Below, piece after piece: positions 1 through 64,000 of a stretch of 64,000 bases of DNA. The position numbers and the translations under genes were made by a program. Source of the DNA: a virus; IMG/VR virus record IMGVR_UViG_3300033156_000439, positions 1 to 64,000 of that record. The stretch is one strand, 5' to 3'. Below the pieces are notes generated by a model. The model saw only the letters and a list, made by a program, of their open reading frames with translations. It made no database searches and had not been told where the DNA came from. The first letter of the stretch is position 1. Each line of letters starts with the position of its first letter.

Positions 1-62
1 CCATAAGGACTCTCCCTTAAATATTGTAACTTCGGATACTTAATTACATCTTCCACCTTCAT
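1..62 (-). CDS. N-terminal fragment of a gene running off the window, possibly an RNA ligase-like nucleotidyltransferase
   Basis: Reads MKVEDVIKYPKLQYLRESPY; a KYPK-like N-terminus is common in phage RNA ligases, but only 20 aa are visible. Confidence 0.25.
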   Translation of the reverse strand, partial: MKVEDVIKYPKLQYLRESPY

Positions 63-170
63 ATTTCGCGTATAACAAAACTTTTATTGTTAAGAAATAG
101 TAATATATACGGAGGGAGCAAATATTTGCGTATATCGAAGATATGTGCATCTGGTGAGATTTTGGCATAT
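59..170. repeat. Dispersed imperfect palindromic repeat, copy A
   Basis: Arms catatttcgcgtataacaaaa ... tttgcgtatatcgaagatatgtgcatctggtg; aligns by eye with copies at 3.4, 18.8, 26.8, 34.1 and 59.3 kb. Confidence 0.7.
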
Positions 171-352
171 CAGGATGTGAGAAAATAAGAGTGTAAACAA
201 CAGACAAAGAATGCAAAAATGATCACTGTCATGATGAACAATATTACCAGCATCGTTGCGAGAAACACATCTACGATTCGAGGTGTCCACTTGCCTATCC
301 AACACTCAATTTTTTCAAAAATTGTTTTAAGCATCCTTTTCACTCTCCTCAT
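170..352 (-). CDS. Small membrane protein
   Basis: 60 aa with one long hydrophobic segment; fits the minus-strand operon. Confidence 0.5.
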   Translation of the reverse strand: MRRVKRMLKTIFEKIECWIGKWTPRIVDVFLATMLVILFIMTVIIFAFFVCCLHSYFLTS

Positions 353-527
353 CTTTCCAGTTTATAGTTCCCTTCCATTCTTTGGTTTTCTTTCCCCATT
401 CTATCTCTGCACCACAATAGGGGCACTTAGTTTTTAAGTACGAAACCTTCTTTAGGGTTACTTCTCCCTCTTTTTCCTTAAGGACTATTCCAAACACCTT
501 TCCACAAGATTTGCATTCTACTATCAT
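327..527 (-). CDS. Small zinc-ribbon protein
   Basis: CKSC ... CPYC motif pair. Confidence 0.65.
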   Translation of the reverse strand: MIVECKSCGKVFGIVLKEKEGEVTLKKVSYLKTKCPYCGAEIEWGKKTKEWKGTINWKDEESEKDA

Positions 528-674
528 TCTTCAATCTCCATTATTTTATTACAGAAAGGACAACTCAATATTCTTTGTCCAATGAGTAATCTTTTGGGTA
601 ATCTTTCCGTCTCGCTTAAAACAATATAGTTATCTTTCTCTGCGATACTTATTACCAATCCGCAGTCTTCACAT

Positions 675-1433
675 TTAGCTATCATCTATGAGTTTTTCTT
701 CCTCTCGTGTTCTTATATAAACTGGAAAAGGATATCGCTTATCAATTTCCTTTCCAATCTTGTCTATTTCTTCTGGAGTATATTCGTCTTCTTTCTTGAT
801 AAGTTTGCGTCCGTAAGAAGGGACGTTTTCCCATATTCCTTGTTGAATCACGTATTCCCCTTGGAATTCGAGATTGTCGAGTTCTTCTGCTATTTGAAGA
901 ACTTCCTCTTCGCCCACTAACCTTTTAAATACAGTGGTTTGAATTTGAAGAGGAATGTTTGAGTTTATACACAAAGAGAGTGTATTCCGTACAAATCGTT
1001 CCACATTACTTACTTGGGTGAGTTTGAACCACAGTGGAATATTCTCAAGAGGAGCTTTAACATCCAAAAAGACTTTATCTAAGACTTTAGATTTTAGGAG
1101 TTTCTCGATACCTGAAGGAAAATAACCATTGGTTTGGATACCCACAATTTTGTTTTCTCTGTGCATCCACTTCCCAATCCGCTCTATGAATTCCTCCTTA
1201 AGTGTTGGTTCCCCTCCCGAAAAGATTATTGCGTCAACAAAATCCAACTCCTTTTCAATTTGATTTTCTACTTCATTTACACTAACATAGTTCGGTTGTT
1301 CAAACAATCGATGGTTTTGACAATAAAGACAACGGAGAGGACAGCCTCTCAAGAATACAACAAGAGAGTTCAATCCTCTCCAATCAATTGTCGAGATCAC
1401 GAGTCCTCCATAATTTACTTTATTCATGCTCAT
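675..1433 (-). CDS. nrdG: Anaerobic ribonucleotide reductase activating enzyme (radical SAM)
   Basis: GCPLRCLYC CxxxCxxC motif, SGGEP, TNG; adjacent to nrdD. Confidence 0.9.
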   Translation of the reverse strand: MSMNKVNYGGLVISTIDWRGLNSLVVFLRGCPLRCLYCQNHRLFEQPNYVSVNEVENQIEKELDFVDAIIFSGGEPTLKEEFIERIGKWMHRENKIVGIQTNGYFPSGIEKLLKSKVLDKVFLDVKAPLENIPLWFKLTQVSNVERFVRNTLSLCINSNIPLQIQTTVFKRLVGEEEVLQIAEELDNLEFQGEYVIQQGIWENVPSYGRKLIKKEDEYTPEEIDKIGKEIDKRYPFPVYIRTREEEKLIDDS

Positions 1434-3129
1434 CTATCCTATCTATTTTTCTGTATGGCAGATCTCTTAGTCGCCGCTCGTGCATATTGAACTGTTCAAC
1501 AAAGTATCCGACTATCCTTCTAAACTTGAGGACATTCTTACTGCCACAGATGGGACAAACATCTACATTCCCGATTGTTAAATGATTGTTTTCGAGACAA
1601 CGTGATAAATAATTGTCAAACGCAGAGTACGGTACTTCCTTCTTGACTATTCCTTCTAAGATTTTCCTCATTTGATGAACATTCTGAAATACTGAAGGAA
1701 CATTCACGAACATCATTTGTCCACCATCGAAAAACTTGGAGAATCTTCCAGTTAACTCTACTCGTTCTCCAAGGGACATCTCTACCCAAGGGGATACAAT
1801 CTGATTGGAATACATTTTTCCACTTTTGTAGTATCCACTCTTATCCCTTCGATGTTTCTCCGCGTATGTCTTATCCGTATCATAAAGAGTAATCGCTGCC
1901 GATTCCGCTGGAACCAGTTCACAATTGTAAAATCCTTCCCAACTATCAATAATAAAACGAATCTTTTTGAGCAACCCTTCTAAGTCGTCCCAAGAATAAT
2001 TTATACCCATCAGTTGTTTAAAGTCCCAAAGACCTATGATGCCTATCGTCGAATACATCCTCTGTAAGGATCGAAGTCCTAACTCAAATGTAGCGTCGAG
2101 GTACTGATACTCCTTAAGGAGCTTTCTGTGCCAATCAAGGAAGTCCTTAGCAAGCTGAAGATTCTCCTTTATACGTTCTTCAAATGTGTCTGGATGTCTC
2201 AGATAAATTCCTGGAAGGTTGAGACTCACAACTTGATGAGAACCTATCTGAACACCACCAGAGCCATATGAGTTGAAGAACGGTTTTTTGGAAGAAATTA
2301 ATCGACAACAGGAGGCAATAGCATCGAGATGTGGAAGAACAAGGAAGTTATACATTGTGTGATGAAGATTCTGTTTGATTGCAAAGTTAAGAAACTCTTC
2401 ATCTTGTATCTTCTTGTTCTTCACCTTAAGAGCTACAGTTATAACTGGGAATCTTAACATTTGTTTTTCTACTTCACTGGTGTGCCATCGCATCACTGCT
2501 GACTGCACAGCAGATAATTCATCGACCTCCAGTCCCCACGAATTCTTATTGAATAGGTGAGCTAAGTAATAACGGTCAAAAAATGAAATGTTAGTGTAGA
2601 GTGATTCAGCACCTTGTCGAAGATGCTGATTAAATGAATAAAATAATCGCTGGAGTTCATTTTTAAATTGATAATCCGTAAGTCTGTATTCTGGCAAAGG
2701 CATTCTTCGTTCTTTTTTCACGAAATAGGTTAAGGCTAATATAAGATCGGGGATGCCAATCGCTCCCCGTGTTCTATTGGCTACGTATGAGGTAAACTCG
2801 ATCAACTGCGCTATGAATGAATCTAATCTCTTTGGTGGTTTGCTTTTAAAGTGAGGATAATATGTAAGACCCTCCGCAAGAATTGGCTCAACGCTTATGC
2901 TATAACAGTAAGGCATGAGTATGTTCTTGGAAAGGTCATGAATATAGATCTCTTTTCTATGTCGTTCTAATATCTCACGTCCTCTGTCAAACCATTCCGA
3001 TATGAGTTCCTTATTGAAAACTAACTCCGCTCCCGATGCTAACTGTTTTCTAACGTTAGCAATGTCTGACGCGTAATTAGCATTAACATCTACCACATTC
3101 CCACCAGTCAAGAATTTTTCTATATTCAT
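1420..3129 (-). CDS. nrdD: Class III anaerobic ribonucleoside-triphosphate reductase
   Basis: IYIHDL, YC, SCCRL, PAES, Zn ribbon (C..H...CPIC) and glycyl-radical loop RIVGY. Confidence 0.93.
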   Translation of the reverse strand: MNIEKFLTGGNVVDVNANYASDIANVRKQLASGAELVFNKELISEWFDRGREILERHRKEIYIHDLSKNILMPYCYSISVEPILAEGLTYYPHFKSKPPKRLDSFIAQLIEFTSYVANRTRGAIGIPDLILALTYFVKKERRMPLPEYRLTDYQFKNELQRLFYSFNQHLRQGAESLYTNISFFDRYYLAHLFNKNSWGLEVDELSAVQSAVMRWHTSEVEKQMLRFPVITVALKVKNKKIQDEEFLNFAIKQNLHHTMYNFLVLPHLDAIASCCRLISSKKPFFNSYGSGGVQIGSHQVVSLNLPGIYLRHPDTFEERIKENLQLAKDFLDWHRKLLKEYQYLDATFELGLRSLQRMYSTIGIIGLWDFKQLMGINYSWDDLEGLLKKIRFIIDSWEGFYNCELVPAESAAITLYDTDKTYAEKHRRDKSGYYKSGKMYSNQIVSPWVEMSLGERVELTGRFSKFFDGGQMMFVNVPSVFQNVHQMRKILEGIVKKEVPYSAFDNYLSRCLENNHLTIGNVDVCPICGSKNVLKFRRIVGYFVEQFNMHERRLRDLPYRKIDRIDEHE

Positions 3130-3179
3130 CTTAATCTCCTATATAATTAATATTATTTTATATATTAGTTAAAGGTTTT

Positions 3180-3353
3180 TCATTCCTCCAAGGAGTCACA
3201 GAGTAGAAGCTTTAGTTTACGAAAATAACTCTTTCGTATTTTTTCTCTTAACTTAAAGTGCTTAACGGGATCCTCATCATATTTAACTTGCAGCTCCGCT
3301 TCAGCGTCTATCGCCTTTTCAAACACCTCCAAAACTATGTCGATTATGCCCAT
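3180..3353 (-). CDS. 57-aa protein (below the ORF-track cutoff), single-unit paralog of 15145..15504
   Basis: MGIIDIVLEVFEKAIDAEAE...REKIRKSYFRKLKLLL, preceded by a GGGGGTG RBS-like sequence. Confidence 0.65.
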   Translation of the reverse strand: MGIIDIVLEVFEKAIDAEAELQVKYDEDPVKHFKLREKIRKSYFRKLKLLLCDSLEE

Positions 3354-3371
3354 GAAACCACACCCCCTTCA

Positions 3372-3490
3372 CTATGCTCAAATTTTGCACCAGACAATCA
3401 TATTCACACGAGATCAAAATATTTTTGACGTGCCTATATGATTATATGTCTGAACGATTAATTGCGTTAGAGTGCGAAATTTAAGATATG
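3372..3490. repeat. Dispersed imperfect palindromic repeat, copy B
   Basis: Inverted ends ctcaaattttgcacc ... gtgcgaaatttaag; collinear with the reverse complement of copy A. Confidence 0.7.
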
Positions 3491-3498
3491 ATAAACAA

Positions 3499-3840
3499 TT
3501 ATCCTCTGACTTCGGTAAGCATATAGTTTCTTCGTCTTTCCTTGTCCCTCGCTATGATTTCTTTGTCTTCCTCTTCTAATTCTGTAAGAGCAAGAAGACT
3601 GTACCCTATTATATCACTAAGAGTGTCCCATATTGCAGGGAAAGACTCATGGAGGTCTCTCTTCTCTAAATTCTTTAGACGACTAAGCTTATCTGTAAGA
3701 CGGATGCACACAGAAAGTAATCCGTACTCTTCCCACGTCTGGTGAAAAGCGTCCCCGTACATGCTATTCTTTCGCTCAAGCAAATTGCGAATTAATTCCA
3801 TGTGTCTTTCTATTTTTTCCATTTTCTTCTCACTCCTCAA
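3499..3840 (-). CDS. DUF1599/Nmad1-like all-alpha nucleotide pyrophosphohydrolase
   Basis: KNSMYGDAF...RLTDKLSRL...DTLSDIIGY pattern. Confidence 0.75.
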   Translation of the reverse strand: MRSEKKMEKIERHMELIRNLLERKNSMYGDAFHQTWEEYGLLSVCIRLTDKLSRLKNLEKRDLHESFPAIWDTLSDIIGYSLLALTELEEEDKEIIARDKERRRNYMLTEVRG

Positions 3841-4420
3841 TCTTGTCTATCAATCCCCAATCTTTTGCCTCTTCAGGAGGCATCCATACCTCTCGTAATC
3901 GTATAGTTTCTCTAACTTCCTCCTCTGATTTATTACAACGGGTAGCCAAAATTTTCACTATCAAATCTGTAATCCTATTCATTTCTGTGACTTCATTCTC
4001 GAGTTGGGAAGTAGACTCTGAATTGAAAACCACCCACCTCTTTGGTTCATGCAGAAGAAACGTTGCGTGTGGACGAGAAATCCTTTCATCTCCAGCCTGA
4101 AGTACTATCATGGCAGCAGCGCTTGCTGCCAAACCTTCCACTATTATCCTCACTTTTATACCCTCTCTCGATATCCTTCGCAGTGCATCGTATATCGCAA
4201 ATGCTTTATGTACGTCTCCCCCTGGAGAATTTAGAGTGACAGTAAGAACGCTTCCCGCTTTCATTCTTCGTTTAATTTCGTGACAGAACAAGGTAAAATC
4301 GTGAACTATGTAAGAATCGATTTCACCATTGATGTGAACTATTCCATCCTCAAGATCACGATATTTCAGTAAATCATCTAAGCATGCAAAGCTTTCCTTA
4401 TCCCTCTGTTTAGTTTCCAT
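3830..4420 (-). CDS. ClpP-like serine protease
   Basis: NSPGG, GLAASAAA (catalytic Ser), HEP, EAKDWGLID. Confidence 0.88.
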   Translation of the reverse strand: METKQRDKESFACLDDLLKYRDLEDGIVHINGEIDSYIVHDFTLFCHEIKRRMKAGSVLTVTLNSPGGDVHKAFAIYDALRRISREGIKVRIIVEGLAASAAAMIVLQAGDERISRPHATFLLHEPKRWVVFNSESTSQLENEVTEMNRITDLIVKILATRCNKSEEEVRETIRLREVWMPPEEAKDWGLIDKIEE

Positions 4421-4784
4421 TTTGGACCTCCTCATTAACAATTAACAGAATGTAGGACTTGTCCGTCCTATTCTTTAAATCGTTTATGGCTGCATAAATG
4501 TCAGGATACAACCTTCTTGTTTTGCTCTTTTCCATGCCAATACAACTCCTATCTGACTTCACTATGATCCTTGGGTAATAAACTGGACCCTCTATCCAAG
4601 CGAAGCACCAGTGTTCTTTCTCCTCCACCAAACACTTATACTCTATTCCCTCGATTACAGGACAAGTATCCTTTCTGTGATGCAGGACTATCTTACCGTT
4701 AGGCAACCTGGCAATGTCATTTCCTTTATTATCTCTGTGAAAGACTAAAACCATTTCCTTCTTTTCGCCTTCAGTTCCTTCCAT
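4410..4784 (-). CDS. Hypothetical protein (possible TRAM/OB-like N-terminus)
   Basis: ORF in operon with a GGAGG RBS; GNDIARLPNGKIVL beta-rich start. Confidence 0.55.
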   Translation of the reverse strand: MEGTEGEKKEMVLVFHRDNKGNDIARLPNGKIVLHHRKDTCPVIEGIEYKCLVEEKEHWCFAWIEGPVYYPRIIVKSDRSCIGMEKSKTRRLYPDIYAAINDLKNRTDKSYILLIVNEEVQNGN

Positions 4785-4813
4785 ACTATTACCTCCCTTC
4801 TAATTATCTATAA

Positions 4814-5449
4814 TTATATTTCTTGAACTTCTCCATCCTTATCAACCATCATTAATTTGGCTGCTCGCTTTCGAGTATCGTACTCCACCCATCCTGTGAG
4901 AGTCGGTGGAAGAGATCTGTCGATCGCATATCGTAATCCACGTGCTAAAGAACCCGTCCTTAATAAGGTGATGCGTTTATCACCGCGAAGGACATCAAGC
5001 TTAGCGAGTGTATGATTATGTCCTAATGCTATCACATCCGCGTCTGTATATTGTAAGAGTTTACGATGCTCTATAAATATGTCTGTTGCGGCACTCCTTC
5101 CGTGGGCGAAATAGAAGTCCACTCCATCTATCTCCACTCTATGACTTGGCTTTCCGAGATACTCCTCATAGACGTTTAGACCAACCTCATTGAAGATTCT
5201 ATATTCATGATTCCCAAGACAATAAGCTACTACGTCTAACTTTTCTGTGATTATCTTGACCCATCTAAGTTGGGACTGAGGCTGTATCTCATTTTCAAAT
5301 TGCATTCCCCCCGATAGTCCACAGTCTATGAGGTCCCCCATTAGAATTACCTTCTTTCCATTCCAGTACCTCTTTGTTATTTCTGCTATTGTTTCAGGAG
5401 AAAACTCTCCTTGACCAATGTGCCAATCCCCATTCAAAACAACTTTCAT
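4814..5449 (-). CDS. Calcineurin-like metallophosphoesterase
   Basis: DWHIG, GDLID, GNHE, HG and GHNH motifs. Confidence 0.88.
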   Translation of the reverse strand: MKVVLNGDWHIGQGEFSPETIAEITKRYWNGKKVILMGDLIDCGLSGGMQFENEIQPQSQLRWVKIITEKLDVVAYCLGNHEYRIFNEVGLNVYEEYLGKPSHRVEIDGVDFYFAHGRSAATDIFIEHRKLLQYTDADVIALGHNHTLAKLDVLRGDKRITLLRTGSLARGLRYAIDRSLPPTLTGWVEYDTRKRAAKLMMVDKDGEVQEI

Positions 5450-5461
5450 TTTACTCCTCCT

Positions 5462-7480
5462 TTATATAAATCTACTAAGGTTTGTTTGGGACAGAGTATC
5501 CTCTATCTCTTTCAGAGGATTGTAAAACCATTTTGCCAGAACGGCATCATAATCTATTTCGGGAAGGTCATCGATTATGTTCTCATGTATAGCCAAATAT
5601 CCGATAGAAGCTACCTTAGTGGGAACAATCGGTAACTTCTCACCTGAATGATAAGGAATGCGATACAATCGAAGTCTATTTTTTGCTGCTTTCAAATGAG
5701 CAGTCTGAACTTTAGGTGAAGTTGAGGACAATCTTACCCACTCAGCTATATCCATAATATCTTGTTCTCTTATCTCCAAGCGTATCTGGGACTTGATTCT
5801 CCTCAGTTCTTCCCACTCCCCTCTCAGGATATTTTCGAAAGCCATCATTAGTTTATTTCTGATATATAGAGGACAAGATGTCCTATTCACCACGGTTCCT
5901 GTTATCTTGAGTTTACCTTCATCTGTAATCCCGAAATAGTTTTTCTTTTTGTTGTACAAAAAAAGAACTTCAAATTTTTTATCCACATCTAAATTGAATT
6001 CGGGACCCCACTTAGAGTGGAGGTCTTCATTAATCTCGTTCATAATACTCTCAGGATCGGGATGTGAAATCATAAGTGCGTCTGTATCCCCAGCTAATAT
6101 AGGAATACCTTTGCTCTCAACAAATTCCCAAATATAAGTTAGGATTTTACGCTCATAGGCTGTAACTTCTGCTGCTAAGTCCCTGTTATAGAATCTGGAT
6201 TTTTCGTATCCTAACATCCCTACACAAGCATTGAGCAAGAACTTATAGGACACATTCCATATCTGACTCTGGGTATCTCCTCTTTCTTTATATAGTTTTT
6301 TGAATTCAAGTCTTCTTTCAAATATTTCTTTAATTGTCTCTGTGAGGATTCCAGGATTTCTAATGTCTCTATCAGGAGAAATATTGAAGTGCATAACTAT
6401 CGAAGGATATAGACTGACCAAGTCTAAGACTGTGACGTCTCTATGCAAGCCTTTCTGTGGATCCCTGACAAGTGCTCCTTTATATTTCGTGTGTGACACC
6501 TGTCCCCTATTTGGGAGAACGTATTTATTGTGATAACGTTTTAAGAGATAGGCTTCGATAATACTACTACGATTCATTATATCAATGGTATTGAGGGGAA
6601 CGAGATTTTGAAATGAAAAGACCAATTGTGACAATCTCAGTTTCTCATCGATCTCCTTAGTCAAGGTCACGTCCTCTATACAATGCAAGAGTTCTGGAAG
6701 GGATTTGTCTTTACGTCTCCCTAAAACAAGATAAGCAACATGATCTAAGAAATATCTTCCTCCCCTCTCCCCAAATTCTCTGTATGCCCTCATTAAATCG
6801 AGGGGTTGACTTTCTCCTATGGTTAATTCATCGTGATAACTATGAAACACCTTTCTTGTCCTCGAACGATTGAAGAGGTAGGGCAAGTCGTAGTTCGAGG
6901 AATTCCAACCTACTAACAAATCAAAATCTAATTTCTTACAGAATGAGAAGAATGAATTCAGAAGTTGTTCATCATTCTTAAATATGAATGCTTTAACTCC
7001 ATCTATCGCATAATCCTCCAATACGAACGGATAATGTCTGTTCGTGAAATTATCAAAAGCATCAATCACGGTAATTGGGAGTGGAGCGTTCTCAGTATCA
7101 AGAGAACCATTCCCTCTCTCAACTTCTATATCAAAATAAAGAATCCTTCTATTGAGTCCGTACGTCAATCCTGAATCTATGAGGTAACGAGTGAGGTATG
7201 GAATATCTGCTTCCGCACAAAAATCTACGTTTCTCTTTCCTTTTTCGAGATCCTTTATTGAATTGAAAGATATTTTATCTAAGGGTTCCCCAGTATAGGA
7301 CTTGAATCCACTCTCTCTTTTCACAATCGGAAACGATGTACTCTCATCAGGTCTGATGTAGAAATATGGATACTCTCCTTTTCTCACTGAATAGGTGACC
7401 CTCCAACCGTCTCTAAATTTGAGCTTAAGAGTTGGTCTTGAACTCCTTGAGCCAATAAGAGAGGCATTCACAAGTTCCAT
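5462..7480 (-). CDS. polB: Family B DNA polymerase with 3'-5' exonuclease
   Basis: ExoI FDIE, ExoII WNSSNYDLPYL, motif A DLVSLYPS, motif B KFLLNACVG, motif C GDTD, KKNY. Confidence 0.92.
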   Translation of the reverse strand: MELVNASLIGSRSSRPTLKLKFRDGWRVTYSVRKGEYPYFYIRPDESTSFPIVKRESGFKSYTGEPLDKISFNSIKDLEKGKRNVDFCAEADIPYLTRYLIDSGLTYGLNRRILYFDIEVERGNGSLDTENAPLPITVIDAFDNFTNRHYPFVLEDYAIDGVKAFIFKNDEQLLNSFFSFCKKLDFDLLVGWNSSNYDLPYLFNRSRTRKVFHSYHDELTIGESQPLDLMRAYREFGERGGRYFLDHVAYLVLGRRKDKSLPELLHCIEDVTLTKEIDEKLRLSQLVFSFQNLVPLNTIDIMNRSSIIEAYLLKRYHNKYVLPNRGQVSHTKYKGALVRDPQKGLHRDVTVLDLVSLYPSIVMHFNISPDRDIRNPGILTETIKEIFERRLEFKKLYKERGDTQSQIWNVSYKFLLNACVGMLGYEKSRFYNRDLAAEVTAYERKILTYIWEFVESKGIPILAGDTDALMISHPDPESIMNEINEDLHSKWGPEFNLDVDKKFEVLFLYNKKKNYFGITDEGKLKITGTVVNRTSCPLYIRNKLMMAFENILRGEWEELRRIKSQIRLEIREQDIMDIAEWVRLSSTSPKVQTAHLKAAKNRLRLYRIPYHSGEKLPIVPTKVASIGYLAIHENIIDDLPEIDYDAVLAKWFYNPLKEIEDTLSQTNLSRFI

Positions 7481-8181
7481 ATCAAAAATTCCTCCAAGCT
7501 TCTTTGATATTTATCTCTGCCTAAGACTCTCTCTTGGGTTATTTCACAATACTTTTCTGATATGTCTATTGCTATCCATCTACGATTATGCTTTTCACAT
7601 ACTACTGCGGTCACGCCTGAGCCTGCAAATGGATCAAGGATAATTTCCCCCTCTTTGGGACTTCCACGTAACAACAATCTTTCCCAAAACTTAATGGGTT
7701 TGGGACAGGGATGATCGTAAGTTTGGTTATCCAATCCTGTTGCTTCTATGACGTCACTTCTCGCTCCAAGTCCCTCTCTTAGATAAGGATCCTTCCCATA
7801 AGCAAGAATAGGTTGCCACTGAGCAAATCCCCACTTTCCTCTTGAGTTGGTTGTTTTATATACCCAAGCAAGAATCCAATACGGAGCGGGATAAAGAGAG
7901 ACATTGGTAAGACCACAAGTAAGCAGAGTAACTTTTCCTACTCGTTTAGCTTGTGGTATAAATTCTCCTATAAGAGATTTGAGATTTTCTTCAGTATCTT
8001 CGTAGACATCATATTCTTTTCCTAACGCGTAAGGAGGATCTGTGAGGATCAAATCAACACTCTTGTCGGGAAGCTCTTTCATAATTTCAATACAGTCCCC
8101 AAGTAACATCACTCCTTTGTCCGTATGAAAGTGATTATACTTACTCTCAATCAATTCTTTCTGTAACTCTTGCCAATCCAT
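7468..8181 (-). CDS. DNA amino-methyltransferase (beta class, m6A/m4C)
   Basis: GDC, TDPPY, HPCPKP, LDPFAGSG. Confidence 0.9.
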   Translation of the reverse strand: MDWQELQKELIESKYNHFHTDKGVMLLGDCIEIMKELPDKSVDLILTDPPYALGKEYDVYEDTEENLKSLIGEFIPQAKRVGKVTLLTCGLTNVSLYPAPYWILAWVYKTTNSRGKWGFAQWQPILAYGKDPYLREGLGARSDVIEATGLDNQTYDHPCPKPIKFWERLLLRGSPKEGEIILDPFAGSGVTAVVCEKHNRRWIAIDISEKYCEITQERVLGRDKYQRSLEEFLIWNL

Positions 8182-8182
8182 T

Positions 8183-9212
8183 TTAGAATCCTATCCTTTC
8201 GATCACAGAAGGCTCTCTAAATAGTTTAGTTTGAGCAGCAATTGATTTTATTCTTCTATACGCCATTTCGCAGTAATTTTCGTTTATATCTATTATGATG
8301 GAGTTTCGCTCTAATTTTTCAGCCACAACTCCCACCGTTCCCGAACCCCCAAATGGATCAAGAACACTATCATTTGGTTTGCTTCCTACCTTAATTAGCG
8401 GGAGTATTAAGCGCTCTGGAAATACAGCAAAGTGTTCACCTTTAAACGATTGGGTCGAAACGCTCCAAACATCACCTGGATTTGCACCCAACGGATGAAG
8501 ATTCACTACCAGATAATCCCCTTCCGCATATTGATATTGAGATATTGCCATATTTTGCTCTCTATGATATCGCTTCGACTTATCAAATAAATCTGTGAGT
8601 TTAACAGATACTTTTCGCTTGCCATTGGGTCTTGGTTTGTTTATTCCTCCTCCCCCACCGTATTCAGGATGATTCATGTACTTATGTTTATTACTAACCG
8701 CTCTTAAAACTCTTTTCTTACTTGCTTCCTTGTGAGGAACTCTTACCGCATCCAAATTAAACTGGTAACCTCGATCCTTTACCAACATGAATATCGGTTC
8801 GTAACCGTGAGAAAAACCCCGTTTAAAACTATCTGGCATATGACCTTGTTTATACCAAATGACTGGACCCTTCTTCGGCATTAGCCAATCTTGTTCGTCT
8901 ATCATTTTGAGAATCAGTCTGTAATTCTGCATTGTGTCACACAAATTTATTTTGTTAGTATCGTGATTCCAGAACATCACACCTGTTTTCTTGAGGACTC
9001 TTTTCAACTCTTTTTGTAATCTCTAATAAATGAGAGATGTATTCTTCGAGAGTTGATTCCTGTCCTATTTCTTGTGTTTTCTTGGGGTGGTCATCTGGCA
9101 AATAAGAACGTAATTTCCAATAAGGTGGTGAAGTGACAATTGTATCCACGCTCTCACTCGGGAGTTCTTTTAGGACTTCCAAGGTATCTCCACAAATTAT
9201 CTTATGCCTCAT
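8183..9212 (-). pseudogene. Probable N4-cytosine DNA methyltransferase split by a single frameshift (ORFs 8955..9212 and 8183..9007)
   Basis: TSPPY in the 5' ORF; HFAVFP and DPFGGSG in the 3' ORF. Removing one T from the T5 run at 9011-9015 restores ITKELKRVLK. Confidence 0.8.
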
Positions 9213-9213
9213 T

Positions 9214-9867
9214 CTAACGTATCTTTCTCATTCGTTTTTGAATATCTTCTATGTCTATATCAAACTTCTTCTGGAGTTCTTCTTTTCTGATATACAATTG
9301 GGTGACTAAATCATCTTTTACTTTGACTATTTTAGCTAACCCCTCTAATAATTCGTTTATCTTTTGCTTGTTTTGGAATTCAATCTTGAGTCGTCTCTGA
9401 AGATCCAATGTCCGAGAAGACTTCTCTATCTCAGCGTTCGCAGTCTTCAATTTTCGTGAAATTTTGTAAATCTCTCGTATCAATTGACGGATCTCCTCAT
9501 CGTCTTGCGATTGAACAATCTCTAAAAACTCTCTTCGCGTTAGGGAAAATGGTGAAATTATAAATCCACCACTCTTTATCTTGAAACCAGAGAATCGACC
9601 GTATCCGCTTTCTTCTTTAAGTATTTCGTCCACTGCTATCAATTTCCTCACGTAATCATCACAGTAGTCAATGGCAATTGAGAGATAATAATCGTCTTCG
9701 GGGAAATGCTGTCCATAACATGTGTCACTGTTGTGATAAACGACTTCAAGTAAAACGTCCTCTAATTCACCCTTAAGAACTTTATTAAGAATGCGAGCAT
9801 TCGTCTCAAGCATTGTAATTTCTTGAGAAATTCGTTCCCTATCTATCCAATCACTTAGTTTTTTCAT
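9214..9867 (-). CDS. Hypothetical protein with C-terminal coiled coil
   Basis: 217 aa ORF with RBS, in operon. Confidence 0.7.
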   Translation of the reverse strand: MKKLSDWIDRERISQEITMLETNARILNKVLKGELEDVLLEVVYHNSDTCYGQHFPEDDYYLSIAIDYCDDYVRKLIAVDEILKEESGYGRFSGFKIKSGGFIISPFSLTRREFLEIVQSQDDEEIRQLIREIYKISRKLKTANAEIEKSSRTLDLQRRLKIEFQNKQKINELLEGLAKIVKVKDDLVTQLYIRKEELQKKFDIDIEDIQKRMRKIR

Positions 9868-9984
9868 TTTTCCTCTCCTTATATTGTTCAGGAATAGTGG
9901 TCCAGTATAGACTATAACAATAAGGACAATACAACAATCCCAATTTCAATCTTTTCAAATTTGTGTTACTACAAATCGGACACT

Positions 9985-10842
9985 CTAACATTTATGTTTC
10001 CTCCATTTACACAATTTGGGGACACAGTATCCTTGTTTTCGTATCTTTCCACATGACGGAATTCTGTATTTTTTACTCCTTATTTGGTTTATCTGGTATT
10101 CTGTCATTTCCTCATCCCAGTCTTCCCAGTTATACCGTCTTGCCTCATCAATCATTTCTTCGTTGCTCTTACCTTGCGCTATCCTTAGAGCTGCCCAACC
10201 AAATCTTACGAACTGGGATGGGTGTCTCCCTTGGATGAAATACTCAATACAAGGGCGATAATACTCCTGATCTATTTCGTCTGGTAACGAGTGAAAGATT
10301 CTTGTTGGTAACTCACTACCATCAAGAAGCTCAAAAGGACTTGTGAATCTCGTCAGATTTTGTTTTATTATTCTCACCCTCCGATTGAGTTCTGGATAAT
10401 AACTCCCAGGAAGACGAGCGATGCCATTCAAGATGCCATCTGTAATATCATCATAGTGTTCAATTCCAACTGTCTCAATAATATAGTCTGAGATACATCG
10501 AAACGCGTTTGTATCAGTTTCGGTAGGCGAAAGATGAAGATAGAAATGATAGCCACGCTTAGGCTCTGCAACAGTGTAAGAGTAATTTCGTCGTTTACAA
10601 AAATTTTGAAGTTTGATAATTTCTCTTTCCGCTTTGGGCTTTTCACAATCAAAATCAAAAAAGAAGTAAAGAGGAAATGCTTTATTCTCTTGGAAGACGC
10701 TAATGCTTGCATAAAGAGGGGACCGAGTCATCAATCGTTTTTTAATCTCCCTTGATGAATGAACCGGAAATTGCTTTCGACTTTCCACAGCAATTCTTCG
10801 GTAAAAGCCCTTAGGGACATAATAGAATATGTCATAATTCAT
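9985..10842 (-). CDS. Archaeo-eukaryotic primase, PriS catalytic domain fused to a PriL-like C-terminal domain
   Basis: FFDFD motif I, GYH motif II, RLPGS; C-terminal RPCI...PSC..IRKQGYC...C cysteines. Confidence 0.8.
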   Translation of the reverse strand: MNYDIFYYVPKGFYRRIAVESRKQFPVHSSREIKKRLMTRSPLYASISVFQENKAFPLYFFFDFDCEKPKAEREIIKLQNFCKRRNYSYTVAEPKRGYHFYLHLSPTETDTNAFRCISDYIIETVGIEHYDDITDGILNGIARLPGSYYPELNRRVRIIKQNLTRFTSPFELLDGSELPTRIFHSLPDEIDQEYYRPCIEYFIQGRHPSQFVRFGWAALRIAQGKSNEEMIDEARRYNWEDWDEEMTEYQINQIRSKKYRIPSCGKIRKQGYCVPKLCKWRKHKC

Positions 10843-11173
10843 ACTTCGTGATTAGATTCCTTGAGTAAAGAAATCCTTGATTTGTTTGTCGAATTTCTCC
10901 AGAAGAATGTGCACGTTCCTACTTTCCTCTTCCGAATCTCCTCTTCTTGAGACTGATATGACAATGGTTAAAGATCTACTTTCATACCTTAATTCGTATT
11001 CACGTTCAACATTATACGTCATTTTTCACTTCCACAATTTTATTATTTGCGATTATAGCACGAGCATCTACTATTGTAACATCACCTTTAGTTGAGACAT
11101 ATACATCTCCGTTTCTAAAGACTGTAACTCGAACACCATACATCTCAATTGTTTGACCCTCCATTGACTTCAT

Positions 11174-11851
11174 TTAAACCCCTCCTTTTAAAAGGAAAGT
11201 TTCAAGGTTGTCTGCAACATCTTCTGCTGAATCCAGTACGTTCTCTAATCTTTTAAGAATGTCCAGCAGAAGTATTCTTTCACCTTCACTTTTAAATAAC
11301 CCATTTGTGATGGAAGTGAACCATTTCCTGTATAATTCATCTCCTCTAACTTCACATTTGTTTATACTTTCTATGAAGCTACTTAGTTGTTTCTGATTAT
11401 AAATTACGTCAGGAAGTAGCGTTACTGCACAATACGTGTCCATTATGGCTTTCTCGATATATCGAATAAAAGAATCACGCAATCGAAGGGCACGAGGATT
11501 ACAATCGAAATTAGTTATTCTCCACACTACCGCCTCTATGCTGTCTATGATATCGTCAAGATTTTGTAAGAAACGTCGAATATCTTCCTTCTCTTCGGTT
11601 ACTCTCGTGTGATCATACAAGAGGGACCTAATTATATCATGAACTATAACGTCAGCTTCCACCTCCAGTGTCTTGGCTCTAACGTTCGTGGTAGAAGGAT
11701 GTTCATTTTCTCCCAAATGTTTTAAGTTGTCAACGCTTTTTACCGCCAAGGATGCCAGTTTTTCAAAATCCGAAAAGTATTTTTGAGTCCTCGGCAAGGC
11801 ATGACTGAGGATTCTTCTAATTTGTTCCAAGATTTTGTTTAGGGTTTTCAT
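11174..11851 (-). CDS. DUF47/PhoU-like phosphate transport regulator
   Basis: LEVEADVI...EDIRRF..LDDIID...CEVRGDELY...LENVLDSAEDVAD duplicated helical motif. Confidence 0.8.
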   Translation of the reverse strand: MKTLNKILEQIRRILSHALPRTQKYFSDFEKLASLAVKSVDNLKHLGENEHPSTTNVRAKTLEVEADVIVHDIIRSLLYDHTRVTEEKEDIRRFLQNLDDIIDSIEAVVWRITNFDCNPRALRLRDSFIRYIEKAIMDTYCAVTLLPDVIYNQKQLSSFIESINKCEVRGDELYRKWFTSITNGLFKSEGERILLLDILKRLENVLDSAEDVADNLETFLLKGGV

Positions 11852-12494
11852 TTTGATTATCTTTATCTTTTCCATAAAAGAAATCGTATATTCGTTTCTT
11901 TGCAGGAGTATCCGCATTTTTGGCTTCTTCTATTACGCTCATGAGAGTCCCGTATTCCTGAAGTAATTTTTCAGCGGTCACATTACCAATACGAGGAACG
12001 CACATAAGGGAAGCAATCCTTAGCGAATGTAAATTCGCATTAAGTTTTGAAATTTTGAGGTCTGCTGTTCGGGGAGGTTTAACACTTACCTTCTTCTGGA
12101 ACATCACATCAAGGTATTTGAATGCACTACTCAACTTTGCAAATTCTATGATAGGGATGCCCATCATAAGGACTGAAACCTTTGCACCTTCCACCATTGA
12201 ATTAGTGATTCCCCTCCTTGAGATCACTTCTCGCCAAGAGAAATCATCCCCGTCAATAAGGAGAAACGAATGTTTATAATTTGTTTTCATTACATACAGA
12301 TTTGTCCAAAAATCTGAACGCCTTGCTGATGTAACAAAATCTGAAGGAGTCTTTCGTTCCACTATTATGTCCTCGAATTGGATGTCCCCAACCTCCAATT
12401 TAGCTCGTTTAACTTTATAGTCCTTGAGAGTTTTGGTTGCAATGTCAAGAACGTGTTTGGGTTCTCGAGTGTCGATTATTACCTCTTTGTCCAT
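11817..12494 (-). CDS. ERCC4/XPF-type structure-specific nuclease with HhH
   Basis: IDTRE, LEVGD, ERKT..D, VPRIG...AEKLL. Confidence 0.88.
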   Translation of the reverse strand: MDKEVIIDTREPKHVLDIATKTLKDYKVKRAKLEVGDIQFEDIIVERKTPSDFVTSARRSDFWTNLYVMKTNYKHSFLLIDGDDFSWREVISRRGITNSMVEGAKVSVLMMGIPIIEFAKLSSAFKYLDVMFQKKVSVKPPRTADLKISKLNANLHSLRIASLMCVPRIGNVTAEKLLQEYGTLMSVIEEAKNADTPAKKRIYDFFYGKDKDNQNENPKQNLGTN

Positions 12495-12496
12495 CT

Positions 12497-12847
12497 CTAC
12501 CTGTACATAGGATTGTCAGAAGAGATAGAATTTGTATTTGAATTTACATCAGGATATGATGCGCCTTGAAGGGAGAGTAAGTCCTCCTCACTCAATTCCT
12601 CAAATAATTCTGCAATGAGCTCCTCCAAGAATAAATCTATTGCATCGTCCAAATCTTCCTTCTTTATGTCCTTAGCCAATTCCTCAAGACACATGACCAG
12701 CGCTGCTCGTAGTATAGCTGGATTGTCTTCTCTTTCCTTCAGCTTTAGAAGTATATCCTCTTTCAGTTTCTTAGCTGATTGTTTACCTTTCTTAGAACTA
12801 ATGACTGTGCCTATCGCAGCACTTATCCTCTCTAAGTTTATCTTCAT
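12497..12847 (-). CDS. Hypothetical acidic helical protein
   Basis: ORF in operon. Confidence 0.6.
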   Translation of the reverse strand: MKINLERISAAIGTVISSKKGKQSAKKLKEDILLKLKEREDNPAILRAALVMCLEELAKDIKKEDLDDAIDLFLEELIAELFEELSEEDLLSLQGASYPDVNSNTNSISSDNPMYR

Positions 12848-12875
12848 GCTTCTTGCTCCATCTTTGACAATCGAA

Positions 12876-13640
12876 TTATACAAAACCATGATCTTTTTTC
12901 AGGGGAAGCTGATGCCATTTACTTTCCAGCTTCCCCAAATATCTTCTTCTTCGTATTTGTTTATAAAGAGTTTTAGCATCAGTTTCTACCTTAAAATTAG
13001 GAGTACGAAGTTGAAGAACATATTTTGCGTTATAAGCTAAAGTGTCTCCACCCCAAATCCTTCCTTCATCAAATTTATTCGCTTTATCTTGACTTTGATG
13101 TGATACCACCACTATTGCCACATTGGTTTCGTCTAAAATTAACGATAACTGACCAAGGATCCGAGATATGACATCTGCCCTCGCACCAAAGTTCTGTCTT
13201 GCACTACCCATCGCACCCTTGATTGGGGTAGTGATAGAATCAAGCACCAAGATGTCACATTTATGTTGTTTAATGTATTCTAAGACTGGAAATTTCTCGG
13301 TAGTGGTAATATTACTCTCAACTTTCCCTGCCTTGCCCTCTTGTCCTTTAGTAATTAATTGAATATCTAATCCAAGTACATTAGCTAATGAATAGAGAGA
13401 ACGACAATTCAATTGAAAAGGCTGACGAAATCGCTTTTCGAATCTGGGTTGGAGAAACTCACTAAATGCTTTTGGATCCCCAATCTCGGTATTTATAACT
13501 ACACTATTGTATTGACAAGCTAACTGATAAGCCAATAAAGACTTACCAGAATTGGGACCTCCAAAGAGAAATAGCATCTCATTGGAGGTCAAACCACCAT
13601 CTACTAATTCATCAGCTACTTTCGAATCAAATTTGAACAT
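12876..13640 (-). CDS. RadA/RadB-like RecA-family ATPase
   Basis: Walker A GGPNSGKS, Walker B LVLDS, HQ, GG..L.Y. Confidence 0.85.
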   Translation of the reverse strand: MFKFDSKVADELVDGGLTSNEMLFLFGGPNSGKSLLAYQLACQYNSVVINTEIGDPKAFSEFLQPRFEKRFRQPFQLNCRSLYSLANVLGLDIQLITKGQEGKAGKVESNITTTEKFPVLEYIKQHKCDILVLDSITTPIKGAMGSARQNFGARADVISRILGQLSLILDETNVAIVVVSHQSQDKANKFDEGRIWGGDTLAYNAKYVLQLRTPNFKVETDAKTLYKQIRRRRYLGKLESKWHQLPLKKDHGFV

Positions 13641-14523
13641 TTTGTAAGGACTCCAATATGGATAGTACAGATACATTAGGTGGTTTTACGGTACCACCCT
13701 TAGCTTCTGCGTGTCCACCAACTTCAATCTCTATATTAGATTTTTCAGCTCCTTCTCTGAGTTTTTGTTCAAGCCACGAAGATAAATCACCCCGTATCGA
13801 GAATGAACCTGTCTCTGAATTCTGTATCAATACAGTCTCTTGCATGTCCCTTGAGAGTTGAGTCGCTATTCGACCCTCAACCACTATGTCCGATGATATC
13901 GTTCCTATCAAAACGTCGTTCCACTCTACTAACTCCAACTCTTGTAGAATGGAATTGGTGGTTGTTTTTAGCAACTTCTTTGCTTCTACACATCGAGGAT
14001 CATTTACAACGTCCATCGGACTCTCTGCTTCCTCAAGGACGTCCCAAGCGTCAAATTCTTGTCCTAATCTACACAAGGCGTTTACGCCAGACGACAACAG
14101 ATGATACAATCTGAGATGAAATGGTTCATGTTTCCAACCATAGAATTTTGTGTGTCTCGCTTTCAACATAGGACAAGTATCCCACACTTCTGGAGGAATT
14201 GAATAAGGCTCCATATCCCCAACCGCTCCTACTGCAGTAATCCACCATTTTTCTGTGGGAATCTTGTCCTTATAATTTCTGAAGACAATAACAGTTGTTG
14301 GAACACTATCGAAAATTAGTTTATATTTTTTATTCTCTGGATGACCTGGGTGGTGATCGATTACGAGTCCCTTGAATGAGGGACTTGGGTGCATGTCAAG
14401 GACGACAGTCGAACCTTTCGCTACATCTCCAAAATTACGAATCTCTACCTCAGTATCTCCACTTGCTAAAGAATAAAGATAAGCAGAGGCAAGACCATCC
14501 GCGTCATGGTGAGTGGAAATCAT
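13627..14523 (-). CDS. DHH-family phosphoesterase (RecJ/GAN-like)
   Basis: HHDADG, LDM, IDHH, GD, FSIR, GGH (DHHA1). Confidence 0.85.
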   Translation of the reverse strand: MISTHHDADGLASAYLYSLASGDTEVEIRNFGDVAKGSTVVLDMHPSPSFKGLVIDHHPGHPENKKYKLIFDSVPTTVIVFRNYKDKIPTEKWWITAVGAVGDMEPYSIPPEVWDTCPMLKARHTKFYGWKHEPFHLRLYHLLSSGVNALCRLGQEFDAWDVLEEAESPMDVVNDPRCVEAKKLLKTTTNSILQELELVEWNDVLIGTISSDIVVEGRIATQLSRDMQETVLIQNSETGSFSIRGDLSSWLEQKLREGAEKSNIEIEVGGHAEAKGGTVKPPNVSVLSILESLQNVQI

Positions 14524-15119
14524 TTTTTCAGTTTCAGTCCGTTCTTACCCAAAGAGTACACTCTGCCCTTAAGAGATGTCAAAACTTCCTTTACGGAATC
14601 GAAGTCCTCTTCTCCTATTTCAAGTCCAACTTTTAGTGCCAACTCGTCGATGTTCGCGTATGTCTCACCCTCGCAGTTTTTCAGAGCTTCCTTTACCTTT
14701 CCCTCTAACTCACCCATCTCTTTGATTGAAACCTTCCATGTCTGGGTGCCTTTCCTCTGCATCGTAAACACCAAGTCGTTCCACTCCTCAGGATTATCAA
14801 CGTCTCGTCCACTCTCCTCTATCGCTTTTCTTATTGCACCTACTGCACTCTCTGTTACAGAGAGGACAGCAACCGCGTCCTCCTCCATTGCAAATATGTA
14901 CGTTTCCAGTACTCCATTTCTAAGCTTCTCGCTCACTTCCCTCCCAGCAAGATCCGTTTCCCCTGGGAAGTATCGTATCCACTCACCCTTACCGAGCTGT
15001 GTACCTTCAGGAGTTGTCCCTCCCTCAAATCTAAATGTTACCACTTTTCCATCATTCTGTCCAAAAAATATCACAGGAACTGTGGTTTTTATTTCACCCA
15101 TCTTAACTACTTCTGGCAT
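14520..15119 (-). CDS. Hypothetical protein, possible single-stranded DNA-binding protein
   Basis: Beta-rich protein heading the replication operon, strong GGAGG RBS; the functional call is positional only. Confidence 0.45.
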   Translation of the reverse strand: MPEVVKMGEIKTTVPVIFFGQNDGKVVTFRFEGGTTPEGTQLGKGEWIRYFPGETDLAGREVSEKLRNGVLETYIFAMEEDAVAVLSVTESAVGAIRKAIEESGRDVDNPEEWNDLVFTMQRKGTQTWKVSIKEMGELEGKVKEALKNCEGETYANIDELALKVGLEIGEEDFDSVKEVLTSLKGRVYSLGKNGLKLKK

Positions 15120-15144
15120 ATTTCATACCTCCTCTTTTTTAATT

Positions 15145-15504
15145 TTATATTTTATCCTCTTCTCTAAATAAACAATGCAAAGCAGTTGTATAAGATGCTC
15201 GCAAAGCTCCTTTGTGAATCTTTATCAATTCCTTTTCATACTTCTCTTTGTTAGCTACGTTGGCAATGGGAAGAACTTGTTTCCACTTCATAGCCTCACA
15301 ATGAATTGCGGAATCAAATGTATCTGTTATGTCTCTGACTATACTCTTTTGGCTAAAATCTCCTCTAAACAAGTTGGAGACTCTTTCACGATAACTTTCT
15401 CTAATCTGCTCTCTTTCGAGAGGCAAATGAAAGTCTCGATTTTCGATTTCAGCACTTATAGCTCTATCAAAGATATTCAATATTTTCTCTACTATATCGG
15501 TCAT
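15145..15504 (-). CDS. Hypothetical protein with two internal repeat units
   Basis: IFDRAISAE...IRESY and TFDSAIHCE...LRASY units. Confidence 0.65.
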   Translation of the reverse strand: MTDIVEKILNIFDRAISAEIENRDFHLPLEREQIRESYRERVSNLFRGDFSQKSIVRDITDTFDSAIHCEAMKWKQVLPIANVANKEKYEKELIKIHKGALRASYTTALHCLFREEDKI

Positions 15505-15766
15505 ATCTCTTTCCTCCCTTAACACTATAAATATATTAAGACCAAGGAGAGTACTTTGATAGCTCATTGGAACGACTCCCGAATTTGTTTCTGTGTTCTC
15601 GAAGAAAAGTACCATCGAAGCCAACTCTTCTTGCGGTGGTGGACACCTTCCTCTGTGATGCGTCCATATCTATTCACAAGAAACTTCTTTATGAATCTCC
15701 ACTGGTCTTCTATTTCTAAAACCCTCATTTTATGTTCCAATATAATATATCAAATTTGAAAGTATG

Positions 15767-16027
15767 TTAGTGTGCTTTACACGGCTGGACAATCGAGGTG
15801 ATACGGGAATTACTCACGCCGACCCTACAAAGATAAAATGACGCCTCTTTTTCACAGTATCCTTCTGCTACAATAAAACTTAGTTTTTTGTCTTCATTCA
15901 TTAGAATTATATCTCCAGGTTCTAAGTACTGAAATTCACCTACTCTTGAATTATAATGAGTGAGTTTTCTATGTTCCTTTTTGCATAGAGGACACTTGTG
16001 AGGAATAGACAAAATTATAGCGCCCAT
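15767..16027 (-). CDS. Small Cys-rich hypothetical protein
   Basis: CPLC plus a distal Cys; in operon. Confidence 0.6.
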   Translation of the reverse strand: MGAIILSIPHKCPLCKKEHRKLTHYNSRVGEFQYLEPGDIILMNEDKKLSFIVAEGYCEKEASFYLCRVGVSNSRITSIVQPCKAH

Positions 16028-16363
16028 TGTTTAGTACTTGTCTTTCTCATATACAACATAAATGATGTCTTCGTCTCCATGAGGAGTTACAAACATTGCT
16101 TTGACTGTAACTCCAGGTTGATTCAATAGTTCTTCTACCTCAAACAAAAGATTACTTTTAAACCTTCTTATATGCTTCATTTTCACACCTCCTATATTCC
16201 AAACATCAAAATAGCCGTAATCGAAAGGACTGTAAATAAAAATGTTATTAAAGCTAAGGTGACCAATACCCGCTTGAATATAGCTATGACATCATCGAGA
16301 TATTCTCTTTCATTCTTCCAAATTACCTTCAATCGTTCCAGCATTTCATTCAATATTCCTCCT

Positions 16364-16905
16364 TCAATATATTTGTTTATCGTAGGAGTTATGGAGTTTC
16401 ATACTCTTTCTCCTCAACATTAGGAGTAATCCTACTCCAAATTCCTTCAATTCTTCTAACGACTCGCTATTTTGTTTTAAGATAACTCCTTTAAAATTCC
16501 AGACTTTTGTGGTTGTCCACACTCTTCCAAATTGGAAGATAGAAACAGAGGATCCGTACTTAGAGCGATACGTGTAAAGTGTGTGTACTAACTTAGAATA
16601 GTCCTTTTTCGATAGTTTAATTAAAAAGTCTACAATATCAGGATGGCGTCTTTTTAAAGAATTAAAATGGTAATAATAGAAATCTATATCTGAAATTCCT
16701 CCAAAATAAAAACAATCGTCTGCTTGAAAAAGAAAGTAATAGGATTCTTCCTCGATATTCTTGGCGACTCGAGCTATATCGTTTATGTGTCGATCGACAG
16801 AACAAAGCTGTCCTAATTTTAAGAGAGCGAGATTTTCTCGGAATCCTGTTCCGAACTGTTAATGCCAACTACTTCTCCAGGAGTTGAGATGATTATTTCG
16901 TCCAT
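16364..16905 (-). pseudogene. Array paralog 1 (frameshifted, absent from the ORF track)
   Basis: MDEIIISTPGEVVGI.. continues after a -1 shift at T4 16833-16836 as ..NLALLKLGQL...FGRVWTTTKVWNFKGVILKQNSESLEELKEFGVGLL. Confidence 0.75.
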
Positions 16906-17399
16906 TTCTTTCCAAGAATCGTAAGCAGTCCTATTCCCATTCTCTTTAGGTCTTGGAATTCCTCCTCTTGCTGTTTAAATATAATTCCGTTGAAACACCA
17001 AAGATCAATGAAGTTCCACTCCCTCCCGAAAATTTCCTCTCGAATTGGTGGAACAGTAAGGACTTTTAATTTGGAGATCTCTTGTATGAGCTTTTGAAAC
17101 TCGTCATTCGCTATATCGAGCAGTATAATTACCGTTTGTGGATCCGGTCCGCGAGGATAGTCATTGAAATGTACAGATATGTCTTTTATCTCGCCCATAA
17201 AGTAATCGTCATTCACTCTGAATAAGAAATAATAAGGTTCCTGTTTAACAGACTCGATGATTCCCAAGATATCGCTAATGTATTTTTGGAGTGAAAGCGA
17301 AAATCCAAACTTTAGGAGTATAGCTATTTTCCCGTCTATATCTTTAGGAATTCCTAATACTTCAGCAAGAGACGAGATTGTGATTACGTTCACCACCAT
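16893..17399 (-). CDS. Array paralog 2
   Basis: Ends FNGIIFKQQEEEFQDLKRMGIGLLTIL. Confidence 0.85.
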   Translation of the reverse strand: MVVNVITISSLAEVLGIPKDIDGKIAILLKFGFSLSLQKYISDILGIIESVKQEPYYFLFRVNDDYFMGEIKDISVHFNDYPRGPDPQTVIILLDIANDEFQKLIQEISKLKVLTVPPIREEIFGREWNFIDLWCFNGIIFKQQEEEFQDLKRMGIGLLTILGKKWTK

Positions 17400-17919
17400 A
17401 GTTTGCTCATCTCCTTTTTCACCTCAAATGACTGTCTGAATAAGGTAAGTAATCCAATTCCAACACTTCTTAAGTCCTCCAACGTCTCATCTTCTTGCTT
17501 CAGAACGATCCCGTTGAAATTCCAAATCTCCATAGTTTTCCATGTTCTTCCAAAACGAGTAATAGTGGAAGATTTACATCGTGAATTGATATACATCCGA
17601 GTTAACTTATGATAATCCTCTTCTAAAGTTGAAATTAAAAAATACGAAGCTTCGGGACGGCTTGGATGATAATAATAGTCGTTGTATATATCTATCTCTT
17701 CTATTTTCCTATGACATAGTCAGCTTTACCTTTGGATTTGCCATCAAACATAACGTAATGAGGTTCACTCTTGATGAGTGGAACTAATTTACAAACCCTT
17801 TCAATATATTTTTCAAACGAAAATAAATGCCCAAATCTGACTATCGCAACATTTTGCTCGTCCTCAGGGATTCCTACTACTTCAGCGGGGGATGAAATAA
17901 TAATTTCATTCATTACCAT
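17390..17919 (-). pseudogene. Array paralog 3 (frameshifted)
   Basis: ORFs 17701..17919 and 17390..17596 join if one T is added to T4 at 17704-17707 (GKIEEID, versus GKIEEIE in the neighbour). Confidence 0.8.
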
Positions 17920-18426
17920 ATTTCACACATTTCCGGTTCAAGCACCTTTCTAAACATAGTGAGTAATCCAACTCCTATGTTTTTTAAATCTTCCGGTGTT
18001 TCATTTGTATGTTTCAGAATTACTCCATTAAAATTCCAGATTTCCATCGTCTTCCACGATCTCCCGAAACGAGGAATGGTAGAAGCTTTATATAGGGAAT
18101 GATTATACATCCAATACAGCTTACTGAAATCCTTCTCTGAGATAGACAACAAAAGACCTGCTCCTTTAGTAGAATAATTTCGAAAAAGATTATAAGTTTC
18201 AATTTCCTCTATTTTTCCCATGATATAGTCGATCTTTTTCTTGAGCTTGACTTCGAAGACAATATAGTAGGTATCGTTTTCGATAAAAGACACTAATTCT
18301 ATTATTGACTTGATATATTTTTTTTGGAAACTTGAACAAATGCCCGAATCTTACGATTGCAGTATTTTCTTCATTTTTAGAAATCCCCACTACTTCAGCA
18401 GGAGTAGCTATCAGAAGCTCCTTCAT
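17913..18426 (-). pseudogene. Array paralog 4 (frameshifted)
   Basis: ORFs 18199..18426 and 17913..18293 join if T8 at 18318-18325 is T7 (FPKKYIKSIIELVSFIE). Confidence 0.8.
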
Positions 18427-18429
18427 TTC

Positions 18430-18681
18430 CTACGGCTCAATTCGTTCCGGCTCTCCCCATTCTGTTGCTGAAAATCCTTTCTCGCATTTTAATCGTTTCA
18501 AAATAACCGTCATCATGTCTAAAAGTTGTGTTTCGCTTAGACAAGTGAATTCTCGTCCAATGGTAAATTGAATACAGTGTCCGTATTTCCGTCCTCCCAC
18601 GAAGGCTGTTAAGAGTAAGTCTTTACCGCCTCTGAGATCTTTCTCATCAATTGATTCGTATATCCTTATATTCTTGCTCAT
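18430..18681 (-). CDS. Hypothetical protein (not an array paralog)
   Basis: 83 aa ORF with GAGGG RBS. Confidence 0.65.
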   Translation of the reverse strand: MSKNIRIYESIDEKDLRGGKDLLLTAFVGGRKYGHCIQFTIGREFTCLSETQLLDMMTVILKRLKCEKGFSATEWGEPERIEP

Positions 18682-18736
18682 CTTTCCCTCTTATCTTAAT
18701 CTCATTGCCATAGGAGTATTCGAGTGTAAGACCACC

Positions 18737-18845
18737 TTAAAATCTTGCATGATTCGCATATATTTCGCTTCTATGCAAATTTTTCTTCGACCTTAATATT
18801 TTCTATGTGCTGACTTCAAAATTTTGTTATATCACATTTATGTTG
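18737..18845. repeat. Dispersed imperfect palindromic repeat, copy D
   Basis: aaaatcttgcatgattcgcatatatttcgc...gcaaatttt...aaaattttgttata matches the reverse complement of copy A. Confidence 0.6.
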
Positions 18846-18853
18846 ATCTGACA

Positions 18854-19333
18854 TCACATAAGGTAATCATAGTCTGCTGGAGAGAGAAGACTCAATACAC
18901 CAACGCCTGTTTCGATGAGTTCCTCTTTCTTTTCGCTATCAGAAACCAAAATTACTCCTACAGTGAGAGGACTAATGCGCATTTCTCCTTTCATTCCTCC
19001 TAAATAATAATTGGTAAGACAGGACAGATAAACGTGCAATTTGTAATCATAAGAGGCTACGAACTCAATCTCTTTGTTTACATGAACACGTATTTCTTGC
19101 AGATTAAGGGAAACTATTTCTTTCTCCAAATTGAGAAGCAAGAGGATGTTCTCATTCCTTATGCTAAATCTTGAAGGAAAGGACTTAGTTTTTGGAGAGA
19201 GACGCAAAGTATAGATTTTAGCTAAGAACTTCTCTGAGCGAGGAAGAGTAAGTCTATTTAAAATTATCAATTTAGTACTATCTTTCTCGAAGAAGAATTT
19301 GAGAGAATCTGAAACGAAAGGTATTAGCTTCAT
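18854..19333 (-). CDS. Array paralog 5
   Basis: MKLIPF start; ends VGVILVSDSEKKEELIETGVGVLSLLSP. Confidence 0.85.
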   Translation of the reverse strand: MKLIPFVSDSLKFFFEKDSTKLIILNRLTLPRSEKFLAKIYTLRLSPKTKSFPSRFSIRNENILLLLNLEKEIVSLNLQEIRVHVNKEIEFVASYDYKLHVYLSCLTNYYLGGMKGEMRISPLTVGVILVSDSEKKEELIETGVGVLSLLSPADYDYLM

Positions 19334-19840
19334 TTACATATACTTTTGAAGAATTTCGTCAGGTGAATAAACGCTCAACATTCCGGTACCAACTTCGATG
19401 ACCTCTTCTTCATTTTCATCTTCATCGTAAAAGACGACCATACCTGTTAGAGGAGGACTAACATGCAATTCCCCATTTCCCGCCTTATATAATTTATTAT
19501 TATTATTATTATTAGTTATATTTATTATATTATTATATATTTTATTATTATACGTACTGTGTAAGACAAACTTCATTCTTTTTTGGGCACATATCTTGAA
19601 TATAGGAATAGAGACAATTGTGTAGTCTTTATTAAGAATCAACATGATCTTCTTATCTTCAATACAAAACGTTAAAGGGAGAGAGACATTGTTGATAGTC
19701 AACTTTCTTCTATAATAATAAACTTTTCCTAAAAATCTAAAAGAATAGGAAAGATAAGTTTTGTCGATAATCTCCAGTGAAGGACTCTCTCTTGCAAAGA
19801 AGAACCTGAGTGATCTCGAAAAGAATGGTATTAATCTCAT
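19334..19840 (-). CDS. Array paralog 6 (with Asn-rich tract)
   Basis: MRLIPF start; ends TGMVVF...EEEVIEVGTGMLSVYSP. Confidence 0.85.
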   Translation of the reverse strand: MRLIPFFSRSLRFFFARESPSLEIIDKTYLSYSFRFLGKVYYYRRKLTINNVSLPLTFCIEDKKIMLILNKDYTIVSIPIFKICAQKRMKFVLHSTYNNKIYNNIINITNNNNNNKLYKAGNGELHVSPPLTGMVVFYDEDENEEEVIEVGTGMLSVYSPDEILQKYM

Positions 19841-20317
19841 TTATTTGTTCTCCATTACAAACTCGTATGCCTTTCGTCTTATCTCTCCTTTTGATAGTAA
19901 ACAAAGATAAGCTACTCCTATCTCCTTCAGTTCTCCAGAGTTAAGCCCCTCCTCTGAAATAATGAAGACTCCCGTGATATCCAAGGCTATTGCAGCACGA
20001 TAGATAGGAAAATCAAAGAGTTCTTTAAAATCTGCAAGCTTCTTTCCATACGTTTCCAAAGTCATATATAAGTAATCACGTCTGGAAGTCGAGTATTTCA
20101 ATAAATCTAAATGACAAACTCTGAATAAGCACAATTTCTTTCTGAATCGAATTAGAAAGTATATATTTTTATGTTTATCTGAAATTATGCACTTTGCTTT
20201 TCTTACAAGAATCGAAGGATATTCTGGAAGAAGCGGATTGGTCTCAATCCAGAACGTAATACTTTCGTTTTCTACTTCTATCTTTACTGTGTCCGAAAAG
20301 AAGGGTATTAGTTCCAT
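19841..20317 (-). CDS. Array paralog 7
   Basis: MELIPF start; TGVFII...ELKEIGVAYLCLL. Confidence 0.85.
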   Translation of the reverse strand: MELIPFFSDTVKIEVENESITFWIETNPLLPEYPSILVRKAKCIISDKHKNIYFLIRFRKKLCLFRVCHLDLLKYSTSRRDYLYMTLETYGKKLADFKELFDFPIYRAAIALDITGVFIISEEGLNSGELKEIGVAYLCLLSKGEIRRKAYEFVMENK

Positions 20318-20329
20318 CTTTCTCCAGAT

Positions 20330-20848
20330 CTATTCATCTTTTCCTGAAAGAGTCAAGTATGAAACTGCTAATTCATACACTTCTCTTTCATTCTTTATCT
20401 CACTACTCGAATAGACCAATATCAATCCTTTTAGAGGATAAGTTTGTGTGAAGTCATAGAGGTACGGATATTTCCAATTTTCAAACGGGGAAAGGGTTAG
20501 TATTAAATAACGAGTGATATCAACGTAGCTTGGAGGAAAATTGTTATGCGCAGAAGTCGAATTAGGATTGACAACATAATAAACGTTCTCTGGAAATCCT
20601 TTTAGTGATGATGAATATTCTGCATTTACAACACTTCTAAATTCAAAGCTATGGAGATGAAATGGCACATATCTTCCTTTCAAAATGAAGATACACGCAG
20701 CTCGTTTGTCTTTATCGATTAAACTAATTGGCAGTTCAGGATCGGACTGATCCAATTCAAACTTAAATTGAAGACGCTGGGATGAAAAATCGAGGGATAT
20801 ATCGGTAGTATTCTCTTTCAATACGCCATTAATTTTATAGGCTTCCAT
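20330..20848 (-). CDS. Array paralog 8
   Basis: KGLILV...EVYELAVSYLTL. Confidence 0.8.
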   Translation of the reverse strand: MEAYKINGVLKENTTDISLDFSSQRLQFKFELDQSDPELPISLIDKDKRAACIFILKGRYVPFHLHSFEFRSVVNAEYSSSLKGFPENVYYVVNPNSTSAHNNFPPSYVDITRYLILTLSPFENWKYPYLYDFTQTYPLKGLILVYSSSEIKNEREVYELAVSYLTLSGKDE

Positions 20849-20852
20849 TGTA

Positions 20853-21305
20853 TTACCTCACAATGGTTAAATAGGCTATTCCTAAGTTGATCAGATCCTC
20901 TTCAATCTCTTCTTCACAACTCAAGACTATTCCTTCGAATCCCCATAGCGAGAAAAGTCCTTTGATTTCAAGATCTTTATAGTTTAGAGGGGATCTGATC
21001 ACTAATTCTTCTATCAATCTACTATACTCTTCAAATTGTTTCTTTTGGAGTGGTGAAAATTCGATCCAGATGCTATACGGAAAGTGTGCAATTCCATTAT
21101 GTTTGAAGCGTATAGAAGTTATTTTTCCTATTAATACTTTTTCGTTTGATAATGTAAATATTAGATAAGAGGGGACGGGTTGAGAAAGCATGTCTCTTAA
21201 TTGTCTAAGGAAAGCTCTTGACACACTCCAATTTATCGAGAACGTTTGTTTTGAATCATCCTTTCTCACTAAGACTCTAAATTCTGAAATTCGTAGAATA
21301 TTCAT
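20853..21305 (-). CDS. Array paralog 9
   Basis: WGFEGIVL...EDLINLGIAYLTIV. Confidence 0.85.
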   Translation of the reverse strand: MNILRISEFRVLVRKDDSKQTFSINWSVSRAFLRQLRDMLSQPVPSYLIFTLSNEKVLIGKITSIRFKHNGIAHFPYSIWIEFSPLQKKQFEEYSRLIEELVIRSPLNYKDLEIKGLFSLWGFEGIVLSCEEEIEEDLINLGIAYLTIVR

Positions 21306-21808
21306 ATTAAGACTCCTCCATCAAGAAATAGATAAGCTGATCCGATTTCTTTTATCTCGTTAGGATTTGCTTTTCTGTGAGACTTTAAAACCAATCCACA
21401 TACGTGCCAAAACTGTTGCTTATTAAGAATGTTCTCCATTTCCGTATAGTCTATGACGTCTAACATAGAACACTTTAGGTTTATTAAGTAATACTCTTTT
21501 GATGATACTCTTGTCCATACATCTTCAAGACGGCACAAATAGAAACTGTGTGTAGAAGGTACCGCGAAGGGATGTATTAAAGAAAATAGAAAATAATGAG
21601 GGTATTTCTTGTTATTGAGATCACTACTTATATCTAAGAGAGTTTCAAATTCACTCTTAGAGAGAATTGGTACATCAAAAGAAATTTCTTGTTCCCAAAA
21701 CTTTCCTGTTTCTACTAAAGCACTCCAGCCTTTCTTTGTTCGAAACTCGAAGATTACTTCTATTTTCCCTTTTTCTTTCTCTTTTTCTTTCTTAAAAATG
21801 TTAAACAT
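21302..21808 (-). CDS. Array paralog 10
   Basis: WHVCGLVLK...NEIKEIGSAYLFL. Confidence 0.8.
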   Translation of the reverse strand: MFNIFKKEKEKEKGKIEVIFEFRTKKGWSALVETGKFWEQEISFDVPILSKSEFETLLDISSDLNNKKYPHYFLFSLIHPFAVPSTHSFYLCRLEDVWTRVSSKEYYLINLKCSMLDVIDYTEMENILNKQQFWHVCGLVLKSHRKANPNEIKEIGSAYLFLDGGVLI

Positions 21809-21820
21809 ACTAATTGAGAG

Positions 21821-22432
21821 TTATTCAAAATTTTCTTTGAGTCTTTTAAGCACAATTTGTTTTCCTAATCTTCGAGCATACACATAGAGTTCTGAAGTCT
21901 TTACTTTCTCATCTTGCAATCCCTCTTTTATACACTCTAAGCCTCCGCAATACTGGGGTTTATCGAGGCAATCAATTAAAGTCTTTTCTCGATTAGTAAT
22001 CCATATTCTCGTTTCGTTTATGAAGCCACTCTGTAAGCCAAACATTTCATTTGCATGAACAATCCAAAAATCTAATCCGAGTATCTTGAGCCTCCTACTT
22101 CTCTCCGTAGTTTGAATGAATACTGTATTCGGGATTTGACTGGTTAGACCCAAATAGCTCAGAGCGCTCCAATAAGCTATCGCATAAGGCTGAACAATCG
22201 AAGACGCTAAAATGTATTCATGTTCAGTATACTTCCCTTTCTCTGCACCCAAAGGAATTATCATGTACTTACCTCTATAAATTCGTTCTATCCATCCTGC
22301 TTTCTCAAGCTCTTGAAGGAACCTCACTATTTTCTTTCTGTTTCTCGACTCATCAAGTTCGACTGCATCTTCAATCGAAAAGACGCTTTTGTTACTTCTG
22401 ACTAATTCATCTAATAATTTAATTCTTTTCAT
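21821..22432 (-). CDS. AbiEi-family (type IV TA antitoxin) transcriptional regulator
   Basis: N-terminal wHTH (L.K.GWIERIYRGKY), YWSALSYLGLT.Q.P, T..EKTLIDCLD.P.YCGG. Confidence 0.85.
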   Translation of the reverse strand: MKRIKLLDELVRSNKSVFSIEDAVELDESRNRKKIVRFLQELEKAGWIERIYRGKYMIIPLGAEKGKYTEHEYILASSIVQPYAIAYWSALSYLGLTSQIPNTVFIQTTERSRRLKILGLDFWIVHANEMFGLQSGFINETRIWITNREKTLIDCLDKPQYCGGLECIKEGLQDEKVKTSELYVYARRLGKQIVLKRLKENFE

Positions 22433-22453
22433 TTAAAACTAAATAGGTGTATC

Positions 22454-22837
22454 CTAAACATTTAGCGTCTTCGGGGTCAGTCCCTTGGAGAATAATTCCG
22501 TGTACTGTTTCCCATAGTATTCCTTCCCATAGACCAAGGAGTTTTTTACTGCCTCGTATTCGTTTTGATTTAAAATAGTTCCTTCCAAGTCTGCTATGAG
22601 TAATGTTTTCTTCCTTCTTACTACGCGAATATCATCCAATTGACAAATAAATAAGTTAATATCTTCTCTTTTTATGTTAAATACGAGATAGTAAATAAAT
22701 TTTTTAAGTTTTCTTTTTATCTTCAAGAGTAAATCTCTTTCTGCTTGGCTTATTACGATAGTTATTGCCACTCCCAGAATTTTATTTCTGTTTAAGCCTA
22801 TTTCTCCATCAAATCTTTCGAACTCAAATTCGATCAT
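22454..22837 (-). CDS. Array paralog 11, C-terminally truncated or divergent
   Basis: YYLVF...FICQLDDI resembles paralog 10 (HYFLF...YLCRLEDV) but the terminal family motif is missing. Confidence 0.6.
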   Translation of the reverse strand: MIEFEFERFDGEIGLNRNKILGVAITIVISQAERDLLLKIKRKLKKFIYYLVFNIKREDINLFICQLDDIRVVRRKKTLLIADLEGTILNQNEYEAVKNSLVYGKEYYGKQYTELFSKGLTPKTLNV

Positions 22838-23427
22838 ATCCTGTCATCCTCATTTAAGAGTAAATAAGCATACCCCAAATTTTTAATGTCTTCACGACTC
22901 TCTTCCTCCGTCTTAAGTAGTAATCCTTTCATGTCCCACGCTTCAACTCTCCATTCTCTTCTGTGATTCCGAGAAGTTTCGGCTATACCAAACGCTGACT
23001 GTGACATCGTAGTAGTCATCTCTTCCATGTAATTGCAACCTGAAAAGTAAATCGAACGCATTGATTTAGTCAGGTCCTCATGTTCTTTTTCTTCCATCTC
23101 AAGTGTTAACTCGATGATTGCTAATGGATCCAACACGGAGTATCTCGGTTGGGATAATATATTCCCCTTTAATAATTTTCCGACGAAACAATTTTCTTTA
23201 AAAAGAAACACTAAATAGTAATTATCGATGCCAAACGTAGTTTCATTTATAACTTCCCTTGTATTGTGTAGAAATTTACTGTTGTACTTGTGAATAAAAA
23301 ATGATATATTAAGATAACTCGTATCCTCTTTTATGTATGATTTTAGTAACGCTCTCCATGAGGATATGAATAAAGAGTTCATTTTACAAGCCTTTCCCCA
23401 GCAATGTGTATCAATTGCCTCATTCAT
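22834..23427 (-). CDS. Array paralog 12
   Basis: WDMKGLLLKTEEESREDIKNLGYAYLLL. Confidence 0.85.
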   Translation of the reverse strand: MNEAIDTHCWGKACKMNSLFISSWRALLKSYIKEDTSYLNISFFIHKYNSKFLHNTREVINETTFGIDNYYLVFLFKENCFVGKLLKGNILSQPRYSVLDPLAIIELTLEMEEKEHEDLTKSMRSIYFSGCNYMEEMTTTMSQSAFGIAETSRNHRREWRVEAWDMKGLLLKTEEESREDIKNLGYAYLLLNEDDRI

Positions 23428-23966
23428 TTCAGATAAGTAATATAACCCACCATGAGTCTCTTAATGTCTTCTAACGTTTCATTCTCCTTTTTCTTGATGA
23501 CTATGCCCATGAATGAGAACATGTTTGATCGCATCCATCCTTTCTGAATTCTTCGTGTGATTGAATCCCACCACTTTCCTATTCCAGTAACTTCAGAGGA
23601 AAAGAAATACGAAGAGGCAGTAAATTTAAACATTGCAAGTAACCTCATAAATTTGTCTCGGTCACAAGACGCGAGGAACAATCTTATGATAGCATCGTCC
23701 TCGTCAGGATATACTTTACACATTTGGAGAGAAGAACTTAGTATTCGAAAGAGCAAGATATGATTTTTAAATCCGTCTGAGATTTCAAGACATAAATACG
23801 CATCTGCTGAAGATTTACTGAGATCTTTAATTTTTTGTATTATTTCTGGATCAAAAGTCGGAAATGTTAATTCAACATAATTCGGAATACGCTTATCAAC
23901 GAGGAATACTGCCGTGGCTGTCTTTATGAGAATTATATCATTATTTATTGGCTCAATCGTTTTCAT
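23424..23966 (-). CDS. Array paralog 13
   Basis: FMGIVIKKKENETLEDIKRLMVGYITYL; close to paralog 14. Confidence 0.85.
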   Translation of the reverse strand: MKTIEPINNDIILIKTATAVFLVDKRIPNYVELTFPTFDPEIIQKIKDLSKSSADAYLCLEISDGFKNHILLFRILSSSLQMCKVYPDEDDAIIRLFLASCDRDKFMRLLAMFKFTASSYFFSSEVTGIGKWWDSITRRIQKGWMRSNMFSFMGIVIKKKENETLEDIKRLMVGYITYLK

Positions 23967-24496
23967 AAGCAGGTAAGATATCCCAATCCTAACCTTCTTA
24001 AGTCCTCTAAAGTTTCACTTTGTTTTTTTCTAATGACTACTGCTTTAAAAGGAAAGATGCTTGATCTTACCCATCCTTTTTTAATCTTATACGATATTAA
24101 TTCCCACCATTTGCCAGTGGTAGTCACTGGTGAAAATAAAGGACTTGAGATAGAAAAGGGGAAACTTTTAATCAATTTGGTGAAATCGTCATCATCAAGC
24201 GGACTAAGATAAAATCTGACTATGGAATCGTCTGTATTGGAATTTATTTCTAAGGGTTGTAGAGTAAAATCTTCTATTTTAAAGAGAAAGTTTAATTCTT
24301 TACCTCTCGGATTCTGAAATGCAGAACTCAAATACAAATCTGAGAAGTTTGAGACATTAAGTAAATTTCGTAATTGGTAAATAGCATTTGGATCATCGCA
24401 CGGAAAACTCAGATCTATATAGTCCCTAAAGTGTTCATTGACAAGGAAGAGTGCAACAGAGTTACTCATCTGAATTACGTCCATTTCCTTCGACAC
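23963..24496 (-). CDS. Array paralog 14
   Basis: FKAVVIRKKQSETLEDLRRLGLGYLTCL. Confidence 0.85.
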   Translation of the reverse strand: MSKEMDVIQMSNSVALFLVNEHFRDYIDLSFPCDDPNAIYQLRNLLNVSNFSDLYLSSAFQNPRGKELNFLFKIEDFTLQPLEINSNTDDSIVRFYLSPLDDDDFTKLIKSFPFSISSPLFSPVTTTGKWWELISYKIKKGWVRSSIFPFKAVVIRKKQSETLEDLRRLGLGYLTCL

Positions 24497-24504
24497 AGTT
24501 ATGT

Positions 24505-24942
24505 TTACAATAAAGTGAGGTATGCCGTCCCTATGTTTTTGATCTCGTTAGTCTTTTCTCCTTTAATTTCAAATGCTACTCCTTTGAATTCACTTGTGGC
24601 AAATGTCCACTCCTTACTGTCGAAGGGGTTATGGTGACACGATAAAGATTTTACCTCTTCACTGCTAAGAGTTATTTTGAATGATAAACTCAATGGTGGA
24701 GTAATAAAGCGAGAATAAAACGGATCATATTGAAAATCGGTCTCCACTCCGTTGCGAATCTTCCCAATGTATATTTTCTTCTTCAACTTAAAAACCAGAT
24801 ATTTATTTTGAGATTCTTTTTTCATGTACTCTTTGAGTTCCTCAAAGTATTTGCTTCATCCCCAAAAATATATCGTGATCAAACCCTCCCGTTTAATTCG
24901 ATTGATCCTCAGATGTGCTTTATATCCAGATACACGGATCAT
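24505..24942 (-). pseudogene. Array paralog 15 with an in-frame TGA at codon 29
   Basis: MIRVSGYK...IYFWG*SKYFEELKEYMKK... continues in frame into ORF 24505..24825; TGA at 24856-24858. Confidence 0.7.
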
Positions 24943-24957
24943 TATTCTTCTCTCCCT

Positions 24958-25412
24958 CTACGTTATAGAACTCTCGATATCCTCAGGTGAAAGGACTGCC
25001 AATATTCCCCTGCTCACCTCAATCGCTTCTGCCTCTTCGTTTTCACTGTAAAATGTTAATGTGCCAGTAATCACATCAGAAATTCTAATTTCTCCGTCGA
25101 ACGAGAATCCACACCGGTCTAAGAGGGATTGTTGACGACTTCTTGCTATGAACATTCTCCATAGACGCCATCGTATACAATCTATTGGGAGAGCAATTAT
25201 CTTGCGTTTCGTTTTCAGTATAGCCAAAGCGGGTTCAGGATTGAATTGAAAATGGAGTGGTAGTTTTTGCTTTTCTCTTCGTTTAATAATTCGTAAATTT
25301 GAGATAGAAATTTTTCGGTTATTAAACGATGATAGTCTACAAGATAGAGTTTATCATCATCTTTGAATCTTAACTCCAAATATTCGGTGATAAAAGGGAC
25401 TATCTTTATCAT
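24958..25412 (-). pseudogene. Array paralog 16 (frameshifted)
   Basis: MIKIVPF start; adding one T to T5 at 25264-25268 gives KLPLHF (versus SLPLTF in paralog 6) and joins 24958..25227. Confidence 0.75.
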
Positions 25413-26644
25413 GCACTTCTTCCCTTTCCTCCTTCGTAAAAGACTGTTCTTCCAAACGGAAGTTTCTGATGTCTATCTCTAAGACTGTCCGGAACCAGCC
25501 AAATCACTGGAAAATTTGGTGCACTGTCTGGAGACGTGCCATACGTATCTGTAACGTATATCAAACCCCTGAGCTCTGGATATTTTTCAATCTCTTTAAA
25601 GACTGGTCTAAAGTCCGTGCCTCCTCCTCCCTTCCACTCAATCTCATCAAGTTCTTCGGGACTGTGTATCCAGTGTTTTACCTGAACTTTAGCATCACAT
25701 TGAAGCAGTAATACGTTCAGGTCTCCCTTGAAATATGAGAACAAGAACTGCATTCCTGCCTTGAATTCAGAAAGTAGTTCAGTATCTATTGAGCCACTTG
25801 TATCAATGGCTACACATATCTGAAGTCTGTTCCTTCCTTTGATTTGGGGATATAGCAACGGCGGATACCGCCTTTTGTGTAATCTTTTCCAATTCCGTTT
25901 ACTATAACTCCTTTCAAGTACAAAAGAAGATATAATTTCACTGATTGGAAGAGGAGGATGAAGTATGTTTAACACTTCTCTTTTTAAAGAGGCTGGTAAC
26001 GTACCCTGCATGAAAGAACGTAAAAGGGACTGTCTTATCGTCCGTCCCAATGCGTCATTCTTGCTGTGTTTCCATATTTTGTGACCTTGAAGACGCTTTT
26101 TCCCTTCAGTATTTTTGCCCTTACTATTTTCTTCCCCTTGTCTACTTTTAGGTTCTGATTGTCCTCCACTTGCAGACTGCCCACACTGGGATTGTTCTCC
26201 AATACCTTGAAAATTCTTCATGAGTTCTCTATACACTTGCTCAAACGTCTTGCCTGTATATTTTTCATCGAATAGAAAAGAGGACGGTAAATGTCCAAAC
26301 TCCTCTTTAATTATAGCGTTGGTAACATAATCCGCTGCCATATTTGCTATTTCCCATTCTACGTCATTGGTTGCGATCTTTAGTCTTGAATCCCATACAT
26401 GAGATAGAAGTATATGAAGATACTCATGGGCTAAGTCGAATGTGAGATCACTTGGAGAAATTCTATCAAGATAATCTTCGTTCAAGTAGAAGGTCTTTCC
26501 ATCAGTGGCTGCTACTTCAATTGGCACTCCTCTAAATTCCCTACCTATCTCCACTGGTATGGTAAGCACTCCTGACCAAAATGGCTTCTTCTGTAAGAAC
26601 ATGAATTTTGCTCGTCTTATTTTCTTGAGATAATTTTCATTCAT
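25409..26644 (-). CDS. DUF2201-type metallopeptidase-VWA domain protein
   Basis: AATDG, HEYLH (HExxH), MIDAS DTSGS, GGGGTDF, TD.YG. Confidence 0.9.
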   Translation of the reverse strand: MNENYLKKIRRAKFMFLQKKPFWSGVLTIPVEIGREFRGVPIEVAATDGKTFYLNEDYLDRISPSDLTFDLAHEYLHILLSHVWDSRLKIATNDVEWEIANMAADYVTNAIIKEEFGHLPSSFLFDEKYTGKTFEQVYRELMKNFQGIGEQSQCGQSASGGQSEPKSRQGEENSKGKNTEGKKRLQGHKIWKHSKNDALGRTIRQSLLRSFMQGTLPASLKREVLNILHPPLPISEIISSFVLERSYSKRNWKRLHKRRYPPLLYPQIKGRNRLQICVAIDTSGSIDTELLSEFKAGMQFLFSYFKGDLNVLLLQCDAKVQVKHWIHSPEELDEIEWKGGGGTDFRPVFKEIEKYPELRGLIYVTDTYGTSPDSAPNFPVIWLVPDSLRDRHQKLPFGRTVFYEGGKGRSA

Positions 26645-26801
26645 TTCTCTTCATTCAATAAACATAAAATATAGGAGTAAGAAAGTAATGAAACACGCTA
26701 TCACTATATCTTCCATTATTTCATTCTTTATGATTTCTCGTTTTATTTCTTCTATATCTATTTCTTCTATATCCGAGTCCATCTTGATTATTTCCTCAAA
26801 T

Positions 26802-26896
26802 CCACATATATTGCATATATCAAAATTTGTGTTTATTCACGATAAATTCTATTGGCTTGAGTAAAAAATTTGCGTGAGGGTGAAATATGTGCATCT
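26802..26896. repeat. Dispersed imperfect palindromic repeat, copy E
   Basis: cacatatattgcatatatcaaaa...aatttgcgtgagggtgaaatatgtgcatct, same orientation as copy A. Confidence 0.65.
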
Positions 26897-27055
26897 CACA
26901 CTGAATTCTTTGCTTGTTCTATATAGTTTTTCAATCTTTCCCATTCATCCCAGAATAGAAATATATTATCTCCTCCTACATACGTATCTCTCAATCTTAA
27001 TCCTTCCTCTTCAATTTCTACTACTATGTCTTCAAATCCCTCGTGACCTTTTATT

Positions 27056-27262
27056 CTACCTCGTTTTAGGATGGGCATTTTGTTCCTCCTGAGTTTCTTC
27101 TATGACTTCTTCCTCCCTCTTTCCGTCCATGTCCATAAGCAGACTTCCTATGATTATAAGCATCATGCCAACAGTAAGCGGGAATTCTGTATCAAAGTAC
27201 TGAATTGATAGAACTACTCCCCAAGCCAGTAAGGCTCTACCGATGCACTGAAAAAATGTCAT
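27056..27262 (-). CDS. Small two-TM membrane protein
   Basis: Two hydrophobic segments. Confidence 0.55.
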   Translation of the reverse strand: MTFFQCIGRALLAWGVVLSIQYFDTEFPLTVGMMLIIIGSLLMDMDGKREEEVIEETQEEQNAHPKTR

Positions 27263-28326
27263 TCTCCACTCAGCAATGGCAGTATCTCTTTACCTATGTT
27301 CTTCATCAGTTCCCTAAAGTTCTCATCACCGAGCATCTTTGAAAACATCTCTGAGGGCATTGAGTTCTTGTAATCTACAAGGAACGCTGCTGCCCCCTCA
27401 ACGAATCCACCATATTCGGGATCCTTTCCCTTCTCCCAAATCGCTCTTACATATTTAAAGTACGCCTTTGAGTAGCTCATTTGCTTCTTCGAATTCTTCT
27501 CTCTACTTATCACGGAAAGAAGAGTTTGTATTGTGTAGGTTAGGACGTCAAATTCACTCGGTATATCACTAACGTCTCCTTTCAATATCTTTTGTATGTC
27601 TGGAAGTTTATCTCTTAAATCTGTGAAGGCTAAGAACTTGGCTGCCACTGAACCCCCGATCGAACCAGAGAGATCTTCGATGCTTGACAGTCCTTGCTCT
27701 AAGAGAAGAGATACTCGTTCCCATCCTCTTCCACAAGTTACTTTCTCTCCTCTGTGCTCTGGCAGTATATACAGGTCTTCGGGATGAGCACTCAAGTAGG
27801 CTATAATCTCTGGAGCGATGTGATTTTTCAATGCCCACGCTTTCCATACTTGTATGTCAGGTTCTACGTAGATCTCATGAAGACGTGCTTCGAGTGGTAT
27901 CTCAAGATCCCCAACGACTGCTCCATGTTCTCTCTTGTTTCCCGTTCCACATGGGACTATTCCATCTGGTAGTGGTGTATCTCCGATCATTCTGTCGTAG
28001 AATACACGATACAGTGCTTTCTGCATTTCATTGGAAGCGTGATTCAACTCATCGAACAATAGGAATCCTTGAGCATCATCTGGATACTTTGCCCACTCTG
28101 GTGGAAGTTGAAGAACCACTCCGGAACTTGGATCTGGAACTGTCCAGCCTTCCAAATCAGGGGGTTCCAAGGTTAGCAACGATTTAGAAACGCAAAGCAC
28201 TCCCATCTCTTGAGCAGTTTGTCGTATGATCGAAGACTTCCCCACTCCAGTTGGACCCCAAAGAATAAAGGGAATCCTCTTTTCGTATAATTTTTTAATT
28301 CTTTCTTTCGTTTCCCGTAGGTTCAT
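27259..28326 (-). CDS. MoxR-like AAA+ ATPase
   Basis: GPTGVGKS, LLFDE, GN, R finger; paired with the VWA gene. Confidence 0.9.
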   Translation of the reverse strand: MNLRETKERIKKLYEKRIPFILWGPTGVGKSSIIRQTAQEMGVLCVSKSLLTLEPPDLEGWTVPDPSSGVVLQLPPEWAKYPDDAQGFLLFDELNHASNEMQKALYRVFYDRMIGDTPLPDGIVPCGTGNKREHGAVVGDLEIPLEARLHEIYVEPDIQVWKAWALKNHIAPEIIAYLSAHPEDLYILPEHRGEKVTCGRGWERVSLLLEQGLSSIEDLSGSIGGSVAAKFLAFTDLRDKLPDIQKILKGDVSDIPSEFDVLTYTIQTLLSVISREKNSKKQMSYSKAYFKYVRAIWEKGKDPEYGGFVEGAAAFLVDYKNSMPSEMFSKMLGDENFRELMKNIGKEILPLLSGE

Positions 28327-28558
28327 TCTCTTTCAATACCTCCTTTATTTTTTCTTCTATTTCCCGAACCGCTATCATCAATCCGTCAGACATATAGCTA
28401 TACTTTAATTGCTCTTCTTGATCAGTTTCGTTACAAGCTTTTTCTTCGAGTTCTATGGCTTTCTCTAATATTCTAATCCCAATGCTTTTCAATACTGTTA
28501 CTGACTCTTCATTCATTCTCGTATCCTCCTCAATTACACATTCACCTATGAAAGGCAT
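28295..28558 (-). CDS. Hypothetical protein
   Basis: ORF with GGTGA RBS. Confidence 0.55.
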   Translation of the reverse strand: MPFIGECVIEEDTRMNEESVTVLKSIGIRILEKAIELEEKACNETDQEEQLKYSYMSDGLMIAVREIEEKIKEVLKENEPTGNERKN

Positions 28559-28599
28559 GCTTCTTCACCTTATTCTTTTATTGGAAGAGTATGTGAGTC

Positions 28600-29778
28600 C
28601 TAAATTATGACATATCGCCTCTTCTTTAATCCCTCCGCGTAATTGTTTAGGGCTTCAAGGATAGTTGTATTTCTCAAGAATTCTGATCCCTCGTATCCTT
28701 TCTCAAGAATCTGAGATATATCTCGTTTCATACCTTCTATAATAAAACTTCTTAAAAGAAAGAGTTGATGATTAAGAATAGCTGGAGCTTCTTCTATTAT
28801 CCAAGATGAACAGTAAGCATCATAAAGACTCATTGATATCATTTCATTAAAACTCTTTAAAAGATGATAATTAATAAACTTTATTATCTTTCCTGCAACA
28901 ATCTCGAAGTGTTGTGGGAGGCACTCAGTGGAGGAACATGATAGGAATGAAGAATGAACTGGTAGACGATAATAAATACGCTCCCGTATCTTGGGATCTC
29001 TAATTTTTATGCCCCTATTGAGATTAACATAAATTGGAATCGTGTGTATGCTTATCTCGCCTAATATGTCGTGGATGTAAATTGGAGGAAAGTCAGAAAT
29101 TCTTATAGAGTCCGTTCTCATACGATATAATTCACCGTCCGATGATTCATAATCAAACTCTTGTGCCTTTTCCTTCTCTTCAGTATATCGTTCCCTAATC
29201 CCCTCCAGTATCCACATCGCCAAATAAGGAGTCGCTGAAATATCACTCTTTGCAAGATAGATGATACGATCTACTATATGCCTATTGACAGCCCATTCTG
29301 AGTTCGATTCAAATGAAAAGATTTGCAAAAACTCTTGTCTGTACTCATTTAAGTGTCTTCTCTTCCTTCCTCCACGAAAAAAATGAGAATCTATATCCTC
29401 TACGATCTCTCTATTTTTCAACAATCGATCATATAATAAATTAGTGAACTTTAATAAATTGATTGGATTGGAAAGGTACGCCTCCGCATCCACTACTTTC
29501 CATTGGTTCGTTTCTATCTTGGACTCCTTTCCGTTTATGTCTTCGATTACGAAATTACAAGTCCTCGTAAATTGAATCTCTTTCACGAAATATATCTCAT
29601 CTTCTTTAGGAGGCAGTGAGTGAGGTGATATCGTTTTTCCAAATAGTCCAAGGATATACCACGCGGGTATATCTTCCCAAAGCTTGGAAACGTTAATTTT
29701 CTTCATCGTTATCACCCAGTTCTTCCTCAAGAAATTGAGACTGTTGAAAGATAAACTCTTGAGCTTCCTGCCATTCAT
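28600..29778 (-). CDS. Hypothetical protein
   Basis: 392 aa ORF, no motif recognised. Confidence 0.7.
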   Translation of the reverse strand: MNGRKLKSLSFNSLNFLRKNWVITMKKINVSKLWEDIPAWYILGLFGKTISPHSLPPKEDEIYFVKEIQFTRTCNFVIEDINGKESKIETNQWKVVDAEAYLSNPINLLKFTNLLYDRLLKNREIVEDIDSHFFRGGRKRRHLNEYRQEFLQIFSFESNSEWAVNRHIVDRIIYLAKSDISATPYLAMWILEGIRERYTEEKEKAQEFDYESSDGELYRMRTDSIRISDFPPIYIHDILGEISIHTIPIYVNLNRGIKIRDPKIRERIYYRLPVHSSFLSCSSTECLPQHFEIVAGKIIKFINYHLLKSFNEMISMSLYDAYCSSWIIEEAPAILNHQLFLLRSFIIEGMKRDISQILEKGYEGSEFLRNTTILEALNNYAEGLKKRRYVII

Positions 29779-29795
29779 TAGACTTCAGTCTCAAT

Positions 29796-30155
29796 CTAAT
29801 CATATTTTTTAATTATGGACTTAATCTGATACGAAACTTCTGCAAGACTATCGAACTTGCCCCACCAGTATCTTTTGTCTTCACTCTCTGTGGCACAGTC
29901 CTCTGCCCAATCTCTTTCCCCTTTTATGCACACTAATAAGTTTTTCAGTTCTTCAATGATGTCCTTTGACATTTCAGATCTAAGTTGTTCATAAGTTCGA
30001 TTAGGTAGATTTGAACGAAAAAGACTAAGTAATTTTGTTGTATCTTCAGCTATTTCATCATCACTTGGAAAATCTGAAGGAGTCAATTCAATTTTTAGAG
30101 GATGACTCGATCTGGCTCCGTGGATTTTTATTGTTTTCATTTTATATGTACCCAT
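29796..30155 (-). CDS. Hypothetical protein
   Basis: ORF in operon. Confidence 0.6.
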   Translation of the reverse strand: MGTYKMKTIKIHGARSSHPLKIELTPSDFPSDDEIAEDTTKLLSLFRSNLPNRTYEQLRSEMSKDIIEELKNLLVCIKGERDWAEDCATESEDKRYWWGKFDSLAEVSYQIKSIIKKYD

Positions 30156-31032
30156 ATAGTTTGGCTAAGATTATAGACTTGTTCCCAGATTTATCTGTAC
30201 TCTTGATTATTCGTTCTTCCCCATCTTCTTCGAAAACAAAAGCACCTCCCCGTGATGTCACATAATTATAGGCTTCTTGTTTATCCCTGAAGGATAGTTT
30301 TTTGACCACATCGAGAAACTGTTCCCCTCTGAAATAAGTGCCCTCAACTCTACCATCCTCTTTACTATCCTTATTTTCTTTCTTTTTCTTGTAGTCTTTT
30401 ACTTCGTATTTTCCTTTACCTACTTTCACTATTTTTCCTCTCTTCCCCCAACCTGTATCTTGATTATAGAAGCTACGCCAGTCCCATTTCCATGTAAGAT
30501 CTGTAAATCTACGTTTTCCATCTACTCGGAAGCTGCCAATCAAGATAGGATCTTTTCTTCGTTCCAACAAAAGCACAAACTTTGATCCTCCGAGCATTTC
30601 TTGGAACTCCTTTGATAACATCATTAGAATTAACTGCCTCTCTGTTAGTCGAAGAGAAGACAAAAACAAGGTAAATTTCGCTGTATCGCTAAGTTCATCG
30701 TAACTATTCCATGACGAAAACGCCGACATGTGTCCTCTGTGGAATAATATGGCTCTCCTCTTTCCTTTCAGTGTGACTACGAACGGGTGAGTTAGTTTCG
30801 GTTTGACCTCCCCAGCACTCGCCATCCTCCAGTGTGATACCACCGGATACTTTCCTTGTACCTCATCAAGAACTTGATATGCACCATCTGGATCCATCAA
30901 GCCTTTCATTACGTTCCACTTGTTTCCTTTGAAATACGCAAACCCGAACCCATCAGGATTCTGGTTCCATATTTTCTCGAACTCGTCGTACTCTACTTTT
31001 CCGCCCTCTTTAATCACGGCTATTTGACACAT
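30142..31032 (-). CDS. Class II (Ntn) glutamine amidotransferase
   Basis: N-terminal MC, NPDGFG, HWRMAS.G, HPF, SDT. Confidence 0.88.
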   Translation of the reverse strand: MCQIAVIKEGGKVEYDEFEKIWNQNPDGFGFAYFKGNKWNVMKGLMDPDGAYQVLDEVQGKYPVVSHWRMASAGEVKPKLTHPFVVTLKGKRRAILFHRGHMSAFSSWNSYDELSDTAKFTLFLSSLRLTERQLILMMLSKEFQEMLGGSKFVLLLERRKDPILIGSFRVDGKRRFTDLTWKWDWRSFYNQDTGWGKRGKIVKVGKGKYEVKDYKKKKENKDSKEDGRVEGTYFRGEQFLDVVKKLSFRDKQEAYNYVTSRGGAFVFEEDGEERIIKSTDKSGNKSIILAKLYGYI

Positions 31033-31033
31033 C

Positions 31034-31390
31034 TTATTTCTTCCTCCTCCTTCTTCTAAATAAACACTCTATTGCTCGTTTCAACCGTTCAGGATCTCTT
31101 CGAATCATTTTTTGTCTGAAGGTATACGGTAAACCAACAATTATAGTTCTACCATCCATGAATCTGTTTAAACTCTCAGAATTTATGATCCTCAAGTCAC
31201 AGTCGATTAGATTTTTCTTCACGATATTATAGCTCTTCGGATCCCCAACGTATACTCTATCACCGTGAGAATATGACACTCCGAAGACTACTATTCTCTC
31301 GATCCCTGGAATATCCACTTCAACATCGACCTCCTCTCGTGGGAGATGGTCATCATATCGATTACATACTACTTTCATTGAAACAAACAC
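31034..31390 (-). CDS. Hypothetical protein, paralog of 31375..31683
   Basis: Shared RI.VFG...GD...VGLP..FR...D.E.LK....CLF. Confidence 0.7.
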   Translation of the reverse strand: MFVSMKVVCNRYDDHLPREEVDVEVDIPGIERIVVFGVSYSHGDRVYVGDPKSYNIVKKNLIDCDLRIINSESLNRFMDGRTIIVGLPYTFRQKMIRRDPERLKRAIECLFRRRRRKK

Positions 31391-31683
31391 CTCAGAACTT
31401 TTTTCAAAACTTCTGTATCACCTTTGATATACTGCAATCTAAATAAATGTGGTAGTCCAACACCTATTACACCTTCTTCCTTTTCTCCTCGAAAATCCAC
31501 TTTGATTATCTTTGCATCAGTTGTATTTCTTCTGATGTGATCCGCCCACTCGCTTGAAATGAGAATCTCATCTCCACAACTACCGAATACCTCGATTCGT
31601 TTAACGTTTTCTAATCCCTTTATTTGCATTGGAACTCTTTTTTTAGGCAAGCCCTCAAAATCTCCGATATATGTTACTTTCAT
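31375..31683 (-). CDS. Hypothetical protein, paralog of 31034..31390
   Basis: Same shared motifs as 31034..31390. Confidence 0.7.
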   Translation of the reverse strand: MKVTYIGDFEGLPKKRVPMQIKGLENVKRIEVFGSCGDEILISSEWADHIRRNTTDAKIIKVDFRGEKEEGVIGVGLPHLFRLQYIKGDTEVLKKVLRCLFQ

Positions 31684-32402
31684 AACTTCCTAACTAATCT
31701 TCTTTGAATATCCTCGAATTTAAAAGGATCTTTTATGAATTTCTTTATGAATAGCGTTACCACGAGTAATTGGCGATACGTAGTTATCTTAGGCAATCTG
31801 AATTCGACCGTGCCGAGACCATTAGTCATTGTATTAACGAAGAAATATCGTTCATTGGGTTCATCTTGATTTGCAAACTCATTTGGATTTCTGCCCCACA
31901 GGCGTCTGTCTGTTACAACGTCTTCGAGATACCCCTGTGCTCTTTCGATTCTTTGCAATTCATCAGAAGACACTCCCACATGAATATGCGATGATACAAG
32001 ATAAGTCTTTAGATAATCTGAGTAATCTTCATATATCGGTCTGAGCGACTGAACAAAAGAACGCCTTGACAAATAAATCGGAGATTTCATTTCACAATCG
32101 CTCACGGTTGCATCCTCCGTAGGAAGGAATCCTCTTAATAACAGTCTTGCAAATATTGCAGTTCGAATATGTTTATCTTCTTGATCTGGAGATCGAAACT
32201 CGAGTTCGGTGCCCCACGTATAATCACCAGTATCCTTGGCTTTTCGTGTGCCTTTTACTATCTCGTTTCTTGATGGGTAAGGATGAGCATTATAGAAGTG
32301 GTTATCACAAATATATCCTATTCCCTTGACGTACACAGAACACGCTCTTTCTCTTTGACACAATCTGCACTTTTTAACATTAAATCCACGGATTCCGATC
32401 AT
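31680..32402 (-). CDS. Putative amidoligase (COOH-NH2 ligase family)
   Basis: TWGTELE, D.T, EMKSP, HIHVG, RY..VN, TVEFR. Confidence 0.85.
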   Translation of the reverse strand: MIGIRGFNVKKCRLCQRERACSVYVKGIGYICDNHFYNAHPYPSRNEIVKGTRKAKDTGDYTWGTELEFRSPDQEDKHIRTAIFARLLLRGFLPTEDATVSDCEMKSPIYLSRRSFVQSLRPIYEDYSDYLKTYLVSSHIHVGVSSDELQRIERAQGYLEDVVTDRRLWGRNPNEFANQDEPNERYFFVNTMTNGLGTVEFRLPKITTYRQLLVVTLFIKKFIKDPFKFEDIQRRLVRKL

Positions 32403-32635
32403 AGAACTATTTTACCTCTCAGTTCTAATTGGGTTACTGGATCAAAGTACTCCTCTATTTCGTACTTTTCGCTTTTCCTATACAACTCGTATAATTCTCT
32501 AAAATTCTTTCCCGGTTTGTGTAGGTTGCCGTCTGCGTCTCGAAATAGCGTCACCCCGACTCTCCTAAAATATATAAATTTCCCGAGTTTCTCGCCGTTC
32601 TTTTTTCGCACTACCAAATTAGATACATTGTTCAT
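32399..32635 (-). CDS. Hypothetical protein
   Basis: GGAGGTGA RBS; overlaps the amidoligase start. Confidence 0.6.
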   Translation of the reverse strand: MNNVSNLVVRKKNGEKLGKFIYFRRVGVTLFRDADGNLHKPGKNFRELYELYRKSEKYEIEEYFDPVTQLELRGKIVL

Positions 32636-32782
32636 TCTTTCCTCACCTCCTGTTTCTTTCCAAACTCAAATGCCTCTCGCTTATCATACGAGAGGACGAA
32701 AAACCACGAGGAAATGTCCACTCCTTCTTCTCCATTATAGGTATCACTCATTTTAATCCTCCAAGAATTTATATACGCCAGA

Positions 32783-33073
32783 CTACTCCTTATATTCCCC
32801 TATCTTTTCAATCTTCCATCCTCTTTCCACGAAGTCTATTAGTGTATATCTCACAGCCGGGCACTCTGGATCCTCTACTATAAACCCCAAGTGATAATAA
32901 TCTGCATAACCCTCTCCGTCGCTATATTTCTTGAATCGTACTATACCTTCATGTACAATCTTTCCTTTTTCGTTTGTTGCTCTCAGTATATCCCCAATCT
33001 TATACACTTTTCCGTCTATTTCTACCCCATCTTTTCTCAATTTAATTGCGTACATTTCTCTTTCCTCCTTCAT
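32783..33073 (-). CDS. Hypothetical protein (YopX-like pattern)
   Basis: GDIL...IVRF...GF...EKIG pattern. Confidence 0.45.
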   Translation of the reverse strand: MKEEREMYAIKLRKDGVEIDGKVYKIGDILRATNEKGKIVHEGIVRFKKYSDGEGYADYYHLGFIVEDPECPAVRYTLIDFVERGWKIEKIGEYKE

Positions 33074-33323
33074 CCAACAAGCCAGCCTTTGAGAGTTCTT
33101 GCGTGATATCCTGGACTGTGATTTCGAGCCCTTCTTTTCTTATCAACTGTTCAATGACATTTATCATTTCTTCCTCGTATTCAATTTTCGATGGCAGGGT
33201 AAAAACACGATCTAATATTTCCTTTAAGGTATAGTCTTTCAAATCATTTAAATATATAGAATAATAAGATATGAATTTAGTTATGTTGATAGCAACTTCT
33301 CTATTGATTGTTATTCTGCACAT
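33042..33323 (-). CDS. Hypothetical protein
   Basis: ORF with GGGGGTG RBS. Confidence 0.55.
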   Translation of the reverse strand: MCRITINREVAINITKFISYYSIYLNDLKDYTLKEILDRVFTLPSKIEYEEEMINVIEQLIRKEGLEITVQDITQELSKAGLLDEGGKRNVRN

Positions 33324-33811
33324 GTAAGATAACCACCCCCAATTTTTCTATATCCTCTAAACTTTCGTTGTCTTTCTCATCTCCTATTAATTATTTCTCT
33401 TATTTCCTTTATTTCTTCCCACAAACTTTCTATCTCCTCGTCAATCATTCTTACGATTTCTCTTTCGGTTACTACTCTCCCTTTTGCGTATTCCTTTGCA
33501 ATCTTTTCCAGTATTTTCATTTGTCACCTCCAATCAAATCCGTCACCAAAAAAGTTTTGGCGTTGCTCATTCACACTCTTTAATCTTCTTTCTTCCACTT
33601 TCCGATCACCCCCTATATTTGCCTATATCTATATATCCTCTCTATAATATATAAATATAAAATCAATCTTTTACATATAAATGAATCTTTATATTTCCAG
33701 CCTCCCGCCACTCCTCAATCTTATAATAATATAATATATAAATATATAAAAATAAAGAGAATAAAAGGAGGGGGACTAAACGTCCTATATTCAATCAATC
33801 AATCTAAGCTT

Positions 33812-33859
33812 GATTAGTGCACCCGTGAGGACTTTCATCCTCAAACGGATGCACCAATC
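33812..33859 (-). ncRNA. Strong RNA hairpin with a GAAA tetraloop (candidate structured RNA)
   Basis: Minus strand GAUUGGUGCAUCCGU-UU-GAGGAU-GAAA-GUCCUC-ACGGGUGCACUAAUC. The three non-Watson-Crick pairs are G-U on this strand only. Confidence 0.5.
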
Positions 33860-34108
33860 TATTTAGGCAGTGGGGCAGGAGCAAAGGAGGGGCTACTAAA
33901 GAGAAGCGTAAATTTTTCATCCGATAAAGACAGCATCAATCTAAAAATGAATAGTAGAATCTTAATCTCTTTCCTCTTCTGCGTTCTTTTCTTCTCTCTA
34001 ATAGAGAGAAGAACAAATAAACAAATAAAGGTATAAAGCATAAGACAAATAGGATAACATAATATGCTACACATAGGGATAGATTGAAAGATGTGCTTAA
34101 CATTTTGC

Positions 34109-34200
34109 TTCTCACCTACCATATTCTTCATGTATGCAATTTTTATTCTCATGGGTATATTATTATATTCCCCTCATTGGATATTTTGTTATGCTTCATA
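34109..34200. repeat. Degenerate copy F of the dispersed palindromic repeat
   Basis: tctcacc..catattcttcatgtatgcaattttt...attttgttat resembles the reverse complement of copy A. Confidence 0.4.
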
Positions 34201-34630
34201 ATTTTGCCCCTCATGTGATTTTCCCTCACCCTATCCCACCACATTTTGAGTATGTGAGTACCAAATTACAAAAATCCTAAATTTATCGCACATCATAACA
34301 CAAAGACACCGGTTGGTGTTAAGCTTTATGTTGTTGTGAAGGATTCCTGGATGTGTGTTATTCCTTCATAAAGATGGCTTGGGATAACACATGTTCATAC
34401 ACAATTGGTATGAATTCACACCACATTTTTATGCCGATCTGCATACATCCTGGCTGATGGGTAACACAAGATATGCTCACCCACAGCTTGCCCTCTTACA
34501 AAATGCTAAAATGCACACATGTGTACATGATATTTGAATTTTTCTTTAAGGGTTCATGAAAATTTTTGTTTATGAAAAATAGGGTTAAATAGGGGTTTAA
34601 CCATAGGGTTAATTGGTGATAAAAAGAAAA

Positions 34631-35587
34631 ATGAACAAAACATCACCAAAGAAGGAAGAAAAAGAAGCTAAAGGAAGTAGCGAGCCTTTAGCACAAAAGG
34701 AGAAGAACGCTAAGGTAGAGAAGAAGGAAGAAATAAAGGAGGAGGAAAAAGAGGAAACAAGGGATAGGTACGTCATACAATACAATAAGACAACAGAGGA
34801 AGACAATTATGAAACGTTGCGGAAAGAAGGAAAGATGTGGGTAACAGATAAAAAGGAGAAAGCACAAGAGATCGCGGAGAAGCTTCTGAGTAAACATGTG
34901 GATTTAACGATGGTAAGGATATGCAGAGTGTCCAATAATATCCTTATACCGGAGATAGAATTGACCGGTAAGGATATTGTAATGAAAAACAAGGAAGTGT
35001 TGCCCAAAGAGATGCAAGGAGTAATTAGCGAGGATATGCTACAATACATGGATGACTCAGAGATATCTTCTATCCGCAATTTGATAGCTGAATACATGAG
35101 GAAGAAACAAGAGATAGAAACATTCAGCAGGCTTGCAGTGCAAAGGAGTGCTTTTAAGAAGAACAAGCAAAAGATGGAAAAGCTTGCGGAGATAAAGCGA
35201 AGTTATCAAGCTGCGAAGGAAGCTTACGAAGAAGCTAAAAAAGCTTGGGAAGAAGCGAAGGAAGCAGTCAACAGTTTCATTGAAGAAGAAGAAAAGCACC
35301 TTCCCGCGATCGGTCGATGGCTAAGAATAGAGATAACCGGTGTGGGAAGAACAGTGAGAAGAACATCGGGAAGGACACGCACGGCGGGGGGCAAAAGGGA
35401 GATAATCCTTAAGTTCCTCCGTGAACATAAGGGGGAAAGGTTCAAAGAGAGCGAAATAAGAAGGAAGCTTCAGGAGATAAACAAAGAATATTCATGGACT
35501 CAGCAGTCAACTTGGAACCCCCTTAAATCCTTGAGAGAGGAGGGGATAATCAGTCAGGACGACAAGGGAAGATATTATCTTCCCTAA
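34631..35587 (+). CDS. Charged coiled-coil protein with C-terminal winged helix
   Basis: Coiled-coil middle; IILKFLREH...SEIRRKL...LKSLREEGII...GRYYL wHTH; GGTGA RBS. Confidence 0.75.
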   Translation: MNKTSPKKEEKEAKGSSEPLAQKEKNAKVEKKEEIKEEEKEETRDRYVIQYNKTTEEDNYETLRKEGKMWVTDKKEKAQEIAEKLLSKHVDLTMVRICRVSNNILIPEIELTGKDIVMKNKEVLPKEMQGVISEDMLQYMDDSEISSIRNLIAEYMRKKQEIETFSRLAVQRSAFKKNKQKMEKLAEIKRSYQAAKEAYEEAKKAWEEAKEAVNSFIEEEEKHLPAIGRWLRIEITGVGRTVRRTSGRTRTAGGKREIILKFLREHKGERFKESEIRRKLQEINKEYSWTQQSTWNPLKSLREEGIISQDDKGRYYLP

Positions 35588-35919
35588 TCTACTTTTCTTT
35601 AGGAGGGATAGAGATATGAGCGAAAGTGAAGAAATATTAAGCAAACTGGTCAAGGTGATAGCGAAGATAAGAGAAGATGAGGAGAAGCTACGAGAAATAG
35701 CGAGGAAACTAAAATGCTAATCATTAAGAAGAATCCACTCCATCCCGAAACTGGAAGCTTATTTCTCAAATACCGGGATGGTGAGGAGGGGTTCATAAGA
35801 ATGATCCCTGCCAGCGAGATGAGGGAGATCGAGGAGGGGAAAAGGGAGATAAGGAGGGAGGGATAATTTCTTTTCCCTCAATTTTATTTCGCGTTATCTT
35901 TAAATTTTATTTGAATGAT

Positions 35920-35965
35920 CGAAAAGCTTAAGGTTTACCACACCTATATATTAACTGGTGATAGA
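35920..35965 (+). promoter_or_regulatory. Archaeal-type promoter (BRE-TATA) and GGTGA RBS
   Basis: cgaaaagcttaagg ... ggtgatagaaaaATG. Confidence 0.4.
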
Positions 35966-36049
35966 AAAATGCGAGAAATAGCAATAGCTATGTATGTAGT
36001 GGCTTTTGTATTAACAATAAGCTATTATGTGGTTATAACAATAACTTGA

Positions 36050-36465
36050 TTTTTCTTATTCTTTATTATTTTTTGATTTTATGAATTTTTCATATTCTTT
36101 CATTATTTTTTCTTAAATTTTGTTATTCTGAATTCTTCATAAAAAATTTATGAGATTTGTGAAGAATTAAGATTTGTGAATTGTTCATAAAAGTAAAAAA
36201 ATGAATCTTAAAAAATAAAATTTTATGAAAAATCCCGATTTTCTTCATAAAAAATAAGAATTCATAAGAAATTATAAAAATTTTCTTGATTTTATGCTCT
36301 TGATAGCAATTTTAAATTAATTTTTCTTATTAAATTTGAATTTTTCATCCAGAAATATCAAAAAATAAAATAAATATCAAGAAAAATAAGACAAAATTAT
36401 AAGAAGTGAAATGAAATTCATACGAAATCATAATATCCTGGGAAAAAATATGAATTTTTAATATG
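36050..36465. repeat. Very AT-rich non-coding region with iterated TTCATAA/TTATGAA (candidate origin)
   Basis: Exact copies at 36079, 36136, 36184, 36223, 36244 and 36261, in both orientations. Confidence 0.5.
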
Positions 36466-36850
36466 CTGGCATTAGCACACACCCACAGGGGGAGGGGGAG
36501 GGGGTGTCCCTAACTCTTTCGAAAATGGTTATTTCGGCGAATAAAATGGTAGGGGCAAATATCTGGGTTTTAAGCCCAACGCTGCCTCCGTTAGGCGATT
36601 CTCCGAGGAGTTTGAATAAAAATCCTCTGAGAGAGCTTCGTTTAAGAGGCGTCTCGTGATGTTCACTGTAATCGGTTTCGTGTGTTTAACCATTCTCCGC
36701 CGCTCTTTTATTCTTTTCTCTTACGTAATCGTTTAAGTGTTTTACTCCTTCACTACGTAGTATGAAGGTAGTAAAAATTACCCTTTTATTATTAATATTT
36801 ATTTAATTATATTTATTTTATTATTTTATTATTGGGGGACAAAAATCAGG

Positions 36851-37507
36851 ATGCAAGCTATTGAATACGAAATGCGAAAAAACACATCTCTATTTGTAGG
36901 AGTCATCTTTTCTCCTTCCTTCCCATATTGGCATATAGAGGCTCTTCAGGCTTTCTTAAATACTAAGAAGCCTCTTAGGTGGATGCTTGATATAGAAAGA
37001 AATCATGGTATTGCTGCTGCAAGAAATAAAATAGTTCAGTCTTTTCTTAAGACGACCTATACACATCTTATGCTCCTCGACTCAGACGTGATTTTGTACG
37101 AGGATACGGTAACTCGAATGCTCGAAATAGACGAAGATGTGGTAGTTGCAAACGTACCACAAAAGCCCGACGGAGGTGTTCCATGTGTAGAGCATTCAGA
37201 GTTACCATACAAAAGGGGCAAACAAATATCCGTAAATGGTGCCCAGCCAGTGAAGAAATTCATGCTCTGTGGTCTTGGATGTATCCTCGTGAAGCGGGAA
37301 GTCTTCGAGCAAATGGACTTTCCTTATTTCCGATATGCTTCACAAGAGTTCGATACTCTTCCTGATTGGTATAGAGTATCGGAGGACTATTTCTTCTTTG
37401 TACGTTTAGAAGAGCTTGGTATAAAGCCAGTTTATCTTCCTAAAGCAAAAACTAAGCATATTACGAGTGCTGCGCTTGAGTGCGGAAAGGGGTTGGTACT
37501 TGTATGA
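36851..37507 (+). CDS. GT-A fold (GT2-like) glycosyltransferase
   Basis: AARN, LDSD (DxD), GLGCILVKREVFE, SEDYFF. Confidence 0.85.
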   Translation: MQAIEYEMRKNTSLFVGVIFSPSFPYWHIEALQAFLNTKKPLRWMLDIERNHGIAAARNKIVQSFLKTTYTHLMLLDSDVILYEDTVTRMLEIDEDVVVANVPQKPDGGVPCVEHSELPYKRGKQISVNGAQPVKKFMLCGLGCILVKREVFEQMDFPYFRYASQEFDTLPDWYRVSEDYFFFVRLEELGIKPVYLPKAKTKHITSAALECGKGLVLV

Positions 37508-38640
37508 AAGTAGGAGTCATAACTTCGGTTTTCTTTCCTCTTATAGACAATGCTTACAAGTTCTATGGAGGAATGGAAATTAGAACTTTGTCCTTGATTG
37601 AATATCTAAGCCAGAGAGGGCATGATGTACATGTCTTTGCGACCAAGGATTCTTCTCTTCACATAAAGAATGTGACTCTTCATACCGGAAATTACCCTAT
37701 TTGGGACGGCAAACGTTTATCGTCCTACGATACAGAAAAAGATATCATAGTGAGCAATTTGGACATCCTAAAGAGTTGTGATGCAGTTATTGAGGATAAT
37801 CATTTTCATTATTACAATTATCTCGCTTCGAAGAAAGGCTTCAAACAAAATGTAGCAATGTCTTGGGACTTCTATCCGAATAATCTCAAGGTCTTACCTC
37901 CTACACCAAGAAATGTACTTTGTGTATCGAAGTGGTTACGCAATGAGATTAGGGATAAGTTCGCTCATGCTGGACACAAAATTTATTACGCTTATTCAGG
38001 ACTAAACTTGGATTACTATAAGCCTTTTAATAATCACCCCTCCTTTGATGGACCAATTTTGTTCCTCAATAGATTTTCTCACATCAAAGGAGGGCATATA
38101 TTCCTTCAGTTGGCAAAAGATATGCCTGACGAGGGATTCCTAATGATGGGTGACGTTCTCTTTACACAAGAAGGTACTTACGCGTGGAAACTCAAACAAA
38201 TAGCAGACGATATGCCTAATGTAAAAGTCATATTCAATGCTTCATGGGAAGAAAAGATTAATGCGTTGCAGACATGTAAATTTCTTGTTCATCCGTGTAT
38301 AGTTCCAGAGCCTCTTGGGCTTGATTGTCTTGAAGCACAATATCTTGGCAAATACGTTATAGGATTTGCGATGGGTGGACTCCTTGAAACAGTTAAAGAA
38401 GGTAAAACAGGAAGTTTAGTCTTTCCTGAGAGAAATTCAGAGGCAAATTACAAGAGGTTGAAAGAGAGAGTCGAAATTTTTACATCAAAGGAACCGAATC
38501 CGAAAGTTTGCATTAGGAACGTTGAAGAAAATTTCAATTTCAAGAAGTTTTCAGCTCCTGTTTATGAAGCAATACTGATGGGCAAAAGTGAAGATGAAAT
38601 CCACGAATTAGAACGTAAACAAAATGCTGTCGCAATATGA
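37504..38640 (+). CDS. GT4 family glycosyltransferase
   Basis: YGGME, GHDVHVF, R...KG, EPLGL..LEA, GG..E.V..G.TG. Confidence 0.9.
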   Translation: MKVGVITSVFFPLIDNAYKFYGGMEIRTLSLIEYLSQRGHDVHVFATKDSSLHIKNVTLHTGNYPIWDGKRLSSYDTEKDIIVSNLDILKSCDAVIEDNHFHYYNYLASKKGFKQNVAMSWDFYPNNLKVLPPTPRNVLCVSKWLRNEIRDKFAHAGHKIYYAYSGLNLDYYKPFNNHPSFDGPILFLNRFSHIKGGHIFLQLAKDMPDEGFLMMGDVLFTQEGTYAWKLKQIADDMPNVKVIFNASWEEKINALQTCKFLVHPCIVPEPLGLDCLEAQYLGKYVIGFAMGGLLETVKEGKTGSLVFPERNSEANYKRLKERVEIFTSKEPNPKVCIRNVEENFNFKKFSAPVYEAILMGKSEDEIHELERKQNAVAI

Positions 38641-39134
38641 AGGATACGACCCCAATTCTCGTTAAAAGTACAACAAAGCAGAAACTTTCGGAGGCAAAAG
38701 AAATACTTCGGAAGACTTGGGATGATTTCCTTGTGTACCTTCTCGAGTTTTATATTTCTCATGCAGATGAGGATGATAAGGAGTTAGACAAGGCTGATGT
38801 AATGCGCTATTGCATCTCTTCTCCCGATACGAGTTCACTCGAGTTCCATAGAGATCAGCTTACGAAGATTCTTACAGATTTGGAACACACATACGCAACA
38901 ACCGGTGATCCAAAAGACAAAGCGACAATTGCTGAGAAGATTGCTCGTATTAATGCCTCTCTTAAAGACATTTCAAAAACTGATGAAAGTAGTCGAGTAC
39001 TTGAAGAGATAGCTCAAATAAAAAAGAACAGATTAAAAATCTTAAAGAATATAGCTCCAACAAAAACTGTAAAACGAAATGAAGATAAAGAAGAGATATC
39101 GGAAACTGAGAGTGAACAAGAAGCAAATAATTAA
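38637..39134 (+). CDS. Putative terminase small subunit with RHH-like N-terminus
   Basis: Directly upstream of TerL; N-terminal T.ILVK.TTKQKL...K......TWDDFL. Confidence 0.5.
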   Translation: MKDTTPILVKSTTKQKLSEAKEILRKTWDDFLVYLLEFYISHADEDDKELDKADVMRYCISSPDTSSLEFHRDQLTKILTDLEHTYATTGDPKDKATIAEKIARINASLKDISKTDESSRVLEEIAQIKKNRLKILKNIAPTKTVKRNEDKEEISETESEQEANN

Positions 39135-40704
39135 GGTCATTTGTGATTATTGTGGAAAGGAATACGAGGTCACTGAGCAAGTTTACTATGCTAAGATGCG
39201 ACAGGGCTTTAGATACTTCTTCTGTTCGGAGCAATGTTTAGCCCGTGCTCGTGCAGAATACTTATGGAACCGTAAAGCGCCAGTTAACATTCCTGATGAG
39301 CTTAAAGAAGAGCCTGAAGTTGAGGTGTCTCTCATACCGGAGGATATGCAAGGCTTTTGTTACTATTGTCATCGACGAATCCCAAAGTCAGCAATATTTT
39401 GTGAAGAACACGCAACCAAAGAACATCTTGCAATATTTGAAGCAACTCAGGAATTGCCAGTTCACCCAAGAGGTTGGTGGTCCTACGAAATAATTAAGGA
39501 TTGGCTTTCAGGTTACAAGAAAATTCTTCTAAAAGCTCCGTCTGGAACGGGTAAGAGCGTTCTTGAGGACATTATGGCGTATTTGAATTTGACACTCTTC
39601 GATAATTCCTTCACTCTTATAGGTTCAATTTCAATGCCAATAGCCGTGCAGCACATAGACAGAATTCGTGGATGGGTGGCTATGTCTCCCTTTAGAAACT
39701 TCATAGTGTATGACAGTAAAGAACAAATAAAACTTAAGAATGGTTCGAGAGTGTTAGCGATAGCGCAAAATGAAAAGACTCGAGGTGGTTACCATCCTGA
39801 TTTGATTCTGTTGGATGAGCTTGCTCGTATACGACCTTCTGCCTATTATGGCTTGTTTTATCAGATGGGAAAAACAAAGGGGGCAACTGAAATAGGAGTA
39901 TCGACTCCATTCCTCAACTCAGGAGCCTTTCTCAAGCTTTGGCATTCAGGAACGTCCAGAAATTATTCAGTAAAGCTTGAAGATTGTTGGTTTATTACTG
40001 AAGAAATGATAAGGGATGCTCAAAAAGACATGTCCCCCTCCTTTTTTGATCAGGTATTTAAAGCTGAATTTGTAGCAACCTCTAATAGAGTGATTCCAGA
40101 TGAGCAACTCCTTAACGCTATTACGGATACAAGATCGAAATATACAGGAGAAACAATAATGGGTCTCGACTTTGGACGCAAGCGAGATCATACAGCATTG
40201 GTAGTTCTTAATGATGAGGGTCATGTCATATACACCGAAATTTTGCCTCTCAAGACAACTTGGCGAGAACAATATGCCATAATACGCGATAGAACAAAAA
40301 AATTTAATCCTACCACGATATATGCGGATCAGACATCGATTGGTGATCCCATACTGGAGGAACTTTCGGACCTTCCGATTGAGCCTGTCCTAATGTCTAA
40401 CGATAAATTAAAAAAGAAGATTATTGACAATTTGGTTTTGTGTTTTGCTTATAATTCGATTCACATACCCAAAGATGAACAAAAGTTGATTGATCAGCTT
40501 TCAGCTTTTGTATATTTAGACGATAACTTAAGTAAGTGTGGTCCTGAAGGAGGAGCACATGACGACCTTGTGGACGCGTTGGCTCTTGCCTCCTTGGGAC
40601 TCGAACGACATATTGATGAAGAAGAAACTGCAGATAGTTGGGGAGCGATTGGTGGAGAACGGTCGCTCGATATGGAAGAAAGTCCTTGGACAATTGTATG
40701 GTGA
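39112..40704 (+). CDS. terL: Terminase large subunit with N-terminal Zn fingers
   Basis: Walker A APSGTGKS, RG, Walker B LILLDE, STP; nuclease GLDFG..D and HDDLVDALAL. The ORF track starts at 39079; GTG at 39112 is more plausible. Confidence 0.92.
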   Translation: MNKKQIIKVICDYCGKEYEVTEQVYYAKMRQGFRYFFCSEQCLARARAEYLWNRKAPVNIPDELKEEPEVEVSLIPEDMQGFCYYCHRRIPKSAIFCEEHATKEHLAIFEATQELPVHPRGWWSYEIIKDWLSGYKKILLKAPSGTGKSVLEDIMAYLNLTLFDNSFTLIGSISMPIAVQHIDRIRGWVAMSPFRNFIVYDSKEQIKLKNGSRVLAIAQNEKTRGGYHPDLILLDELARIRPSAYYGLFYQMGKTKGATEIGVSTPFLNSGAFLKLWHSGTSRNYSVKLEDCWFITEEMIRDAQKDMSPSFFDQVFKAEFVATSNRVIPDEQLLNAITDTRSKYTGETIMGLDFGRKRDHTALVVLNDEGHVIYTEILPLKTTWREQYAIIRDRTKKFNPTTIYADQTSIGDPILEELSDLPIEPVLMSNDKLKKKIIDNLVLCFAYNSIHIPKDEQKLIDQLSAFVYLDDNLSKCGPEGGAHDDLVDALALASLGLERHIDEEETADSWGAIGGERSLDMEESPWTIVW

Positions 40705-41698
40705 TCGGGATACAGATCCTTGGAAAGTAGGTGCTCCGAGTGGTGAAGACGAGAGTGATGAGTCTTCCAGAACTTTTAAGACTACACACGCGTTAGAGGT
40801 GGGTGGACCATCTCAAGAAGACTGGGAATTGTATTTGACAAGTCCTCCAGCATTTGCAGCAGTTGAAGCCGTCACCTTTGCTGTTCTCTCTGCTGGTTTT
40901 GAAATTCATGGTGAGAGTGAGCAAATTAGGGAAAGATACACACGGCGCTTTGATAAAGTATTTCCAAAGCTTTATTCTGTTATGCGAGACGCTTTAGTAT
41001 TTGGCGACAGTTATTCGAGAATCCTCTTCGGGAGGGATAACCATTTTACTGATATTGAAGTTTTATTTCCGCTCAATGTAGTAACTCAGAATGGTAATTA
41101 CTTTGTACGAGAAGGCGGGAAACTTGTTCGCGTCAAAAATATTTGGCACTTTCAAGCTATGGCTCGTACAGATTCCTCATTTGGCATATCAATGATAGGT
41201 GTAGCAAGACAACCTCTTAAGTGGAAGAAGGAAATTGACGAGAGTGTCCACGAGGGTATTATCAGACACGGTTTTGCGAAATATCACATTCAGTGCCTTC
41301 CTGACAGACGAGGACTTTATCCCGATGAAAATAAGCTCAAAGAATTGGAGAGACAATTTAGAAAGATTCACGTTGGTCATGAGTTTGTTTCGACAGATAA
41401 GGTTAAAATTGATCCAATTGACACGTCTGGATTTCCAGCTCTCTTAGACTATCTGCAATATTACACGAGTCTCGCTGCAACCGGCTTAATGGTTCCGGCT
41501 GAAACTCTTGGACAGGGTATAGCAACTTCACAGTATGCAACTGCTAAAGTAAGGATGGAATTCTTCCTCAAGAATACTATTCCTTATTTCCAAAGAGTCC
41601 TTGAATGTTCCATTAATGATAATCTCATGGGAGAACGAGCTGAGGGAGCTATATTTAAATTAAATGAGCCTAAAGAAATTTCGTATAAGACAGGATGA
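40694..41698 (+). CDS. Portal protein
   Basis: Follows TerL; DALVFGDSY, HF..ARTDSSFGIS, L.VP...LG, A.VRM. Start codon uncertain. Confidence 0.82.
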   Translation: MYGDRDTDPWKVGAPSGEDESDESSRTFKTTHALEVGGPSQEDWELYLTSPPAFAAVEAVTFAVLSAGFEIHGESEQIRERYTRRFDKVFPKLYSVMRDALVFGDSYSRILFGRDNHFTDIEVLFPLNVVTQNGNYFVREGGKLVRVKNIWHFQAMARTDSSFGISMIGVARQPLKWKKEIDESVHEGIIRHGFAKYHIQCLPDRRGLYPDENKLKELERQFRKIHVGHEFVSTDKVKIDPIDTSGFPALLDYLQYYTSLAATGLMVPAETLGQGIATSQYATAKVRMEFFLKNTIPYFQRVLECSINDNLMGERAEGAIFKLNEPKEISYKTG

Positions 41699-42126
41699 TT
41701 CACGATACATTTACACCTTTAGGACGAGAGAAAAAGGATATATTTCACGATAGGATTTTAGTAGAGAGTGGGGACATGTTATATGATTCCACATCCCAAG
41801 GTGTTCCCATTTTCATACCCCCTAATGTTCTGAAAAATGCTCGTATTCCTAAAAAGTTACCATTTCAGATTTTTCACAATGGAAAGGAAGTTGGGGAAGT
41901 TAAAAATATTCGATGGGATGGTAGAGCGCTTAGAGGAGATATTCATGTTTACCCTCAACACAATGAAGAGGTAGTTAGAGAGCTTTTGAGGGGAAATCAT
42001 GGTTTGTCTATGCGCTTCTCTTCTATTGATGAGGATTATAAAACCTATACCTTAATTAAGGACTTGACGTTGGAGCATTTAGCTCTTGTTCCAGCTCCAG
42101 CGTCGCCGTCTGCAAGAATAGTGTAA
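41695..42126 (+). CDS. Prohead protease 1 (short, HK97/DUF2213-like)
   Basis: H..KEVGEV, GLS, HLALV..PA.P.ARI; located between portal and capsid gene. Confidence 0.75.
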   Translation: MIHDTFTPLGREKKDIFHDRILVESGDMLYDSTSQGVPIFIPPNVLKNARIPKKLPFQIFHNGKEVGEVKNIRWDGRALRGDIHVYPQHNEEVVRELLRGNHGLSMRFSSIDEDYKTYTLIKDLTLEHLALVPAPASPSARIV

Positions 42127-42156
42127 AATTCTACGAAAGAGATAAGGAGAAAAGAA

Positions 42157-43011
42157 ATGGGTGAATTAGCTGATAGGTTAAAAGAATACGTCGCTAAGGT
42201 GCAGACCCACGAACTCAGTGCGTCTGATGATATACGACGACTAACGCAGAAAGCCTATTATAACGCTGTCATGGCTGGAGCTAAACGAAGGGAATTCATG
42301 AGGAAGATATTACCTGTTGTCAAAACAAGTTCACATAGAGTGAGAGTATTCACATCTAATGCGAATGGATATGCTTCAAAAGGAGCTTATAAGGGTGAAC
42401 CTCCTATTTTTCATCCTAAATACACAAGCGTCGATGTGGTCACCGAAAAAGCTTGGACTTTACCTCTCGCTCCAAAAGAATTGGTTGAGGACGCAGAATT
42501 TGGCTTAATAGAGAATGAGGTTTCATTGGCTGGTATGCGATTGGAGAACACTTTAAACCAGGATGCAATTTCTACTTTAATAGATAGTGCTGATCATTCT
42601 GTAACATGTAGCATAGCATCTTCAGTAACGGCAATAAAAGACGCTTGTATTTATGTTGCAAACTCTCAATTTACTCCAACCCATTTGATTGCCAATCCAT
42701 ATTTCTTCTTTTCTGCTATGGCAACTGCACAGTCACCTTTAATGTATAATGAGGAACAGGGTGGTCCTCTTGATATGAAATTCCTTGCTGTGACTTCAAA
42801 TGGCAATAAAAATTGGAGATGGGAAAACGCAGGAGATGTCGGAGCAGTAGTGTTAGATGCTGAAATGGCAGCACTGATCCTCATGAAGGAGGATATAACA
42901 GTGAAAAAATATTCTGATCCTCTCAATGATTTACGTGGTGCAATAGTAGAAATGAAATACAAAGTTGTAGTAAGAAAACCCAAAGCTATTTGTATAATTA
43001 AACATGATTAG
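42157..43011 (+). CDS. HK97-fold capsid protein, copy 1
   Basis: ELVEDAEFGLIE...G.RLENTLN; C-terminal DITVKKYSDPLNDLR; paralog of 59835..60821. Confidence 0.8.
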   Translation: MGELADRLKEYVAKVQTHELSASDDIRRLTQKAYYNAVMAGAKRREFMRKILPVVKTSSHRVRVFTSNANGYASKGAYKGEPPIFHPKYTSVDVVTEKAWTLPLAPKELVEDAEFGLIENEVSLAGMRLENTLNQDAISTLIDSADHSVTCSIASSVTAIKDACIYVANSQFTPTHLIANPYFFFSAMATAQSPLMYNEEQGGPLDMKFLAVTSNGNKNWRWENAGDVGAVVLDAEMAALILMKEDITVKKYSDPLNDLRGAIVEMKYKVVVRKPKAICIIKHD

Positions 43012-43020
43012 GGGAGGAAA

Positions 43021-43698
43021 ATGCGAACAATTGTTCTATTAGTAGCTCTTTTAGTATTATGTCTCGTTCCGCTTTCTCAAGCAGCCCTTTCCAGTGTGGT
43101 CACGCTTAACGCTACGGACGCGTCAGGGATTAATCACGAGTTGTATTACATTGATTTCCGAGAAGACTTGGATGAAGGAGTGATTTATAACTCAGAGAGC
43201 ACTGCTGATCGTGGAACCGTTTTATTCAAACAAGAGGCTATGAGTGCTGGTAATGCCATCATGGTAGCCACAAATTATACCTATTTTGAAGGACGTGCTT
43301 TAATATCAGGTGCATCTTTAGTAGAGAATATGGGCGGAGTCAATGTTCACAGTGCCAATTACACATTAGGTGTGGTAGGTCTAAAAGGAACTTCCAGTTC
43401 CAAATTAGCTGTGGCTTCTGCTTCGAGTATCTCTCCCTACAATGTGCAGTATCAGTATAGCGTTTCGGGAGCAAATGGAGGCGCAGGGATTGGTGCTGCT
43501 GAAGTAAGTAACACAGGTAAGACCCATGCAAAAACAACAATAAGAGATGCAAAACAATTTGCATTGTCTGGTGAGTTGAGTTGGTCAGTACCAAAACCCG
43601 CTGGAGGAATAGAAGTACCAAATACAGACATATCACATTTGTGTGTATGGGCTCAGGAGAGTCCTGCATATCCTATCTTTCCAGGAATAGGAGCGTGA
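43021..43698 (+). CDS. Secreted protein with signal peptide
   Basis: MRTIVLLVALLVLCLVPLSQA-A leader; Ser/Gly/Ala-rich beta body. Confidence 0.75.
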   Translation: MRTIVLLVALLVLCLVPLSQAALSSVVTLNATDASGINHELYYIDFREDLDEGVIYNSESTADRGTVLFKQEAMSAGNAIMVATNYTYFEGRALISGASLVENMGGVNVHSANYTLGVVGLKGTSSSKLAVASASSISPYNVQYQYSVSGANGGAGIGAAEVSNTGKTHAKTTIRDAKQFALSGELSWSVPKPAGGIEVPNTDISHLCVWAQESPAYPIFPGIGA

Positions 43699-43699
43699 A

Positions 43700-44695
43700 A
43701 TGAAAACTCCTCTTTCCTCTATTTTTAATTTTGGAGCAATTCCCTCTCCTTGGGATAAAAGGGACGTTATATACGCGGCTCTTACTTCAAAAGAGAAGCC
43801 AGAGGTATTTAGTCTTAAGAAATACCAAGGACCGGTAGTAGATCAAGGTTCTCGACAGATATGCGTTCCTTGTGCGTTGTGTGCAATTGTAGAGTCAAAG
43901 CAATTTTACAATACTAATTTGTCCGAATGTTACATTTACAAGCGTCGTTCCCATAAGGGAGACGGTATGGTGCTGAGGAACGCTCTCAAAATTATGCAAA
44001 AGGAAGGCACTTGTCAAGAAATGTGCTTTCCGTTGTCTACGTGTCAAGAACGATGCAGTGAAAGTTCAATTAAAAAGAATGCTCTGTCTTATAGGATAGG
44101 AGAATATCACAGAGTATTCAATGACATTATTGGCACAATGTTTACACACAAATTACCAGTGTTTGCAGCCGTTCCCGTGTATGATAATTGGTCCTACGAC
44201 GCTTGCATACCCATGCCCTCTGGTGAATTCTTAGGCTTTCACGCTATTACGATTGTAGGATATGACCTCACAAAGAAATATTATGAATTCAAAAACTCTT
44301 GGGGAACAGAATGGGGAAACGGGGGATATGGGGAGTTGCCTCTCAATTATCCGATAGCCGAAGCGTGGATAGTTGAACCAAAACAGGGTAGTGACAATAA
44401 AGATTTAATTCCCGACGATGTAACTATAAAGAATGCGATATGTGGAATGTCCATTTTCGGACTTGGTATTGAGCTTGAGATTACTGTTCCTTGGGATTGT
44501 ACCGTAAAACCTAACTTCGGGATATTCCGGTTTCCACGAGCCCTCCATAGAGGGACGAATACGATCATGTTTCGAGTTCCATTCAAGAAGGGTTTACAAC
44601 CCTTGAGCTTGACCTTTAAACACAGAAACTCGTTAATTGAAATGTCTGCTACTCTTTCTAATACAATTCAATTGAGTGAGTGGGAAAGAATTTAA
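43700..44695 (+). CDS. Papain-like (C1A) cysteine peptidase
   Basis: DQG....C, GFHAITIVGY, KNSWG..WG.GGYG. Confidence 0.88.
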   Translation: MKTPLSSIFNFGAIPSPWDKRDVIYAALTSKEKPEVFSLKKYQGPVVDQGSRQICVPCALCAIVESKQFYNTNLSECYIYKRRSHKGDGMVLRNALKIMQKEGTCQEMCFPLSTCQERCSESSIKKNALSYRIGEYHRVFNDIIGTMFTHKLPVFAAVPVYDNWSYDACIPMPSGEFLGFHAITIVGYDLTKKYYEFKNSWGTEWGNGGYGELPLNYPIAEAWIVEPKQGSDNKDLIPDDVTIKNAICGMSIFGLGIELEITVPWDCTVKPNFGIFRFPRALHRGTNTIMFRVPFKKGLQPLSLTFKHRNSLIEMSATLSNTIQLSEWERI

Positions 44696-44701
44696 ATTAG
44701 A

Positions 44702-47116
44702 ATGAGCCTACGAGTAACATTTCTCGGAGTGAGTGCAGAAGCAAAGGGACACTCTTGCATATTGATTGAGTCCCCTAAAGCGAAAGTTCTTTTAGAACCC
44801 ACCCAGCGGGTTAAGGATGTTGATGCTGTTATAATTACGGATATAGACAAAGATGAATATAGCGAATGGAAATATTATGCAGACCAAGGAGTTCCAATAT
44901 ATTCAGTAGCAGCAATAAAGAGATGGGCAGAAGATGATGAGCTTCGTGAGCACATTCAAGTGATAAGCAACAAGTTCTCAATTAAGGGTCTCCACATGAA
45001 TTGGCTAAAAGCTAATGTCGCTCCTCACGAACCAGCAGGCGGAGTTAGAATCCCAAGTTACGATGTAGATATAGTGCCTGAACTTCCACCTTATATTCCT
45101 CAAGCTTTAATAAAGGCATTCGGACTGCCACCGTCTCACATCATTGTTGGTATTGGCTCTTATAAGAAGTTTGATCACAAAATATCATTTGAGGATTTTC
45201 TTCTTCAACTTGAGAAGACTCGGAGTGGCAAGGAAAAAGGTCTTTTATCTATTACTCTTACAAATTTCAGGAAAGATTTAAAGGAACATAAAAGTGAAGT
45301 CCTTAGAAGACTGAAAGAACGATGGGATATACCCGTCTTTTGGGCGGAGAAGGACATGATACTTGAGTTCTCTAAGAGTGGACAGGTTGAACGAATAAAT
45401 GGAACTTCTGGTGAATTAGAAAAGCTTTACCTTAAAGAATTCCTTTCCAAAGGAGTGGATTATGACATTAAACATGTTAAAACAAGGTGGAAAGAATGCA
45501 TTGCAGATTTGCGATATTTGGCTAACAACGCCGTGCCTCGCTTGAAAGCAGGAAAGAAGTGGGGTGAGTGGACTCTTGATGCGTGCTATAAATATTTTGC
45601 TGCTTTGATAGATGCTCTTCGCAGTGTGTATTTTACACTTGTTCCTCCCACTCAACCTGAGCTATACAAAATAGAGCATCCTGATAAAGATCCTAAGGAA
45701 GCACTTAAGACTTCTTTCTGGCAGACATATTTAAAGGCTAAGAAATACATGAAGTCCAAACCTCCCAAGGATGAGGAAGAATTAAAAGAGTGGAATAAGA
45801 AGCGAGCAAAAATAATAAGTGCGTCTGAAGAAACAAAGAACCTTAAAGTTGGATACCTTTCTAAGGCTAAACCATATTTACGATTCTTCCTTCCTACTAT
45901 TCATGAAGATATTGCGAGTGCTGGATGGGATGAAAAGAAGCTCCTTATTGATGTTAAAGCTGATGGTCTTAGAATTACTCTTTGGAAGTCAGGCGGTAAA
46001 GGGTACGTGTTTGTAGATCCAGAAGAACTTAAGCACAAGTCTCCATTAATAAACAAATATATTCCTCAGATAGTGAGAGAGATCGAAGAACACTTCCCTG
46101 ATAACACAGCTCTTGATGGGGAACTTTATGCAGCAAAAGGCAATGAGGCTTTACATAGAACTGTCATAAATGGAATTATAAATACTAAGCTTCCTCCCGA
46201 AAGATTCATACCTTATGCGTACGCATTTATATTTGATGTCCTTGTTTATAAAGGGAATGATGTTCGAGATAAATCTCTTGAAGATAGACTGAAACTGCTC
46301 CAAACTTTCAAGTCCACTTCACATATCAAAATAGAAAAAGTAAGCAAAGTTGCAATACCAAGCTATTCTGGGTACATAGTAGACGGGAATAACAAGAGTA
46401 TGATAGATAAAGCCATTCATTTGATAAAAACTTCAAAACACGGTCTCCATAAGGGATTGCAAGAGGGTGTTATGATTAAAACTTTAGATCATTTCTACGA
46501 AGTCCCTACGAATAAAGGAGCAGCTAAATGTAAGTTTTGGCACGAAGTTGACACTGTGGTGCTGGATAAGAAGTTGGTAAAAGGACAAACTGATGTATGG
46601 AATTATTATCTGGGCATTGAAATACCAGCCGGATATGCTAAGATGATGCTTGATGATACTCAGGCGTATAAACGGGTTCGATGTTTGTATAACGGTCATC
46701 TTTACAAAAAGAAAGAGTGTCAAGATTATTTAGACAGGCGAGGTGCTCGATTCTTTATGGAATACGGAAAGTCGGATAACACAAAAATTAAGTGTGATGT
46801 TGGAGACGTCCTTAGAGTGTCCTCTGAAGAAGTCCTTTATAATGCAAACGAAACTCATCCAGAATGCCCCTATTATACAGGATACATAAATAGGGCGATG
46901 GAGCCAGTGCCAGAAAGAAAGACTTCTGATAATTTAGTCGTGTTGCACCGTCTTGCTTTACTTGAACCTCAGCGGATACCCTTGGAAGTCTTAGCGAAAT
47001 GGAAAGAAAATATGCCTCCAGAGATAAAGAAGTATTGCGACTATATCAGGTCCTTATCTACTCCAAAACTAATTCAATTTTATAATGCACTAAAGAAGGT
47101 TCAAAATGAAGAGTGA
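44702..47116 (+). CDS. ATP-dependent DNA ligase with degenerate metallo-beta-lactamase-like N-terminal domain
   Basis: KADG motif I, LDGEL, FDVL, EGVMIK, KCK, OB domain. N-terminus VTFLG...SCILIE...AVIITDIDKDE lacks HxHxDH. Confidence 0.85.
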   Translation: MSLRVTFLGVSAEAKGHSCILIESPKAKVLLEPTQRVKDVDAVIITDIDKDEYSEWKYYADQGVPIYSVAAIKRWAEDDELREHIQVISNKFSIKGLHMNWLKANVAPHEPAGGVRIPSYDVDIVPELPPYIPQALIKAFGLPPSHIIVGIGSYKKFDHKISFEDFLLQLEKTRSGKEKGLLSITLTNFRKDLKEHKSEVLRRLKERWDIPVFWAEKDMILEFSKSGQVERINGTSGELEKLYLKEFLSKGVDYDIKHVKTRWKECIADLRYLANNAVPRLKAGKKWGEWTLDACYKYFAALIDALRSVYFTLVPPTQPELYKIEHPDKDPKEALKTSFWQTYLKAKKYMKSKPPKDEEELKEWNKKRAKIISASEETKNLKVGYLSKAKPYLRFFLPTIHEDIASAGWDEKKLLIDVKADGLRITLWKSGGKGYVFVDPEELKHKSPLINKYIPQIVREIEEHFPDNTALDGELYAAKGNEALHRTVINGIINTKLPPERFIPYAYAFIFDVLVYKGNDVRDKSLEDRLKLLQTFKSTSHIKIEKVSKVAIPSYSGYIVDGNNKSMIDKAIHLIKTSKHGLHKGLQEGVMIKTLDHFYEVPTNKGAAKCKFWHEVDTVVLDKKLVKGQTDVWNYYLGIEIPAGYAKMMLDDTQAYKRVRCLYNGHLYKKKECQDYLDRRGARFFMEYGKSDNTKIKCDVGDVLRVSSEEVLYNANETHPECPYYTGYINRAMEPVPERKTSDNLVVLHRLALLEPQRIPLEVLAKWKENMPPEIKKYCDYIRSLSTPKLIQFYNALKKVQNEE

Positions 47117-49151
47117 ACTCATAAACACTCAGAATGTAAACACTCTACTCGAATTGGTAGAGTCGGAACTCAATTATAGACATGCGAAGAGATTACACAT
47201 TCCAAACAGAGGAATATATCTACCCTCGCCACACGCTAAGCTTATTCACGACGGTCACAAGACAGTAATCCTCAAGAATAGGAAATTTAAGATAGCAGGT
47301 GTCCCATTCCTTTACTGTGACAATAAATATGCTTATGGTGTATTAGAACTCAAAGAACCAAAAGAAATTAAGACAGAAGGACAATTTAAGGCTCTCCAGA
47401 AATATCACAGAGTAACCAAGAAAGAGTTTGAAAATTGGAATTGGACCCTACCTCTTTACGCTTATTACATTAAAGAGGTTCACAATTTTAAGAAGCCTGT
47501 AAGGATTAACCTTCCTCAAGGTGTGCAAAACTTTATTAAGAATCCAGTTCAGTATTTAGAAGACAGTGAGTATCCATTTACTGGCAAGCATGATTTGTCT
47601 CTTTCTCTACAAGTAAACTGTCCCAATTGTGGGAGATGGATATACATTCCACACTCTCCAATTCCTTCTAATTGTCCTTACTGTGGTTATCAATTGAAAG
47701 AGCGAGAAGAAGAAAAATCACGAATGGTTCCTCTTCCAAAAGAAGAATACTCTCGAATAGTTAAGGATTATCCTCTCAAACCCTTACCTAAGAAATATTA
47801 CAAAGACCAGAGGGGAGGAGTAGCTTGGTGCTTTGCTTCTCCTCGAACTAAAGTCCTCACGGAAGGTGGCTGGAAACCTTGGAACAAAATTTATCCAGGT
47901 GAGAGAGTCTTAACACATAAGGGCAGGTTCATGCGAGTCACTCGAAAGGACGTGTTTGAAGGCATTTATGACTGGATTAAGGTTCACCTTCAGTTTGATA
48001 ACATAAAGGTCCTTAAGTACGATATTCGAGTGACTAAGAATCATCCCTTCCTCACGACCGAGGGTTGGAAAGAAACAAAAGACTTAAAGGTTGGTGACAA
48101 GATTGTTTCAAAAACACCCAAGCGTTGCCTCAACTGTCGTGCCCCGATTCCACTTTCATGGAACGCAAAAACAGACTTTATGTTTTGTAGTGATGAATGT
48201 GCACGAAACTATGAGTGGACAGAGGAAAGTTTGCACACTGAGTACATTGACAAACAAATTTATGATAATCCTCTTGCTGATGTTACGGTTACAGTTGTGA
48301 AAATCGAAAGGATTAGAATTCCAAAAGACTCCACTGTATGGACACAAACTCATGCTTGTTCTTTAGAAGTGGAGGAAGATCATTCGTACATGACTCCTTT
48401 GGGATTCTCTCACAACTCACAATGGCATATAAGAGGCATAAAACCAGAGGATAAGGAAGCGTATGATAAGGGTGAAATTTCCTTCGAGAAGATGATTTTG
48501 CATCATAGTCTTCATCAAGACCTGAGATGGAAATTAAACGGTATATCAGTCCTTCCTCAATGTACAATTACTGAAAGTGACATGAAGTCCTATGTGAGAG
48601 GAATGCTTGGACAACTTAACCCAGAACAGAAGGGTCCTGCCAACGTTCAAAAAGTCAAGGTTATTCCCAAAGTCGAGATTGCTAAACCCACAATGCCAAA
48701 GTCCAAAATGAAGGAATTCCTTATAGACGAGGAAGGAGCTAAGCTTATTAATAAGATGATAATTCATGAGACCTCTTACTGGATCAGTCCTGGAGAGGTT
48801 GGGAGTTTGCCATACACTTGGGCTTACATGGGAACTATATGGACGGGGAAGGTGGCAACGGGGGTTGAGAGAGGAGATTTTCACGAACTCTTCTTTTATC
48901 CAGATAAGGATTTACCTGAGCCAAATAAAAAATTCTTTGACGGACGGTTCATACTAAGAGCCTTTAGAGGTGAAGCAGCACGAGGGGGCAAAACATGGTG
49001 GTTGTGGAAATCCACGAAAAATCCTTATCCACAAAATCCTTGGTGTTATTGCGATCAGGGTGAACATGAGGTCCTTCCTCTTGACAAGATAAAACACTGG
49101 GGTCACGAGAACTATCCTGAATGGAAAACAAGAAAGGATGATTGTGAATAA
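47106..49151 (+). CDS. ASCH-like domain + Zn ribbon + intein-interrupted LigD 3'-phosphoesterase-like protein
   Basis: YL..PHA.LI..G.KT (ASCH-like); CPNC/CPYC; after splicing AWSQWH...HQDLRW...WTGKV..G...F.GRFILR, resembling the PE motif QxH...HxDxR. Confidence 0.65.
   Translation: MKSELINTQNVNTLLELVESELNYRHAKRLHIPNRGIYLPSPHAKLIHDGHKTVILKNRKFKIAGVPFLYCDNKYAYGVLELKEPKEIKTEGQFKALQKYHRVTKKEFENWNWTLPLYAYYIKEVHNFKKPVRINLPQGVQNFIKNPVQYLEDSEYPFTGKHDLSLSLQVNCPNCGRWIYIPHSPIPSNCPYCGYQLKEREEEKSRMVPLPKEEYSRIVKDYPLKPLPKKYYKDQRGGVAWCFASPRTKVLTEGGWKPWNKIYPGERVLTHKGRFMRVTRKDVFEGIYDWIKVHLQFDNIKVLKYDIRVTKNHPFLTTEGWKETKDLKVGDKIVSKTPKRCLNCRAPIPLSWNAKTDFMFCSDECARNYEWTEESLHTEYIDKQIYDNPLADVTVTVVKIERIRIPKDSTVWTQTHACSLEVEEDHSYMTPLGFSHNSQWHIRGIKPEDKEAYDKGEISFEKMILHHSLHQDLRWKLNGISVLPQCTITESDMKSYVRGMLGQLNPEQKGPANVQKVKVIPKVEIAKPTMPKSKMKEFLIDEEGAKLINKMIIHETSYWISPGEVGSLPYTWAYMGTIWTGKVATGVERGDFHELFFYPDKDLPEPNKKFFDGRFILRAFRGEAARGGKTWWLWKSTKNPYPQNPWCYCDQGEHEVLPLDKIKHWGHENYPEWKTRKDDCE
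47829..48416 (+). mobile_element. Mini-intein (196 aa)
   Basis: Starts CFASPRTKVLT, block B VTKNHPFL, ends LEVEEDHSY...SHN followed by Ser; no LAGLIDADG domain. Confidence 0.9.
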
Positions 49152-49182
49152 TTTTAGAATTTGACTTTTCTGTTTCGTAGAT

Positions 49183-52100
49183 ATGGGTTGGCTTTCTGGT
49201 TATGCTTATCGGAAAAAAGTAACCATTTCCGGTTCGAGTGGGGCGGGAGAGAATTACCAAGTTAAGTTATCGATTGGTAGCTCATCTGGTGGGGACTTCC
49301 ACTTAGAAGGACATTGTGAAGACTTTCCTAACGATATTCGATTTACAGATGATGATGGTACTACTCTTTTGGACTACTGGATTGAAGATTCATCGCAGGA
49401 TCCAATTACTGTTTGGATAAAAGTTAAAGATAGTTTAGATAACAATGTGGATATTTACATATATTACGGTAATCCTTCGGCGACCTCAGGAAGCGATGGC
49501 GATGCAACTTTTGAGTTTTTTGATGATTTTGAAGGAACGAGTTTGGATTCAGACAAATGGACCACGAGACAAGGTTCAATAGGGGTTGACGGTAATGGTA
49601 ATTTGCTTTTAGAAGGGACTTCAGGTACAAGAGGAATCATTGATGGTAATACTTCATTTAGTATTGGTAGCGCTCTTCGTGTGAAAGCGAAATGTTCTCA
49701 AACGGATGCTCGTTTTAATCATTTTTGTAGCATGAGAAAAAGTGGCGACTGGAATTACAGGGGAGCAGATACTTACGTGGGCAGCTCGAACGAGGACATT
49801 TATTTTCTAACAGCAAATGAAGGCAATACTTCCTCAACCAATTGGACGCCTAATACTCCAACAGATTGGCACATTTATGAGTCCACTTGGAGGAGTGGAG
49901 AATCAAAGGTCTTTCAGGATGATAATCTTAAAGCAACTCTCACCTCAAACATTCCAACCGTAGATCAAGTAGTAGTTTTTTATGAAGGGAACGTTGTAAA
50001 TGGTAATATTCATGTTGACTGGGTTTTCGTCCGCAAATACGTCTCCCCAGAACCCTCATTTAGTAGTGTAGGAAGTGAGGAGAAGGGATATTTTACTTGT
50101 TCTGATATGGTCTCTCTGTTAGATGAGAGTTTTGGTGGTGGACCAATAACACGAAGCTGCACTGATATTCTCGATTCTATCTCTTCTTCATCTTGTTTCA
50201 AATTTGCCACATGGCTTCCAGGTTTCGCTTATAGGAAGCGATTAACGATTTCAGGTTCAAGTGGCGCTGGTGAAGGCTATCAAATTAAATTAAAGATTGG
50301 TTCCTCATCAGGTGGAGATTTTCACCTGAATGGTCATTGTGATAATTTCCCTAATGATATTCGTTTCACGAAAGATGATGGTCTTTCCCCTTTAAGCTAC
50401 TGGATTGAGGATCCAACTCAAGATCCAATTACTGTTTGGGTAAAAATCGAAGACGATTTGAGTAACGACGTGGACGTGTACTGCTATTACGGAAGTTCAC
50501 TCGCAGATTCTTTGAGTAATGGCGATGCAACTTTTGAGTTTTTTGATGATTTCAGTGAGACAAGTGTTGTGAATTATTTTGCTTCCAATGGTATGTACCG
50601 TCCCTTTATGTCAGCCTCAGCAACTTATCATAACGGTAAAACTTTTATAGTTTGGCAGGGTACAAATGGAGATCCTTATGCGATAGAGTATAATCATACA
50701 TCTCATACCTTTAGTTCACAATACAAAGTGGGAGATAGTCCTTTAGTGAACGATGGACACGGGGGTCCCGCTTTACTCCGTGACGGTTCTGGCTATTTGC
50801 ACGTTTTTTATGGTAGTAGAGGAGGTGGCTGTTCCGGAGAGAATTGTTATGTTCAATATGCTAAATCAACAAATCCGGATGACATTACTTCATGGGTAGA
50901 CAAAGGGCATATCGGTCCTTCACGATGCACTTATCCGAGACCGGTACTTGTTGGTTCTGATATTTATCTCTTTCTGTTCAATAATAGATACGATAAATGT
51001 GTAATGCTTTACATTAAGTCCAGTGATGGTGGCGAAACTTGGAGTTCATCGAAAGATATAATAGATTTTGGGGAGTCTTATAGTATATACTACCGAAATG
51101 TAGAGTTGGAAGGAGATTCAAAAATTCATATAGTTTGGCGCATTTACGATCATAATGCTGGAAAACGTTTACATGTGTATCATGCTTATTTGAATTTATC
51201 TGATTTGCACATGTATAGTATGGATGGTACTGATTTGGGAGAAGTAATAAATAAGAGTGAAGCTGATGAACATTGTAAAGTTTTTGATTCTGGAGATAAT
51301 CAAACTCAAATGATGAAAGTTCATTTGGACAGTGATGGTACTCCTTATATTATTTTTAGTCATGATGATAATGGGTGGAAATTTAAATTTACGAAATGGA
51401 ATGGTTCCTCATGGGACTCTCCCATTACAATAACAACCACTGACTACTTTATGAATAATCTCGATTTTATTGTACATTCTTCATCAAACATCGAACTTTA
51501 TTTAACAGCAAGTGGTTCTTCTTCTGGTTTGGGTGGAGATATAGAAAAATGGTCTTGGGATGGTTCATCTTGGACCAAGATTGAAACAATACTCAGCGAA
51601 GATGATACAGACTTCCCTCCTAATGATCCTTATATTGTTCAAAATTTTAATCCAGAACTGAAAGTTGTATTTTCAGAAAACAAATATGACTATTCTACTC
51701 CGTTAAAAGTATTCGCGTATGGTGACAGTGGATTTGTACAGAGTGTTGAATATAACATCGACTGGGATGGTAAATGGCAGTCGGAAAAGCAGTCATACTA
51801 TGACATCATCGAGGAAAATTCTAATCCTGTTTTGAGATTAAAAAGCGTAGGAAGCGGATGGAGTGATGCAATTTATAGCAAAAGTAGTTTTTCTGATCTT
51901 AAGGGATTTAGGTACAAAGTTAAATTTACAACAACCGATCCCTGTCTCTATACAGGTTTGGCTAAAGATGTTCCTCTGAGCGAGTGGATATTTCTTTTTG
52001 ACTGTGATAACGGATTAAGGTACCTATCAACATCTGGCTCTTCTACTACTATTTGGAATTCTGTTGTTGCGAATAAATGGTATGAAGTAATAGCAATAAA

Positions 52101-53640
52101 GAAAGACACAAACACATGGCATTTCGAGTTATACGAAGATGGTGTTGAAAAGGTAAATGAGGATAGAACGAATGTTACAAGTGAGAGTAGCAAGTATCTT
52201 ACGCTTTTTAGGTATGATAACGCTGATGTTGCCTATGCTGATGAGTTCTATGTTCGGAAATACGCCGACCCAGAGCCTTCATTTAATAGTACCCAGGCCG
52301 AGGAAGGACCTGTATTCACTTGTGGAGATACGCTTGCAAATTTGAGTAGAAATTGGTGGGCTGTACATGGAAGTTCTTTCGACATTTTTTCAAGTTCATC
52401 TCTTTCTTCAGCCCGAATAGAGTTTGGTCCAGTATGCTTGGATATTTTAAACGCCTTAGATTCTCCTAATTCCCTTCTTTCGATGATTTCTCGTTCTCAG
52501 GACTCATTGGGATTGATAGATTCGAGTGCTTCTTTAATTATTCTTTTGCTCAATGCAGTTGATTCGATAGATACCAGCGATGGATGTACTCTTTCATTCT
52601 CACTCACATCATCTTGTTTGGATGTGTTACATGCTATTGATAGTGCATCATATCCCCTTGCAAATGTGGTTAGTTGTTTAGATAGTTTAGGAACTCAAGA
52701 CTCCATTTCGTCATTCCTCTCAATGTTATGCCAAAGTAAGGATAATATTGGAGGAGCGGATGGTGAAACGTCTCAACTTTCAGTCGAGCGAGCATTACTC
52801 GATATTCTTGCTTTTCAAGACACGTCCGCCTATCTTGCAGGTATTATTGCCTCCGCTTCTGACATCCTTAACACACAAGGTTTAAATAGTGTTCGTTTAA
52901 TATTTTCTTGTTCAAGTATAGACGTTGTTAAGAATGTAGATGGTGGAGGAGTTAATGTTACATTCCACCTGAGTGGAGACGACATACTCAAAGGAGCAGA
53001 TTATGTCTCCGGTAACCTTCAAGTCCTTCTTGATTCCTTGGCAGTCTTTAAGAACACAGATCAAAGTGCCTCGTCGCTCTTAGGTTTCATTCTAAGATCA
53101 GCCTCTGATGTGCTTGATATGTATGATTTGAATACAACTACACTTCAGATATCCTCTTCCTCGATAGACATCTTTAGGACAGAAGATAATTCTTCCATCA
53201 ACATCACGTTTCACTTAAATAGTGCAGACGTCTTTAAGAATTCCGATTCAACAATTCTCCATTTACAAGCTCTACTTAGTGCATTGGAGACTCTCAAGGC
53301 TAATGACAGTAGCACAGCGTCCGTGTTTGCTGAGATACTAGCTTCAGCGTCCGATTTGCTTGCTACGTCTGATTACAATACAGTTCGTTTAGAGTTCCTC
53401 GGATCTACGATTGATATAGCCGAGTCGATAGATAGCGTTGCTTCTAATATTACACTACATTTGAATAGCTCGGACCTTTTTGGTGGAACGGACAAAGTCA
53501 CAGCTAAGCTTGAAGCTCTTCTCAGTGCTATATCAAAATTCAAAAGTTCAGATGAGTCTCAAACCCATGAGGTTGTATATGGTGTTCCTATAAAAATATT
53601 TAAAGCTCAACATAAAGTCTTGGTGTTTAGAGCAGAATAA
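49183..53640 (+). CDS. Large virion adhesin / tail-fibre-like protein: 2x DUF2341-lectin units, BNR-type propeller, C-terminal repeats
   Basis: Duplicated W..G.AYRK...DIRFT.DDG...YW...YYG...FFDDF; Asp-box S.DGGETW; Ser/Asp repeat stalk. Confidence 0.82.
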   Translation: MGWLSGYAYRKKVTISGSSGAGENYQVKLSIGSSSGGDFHLEGHCEDFPNDIRFTDDDGTTLLDYWIEDSSQDPITVWIKVKDSLDNNVDIYIYYGNPSATSGSDGDATFEFFDDFEGTSLDSDKWTTRQGSIGVDGNGNLLLEGTSGTRGIIDGNTSFSIGSALRVKAKCSQTDARFNHFCSMRKSGDWNYRGADTYVGSSNEDIYFLTANEGNTSSTNWTPNTPTDWHIYESTWRSGESKVFQDDNLKATLTSNIPTVDQVVVFYEGNVVNGNIHVDWVFVRKYVSPEPSFSSVGSEEKGYFTCSDMVSLLDESFGGGPITRSCTDILDSISSSSCFKFATWLPGFAYRKRLTISGSSGAGEGYQIKLKIGSSSGGDFHLNGHCDNFPNDIRFTKDDGLSPLSYWIEDPTQDPITVWVKIEDDLSNDVDVYCYYGSSLADSLSNGDATFEFFDDFSETSVVNYFASNGMYRPFMSASATYHNGKTFIVWQGTNGDPYAIEYNHTSHTFSSQYKVGDSPLVNDGHGGPALLRDGSGYLHVFYGSRGGGCSGENCYVQYAKSTNPDDITSWVDKGHIGPSRCTYPRPVLVGSDIYLFLFNNRYDKCVMLYIKSSDGGETWSSSKDIIDFGESYSIYYRNVELEGDSKIHIVWRIYDHNAGKRLHVYHAYLNLSDLHMYSMDGTDLGEVINKSEADEHCKVFDSGDNQTQMMKVHLDSDGTPYIIFSHDDNGWKFKFTKWNGSSWDSPITITTTDYFMNNLDFIVHSSSNIELYLTASGSSSGLGGDIEKWSWDGSSWTKIETILSEDDTDFPPNDPYIVQNFNPELKVVFSENKYDYSTPLKVFAYGDSGFVQSVEYNIDWDGKWQSEKQSYYDIIEENSNPVLRLKSVGSGWSDAIYSKSSFSDLKGFRYKVKFTTTDPCLYTGLAKDVPLSEWIFLFDCDNGLRYLSTSGSSTTIWNSVVANKWYEVIAIKKDTNTWHFELYEDGVEKVNEDRTNVTSESSKYLTLFRYDNADVAYADEFYVRKYADPEPSFNSTQAEEGPVFTCGDTLANLSRNWWAVHGSSFDIFSSSSLSSARIEFGPVCLDILNALDSPNSLLSMISRSQDSLGLIDSSASLIILLLNAVDSIDTSDGCTLSFSLTSSCLDVLHAIDSASYPLANVVSCLDSLGTQDSISSFLSMLCQSKDNIGGADGETSQLSVERALLDILAFQDTSAYLAGIIASASDILNTQGLNSVRLIFSCSSIDVVKNVDGGGVNVTFHLSGDDILKGADYVSGNLQVLLDSLAVFKNTDQSASSLLGFILRSASDVLDMYDLNTTTLQISSSSIDIFRTEDNSSINITFHLNSADVFKNSDSTILHLQALLSALETLKANDSSTASVFAEILASASDLLATSDYNTVRLEFLGSTIDIAESIDSVASNITLHLNSSDLFGGTDKVTAKLEALLSAISKFKSSDESQTHEVVYGVPIKIFKAQHKVLVFRAE

Positions 53641-53669
53641 TTCTAATCTCAAAGATAGGGTGAAAAAAT

Positions 53670-54179
53670 ATGAGTGGGAAGATAGGTATTGGTGGTGTAT
53701 TCGAGATTGAATGCTATGACAAGGATGGTGAGTTGAAGTGGAAAGATGATGCTCACAACATGTGGGTTCAGGAAGGCAGAGACTACATACTGAATGTGAT
53801 ATTCAAGAATGGTACTCGAAATGATCCTCTTTACGTTGGTCTCTTTGAGCAGGATACTCCTTCGGATAACTGGACAATGTCTAACAATGGAACAACATGG
53901 CATGAGAATGAGAGCTATTCTGAGTCAACCCGACAGGAGTTTGTAGATGGTAGCATAAGTGGTACCACGACTCGACAGCTCGATAACGATGCCAGCAAAG
54001 CTACGTTTAGCATAACCGCAAGTGCAACTCTTAAGGGCGCATTCTTGACAACAGATAACACGAAGGGTGGAACGTCTGGTACGTTACTATGTGCAGCTAC
54101 TTTCGATGAGGGTGACAGAAACGTAACAAACGGTGACACGGTGCAGGTTAAGTATACGGTTGGTTGTCAGGACGCTTAA
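53670..54179 (+). CDS. Virion structural protein (tail/fibre-associated)
   Basis: FEIECYDKDG.LKW...N....G.D..L...R.V..GDT.QV.Y pattern typical of phage structural proteins. Confidence 0.65.
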   Translation: MSGKIGIGGVFEIECYDKDGELKWKDDAHNMWVQEGRDYILNVIFKNGTRNDPLYVGLFEQDTPSDNWTMSNNGTTWHENESYSESTRQEFVDGSISGTTTRQLDNDASKATFSITASATLKGAFLTTDNTKGGTSGTLLCAATFDEGDRNVTNGDTVQVKYTVGCQDA

Positions 54180-54184
54180 GCGAG

Positions 54185-54496
54185 ATGGTCTTAATACCAG
54201 ATCGCTGTTATAAACAACCGAGCGAGAAAGAGTACCTTCAGATAGATTTCTCTTCTCGACTTGGAGACAATGAAAGAATTTCAGCCATTAATGAATGTAA
54301 GTGTTATGACGAGGAGGGCAACGATGTGACAAGCGATATAATAGAAGATCCTGTTAAAGATGAAACGTCAGTGAAGTTTTGGTTTAAAGGAGGAGAATCT
54401 GGTAAACGTTACAATTTAACAGTAAAGATCCAAACGACAGAAGCCGCAACACTCGAGGAAGATTTAATATTAATAGTAGAGGAGGTAGGGTACTAA
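54185..54496 (+). CDS. Putative fibre-tail adaptor protein
   Basis: KQPSE....IDFS...W.KGG.SG.RY.L.V.I.T pattern. Confidence 0.6.
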   Translation: MVLIPDRCYKQPSEKEYLQIDFSSRLGDNERISAINECKCYDEEGNDVTSDIIEDPVKDETSVKFWFKGGESGKRYNLTVKIQTTEAATLEEDLILIVEEVGY

Positions 54497-54497
54497 A

Positions 54498-54722
54498 ATG
54501 AGCATAAAGATTGGAGAGTTTCTATCAACCTATACAGAAATTCACTCATTTGTCATGGGAATATACGCAGGACTTACAGAATGGCGTGGTATAGATTCAA
54601 ATGTCCTAAATAATCCCGACGTTAAGGAAGAACCCCATTACTGCTACGGTGGTTACGTCTTAGGCACTTTACTTAGATGGGCTATAATTCTTACCGTGGG
54701 CTATAAGTTCTTCTTAGGCTGA
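54498..54722 (+). CDS. Small membrane protein (holin-like candidate)
   Basis: Hydrophobic segments; located in the late operon. Confidence 0.5.
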   Translation: MSIKIGEFLSTYTEIHSFVMGIYAGLTEWRGIDSNVLNNPDVKEEPHYCYGGYVLGTLLRWAIILTVGYKFFLG

Positions 54723-54756
54723 TATTTCTATTGTTCCTTCTTTTAGGTGGTGCAAT

Positions 54757-55539
54757 ATGCAATTTTCAATAATAGTTGCGACAAACCGTGGACCTGAACT
54801 CTTAAAATATTTATTTGTCTCTACACACCCTGAGAGTGAGCTCATAGTAGTTGACTCTTACTATAATGAAAAAACAAAAGACTTCCTCTCTCGCCAAGAG
54901 GGATATAGACAGATAGTCTACGCTCCACCTGAACACTCGCCCTTTAGGTGGCATAGGGACTTTTCTCAGTCTCTTAATACAGCACTATGTCTCGCTGAGC
55001 ATGAATATATTGTACGTGCAGACGACTACATAGAATTCAAGGAGGACTTCTTTGACGTTGCTGAGATGGACATCAAGAGTTACCCAGAGAAGACTCTTAT
55101 AATAGGTCAAAAAGCGCAGGAGTATAACAAGGAAGAGAAGTTCATTGACTACATGTCACAAAAAGGAATAGGCGGAGATTTCAGATATGTGAACATTGAG
55201 AATCCAGCATTCACATTCTCTTTTGGAGTAGCGCCTCTTCAGTTATATCTCGACCTTAATGGTTATGATGAGAGGTACGATTCTGGTTGGGGTTTTGAAG
55301 ACAGAGACTTTCTTCATAGAGCACTAAAAGCTGGCTACGTTGCGATGCTCGATAAGCTACTTATGGGATATGGTCATGCTCATAAGCCAGCTTGGGAGAC
55401 AATTTCAATGCCTCATATAATTTATGAGGTAACAAAGACAGAAATAGAGAGTGGCAAAGTTTGGGCTTATAATCCTTATAAACTCAAGGATAGACGGGAG
55501 CAGAAACTGCAGGAGAAAGAGAAATGGATAGTAAGATAA
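54757..55539 (+). CDS. GT2 family glycosyltransferase
   Basis: FSIIVAT.R, ADD, NGYDERY..GWGFED.DF..R. Confidence 0.88.
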   Translation: MQFSIIVATNRGPELLKYLFVSTHPESELIVVDSYYNEKTKDFLSRQEGYRQIVYAPPEHSPFRWHRDFSQSLNTALCLAEHEYIVRADDYIEFKEDFFDVAEMDIKSYPEKTLIIGQKAQEYNKEEKFIDYMSQKGIGGDFRYVNIENPAFTFSFGVAPLQLYLDLNGYDERYDSGWGFEDRDFLHRALKAGYVAMLDKLLMGYGHAHKPAWETISMPHIIYEVTKTEIESGKVWAYNPYKLKDRREQKLQEKEKWIVR

Positions 55540-56462
55540 GCATGATTCAGATACAGACCACGAGTATTTGTTCCGGGAGGTGTATCATTTGTCCTTACAA
55601 AGACAGTTGGCTACGAAAGGCTCATGACTATATGAGTGATGAAGATTACGTTCACGTCTTAGAAGAGATTAAGTCCTATCTTGGTGATTACAAAGAAAAG
55701 CTTCCACTTTACTTGATGAATGATCCGTTTGCAGACAAGAAAATAATTGAGCGAATGGAGTTAGCTTATCAATATTTCCCTAAATGCAAATTAGAGTTGT
55801 CCACCAATGGTTTGCTTCTTACTGAGAAATTGTCAAAGCGAATAGTAGAAACTGTAATTCACTATAATGGCGGGGGTACATTTGAACTCTGGATTTCTTT
55901 TCACGGAGCAAGTAAGCAAACATGGGAGTTCCTTAATAATTTATCGGGTAAATTTGAAAGAGTCCTCAAGAACATCGTTACGTATCTCAAGATAAACAAT
56001 GGTCAGCTTAGAACAGTTATTAACTCAGCGGGAGGAGCGTCTCGTGATGGTTCTATGTTCTTTTATTCACAAAGTGCTTGGAAGCAATTCTTAAACTCTA
56101 TATTTCAAACTTATAACCTTCCATTGGAGAACGTTCATTTTCGATACTATACCTTTCATAACAGAGCTGGAAATGTGAGACTGTGTAATTGGGATGGAAC
56201 AGAGTATTATCGAGAAATAGGTCCCGAGTATCCTTTTGAGTGTTGGCGTTTTAGAAGTGGTATTCACATTCTTTACAATTTAGACGTGATAGCTTGCTGC
56301 ATGGATTGGAACAGAGAGGCAGTTTTTGGAAATCTCAAAACCCAAACTCTAAAGGAAATATGGGAGGGTGAAAAACGACGCATTTTTGTCGATATGGCGT
56401 CGGGTAGAAAACCTTCTCCTAAAGACTTTATATGCAAACGTTGTATGTCACCGGGTGGGTGA
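55524..56462 (+). CDS. Radical SAM/SPASM domain protein
   Basis: CSGRCIIC, STNG, NRAGN, CCMDW, GNL...TL.EIW, C..C. Confidence 0.9.
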   Translation: MDSKISMIQIQTTSICSGRCIICPYKDSWLRKAHDYMSDEDYVHVLEEIKSYLGDYKEKLPLYLMNDPFADKKIIERMELAYQYFPKCKLELSTNGLLLTEKLSKRIVETVIHYNGGGTFELWISFHGASKQTWEFLNNLSGKFERVLKNIVTYLKINNGQLRTVINSAGGASRDGSMFFYSQSAWKQFLNSIFQTYNLPLENVHFRYYTFHNRAGNVRLCNWDGTEYYREIGPEYPFECWRFRSGIHILYNLDVIACCMDWNREAVFGNLKTQTLKEIWEGEKRRIFVDMASGRKPSPKDFICKRCMSPGG

Positions 56463-56467
56463 GTAGT

Positions 56468-57370
56468 ATGGATAACGTAACAGCGATTGTGAAAACCTTT
56501 ATGCGTCCTGAAAAATTCGAGTTTTGTTTGAAAAGCTTAGTGTCTGCTGGACTTAAGAAAATCATAGTTTCTTTTGATGGTCCTGAAGATTATCTCGAAA
56601 GACACAGAAGGGTAGTGGGTAAATATCAGAGAAATGTAACCATTCGTTTCTTAGAGCTTCCTTTCAATGTTGGACTCGCAGCCGCAAGAAATAGAATGAT
56701 AGAAAGAGTAAACACTGATTACATTCTTATGATTGATGATGATAATTACGTTCCGCTTCAAGTCTTAGAGATGGTACATGGATTATCACAACTTCCTGAA
56801 GATGTAGGGGGAGTAGCTATGGGATGGCTGCCAGCTTTTAATCCTCTTCCACAGATGGATGCTTGGGACTTCGAGATAGTAAACAGGATACTCTTTAAGA
56901 CATGGCGAAGTGATAAGCAACGTGCAATTATTAATGGCAACGCTTATATGTTTCCTTTTGATTTTATTCCTAATCAAGTTCTCTTCAGACGAAAGCTCTT
57001 TAATGATGTGCAGTGGGATGAACATTATATCATAAGCAGGGAACATGAGGACTTTTATCTGACATGCAAGAAAGAAACAGATTGGAAATTTGGGATATGC
57101 ACATCTATTTACTCCGTACATGACCCAGGTGGAAGCAAAGAGTATATTCGAGAGTATCGTGCTGGAGTGGAGTGTGATAAGTCTGCCGAATATTTCCTCA
57201 AGAAGTGGAACCTGAAAGGTATAGCTCCCCAAAGATATAGTGATGATTATACGTCTTTGTTTTATGATGCTCCTTGGCAAGTAAGACGAAACCTCGATAA
57301 GAATAGATATATAAGATGGAAGTTGGAGACGAATCAGGCTTTACCTGATGACGTCTTCCAAACCCGTTAA
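56468..57370 (+). CDS. GT2 family glycosyltransferase
   Basis: VKTF.RP, GLAAARN, IDDD, EHEDFY. Confidence 0.88.
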   Translation: MDNVTAIVKTFMRPEKFEFCLKSLVSAGLKKIIVSFDGPEDYLERHRRVVGKYQRNVTIRFLELPFNVGLAAARNRMIERVNTDYILMIDDDNYVPLQVLEMVHGLSQLPEDVGGVAMGWLPAFNPLPQMDAWDFEIVNRILFKTWRSDKQRAIINGNAYMFPFDFIPNQVLFRRKLFNDVQWDEHYIISREHEDFYLTCKKETDWKFGICTSIYSVHDPGGSKEYIREYRAGVECDKSAEYFLKKWNLKGIAPQRYSDDYTSLFYDAPWQVRRNLDKNRYIRWKLETNQALPDDVFQTR

Positions 57371-57372
57371 GT

Positions 57373-58284
57373 ATGTTAGATAAGGAAGAAATAAAAAACT
57401 TAACAAAGAAAAGTATGGAGAAGGCTTATCTCCCAGTGCCTTCTCATGGGGGACTCAAGACTGCAAAGTTCACTCTTGAGGACGTCCAAAGATGTTTTAG
57501 GCAGCCCGCTCTTCTTCGAGACCTCGTATATTTGGTTGGAGGAGTAGCGGTTCACGGCAAGGGTAACGATGTGGACTTAGTAATACGTGGAGATGACTTA
57601 TCGGAACCTCAACGTGAAGCTCTTTTGTTCCGTCTTTATCGAGCATTTGGTGATTACTTCAATATACCTTACGATATGACACCTAAGCATTTACACGTAA
57701 CCTTCAACAACTATGGTCCTTTTACAGACCACGTTCTCTTATATCACTTAGCAATTGTTCCTTCTGAAGACCGAAGTGTCCACGAAATGGAAGCCATGAA
57801 GTCCGTATCCTCCAATGGTGAATGGATAGTTTATGGTTATGGTTCGATAGACGCAATTGACCTTGAAGGTGATGAAATAACCATTGATGCTCTCAAAGGC
57901 ATGTGGGAGGAAATGCAAAAGACCCCGAAGAAGTACTGGAATGTCATGAATGAACATGGTGGTGTACAAGTAGGAGAAATCCTCCCAGAGTGGAATGGGC
58001 TCAAAACTCACGTTGACGAAAAAGGGTTCTTTGTAATAGTGAAGCTCCGTAAGGATATAGACGCAGCACGAAGGATATGGGAAGCAATTCATTCTGACAA
58101 TGAAGCAGAACGTATCAAGAGTTTCTCAATTCACATTGAGTATCCTGGAGGTGTGCAAAATTGTACAGAAAAGGTCTGTGACAAAAACAGATGTTGGCGT
58201 AAGATAACCAAGGCAAGATTCCTTGAGTTGAGTTTCACAAGAAATCCTGCTAATCCGTTATGTATTTTTAAACCCGCGTTCTAA
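57373..58284 (+). CDS. Pol-beta-type nucleotidyltransferase fused to HK97-type prohead protease 2
   Basis: N-terminal VYLVGG...G.GNDVDLVI; C-terminal GYGS...D.EGD.I, EH...QVG, SFSI, ELS....PANP. Confidence 0.8.
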   Translation: MLDKEEIKNLTKKSMEKAYLPVPSHGGLKTAKFTLEDVQRCFRQPALLRDLVYLVGGVAVHGKGNDVDLVIRGDDLSEPQREALLFRLYRAFGDYFNIPYDMTPKHLHVTFNNYGPFTDHVLLYHLAIVPSEDRSVHEMEAMKSVSSNGEWIVYGYGSIDAIDLEGDEITIDALKGMWEEMQKTPKKYWNVMNEHGGVQVGEILPEWNGLKTHVDEKGFFVIVKLRKDIDAARRIWEAIHSDNEAERIKSFSIHIEYPGGVQNCTEKVCDKNRCWRKITKARFLELSFTRNPANPLCIFKPAF

Positions 58285-58314
58285 CTCTAACATTTAAAAT
58301 TAAAGGTGAGCGAG

Positions 58315-58560
58315 ATGCAAGAGCTTTATATAGGAGAGAAACCTTATGACAATTATTTAAGGGCACTTGGAGATTCCCAGAGTGTTAGCGTGTTGGCAAG
58401 AGGCAAAAATATCAAGAAGGCAATAGATGTAGCACTCATGGCTCAGAGGCTAAGTCAGTTTGAAATTAGGAATGTGGTTCTTTACGATGAGAAGATGACA
58501 AGTGATGATGGTGAACGTGAATATTATGTTAGTGCAATAAGGATAGACTTAAGTCGTTAA
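58315..58560 (+). CDS. albA: Alba-family DNA/RNA-binding protein
   Basis: YIG.KP..NY, V.ARG.NI.KAIDVA, VSAI.I.L. Confidence 0.88.
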   Translation: MQELYIGEKPYDNYLRALGDSQSVSVLARGKNIKKAIDVALMAQRLSQFEIRNVVLYDEKMTSDDGEREYYVSAIRIDLSR

Positions 58561-58589
58561 TTATATTATAGAATATAGAGGAATTGAAA

Positions 58590-59219
58590 ATGGCAACTCA
58601 AGAAGAGGAGTTTGAGGAATTCTTTAAAGAATTGGAAGAGTCGATGAAAGAGGATGCAGAGAACGAGGAAGAGAAGTCAGAGGAGGAACCGACTGAGGGT
58701 GAGAGTGAGGGTGAAAAAGCTCTTACAAAGGCAGATGTGATTAAGATAGTCAGGGACGAAATAAAGACATTTTGGAAAGGTGTCTTAAAGGGCAAATACC
58801 CACTTCCAGCAAAGTATCCCTACGCCAAGTATCCATACGCAAAGTATCCCTACGCCAAGTATCCTGCTCCAGCTTCAAAGAAGAGCTTAGACGAAGGAGA
58901 CTTCGTACCAATGTATCCCGCGTTTGTGGTAGTTCCACAGATGCAGATGCAGACAGATAGTACAAAGAGTAAGGATGTGAAAATTGATTCGACTGAGCAG
59001 AAGAATGCACAGACAGACAGCACAAAGGATGATGGAAAGGATGACATAATCGAAGAGCAGAAGTCGCAGATAGAAGAGCTCAAAAAGACAGTAGAGGATC
59101 TTCAGAAGAAACTCGAAGAGATTAGTGCTCAGCCAGCTCCTGAGAAAGAGGAGGATGAGGCCAAACCCGATTACGTCTCAGACGTCCTAATTGATGGTGA
59201 TACAATATCTCGACCTTAA
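58590..59219 (+). CDS. Acidic scaffolding-like protein with KYPYA repeats and coiled coil
   Basis: Located between protease and capsid genes; Glu-rich; C-terminal coiled coil. Confidence 0.65.
   Translation: MATQEEEFEEFFKELEESMKEDAENEEEKSEEEPTEGESEGEKALTKADVIKIVRDEIKTFWKGVLKGKYPLPAKYPYAKYPYAKYPYAKYPAPASKKSLDEGDFVPMYPAFVVVPQMQMQTDSTKSKDVKIDSTEQKNAQTDSTKDDGKDDIIEEQKSQIEELKKTVEDLQKKLEEISAQPAPEKEEDEAKPDYVSDVLIDGDTISRP
58812..58865 (+). repeat. 15-bp coding tandem repeat (KYPYA x3.5)
   Basis: aagtatccctacgcc aagtatccatacgca aagtatccctacgcc aagtatcct. Confidence 0.9.
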
Positions 59220-59235
59220 ATATCTCTAAGACAAT

Positions 59236-59365
59236 TCTCAAATTTTACACCATTTGCACATATTTGCGTCTGAGTGCAATTTTACCGTTAAGCATGATAA
59301 ATTATTCATGGACTTACTTTCATTCGCATATAGCGCATATCTGTGCATCTGGTAACATTTCTATT
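59236..59365. repeat. Dispersed imperfect palindromic repeat, copy C (most symmetric)
   Basis: Left arm accatttgcacatatttgcg; right arm cgcatatctgtgcatctggt. Confidence 0.75.
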
Positions 59366-59393
59366 TAAAAGTTTGAAATGAGGTAAATTAAAA

Positions 59394-59798
59394 ATGGCTG
59401 AAGTTGAAGATGTGGTTGCTGGTGCACCAGTCATAGTGACATTCTTGGCTGGTGCAGACATTGAGGCAGGACAGGTGGTGGGCTATGATGTGAGTGCTTC
59501 TCCTGATGATATGACCGTCTCTCCTGCATTACAGGATGGGTATGACACGATACCTGTTGGCGTCGCAGTAGATTCAGTGGCGGAGGATGACCCCGTGCCA
59601 GTGGCTATTCCGCCCTCGATAGTGAGGGTAAGAGCATCAAGTAATGTAACTGCTGGTCAGTTGGTACAGCTCAATGAGAGTGACGCAGGTCAGGTTGAAC
59701 CTTACAACTCGGGTGATAACACTTGGGCATTAGGTCAGGCATTAGAAGATATAACTGCAGACTCGACTGGTAGAGTGAGGTTACTCCTCACAAAATAA
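59394..59798 (+). CDS. Capsid decoration/cement protein (DUF2190-like)
   Basis: F.AGADI.AGQVV...GVA......D.V.V...V.AG..V...G.V...G.ALE; precedes the MCP. Confidence 0.75.
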   Translation: MAEVEDVVAGAPVIVTFLAGADIEAGQVVGYDVSASPDDMTVSPALQDGYDTIPVGVAVDSVAEDDPVPVAIPPSIVRVRASSNVTAGQLVQLNESDAGQVEPYNSGDNTWALGQALEDITADSTGRVRLLLTK

Positions 59799-59834
59799 AT
59801 ACCTCTATATTAAATTAAAAGAAGGTAAAGAAAA

Positions 59835-60821
59835 ATGGGTGATTTTGCAAACTTACTCCGGATTGTTAAGGCTGGTGATGATGCTAATCAGAAAAGCTAC
59901 TGGATGAAAAGACTCAGTAAGGGTACTCACGAATTGATGCAGGCTTACAACGTGACTGCTGAGCACCTTGTTCGAGAGGAATTATACAAAGAGGTGCTAC
60001 GTGGCGCTGAGGAAGTGCTCTGTATGAGAGAGGTTCTCCCAATTTACAGAATGAAGAGGAATGAACTCAGGTTCGTTCTCACAGATGCTCCAACTGGTAT
60101 GCTTCCACTTGTAGCACCTGGTTCAAGCCTTCCTGAGGGTCCAGACGTCAAGTTCAAGAGTGATGTTACATTTGTGGCTCAGAAATATGGTGAGAAAGTT
60201 GGCATCCCAGAGGAACTCATAGAGGAGGAAGAGTTCGATGTGATAGAGCTATTAGTTCACAACGAGGGTCGTCGGGCAGAGAACCGACTAAATGACGTAG
60301 CAATGAAGGCGCTATTAAACGCAAAGAGCAGTGTAGAGAGTACAGACAATGTTTCAATAATAGATAGGATAGTGGCAATGGTAAAGAAAATGCGAAAGAA
60401 CAAGTTTGAACCAGATACCATCGTAATGACTCCAGACGCGGAGGCAGAGATACTCAAGTATATGGTGGGTGAAACAAAGGTAGCAAATACAACTGGCGAG
60501 GCTGGTTATGGCAAAACTGGTGTTCCAGAGGTATTCAGGACCAAAGAGATAGGCAGACCAATAGTTGGTCTTAAGCCATACGTGTTGTCAAAGGAGGTAG
60601 CTGGTGATTCCCTGAGTTGGGGTGGTGATGATACCAATGCACACATCTGCATCCTTGATAGAAGGATGGCGGGTGGTATTGGTATGAGAAGCGATATAGC
60701 AATAAAGAGGTTCGAGGACCCACTTAACGACTTGAGAAACCTGAAGATTACTATGAGAATATGTGCAGAGACATTCTTTGCTAATGCGATTGAACTGGGT
60801 GACATAGCGAGCCTCTTGTAA
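59835..60821 (+). CDS. Major capsid protein (HK97 fold), copy 2
   Basis: KYG..V.I.EELIEEEEFDVIE, FEPDTIVM.P, DIAIKRFEDPLNDLR; canonical position after scaffold and cement genes. Confidence 0.88.
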   Translation: MGDFANLLRIVKAGDDANQKSYWMKRLSKGTHELMQAYNVTAEHLVREELYKEVLRGAEEVLCMREVLPIYRMKRNELRFVLTDAPTGMLPLVAPGSSLPEGPDVKFKSDVTFVAQKYGEKVGIPEELIEEEEFDVIELLVHNEGRRAENRLNDVAMKALLNAKSSVESTDNVSIIDRIVAMVKKMRKNKFEPDTIVMTPDAEAEILKYMVGETKVANTTGEAGYGKTGVPEVFRTKEIGRPIVGLKPYVLSKEVAGDSLSWGGDDTNAHICILDRRMAGGIGMRSDIAIKRFEDPLNDLRNLKITMRICAETFFANAIELGDIASLL

Positions 60822-60832
60822 ACGTAAACTTA

Positions 60833-60856
60833 TATTTCTATTCTTCCTTTTGTTCA
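60833..60856 (+). terminator. Pyrimidine-rich archaeal-type terminator after the MCP
   Basis: tatttctattcttccttttgttc; the same TATTTCTATT start recurs at about 54723 and 63006. Confidence 0.45.
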
Positions 60857-60896
60857 CTGTTTCAGATTTTTACTAATATTCGAGGAGTAATCGCAA

Positions 60897-61052
60897 ATGT
60901 TAGGATTATCATTGATAATAGTAGGGGTAATAGGGGTTTGGGCTGCTGTAATAATGGAGATAAAGACTCACGCGGATTTGTGGGAAATCCTCATGAAGGT
61001 ATTTCCAACGTTCTTTGGTGTAGGTACATTTCTATACTCAATAGGACGTTAG
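60897..61052 (+). CDS. Small two-TM membrane protein (51 aa)
   Basis: GAGGAG RBS; MLGLSLIIVGVIGVWAAVIM...FFGVGTFLYSIGR. Confidence 0.55.
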   Translation: MLGLSLIIVGVIGVWAAVIMEIKTHADLWEILMKVFPTFFGVGTFLYSIGR

Positions 61053-61222
61053 GATATGTGGAGTAAAAAACATTGGCATAAGGAATACTTCGAAATAATA
61101 AACAAGGGCTCAATAGATAAGGACAGCGTATCAGACTGGGAGTACGAGTGGGCAGGTCTCTCATTCCCAGATGGTTATCATCCACGTAGAATACTTGTAG
61201 GTGGACGATTAGATTACAAACC

Positions 61223-61729
61223 ATGATTAATCCTACAATTTCTTTCAAGACGGACAAACTGAAAATATTGGGAAAGGATAAAGAATTAGCTTCTCACTTA
61301 CACACTGCGAGTGAGAAGTCTCTCACTATAATGTTGAGAACACTCCGTCGAAATTGTCCTGTGGGCAAAAGACCTGCCAGAGAAACTCACCCCGGTGAAC
61401 CTCGAATGAAGAATGCCATCTTTGCTAAGAGATATAGAGAACCCGGATTATTTGGTGGAAGCGTTTACATAGACACCAAGATTTGTCCCCACGCGTATTA
61501 CTACACTTATGGTCGAAGAGGTGGTACTTTGATATTTCCTAAACAGAAAAAAGCTCTTACAATTGTGAAACATTGGATGACCAAGTCAGAAGCACCATTA
61601 CGTAAGTGGTCCCGATTGGGTAGTATGAGAGGACATACAGAGTATCTTCAAAAGACAGTAACTGAGGTCCAACCAAAAATACGTAGCCTATTTAGAGGAG
61701 CTGTCAAAGTTTGGATAGGTGAGTTATAA
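61223..61729 (+). CDS. HK97 gp10-like tail completion/neck protein
   Basis: CPV....M.NAI...YYTYG.R....I.PK.KKAL; position among neck genes. Confidence 0.65.
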   Translation: MINPTISFKTDKLKILGKDKELASHLHTASEKSLTIMLRTLRRNCPVGKRPARETHPGEPRMKNAIFAKRYREPGLFGGSVYIDTKICPHAYYYTYGRRGGTLIFPKQKKALTIVKHWMTKSEAPLRKWSRLGSMRGHTEYLQKTVTEVQPKIRSLFRGAVKVWIGEL

Positions 61730-62059
61730 ATGTACGGAAACATTAGAAACCTGAAGCGTCTTTTGGAAATTCCAGAGAATGATGTCACCTACGATTCAAC
61801 CCTTGAGTATCTTCTTGATCAAGCCAATGTTTGGTTGAGTACAAGAGAGAGCGTGACTCTTGATGATGATATTAAAAATTCAGCTTGTGAATTCTTCGCA
61901 GCTTATCTTTATCGTAGTAGAGCAGAAATGTTATCTCCCTCAGGTGAAATAAGTGGAGTTGCCTCTCAGTATAAACAGATAGCCAATCAACTCATTGACA
62001 GTGGAATAAAACAAGCTACTAAAGATAGAGACTTTGCATTTAAGAAGGTGAATGAATAA
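61730..62059 (+). CDS. Head-tail adaptor protein
   Basis: LKRLL.I......D..LE.LL..A...IK.A.....AYLY. Confidence 0.7.
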   Translation: MYGNIRNLKRLLEIPENDVTYDSTLEYLLDQANVWLSTRESVTLDDDIKNSACEFFAAYLYRSRAEMLSPSGEISGVASQYKQIANQLIDSGIKQATKDRDFAFKKVNE

Positions 62060-62490
62060 TGTTCATAGAAGGCGGAAAGAAATATTTGGATGTGATAGTA
62101 GATTGCATAAGAGAAGAACTCGATAGTGCAAACAAAAACATTCCGGTATTTGTCCAACATTTCCTCAGACCCTCTGATACTGGACGGGTGCCGTTTATAT
62201 CAGTAATTCTCGATAGGATTGATAGAAATTCTACCACCATTGGACGGGCACTTCAACTCGCTAATATTTACTATCTCATAACTCTGGTAGAAAAATACAA
62301 AGAAGAAACACTCTTTACAGACCTTCCTACGATAGAGGACGCCTTGATGAAAGTTCAAGGTAGACTTCCACAGGAAACCGAGAGTGCTTCCATAATTTCC
62401 ATAGAGGTTGCTTATGAAGAGATAGGCAACTTAGTTCTTCAAGCTTCTCAAATTTCTTTTGTGGTAGAAGCTACTTTAGAATACTCTTAA
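62059..62490 (+). CDS. Putative tail terminator protein
   Basis: Size, PFISV motif and position before the tail tube gene. Confidence 0.55.
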   Translation: MFIEGGKKYLDVIVDCIREELDSANKNIPVFVQHFLRPSDTGRVPFISVILDRIDRNSTTIGRALQLANIYYLITLVEKYKEETLFTDLPTIEDALMKVQGRLPQETESASIISIEVAYEEIGNLVLQASQISFVVEATLEYS

Positions 62491-62523
62491 TAGTTTTATG
62501 AATAAATTAAAAGGAGAGTTAAA

Positions 62524-62994
62524 ATGCCAACTCCGATTAAAGGTTGGAAAGGTGAAGTCCGCATTATAGGTGCAGATGATAACAACTCGTGGTTCGACGC
62601 TGCTCCTGATCCTCTTTTAGAACGAAGCCCATTGAGTACGTCAGTGCCTACTGACAAAGTATATGTGATAGGTAAGAAGAGTCCTGTTGCCATATTGGAA
62701 GGTGAGCAGGAGATTACAGGTACAGTAGAGAGGGCGTTCTTTGATAATGAGTCTGCAAATTACGTTGCTATGGTTGGCGGAGAGCTGAAGAGGCTCACAG
62801 ATTTGGCTGGTGTAACAGAGACTGAGATGATTGAGTGTAAGATGAGGATACGACCAAATGAGTCCTTTGATATTCTGCCAGGTTACATCCTAAAGGGTGT
62901 GAAGTTCTCAGACTGGGGTCTTGATATGGCTGCTGGTGACATGACAAAAGAGCACGCAGACTACTCGGCAACAGATGTTGAGAAGGAAGAATAA
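62524..62994 (+). CDS. Tail tube protein
   Basis: G...ITGT.ER.F.D...LKGVKFS.W.; position and strong RBS. Confidence 0.72.
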   Translation: MPTPIKGWKGEVRIIGADDNNSWFDAAPDPLLERSPLSTSVPTDKVYVIGKKSPVAILEGEQEITGTVERAFFDNESANYVAMVGGELKRLTDLAGVTETEMIECKMRIRPNESFDILPGYILKGVKFSDWGLDMAAGDMTKEHADYSATDVEKEE

Positions 62995-63053
62995 GCGTAA
63001 ATTAATATTTCTATTACTTTTCTTTTCTTGTTATTAAAAGGAGGCTAAAAGCT

Positions 63054-63443
63054 ATGAGCGAAATGAATTTGGAAGAATACCTGAAGAGGCAGAGAGAGGT
63101 GGAAGAGATAGCTTTACCTTCGGGTCTTAAGGTCAAAATACGAAAGCGTCTTTCACCATTACGCTGTCTAAAGATATTGGGAAAAGCTAATGTGAGCTGG
63201 GATGAGATGGGTCCTGGTCTCTCCATAGATAAGTATAATGCGTTTTGTGAAATAGGCTTTTCTGAACTTCTTGTTGAACCTAAAGTTCCCGAAGATATAG
63301 CAGCCGAAGACTTTGAGGATAAAGACTTTAGTGAACTTCACAAGATACTCATTCGAAACTTCCAAGGTAATATCGAAGAGGACGTAAAAGGGTTAGGACC
63401 CAAGGAGTTAGATAACAAGGATTTTACTACACCGTCCGAGTAA
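63054..63443 (+). CDS. Tail assembly chaperone (gpG-like)
   Basis: Between tail tube and tape measure genes; LPSG..VKIR. Confidence 0.7.
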   Translation: MSEMNLEEYLKRQREVEEIALPSGLKVKIRKRLSPLRCLKILGKANVSWDEMGPGLSIDKYNAFCEIGFSELLVEPKVPEDIAAEDFEDKDFSELHKILIRNFQGNIEEDVKGLGPKELDNKDFTTPSE

Positions 63444-63640
63444 TCTCGGAGAAATGTCACGTCAGACCATCGGATATTCTCGATCCTTATGACGAACTTC
63501 CATTTATAGATAAAATTAAATTAGATATTGCTGTGCTCACCTCCCGGACCAAGGAGGCGAGTAAGACTATGTCGCCTCAAGACGCTGAGGCCTATTTAGA
63601 ACAACTGAAGATTAAGAAGAAAATTGGTAGAAAAAATTGA
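63419..63640 (+). CDS. -1 frameshift extension of the tail chaperone (gpGT-like)
   Basis: In-frame slippery G GAT TTT at 63419-63425; the -1 frame is open to TGA 63638-63640 (FYYTVRVISEKCHVRPSDIL...LDIAV...). Confidence 0.7.
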   Translation, partial: GFYYTVRVISEKCHVRPSDILDPYDELPFIDKIKLDIAVLTSRTKEASKTMSPQDAEAYLEQLKIKKKIGRKN

Positions 63641-64000
63641 AGTTGTATTGGAAGGAGTAGACCGAACACAACAGGCGTTCGCTACTTTCCGTAAGAATTT
63701 AGAGAGCTCAGTTAGCGAACTGAGGAAGGCAAGAGCGGATATATTCGCGTATAGTGCAAGCTTGAAAAATGCCATACAATGGCAACAGATGAGTGCTAAG
63801 GAGTATGTCAAAGTAACCTCTCAACTTAGACAGTACGATAAATACGTTACGAGATTGACAACCGAGATACCAAAGAATCAACAGGAGCAGGCTCGATGGG
63901 TTAAGTCTATAAAAGAAGGACTCAGTCCCATACGACAGTATATCACCAATTATGAGGATATTGCTCCACTATTGGATAAGGTTGCAGGTAGAGCTCTTAA
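63624..64000 (+). CDS. Tape measure protein, N-terminal part (runs off the window)
   Basis: TTG start, MVEKIEVVLEGVDRTQQAF..., helical, open to the window end. Confidence 0.7.
   Translation, partial: MVEKIEVVLEGVDRTQQAFATFRKNLESSVSELRKARADIFAYSASLKNAIQWQQMSAKEYVKVTSQLRQYDKYVTRLTTEIPKNQQEQARWVKSIKEGLSPIRQYITNYEDIAPLLDKVAGRAL

Follow-up and report, generated by a model that had tools for sequence, protein, structure and literature searches.

The gene array

The window, the whole 64,000-nucleotide stretch that was analysed, belongs to the complete 81,823-bp genome (G000) of an archaeal-type tailed virus from vent and sediment metagenomes, which has terminal repeats. On its minus strand, positions 16364-25412 hold 16 head-to-tail paralogs, named c01-c16, of which ten are intact and six are broken within the window. 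The genes are co-oriented and tightly packed, with junctions that are gapless or overlap by 4 nt, and they occupy about 11% of the genome (9 of 82 kb, roughly a ninth). Two genes from outside the family interrupt the block, and a gene for a von Willebrand factor A (VWA)-like protein lies directly upstream of it:

16364-16905, minus: c01, member of the family, frameshifted, its first 28 aa in one frame and the remainder in another
16893-17399, minus: c02, intact, 168 aa
17390-17919, minus: c03, frameshifted at an A4 run near 17703-17710
17913-18426, minus: c04, frameshift at a run of eight A (18318-18325)
18430-18681, minus: 83-aa gene inside the block, unrelated to the family
18854-19333, minus: c05, intact, 159 aa, source of the second structure model
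19334-19840, minus: c06, intact, 168 aa
19841-20317, minus: c07, intact, 158 aa
20330-20848, minus: c08, intact, 172 aa
20853-21305, minus: c09, intact, 150 aa, source of the first structure model
21302-21808, minus: c10, intact, 168 aa
21821-22432, minus: AbiEi-like gene (wHTH antitoxin family; Pfam PF13338, 5.2e-7)
22419-22837, minus: c11, frameshifted, C-terminal motif in another frame and overlapping the AbiEi start
22834-23427, minus: c12, intact, 197 aa
23424-23966, minus: c13, intact, 180 aa
23963-24496, minus: c14, intact, 177 aa
24505-24942, minus: c15, in-frame TGA after about 31 codons, leaving a 106-aa ORF (24505-24825)
24958-25412, minus: c16, frameshifted, start overlapping the VWA stop by 4 nt
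25409-26644, minus: VWA-like protein (DUF2201_N and DUF2201), its N-domain a putative zincin
27259-28326, minus: MoxR-like AAA+ ATPase, upstream of the VWA gene (weak AAA, AAA_5 and Sigma54_activat matches)

PMC9894754 describes the Ekchuahviridae, head-tailed viruses of ANME-1, as having genomes of about 70-80 kb with two divergent HK97 capsid genes; it also reports a thyX gene and calls the ThyX proteins a distant clade. G000 has a comparable size and encodes two capsid-like proteins (26% identical, E 5e-14), one of them with a Phage_capsid_4 match. No thyX match (PF02511) was obtained in G000 at E<=0.001, with a Pfam model that could miss the gene since the clade is distant.

One family with one predicted fold

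The sequence-only reading had described the block as a tandem array of diverged paralogs, and BLASTP, alignment and a family profile agreed on all 16. In all-against-all BLASTP, c13 and c14 matched at 1e-42 and c03 and c04 at 2e-34, while the subfamilies were joined by chains of matches at 1e-5 to 1e-9. The closest pair within the genome, c03 and c04, is 51% identical in protein sequence, and other pairs are at most 40% identical. Both BLAST and the tree recovered the proposed subfamilies 1-4, 5/6/7/16, 10/11 and 13/14, whereas 9/12/15 was weakly joined. Searching the whole 81,823-bp genome with a 39-member profile gave 20 matches, all between 16403 and 25406, and no family member outside the array.

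The proposed C-terminal motif is shared by all 16 copies, but the regular expression first written for it fits 3 of the 16 and a relaxed form 7; only profile or alignment shows the common end in every copy. Neither expression matched outside the array or in 50 shuffles. According to the alignment, similarity spans the full protein length, not the C-terminus alone.

A search of the family profile against 1,835,955,588 protein representatives retrieved 33 clusters only, all 70-196 aa long. The view that this is no known family held up, with no significant match in Pfam, PHROGs, PADLOC, NCBIfam or the sequences of the PDB. In a scan of 50 members, at most two matched any one Pfam or NCBIfam family, never near its cut-off; scans against PHROGs (10 proteins) and PADLOC (16 copies) yielded a single match at 0.0045 for one protein and two stray matches, respectively, and the best E-value in the PDB sequence search was 0.4. 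Similarity to known anti-defence, inhibitor or immunity families was undetected for any member.

AlphaFold models of c09 (pLDDT 87.6, pTM 0.82) and c05 (pLDDT 92.8, pTM 0.88), which represent two subfamilies, share one fold: they have the same order of elements, and their best-ranked fold neighbours overlap. Each member is predicted to be a single domain of about 150 aa, a helix-decorated six-strand beta-barrel with a conserved C-terminal capping helix. The motif had been taken for a constant docking end on a common scaffold. In both models, however, it forms the last barrel strand and the capping helix and is thus part of the fold. The helix is nevertheless the least variable element, and 48 of 50 members carry Glu or Asp at one of its positions, so that a common partner is still conceivable; its role, near-invariant acidic residue included, would be either to stabilise the fold or to bind a single partner of this kind. 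Fold searches of BFVD and the PDB with the models returned nothing above noise, the weak neighbours, with scores below the tool-stated noise level, including phage tail and baseplate barrel domains. Six-strand closed barrels listed among the closest known are the helicase 1B barrel of Upf1/Sen1/SETX, the ferredoxin reductase FAD-binding barrel and the HerA N-terminal barrel. The family is without relatives beyond a handful of related viruses and without a convincing structural neighbour.

An old gene set that is reshuffled between relatives

As had been anticipated, copy number differs among near relatives: 16 in G000, about 10 in G001, 7 in G003 (two of them split) and at least 5 in the fragment G002. 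G001, with DNA about 95% identical, lacks c16 and c15 as well as c07, and carries a fusion of c04 to c01 whose switch point falls within the shared stretch encoding the W-x-F-x-G part of the motif. L016, whose MoxR-like protein is 97% identical, carries two members of a subfamily that G000 does not have, and lacks the AbiEi-like gene, c10, c09 and c08. The AbiEi-like gene is also missing from G002 and G003, and the 83-aa gene is kept in relatives, but at the far end of their arrays.

In a 63-row tree the copies of no genome clustered together; G000, with 15 rows, needs 15 label changes. The absence of genome-specific clades places the origin of the subfamilies before these viruses split; differences in complement are mostly losses and replacements. 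Poxvirus-type gene accordions are recent amplifications of near-identical copies. The array resembles them in its tandem copies and in a copy number that varies between related genomes, but the earlier suggestion of an accordion in this sense of recent amplification failed, since even the closest in-genome pair has diverged to 51% and each copy is grouped in the tree with its orthologs in other viruses.

Against G001, dN/dS was 0.12-0.33 for eight array genes, c09 being identical, compared with 0.02-0.12 for core genes (PolB covered by two-thirds only) and at most 0.12 for 21 of 24 non-array genes; the highest non-array values were those of p159 (0.26), AbiEi (0.25) and p86 (0.12). The intact copies are under purifying but relaxed selection, and values well below 1 give no gene-wide sign of an arms race. 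The present subsets arose via deletions, at least one unequal homologous crossover inside the motif, replacement by other subfamily members and point inactivation. Diverged paralogs clustered in a variable region, with losses, pseudogenes and recombinants between isolates, are the pattern of birth-and-death turnover in viral multigene families, and the array shows all of these features. We are highly confident that the array is an old, single-lineage multigene family with one fold and a reshuffled set of members.

Since the set is reshuffled between near relatives as host-interaction families are, the sequences suggest, tentatively and at somewhat less than an even chance, an old and turnover-prone repertoire for host interaction. 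The two parts together, an old lineage-restricted family serving as a host-interaction repertoire, form the best explanation as a whole, and we place it just short of even. The members would most likely inhibit or bind host targets that vary, defence components for example, with a target perhaps specific to each subfamily, and we infer a putative anti-defence role for them. In a given host population single members may be dispensable or even selected against, and the turnover would follow from this.

The MoxR/VWA neighbourhood

The supposed link between the array and the MoxR/VWA genes was supported by synteny, which is kept in relatives whose VWA proteins are only 56-60% identical. The conserved order is MoxR, a small gene, VWA and the array, and in each of the five virus records or contigs inspected the array comes immediately after the VWA gene; VWA-zincin synteny is kept in four relatives. 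The VWA-like gene matched DUF2201_N and DUF2201 in Pfam (9e-17 and 2.7e-21, the latter for the VWA-like domain), and HExxH and DxSxS motifs were read by eye in its translation. The MoxR-like protein, 75-97% identical in relatives, gave weak generic AAA matches only (1e-4 to 4e-3), its label coming from the sequence-only reading and not from a MoxR-specific model. The ClpP gene expected next to the array was absent from the 30 neighbouring or large ORFs scanned; the only protease-like matches among these were those of the zincin half of the VWA protein, of a papain-like protein and, on the other arm, of a prohead protease.

In the chaperone pairs RavA-ViaA, CbbQ-CbbO and NorQ-NorD, a VWA protein bridges a MoxR AAA+ ATPase to its client, and VWA metal-ion-dependent adhesion sites (MIDAS) bind an acidic residue of the ligand. 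The locus resembles these pairs in having a putative MoxR-type AAA+ gene in one operon with a VWA-like gene that carries a MIDAS-like motif, but differs in the zincin-like N-domain of the VWA protein and in the variable array of up to 16 small paralogs that follows; to our knowledge, no MoxR/VWA pair has such a client set. The position beside MoxR/VWA fits an adaptor or client role at least as well as host interaction.

The members might therefore be clients or interchangeable adaptors of the adjacent MoxR AAA+/VWA-zincin machine, the acidic helix residue binding the VWA MIDAS and the variable barrel selecting what is remodelled or cleaved. We regard this as unlikely, though it survives best among the alternatives: the placement behind the VWA gene down to 56% VWA identity, the 4-nt overlap of c16 with the VWA stop, the conserved helix and the retained DxSxS and HExxH motifs speak for it, whereas the synteny may merely reflect a shared early operon, the helix may be needed for folding only, and the MoxR/VWA genes persist although six of the 16 copies are broken. 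Bolder, and distinctly less probable, is an array that serves as a cassette library of substrate receptors for this remodelling-protease machine. Here the acidic helix residue would plug into the VWA metal site and each variable barrel would capture a different host defence protein, which would then be unfolded or cut; if true, the virus would encode a programmable system for targeted degradation in archaea.

The AbiEi_4 domain within the array raised the possibility of an AbiE type IV toxin-antitoxin system. The domain is unpaired: a search of all 81.8 kb for the AbiEii nucleotidyltransferase toxin (PF08843) gave no match at E<=1, whereas control genomes were positive. The orphan antitoxin-like gene was counted towards the host-interaction reading.

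Broken copies

Five copies (c01, c03, c04, c11 and c16) are frameshifted, and the TGA of c15 sits where its relative P0016 reads Trp. For c01 there is an intact relative, P0003 (84% identical); c03 has one base more at 17703 in contigs of runs X1, X2 and X7; the A8 run of c04 is seven A in G001 and in contigs of the same three runs; c11 is intact in G001, in L016 and as P0022; and c16 has an intact relative, P0025, and an extra base at 25276 in contigs of X1 and X2. At contig level, related populations carry four of the broken copies in an in-frame version.

Whether broken genes are in excess depends on the counting scheme. Like for like against G001, one of nine array genes compared with one of about 73-80 others is not significant (p 0.19); the wider count, which judges c01, c03, c15 and c16 against relatives other than G001, gives 6 of 16 compared with one of about 80 (p 5.5e-5). 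The sole other frame-split gene found in the genome encodes a DNA methylase, likewise a host-interaction type of gene, and it was counted towards that reading.

The length change of the c04 run, the break of c03 at A4 where others have one more base, and the in-frame versions in related populations could point to a switch, by A-run slippage as in phase-variable contingency loci or by programmed frameshifting, and not to decay. We consider this improbable: simple changes in homopolymer length do not account for the c01, c11 and c16 sites, c15 carries a nonsense change, efficient slippage needs runs longer than A4 or A5, no slippery motif is common to the sites, and the comparison, made on contigs, is blind to heterogeneity within a population. 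Still less probable is a structural or replication-accessory role, for instance as virion-associated barrel proteins. Tail and baseplate domains do appear among the weak fold neighbours, but at scores below noise; the genes belong to the replication/enzyme arm, whereas the structural genes are on the other strand, and a core function would not be expected to vary between 5 and 16 copies or to withstand the breakage of six. A non-functional remnant of selfish or junk duplicates in neutral decay, as the six broken copies and frequent deletions between relatives might suggest, is scarcely credible given the dN/dS of the intact copies, the orthologous subfamilies retained across viruses as divergent as 56-60% in VWA, and the confident models with a conserved fold.

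Comparison with known viral multigene families

Multigene families in variable regions are known from African swine fever virus (ASFV; MGF110/360/505) and from archaeal rudi- and lipothrixviruses, whose paralog families include AcrID1-type anti-CRISPR proteins. Read as a host-interaction repertoire, the array resembles these families: diverged paralogs of one small protein are clustered in a non-structural region, the complement varies among close isolates via deletion and recombination, and a role in host interaction is presumed. Unlike them, it lies in an ekchuahvirus-type tailed virus, fixed downstream of MoxR/VWA; its function is putative, and it has no sequence or detectable fold relationship to them.

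Despite its age and the selection on it, the family is constantly pruned and reshuffled among near-identical genomes, a pattern that usually marks the virus-host interface. Characterised host-interaction genes are almost absent for viruses of methane-oxidising and other uncultured archaea, and the confident models, clear subfamilies and fixed MoxR/VWA partner offer a concrete entry point for such viruses. The conserved motif can, moreover, act as a DNA substrate for the unequal crossover that edits the repertoire.

A tandem array of paralogs with a common C-terminal end

Sixteen members of one protein family (c01–c16) are encoded head to tail at the locus listed below, and pairwise BLASTP connects them. 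Multiple alignment revealed a C-terminal end, W..W.F.G-hhh-(4-8)-E-[ED]-h-K..G.[GA][YL]L.h, common to 16/16 members. The sequence-only reading had proposed such a shared motif, and the alignment bears it out, whereas the regular expression in which it was written literally fits 3/16 members and, when relaxed, 7/16. Outside the array, the six-frame translation of the genome contains no fit to either form, and neither do 50 shuffles. A 39-member profile of the family gave 20 matches in the genome, all inside 16403–25406. Members resemble one another along their whole length: an M..I..[IF] strand at the N-terminus, a YL.F / G-K-I hairpin in the centre, and then the conserved end. A DNA mimic or uniformly acidic protein was ruled out by the pI range of 5.0–9.3. 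The block also encloses two foreign genes, one AbiEi-like and the other an ORF of 83 aa.

Array and adjoining features
16364–25412, minus strand: c01–c16, 16 family members
21821–22432, inside the array: AbiEi-like orphan antitoxin gene
25409–26644: VWA-like protein, with a DUF2201_N half (putative metallopeptidase, zincin-type HExxH) and a VWA half (DxSxS metal-site motif)

Within c06, an AAT/ATT-rich stretch (19485–19548) encodes an Asn run, with a 9-base difference between this genome (G000) and its near relative G001; the stretch was flagged as a skipped repeat when reads were aligned.

Two modelled paralogs share a predicted fold, and the array matches no known family

AlphaFold2 models of two members were built with family alignments.

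Predicted structures
c09: pLDDT 87.6, pTM 0.82, confident
c05, from the most distant subfamily: pLDDT 92.8, pTM 0.88, confident

The order of elements is identical in the two models: a long hairpin at the N-terminus is followed by a helix, three strands, a second helix, the last strand and a C-terminal helix. In both models the motif corresponds to the last strand and the capping helix, and no other element varies as little as the C-terminal helix. An acidic residue (Glu or Asp) occupies position 137 (c09 numbering) in 48/50 members; G125 is conserved as Gly in 45/50 and L146 as Leu in 48/50. With both models, Foldseek against the PDB and an all-against-representatives structure aligner gave only matches below the noise level, as did a BFVD fold search. 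The first matches in the ESM Atlas were unnamed clusters at 0.90–0.91 with structure TM <0.5, and a search with c05 restricted to named entries returned nothing usable.

Among 1.84 billion representatives, the family profile detected 33 clusters (50% identity; E ≤ 0.001) of 70–196 aa, all 33 of which match a window copy at 23.5–96% identity. Ten of the more distant clusters were inspected; none carried a name, and nearly all were on short metagenomic contigs. The claim that the genes belong to no known family was upheld, since profile and family searches of Pfam (10 members, later 50), PHROGs, PADLOC, NCBIfam and PDB sequences gave no match to the array family. A phage collection contained no match to the array DNA or to the c13 protein, and a PolB query of it recovered only relatives below 60% identity. 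No locus was found for the database proteins P0014 and P0028 among viral contigs, or for P0032 among metagenome contigs. Literature searches on Ekchuahviridae, Nakonvirales, Kukulkanvirus and paralogous tandem families in archaeal viruses turned up no description of the array family. The main text of PMC9894754 never uses the words paralog, tandem, MoxR, von Willebrand or AbiE; array ORFs may be listed in the gene annotations of its supplement.

An old family under continual turnover

In a 63-row maximum-likelihood tree, members did not group by genome (G000: 15 rows, 15 label changes). Instead, each window copy paired with orthologs of other viruses, including records whose VWA protein is only 56–60% identical, indicating that the subfamilies are old. 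The closest pair within the genome is 51% identical.

Gene content differs among relatives. G001, which shares about 95% DNA identity with G000, lacks c16 and c15 as well as c07; a fusion of its c04 with c01 has also eliminated c03, c02 and the greater part of c01. This chimera is c04-like up to the stretch encoding W-N-F-x-G and c01-like beyond it, the result of an unequal crossover between homologous copies of the conserved motif. In another relative, L016 (MoxR 97% and VWA 93% identical), AbiEi, c10, c09 and c08 are absent, two members of a subfamily missing from the window are present, and the ortholog of c13 is only 62% identical. Two further relatives carry 7 copies, two of them split (G003), and 5 copies (fragment G002). 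Contig joints skipping 418, 593 and 4007 bases hint at further deletion variants; having short sides or low depth, they were left uncounted. Between G000 and G001, dN/dS was 0.12–0.33 in eight array genes, with c09 identical, and at most 0.12 in 21 of the 24 non-array genes in the same table, where p159 (0.26), AbiEi (0.25) and p86 (0.12) were highest. A further difference is a 520-bp insertion in G001 (locus L007, 16575–17160), which separates c05 from the 83-aa gene and is absent from the window; its two small ORFs, of 109 and 75 aa, are Cys-pair-rich and possibly zinc-binding.

Six copies in G000 are broken. A frame change is required in each of c01, c03, c04, c11 and c16, and c15 has an in-frame TGA at the position of a Trp in its relative P0016. 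Database matches include intact versions of c01, c04, c11, c15 and c16, and contigs of other public runs have in-frame lengths at the c03, c04, c11 and c16 sites. Plain homopolymer changes were found only in c04 (A8 here, A7 elsewhere) and c03 (A4 here, one base more elsewhere). General sequencing error as the source of the frameshifts was rejected: of 82 G001 ORFs (≥100 aa) matching G000, only c11 and a DNA methylase are frame-split in G000, a comparison that covers the genes shared by G001 only. Among these shared ORFs, the methylase is the sole non-array gene broken:

8183–9212, minus strand: N6/N4 DNA methylase (PF01555, 3.3e-38), frame-split near 9000–9020 vs an intact 378-aa ORF in G001

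A wide count of broken genes gave 6/16 in the array against 1 in about 80 outside it (p 5.5e-5), whereas the like-for-like count vs G001, 1/9 against 1 in about 73–80 others, was not significant (p 0.19). We conclude that the array is an ancient orphan family of predicted barrel proteins, selected yet individually dispensable, whose content is changed by deletions, unequal crossover, replacement of members and point inactivation.

Neighbourhood and possible function of the array

In every relative, a MoxR-like AAA+ gene is followed by the VWA-like gene, with the array directly after it. HExxH and DxSxS are both retained in the VWA-like protein of G001. The c16 gene and the VWA stop overlap by 4 nt, and junctions within the array are mostly 4-nt overlaps or have zero gap; this spacing suggests that the array and the VWA gene form one transcription unit. 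A Sigma-70 promoter and terminator scan was uninformative, with no excess of sites (36 promoter-like vs 39.4 expected; 4 terminator-like vs 5.6), and its promoter type is in any case wrong for an archaeal virus. ClpP, which had also been placed next to the array, was not found near it among the 30 neighbouring or large ORFs scanned. The AbiEi-like gene is present in G000 and G001 only and absent from L016, G002 and G003, and is therefore a recent insertion into the array; no AbiEii partner (PF08843) was detected anywhere in the 81.8-kb genome.

Because the pattern is that of viral host-interaction families, we tentatively read the array as a repertoire of proteins that bind or inhibit variable host targets; the orphan antitoxin-like gene nested in it and the broken methylase are in line with this. 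The main rival is that the paralogs are clients or adaptors of a MoxR/VWA-zincin machine, docking via the conserved acidic helix; this agrees with the invariant MoxR/VWA synteny, and we consider it rather improbable. We give less weight to phase variation, a structural role or neutral decay as explanations of the array.

Affiliation of the virus

The 81,823-bp IMG/VR record, of which the window covers bases 1–64000, is complete, with direct terminal repeats, and represents a tailed virus. Its two arms and capsid-like proteins are as follows:

Minus-strand arm: family B DNA polymerase, anaerobic ribonucleotide reductase, RecA-like and DHH-like genes
Plus-strand arm: terminase, portal and capsid genes
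42157–43011 and 59835–60821: two capsid-like proteins, mutual identity 26% (E 5e-14)

As far as the description in PMC9894754 goes, Ekchuahviridae, a family associated with ANME-1, have genomes of about 80.6 and 71.8 kb with two capsid genes, and the gene layout here and the sizes of two relatives (80,678 and 71,922 bp) fit this family. The same source reports thyX for Ekchuahviridae; thyX (PF02511) was undetected in the whole genome, which counts against the affiliation. Public runs containing parts of the window sequence carry the labels of vent, sediment or seawater metagenomes. A MoxR query of genome contigs gave one match, on a 2-kb contig of a MAG labelled 'bacterium', which is no basis for a host claim.

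In the structural arm, a 681-aa ORF with HINT/intein-type matches (47106–49151) comes after one of 804 aa (44702–47116) in which an ATP-dependent DNA ligase domain was recognised. Of the large genes, a 1485-aa ORF (49183–53640) has diverged most between G000 and G001; its N-terminal segments are internally repeated, each matching two places.

Follow-up and report, generated by a model that had tools for sequence, protein, structure and literature searches.

Head-tailed viruses of the family Ekchuahviridae are defined by two pairs of capsid protein (MCP) and protease genes, and include in the genus Kukulkanvirus the Methanophagales viruses GBV301 (OP880252) and GBV302 (OP880253) (Laso-Perez et al. 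2023, Nat Microbiol, PMC9894754). According to the main text of that paper, the hosts are ANME-1 archaea, the genomes are 70–80 kb in length, and the hallmark of the family is a pair of divergent HK97-fold capsid genes, both of which come with a separate maturation protease, other morphogenetic genes being single-copy. The layout with two capsid genes is thus already known, having been published as the family hallmark in 2023. The same main text raises an analogy with the hexon and penton proteins of T4 and assigns no function there to the second capsid protein. In a preprint, two Thermococcales-associated genomes are placed in Ekchuahviridae alongside the ANME-1 ones.

The DNA analysed here (the window; 64,000 nucleotides, positions 1 to 64,000 of IMG/VR record IMGVR_UViG_3300033156_000439) is part of a complete virus record of 81,823 bp (81.8 kb), which comes to 81,709 bp once its 114-bp end repeat is removed. 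Two relatives were available in IMG/VR, whose genomes come to 71,795 and 80,551 bp after removal of one 127-bp terminal repeat, and the window genome was found to be syntenic with these relatives (G001 and G002) gene by gene and genome-wide. Nucleotide identity to the nearer relative was ~84–96% over most long aligned blocks, and G002 was 84–100% identical to the window genome in the head genes of the two modules. Like the published genomes, the window genome carries two divergent HK97-fold MCP genes with a protease beside each, and its record holds one portal match and one terminase match. Because the published description of the layout matches exactly, the window was placed in Ekchuahviridae, and it almost certainly belongs to a third genome of that family.

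All features below lie on the plus strand. The gene for a large terminase subunit of 541 aa (39079..40704; Pfam Terminase_6C at 1.1e-5 and Terminase_6N at 3e-3) is followed by module 1 (40.5–43.0 kb), which consists of the portal (40538..41698; Pfam Phage_portal at 8.7e-9, under the curated cut-off; PHROG portal at 2e-7), a 143-aa protease (protease1, 41695..42126) whose gene overlaps the portal stop at its start, and MCP1, a capsid protein of 284 aa (42157..43011). The likely start codon of the portal is the ATG at 40559, which follows a GGAGG motif and places the beginning of the gene inside the 3' end of the terminase gene. Module 2 (57.4–60.8 kb) consists of a 303-aa protease (protease2, 57373..58284), Alba-like, scaffold-like and cement proteins, and a 328-aa capsid protein (MCP2, 59835..60821), the two capsid genes being 17 kb apart. 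Putative connector and tail genes were observed downstream of MCP2. The entire 81.8-kb record yielded a single terminase match (PF17289) and a single portal match (PF04860), and no capsid homologue beyond MCP1 and MCP2 was found in its whole 81,823 bp. An earlier sequence-only reading of the window had described two modules of protease and HK97-type capsid gene served by one terminase and one portal; every gene was located at the position it gave, and the single terminase and portal held for the whole record.

That reading had also raised the prospect of a chimeric assembly joining two viruses. Two further complete genomes have this layout, and the order and spacing of both modules are the same in all three complete or near-complete records; therefore no chimera is indicated. 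Synteny is genome-wide, G+C is even across the region (0.38–0.42), and another run yielded a contig of 16.3 kb that spans 41695 to 57737, bridging module 1 into protease2. A chimera was likewise excluded by the authors of PMC9894754 for GBV301 and GBV302, and for the window such an artefact is considered extremely improbable.

By sequence comparison, MCP1 and MCP2 are paralogous, as had been proposed from three pairs of shared motifs, all of which were found in the sequences. BLASTP aligned the two proteins at 26% identity over ~280 residues (E 5e-14), and alignment of their family profiles by hhalign gave a probability of 99.65% (E 4.9e-25, 252 columns). Both begin with the start motif MG-E/D-L/F-A..L: M1, G2, E3, L4, A5 and L8 are invariant in the MCP1 family, and M1, G2 and L7 in the MCP2 family, where D3 and F4 are nearly so. 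This N-terminal motif is missing from the MCP of HRTV-29. MCP2 matched Pfam PF25209 just under the cut-off (1.3e-5) and the PHROG major head protein. For the window MCP1 itself no Pfam match was obtained; within its family, 4/17 members match PF25209 and 4/17 match PF05065. The MCP1 family profile matched the HFTV1 MCP (PDB 8qpq) at E 4.9e-21, with MCP1 residues 26–201 aligned on HFTV1 109–285, and the MCP2 family profile matched it at 1.4e-10; comparison with the HRTV-29 MCP gave 1.3e-17 for MCP1 vs 4.9e-11 for MCP2. By tblastn, MCP1 had matches only in Halorubrum tailed viruses. The AF2 model of MCP1 is poor (pLDDT 55), yet it returned 92 Foldseek matches in the PDB at E<=1e-3; those listed are HK97-fold capsid proteins and encapsulins, with HFTV1 in the top row. 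The profile match and the Foldseek matches together show that MCP1 has the HK97 fold, which disposes of the earlier concern that this copy might not adopt it. Both copies were taken to be functional because open frames are intact in every one of the MCP1 (11) and MCP2 (12) sequences examined, omega is low (for MCP1, 0.06–0.15 in the N part, residues 1–97, and 0.00–0.09 in the C part, residues 249–284, where computable) and Shine-Dalgarno-like motifs are present upstream of both genes.

Protease2 matched Pfam Peptidase_S78 over the cut-off (1.7e-4, residues ~200–295), with an N-terminal extension of ~190 aa before this domain, and is the only PF04586 match in the genome; its identity is 88% in G001 and 100% in G002. 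Protease1, a minimal prohead protease of the assemblin/S78 kind, gave no Pfam or PHROG match of its own (Pfam S78 none even at E 10) and belongs to a small family (8 matches among 1.84 billion representatives), two of whose eight members match Pfam S78 (PF04586; best 6.5e-5). Its AF2 model (pLDDT 78.7) was aligned by VIA-align with the proteases of VZV (Z 10.5, rmsd 2.8, 107 aligned) and HCMV (Z 7.7) and with T4 gp21 (Z 8.6, rmsd 4.2, 122 aligned), the next unrelated fold (MCE domains) reaching Z <= 5.7, and herpesvirus proteases filled the top rows of its Foldseek search. By the assemblin fold of this model, protease1 is assigned as a prohead protease. In the family alignment H61 is invariant (8/8) and S105 is aligned in 7/8 members; from motif resemblance these residues may be the catalytic pair, and a weak HMM alignment to the VZV protease (E 0.49) covers the His. 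Identity of protease1 among relatives is 80–99%. Each capsid gene is thus accompanied by a protease, recognised by Pfam S78 for protease2 and by fold and family members for protease1. No sequence similarity was detectable between the two proteases (BLASTP; hhalign E 0.31).

Between protease2 and MCP2, an Alba-like protein of 84 aa (58306..58560; Pfam Alba at 6.1e-5, just under the cut-off) keeps its gene position in 12/13 related loci searched, the distant locus L045 included. It is followed by the scaffold-like protein (58584..59219, the true start likely being the ATG at 58590) and a 134-aa cement or capsid-stabilising protein (59394..59798; Pfam Phage_cement_2, PF09956, at 7.6e-8), which matched the HRTV-29 'capsid stabilizing protein' by BLASTP at E 9e-4. 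The scaffold-like protein has no Pfam match; it has an acidic N-terminus, KYPYA repeats and a coiled coil, and a scaffold role is suggested by its position between the protease and the cement and MCP genes, its composition and its conserved ends. A second scaffold gene was not seen, so that there is one candidate for two capsid proteins. MCP2 evolves slowly, its identity being 100% in G002 and 87% in G001 as compared to 84% and 57% for MCP1. MCP2 is proposed to be the main shell protein because of these identities and because of the order of scaffold, cement, MCP2 and downstream genes. MCP1 is proposed to depend on other head proteins because it lacks the N-terminal assembly domain (~100 aa, delta-like), no second scaffold was seen and its N-terminal motif resembles that of MCP2.

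With a protease and a capsid protein in each module, the head might in principle be built from either one, for example for different hosts or conditions, with the same portal and terminase. The portal lies directly upstream of module 1 and head/tail-type genes lie directly after module 2, and the preprint's placement of both Thermococcales-associated and ANME-1 genomes in the family makes several host groups conceivable. However, the scaffold and cement genes occur only in module 2, MCP1 is without an assembly domain, and the two capsid genes share a strand and apparently belong to a single string of late genes in which no switch is obvious. That the copies have long been retained together while evolving at very different rates is also easier to reconcile with complementary than with redundant roles, and two alternative capsids are judged quite unlikely.

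The modules are separated by a 14.3-kb block (43021..57370), which was annotated by Pfam. It encodes a secreted 225-aa protein, a C1 peptidase, an 804-aa protein with an ATP-dependent ligase domain, a 681-aa HINT/intein-bearing protein, a 1485-aa DUF2341 protein, a 169-aa protein, a 110-aa Gp77 fibre-adaptor-like protein, two glycosyltransferases and a radical-SAM/SPASM enzyme; between genomes, few proteins have diverged as much as the 1485-aa and 110-aa ones. The sequence-only reading had suggested an encapsulin-like compartment made from MCP1, with the genes downstream of it supplying cargo. More broadly, MCP1 and protease1 could form a small DNA-free shell of their own, encapsulin-like or a second particle type, possibly enclosing viral enzymes. 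MCP1 (284 aa) is near the size of the encapsulin Foldseek targets (260–278 residues, E 1e-5 to 1e-4), protease1 lies beside it with no detectable similarity to protease2, and encapsulins assemble without a scaffold. The best matches of MCP1 are nevertheless virus capsid proteins, HFTV1 coming first both by sequence (4.9e-21) and in Foldseek. Two of the four genes downstream of MCP1, the first encoding the secreted protein and the second the C1 peptidase, are missing in G001, whose ligase gene directly adjoins MCP1, and no C-terminal tail shared among the four downstream proteins was seen by eye; the cargo proposal gains no support from either observation. To our knowledge no prohead protease is needed in encapsulin systems, and an encapsulin-like shell would leave a hypervariable outer surface such as that of MCP1 without an explanation. 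A separate DNA-free shell is therefore considered unlikely.

The hypervariable cassette of MCP1 covers residues ~141–225 (42577..42831) and is, by fold topology, the A-domain. Its nucleotide identity to G002 is 60% vs 90–96% in the flanks, and its amino-acid identity to the window is 32–84% (11 loci); the flanks in close relatives are 91–98% (N part) and 92–100% (C part) identical. Mean pairwise difference is 0.40–0.56 in the cassette vs about 0.1 elsewhere, dS is 1.2–2.2 in most pairs vs 0.3–0.5 elsewhere, and omega is 0.12–0.48 vs 0.06–0.15 in the N part. At least 9 allele types were distinguished in an alignment of 11 sequences, and diverged replacements of equal length were found at the cassette in contigs of other runs. 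Alignment of MCP2 relatives revealed no hypervariable segment in that protein. The cassette may be new, as the main text of PMC9894754, supplements aside, makes no mention of it. A diversity-generating retroelement target was also considered and was rejected on the lack of a template repeat in the genome: a blastn-short search of 42557–42835 against the whole genome returned chance matches of <=15 nt only.

Old, exchanged cassette alleles with omega raised over that of the N part form the pattern of an antagonistic interface. This pattern, together with the number of allele types, would suit a capsid-like protein acting outside the shell, for instance as a decoy or a shield where host immunity senses capsid proteins. 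Some bacterial defence systems are known to be triggered by capsid proteins. We know of no capsid-sensing system in these hosts, however; the shell-contact N-arm, E-loop and P-domain of MCP1 are as conserved as MCP2, and a highly conserved, dedicated prohead protease lies beside it, all of which make a role outside the shell distinctly improbable.

In the preferred reading, given a probability of about 0.45, the shell is built by MCP2, MCP1 serves as a minor, specialised capsomer, and both are in one virion. Among the three options of the sequence-only reading, a hetero-capsid comparable to that with T4 gp24 appears the most plausible; its two HK97 paralogs, with a protease beside each, were borne out, whereas their co-assembly stays a proposal. 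MCP2 would form the bulk of the shell as hexamers, and MCP1 would co-assemble as the minor capsomer, most simply at eleven pentameric vertices, like gp24 beside gp23 in T4. The rim-forming N-arm, E-loop and P-domain of MCP1 would be held constant to fit MCP2 neighbours, and the outward-facing A-domain would be a swappable hypervariable cassette. The variability of this domain suggests a variable counterpart that it binds or is recognised by, such as the host surface, a head fibre that itself varies or a sensor of the host. The role of protease1 would be to process MCP1 specifically or to act as its chaperone. Any homo-oligomer of MCP1, at a vertex or elsewhere, could accommodate a hypervariable A-domain, and the ribosome-binding motif of MCP1, as good as that of MCP2, gives no hint of lower MCP1 abundance. 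Against co-assembly, each capsid protein has a protease of its own, the two being without detectable mutual similarity, a pattern that separate assembly lines for the two proteins could produce as well.

Family 1 encapsulins share with MCP1 the HK97 fold and a similar size and are among its Foldseek matches. They differ in that MCP1 matches viral capsid proteins better and its gene follows those of a portal and a prohead protease, and neither a conserved cargo gene nor a targeting tail was seen near it. The likeness to gp23 and gp24 of T4 lies in the presence of two diverged HK97-fold paralogs with one portal and one terminase in one tailed virus. In T4 the gp23 and gp24 genes are adjacent and a single protease (gp21) processes both; in contrast, the window genome has two protease genes, one beside each MCP, and its capsid genes are 17 kb apart. 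Among solved or named proteins, both copies have their closest relatives in the Haloferuviridae (HFTV1 gp19, PDB 8qpq; HRTV-29 gp41), MCP1 being the nearer of the two, and the order of cement followed by MCP is the same there as in module 2. The single MCP of that family is described as forming both pentamers and hexamers and has an N-terminal part of ~100 residues that is missing in both window capsid proteins; the HRTV-29 MCP has an N-terminal extension of ~125 residues, and the mature HFTV1 capsid protein is described as lacking residues 1–100. In HFTV1, turrets proposed to bind host glycans are reported on the hexamer centres, with the pentamers as unoccupied capsomers. The unoccupied pentamers count against a vertex role for MCP1, and the turrets are a precedent for docking at capsomer centres.

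The record that holds the window is 81,823 bp long, carries direct terminal repeats and is rated complete, the window being its first 64 kb. The repeat measures 114 bp here, leaving 81,709 bp without it, and 127 bp in each of two related IMG/VR genomes with terminal repeats, the more distant G001 (71.9 kb) and the nearer G002 (80.6 kb). These end repeats may be overlaps from circularly permuted or circular assemblies and not true virion ends. Beyond about 34.6 kb, almost all long reading frames lie on the + strand. The large terminase (39079-40704, +) and the portal (40538-41698, +) were named by Pfam and PHROGs searches, and each had a single match in the whole genome, as the sequence-only reading had counted them. 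The portal frame (40538-40704) overlaps the terminase 3' end by ~146 nt if translation starts at ATG 40559, upstream of which a GGAGG motif is present. Two loci from relatives have unusual terminase matches: at L047 (2110-2949) the match is restricted to residues 1-280, and at L049 (10001-12259) residues 1-411 are spread across 2259 nt (about 753 codons), pointing to an inserted element, possibly an intein, that interrupts the terminase gene in some relatives.

The portal is followed on the + strand by protease1 (143 aa, 41695-42126), identified by its fold and family members, and by the capsid protein MCP1 (284 aa, 42157-43011), identified by family profile and fold. After 14.3 kb of other genes, mostly on the + strand, the second module comprises, all on the + strand, protease2 (303 aa, 57373-58284; Pfam S78, residues 200-295), an Alba-like protein (84 aa), a scaffold-like acidic coiled-coil protein (211 aa, 58584-59219), a cement protein (134 aa, PF09956) and the capsid protein MCP2 (328 aa, 59835-60821; PF25209), with small proteins of connector and tail-gene type 3' of MCP2. 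No third capsid homologue was found in the whole record. The scaffold-like protein (homologues at L010-L014 and L038-L045) contains tandem KYPYA-type repeats, the copy number of which varies between relatives (about 2 to 4). Most relatives start this protein at MATQEEEF, which suggests that its true start in the window is ATG 58590 and not TTG 58584.

MCP1 and MCP2 are homologous, both by BLASTP (26% identity, E 5e-14) and by comparison of their family profiles (hhalign probability 99.65%, E 4.9e-25, 252 columns). Searches of Pfam and PHROGs returned no match for the protease1 or MCP1 proteins themselves; among 17 MCP1 family members, four matched PF25209 and four matched PF05065. The MCP1 family profile matched 8qpq, the solved capsid protein from Haloferax tailed virus 1 (HFTV1), at E 4.9e-21. 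The AF2 model of MCP1 is poor (pLDDT 55, residues 1-116 below 50) and was used for secondary-structure order and fold searching, not for surface mapping; it matched 92 PDB chains at E<=1e-3, the matches listed being HK97-fold capsid proteins and encapsulins. MCP1 thus has the HK97 fold, the failure of which had been named beforehand as grounds for abandoning the idea of two HK97 capsid paralogs, and that idea is borne out by profile and structure searches. An N-terminal motif, MG-E/D-L/F-A..L, recurs in the MCP1 and MCP2 families, with almost no variation inside either one.

Protease1 belongs to a very small family, with 3 matches in a word-indexed search and 8 among 1.84 billion representatives. 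Pfam S78 is matched by 2/8 members, H61 is invariant in the family alignment and S105 is aligned in 7/8. The AF2 model of protease1 (pLDDT 78.7) aligned best to VZV protease (Z 10.5), T4 gp21 (Z 8.6) and HCMV protease (Z 7.7), with unrelated folds at Z <= 5.7, and Foldseek agreed with the protease ranking. From this fold and family evidence, together with the Pfam S78 match of protease2, a prohead protease adjoins each of the two capsid genes, as the sequence-only reading had proposed. No sequence similarity between the two proteases was detectable by pairwise comparison or hhalign (E 0.31). Protease2 carries an N-terminal extension of ~190 residues ahead of its S78 domain, the Pfam match being confined to residues 200-295.

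A chimeric assembly joining two viruses had been set beforehand as an outcome that would overturn the two-module layout. G001 and G002 show gene-by-gene synteny with the window genome, and both carry the two capsid copies in the same order, about 15.6 to 17.7 kb apart. A Logan contig of 16,296 nt from another run was placed on 41695-57737, with diverged gaps, and G+C is even over the region (0.38-0.42). With the layout found in two further genomes, spanned by this contig and even in composition, an assembly chimera is extremely improbable. Three shorter records (15.8-20.7 kb) hold the MCP1 type only; these are fragments that possibly end before module 2. Most G002 proteins are 92-100% identical to those of the window genome, and at the nucleotide level the majority of blocks share 84-96% identity.

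More distant relatives were also sought. For an MCP1-like protein (P0022, 38% identity) and an MCP2-like protein (P0041, 59%), which have their sources in common, the longest contig on record is in each case 130,914 bp; the two may or may not be one contig, and the two-capsid layout may reach larger, more distant viruses. A 127-kb contig encodes a further MCP2-like protein. Of the profiles for distant groups, A3 found nothing among metagenome contigs and viral contigs, and A6 found nothing among viral contigs and one 4.1-kb metagenome contig with module 2 only. The MCP1 profile A1 returned two fragments from genome contigs, both from close relatives, and megablast of window positions 41000-44000 against the phage collection gave no match.

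The two-capsid-gene layout is already known and published as a hallmark of the Ekchuahviridae, of which the window genome is a third complete member, close to the 80.6-kb relative. According to Laso-Perez et al. (bioRxiv 2022; Nat Microbiol 2023, PMC9894754), the hosts are ANME-1 archaea, which are uncultured methane oxidisers; assembly artefact was excluded for the layout, which no other known tailed virus of haloarchaea or ANME-1 shares; and the division of labour between the two capsid proteins was left open. A preprint (PMC12934983) places two Thermococcales-associated genomes in the family as well.

The two capsid genes differ in how they vary. MCP2 is 87% identical in G001 and 100% in G002; MCP1 is 57% and 84% identical, with its neighbours at 82%/98% (protease1), 75%/97% (portal) and 85%/94% (ligase). 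The excess divergence of MCP1 is limited to residues ~141-225, hereafter the cassette: nucleotide identity to the nearer genome is 60% at 42600-42749 and 90-96% in the flanks. Across 11 related loci, cassette identity to the window was 32-84% (46-59% in eight, 84% in two), with flanks at 91-98% (N part) and 92-100% (C part) in close relatives and, for the distant genome, 64% and 79%. Pairwise difference averaged 0.40-0.56 within the cassette of 11 MCP1 sequences and about 0.1 elsewhere; among 12 MCP2 sequences, no 20-residue window exceeded 0.14, and the peak fell on residues 1-20. Alignment of the 11 cassettes distinguished at least nine allele types, and contigs of other runs carry diverged replacements of the same length at 42581-42784 and about 42600-42832. 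No mention of a hypervariable A-domain in MCP1 was found in the main text of PMC9894754.

In most comparisons dS was 1.2-2.2 in the cassette and 0.3-0.5 in the N part of MCP1, with omega at 0.12-0.48 and 0.06-0.15, respectively; positive selection (omega > 1) was not seen in the cassette. Given these omega values and the saturated dS in most pairs, the cassettes resemble old alleles that recombination has moved, and not the outcome of fresh positive selection. A DGR was considered as the source of the cassette and rejected, since no template repeat was found. In the MCP1 model, a long spine helix (115-143) is followed by strand-helix-strand-helix, and by this order of elements the cassette is the predicted A-domain, the part of an HK97-fold shell protein that makes up the outward-facing centre of a capsomer.

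The region between the modules is not, by gene content, a stable cargo set. The observation of two paralogs with two proteases is confirmed and the sequence-only interpretation is partly supported; its suggestion of cargo genes downstream of MCP1 gains nothing. The 71.9-kb relative has neither the 225-aa secreted protein nor the C1 peptidase that directly follow MCP1 in the window. These two genes occupy 43021-44695, the first with a signal-peptide-like N-terminus and the second of the papain family (4.7e-14); the 3' part of the peptidase (about 44400-44700) is another local peak of divergence. A 681-aa protein (47106-49151), conserved at 74-95% in relatives, has weak matches in mid-protein to PT-HINT (1.2e-5) and Intein_splicing (1.2e-4), both under cut-off. 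Further on, a 1485-aa protein (49183-53640) has a pair of DUF2341 domains (2.2e-44); 0.5 kb 3' of its gene, a 110-aa protein (54164-54496) matches PF23148 (2.8e-12), the family of the podophage GP4 fibre-tail adaptor gp77. When the three genomes are compared, these two rank with the most diverged genes (the former 58-64% identical across 13-38% of its length, the latter 69%), and together they may form a variable fibre, encoded between the head modules.

Three Halorubrum virus records were found by tblastn for MCP1 and none for MCP2. Values against HFTV1 were 4.9e-21 for MCP1 and 1.4e-10 for MCP2, and against HRTV-29 1.3e-17 and 4.9e-11; by these sequence comparisons MCP1 is the nearer to haloferuvirus capsid proteins. 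Laso-Perez et al. regard one copy as likely ancestral and the other as transferred from haloferuviruses, and because of this nearness MCP1 is probably the copy regarded as transferred. MCP1 and MCP2 scored 172.8 against each other, and 124.6 and 81.9 against HRTV-29, but profile-profile and profile-single-sequence scores are not strictly comparable, and a comparison of three groups with no outgroup decides nothing on ancestry. Both copies align to the HFTV1 capsid protein from residue 109, and the mature HFTV1 protein lacks residues 1-100. Unlike the HRTV-29 capsid protein, which has an N-terminal extension of ~125 residues, MCP1 and MCP2 lack such an extension; the shared N-terminal motif is not found in HRTV-29. 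That the copies are closer to each other than to HRTV-29, share this motif and have lost the same N-terminal domain would argue against recent transfer. A terminase-based scan reached no ahpuchvirus, the sister family with a single capsid protein.

The copy behind the portal is thus a conserved frame round a hypervariable A-domain, and the other copy is nearly frozen. This asymmetry in rate yields a clear, testable prediction, with MCP2 as the bulk shell and MCP1 as a minor exposed element, and the cassette is a modest clue that makes the open two-capsid question easier to test. In the scheme we favour, at a rough probability of 0.45, the shell would be built by MCP2 with the scaffold, cement and protease2, and MCP1 would enter the procapsid alongside it as a minor specialised capsomer, the simplest case being pentameric vertices like those of T4, with an exposed A-domain that is free to diversify. 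MCP1 has no assembly domain of its own, and its contact-forming parts are as conserved as those of MCP2; beside this conservation, a role for MCP1 outside the shell, for instance as a decoy for capsid sensing to which a hypervariable surface might be suited, seems quite unlikely. A separate shell of MCP1 alone would have protease1 at hand and encapsulins among its structural likenesses; the best matches of MCP1 are virus capsid proteins, and we consider such a shell unlikely. Alternative capsids on the same portal and terminase, for which a protease beside each capsid gene might speak, are improbable, as MCP1 lacks an assembly domain and the one scaffold-like gene lies in module 2. The remaining probability is not assigned to any scheme.

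A bolder form of the favoured scheme, with MCP1 as a minor capsomer, probably at the vertices, and its A-domain as a recombining cassette hypervariable at the level of the population, would have the head surface diversified as tail fibres are elsewhere. Such a head might serve to adhere head-first to the host envelope, to anchor the giant DUF2341 protein, which is just as variable, via the Gp77-like adaptor, or to escape a host sensor of capsid proteins; we regard this form as doubtful. In HFTV1, the nearest solved relative, turrets dock at capsomer centres, with host glycans as their proposed ligands, and the pentamers are empty. What speaks most against a simple T4-like scheme is the presence of two unrelated-looking proteases. 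As PMC9894754 notes, coexisting divergent capsid proteins are unusual in tailed viruses, T4 being the documented case, and its hexameric and pentameric capsomers are cited there as the comparison; if the favoured scheme is true, these genomes would provide an independent case of capsomer specialisation, in archaeal viruses.
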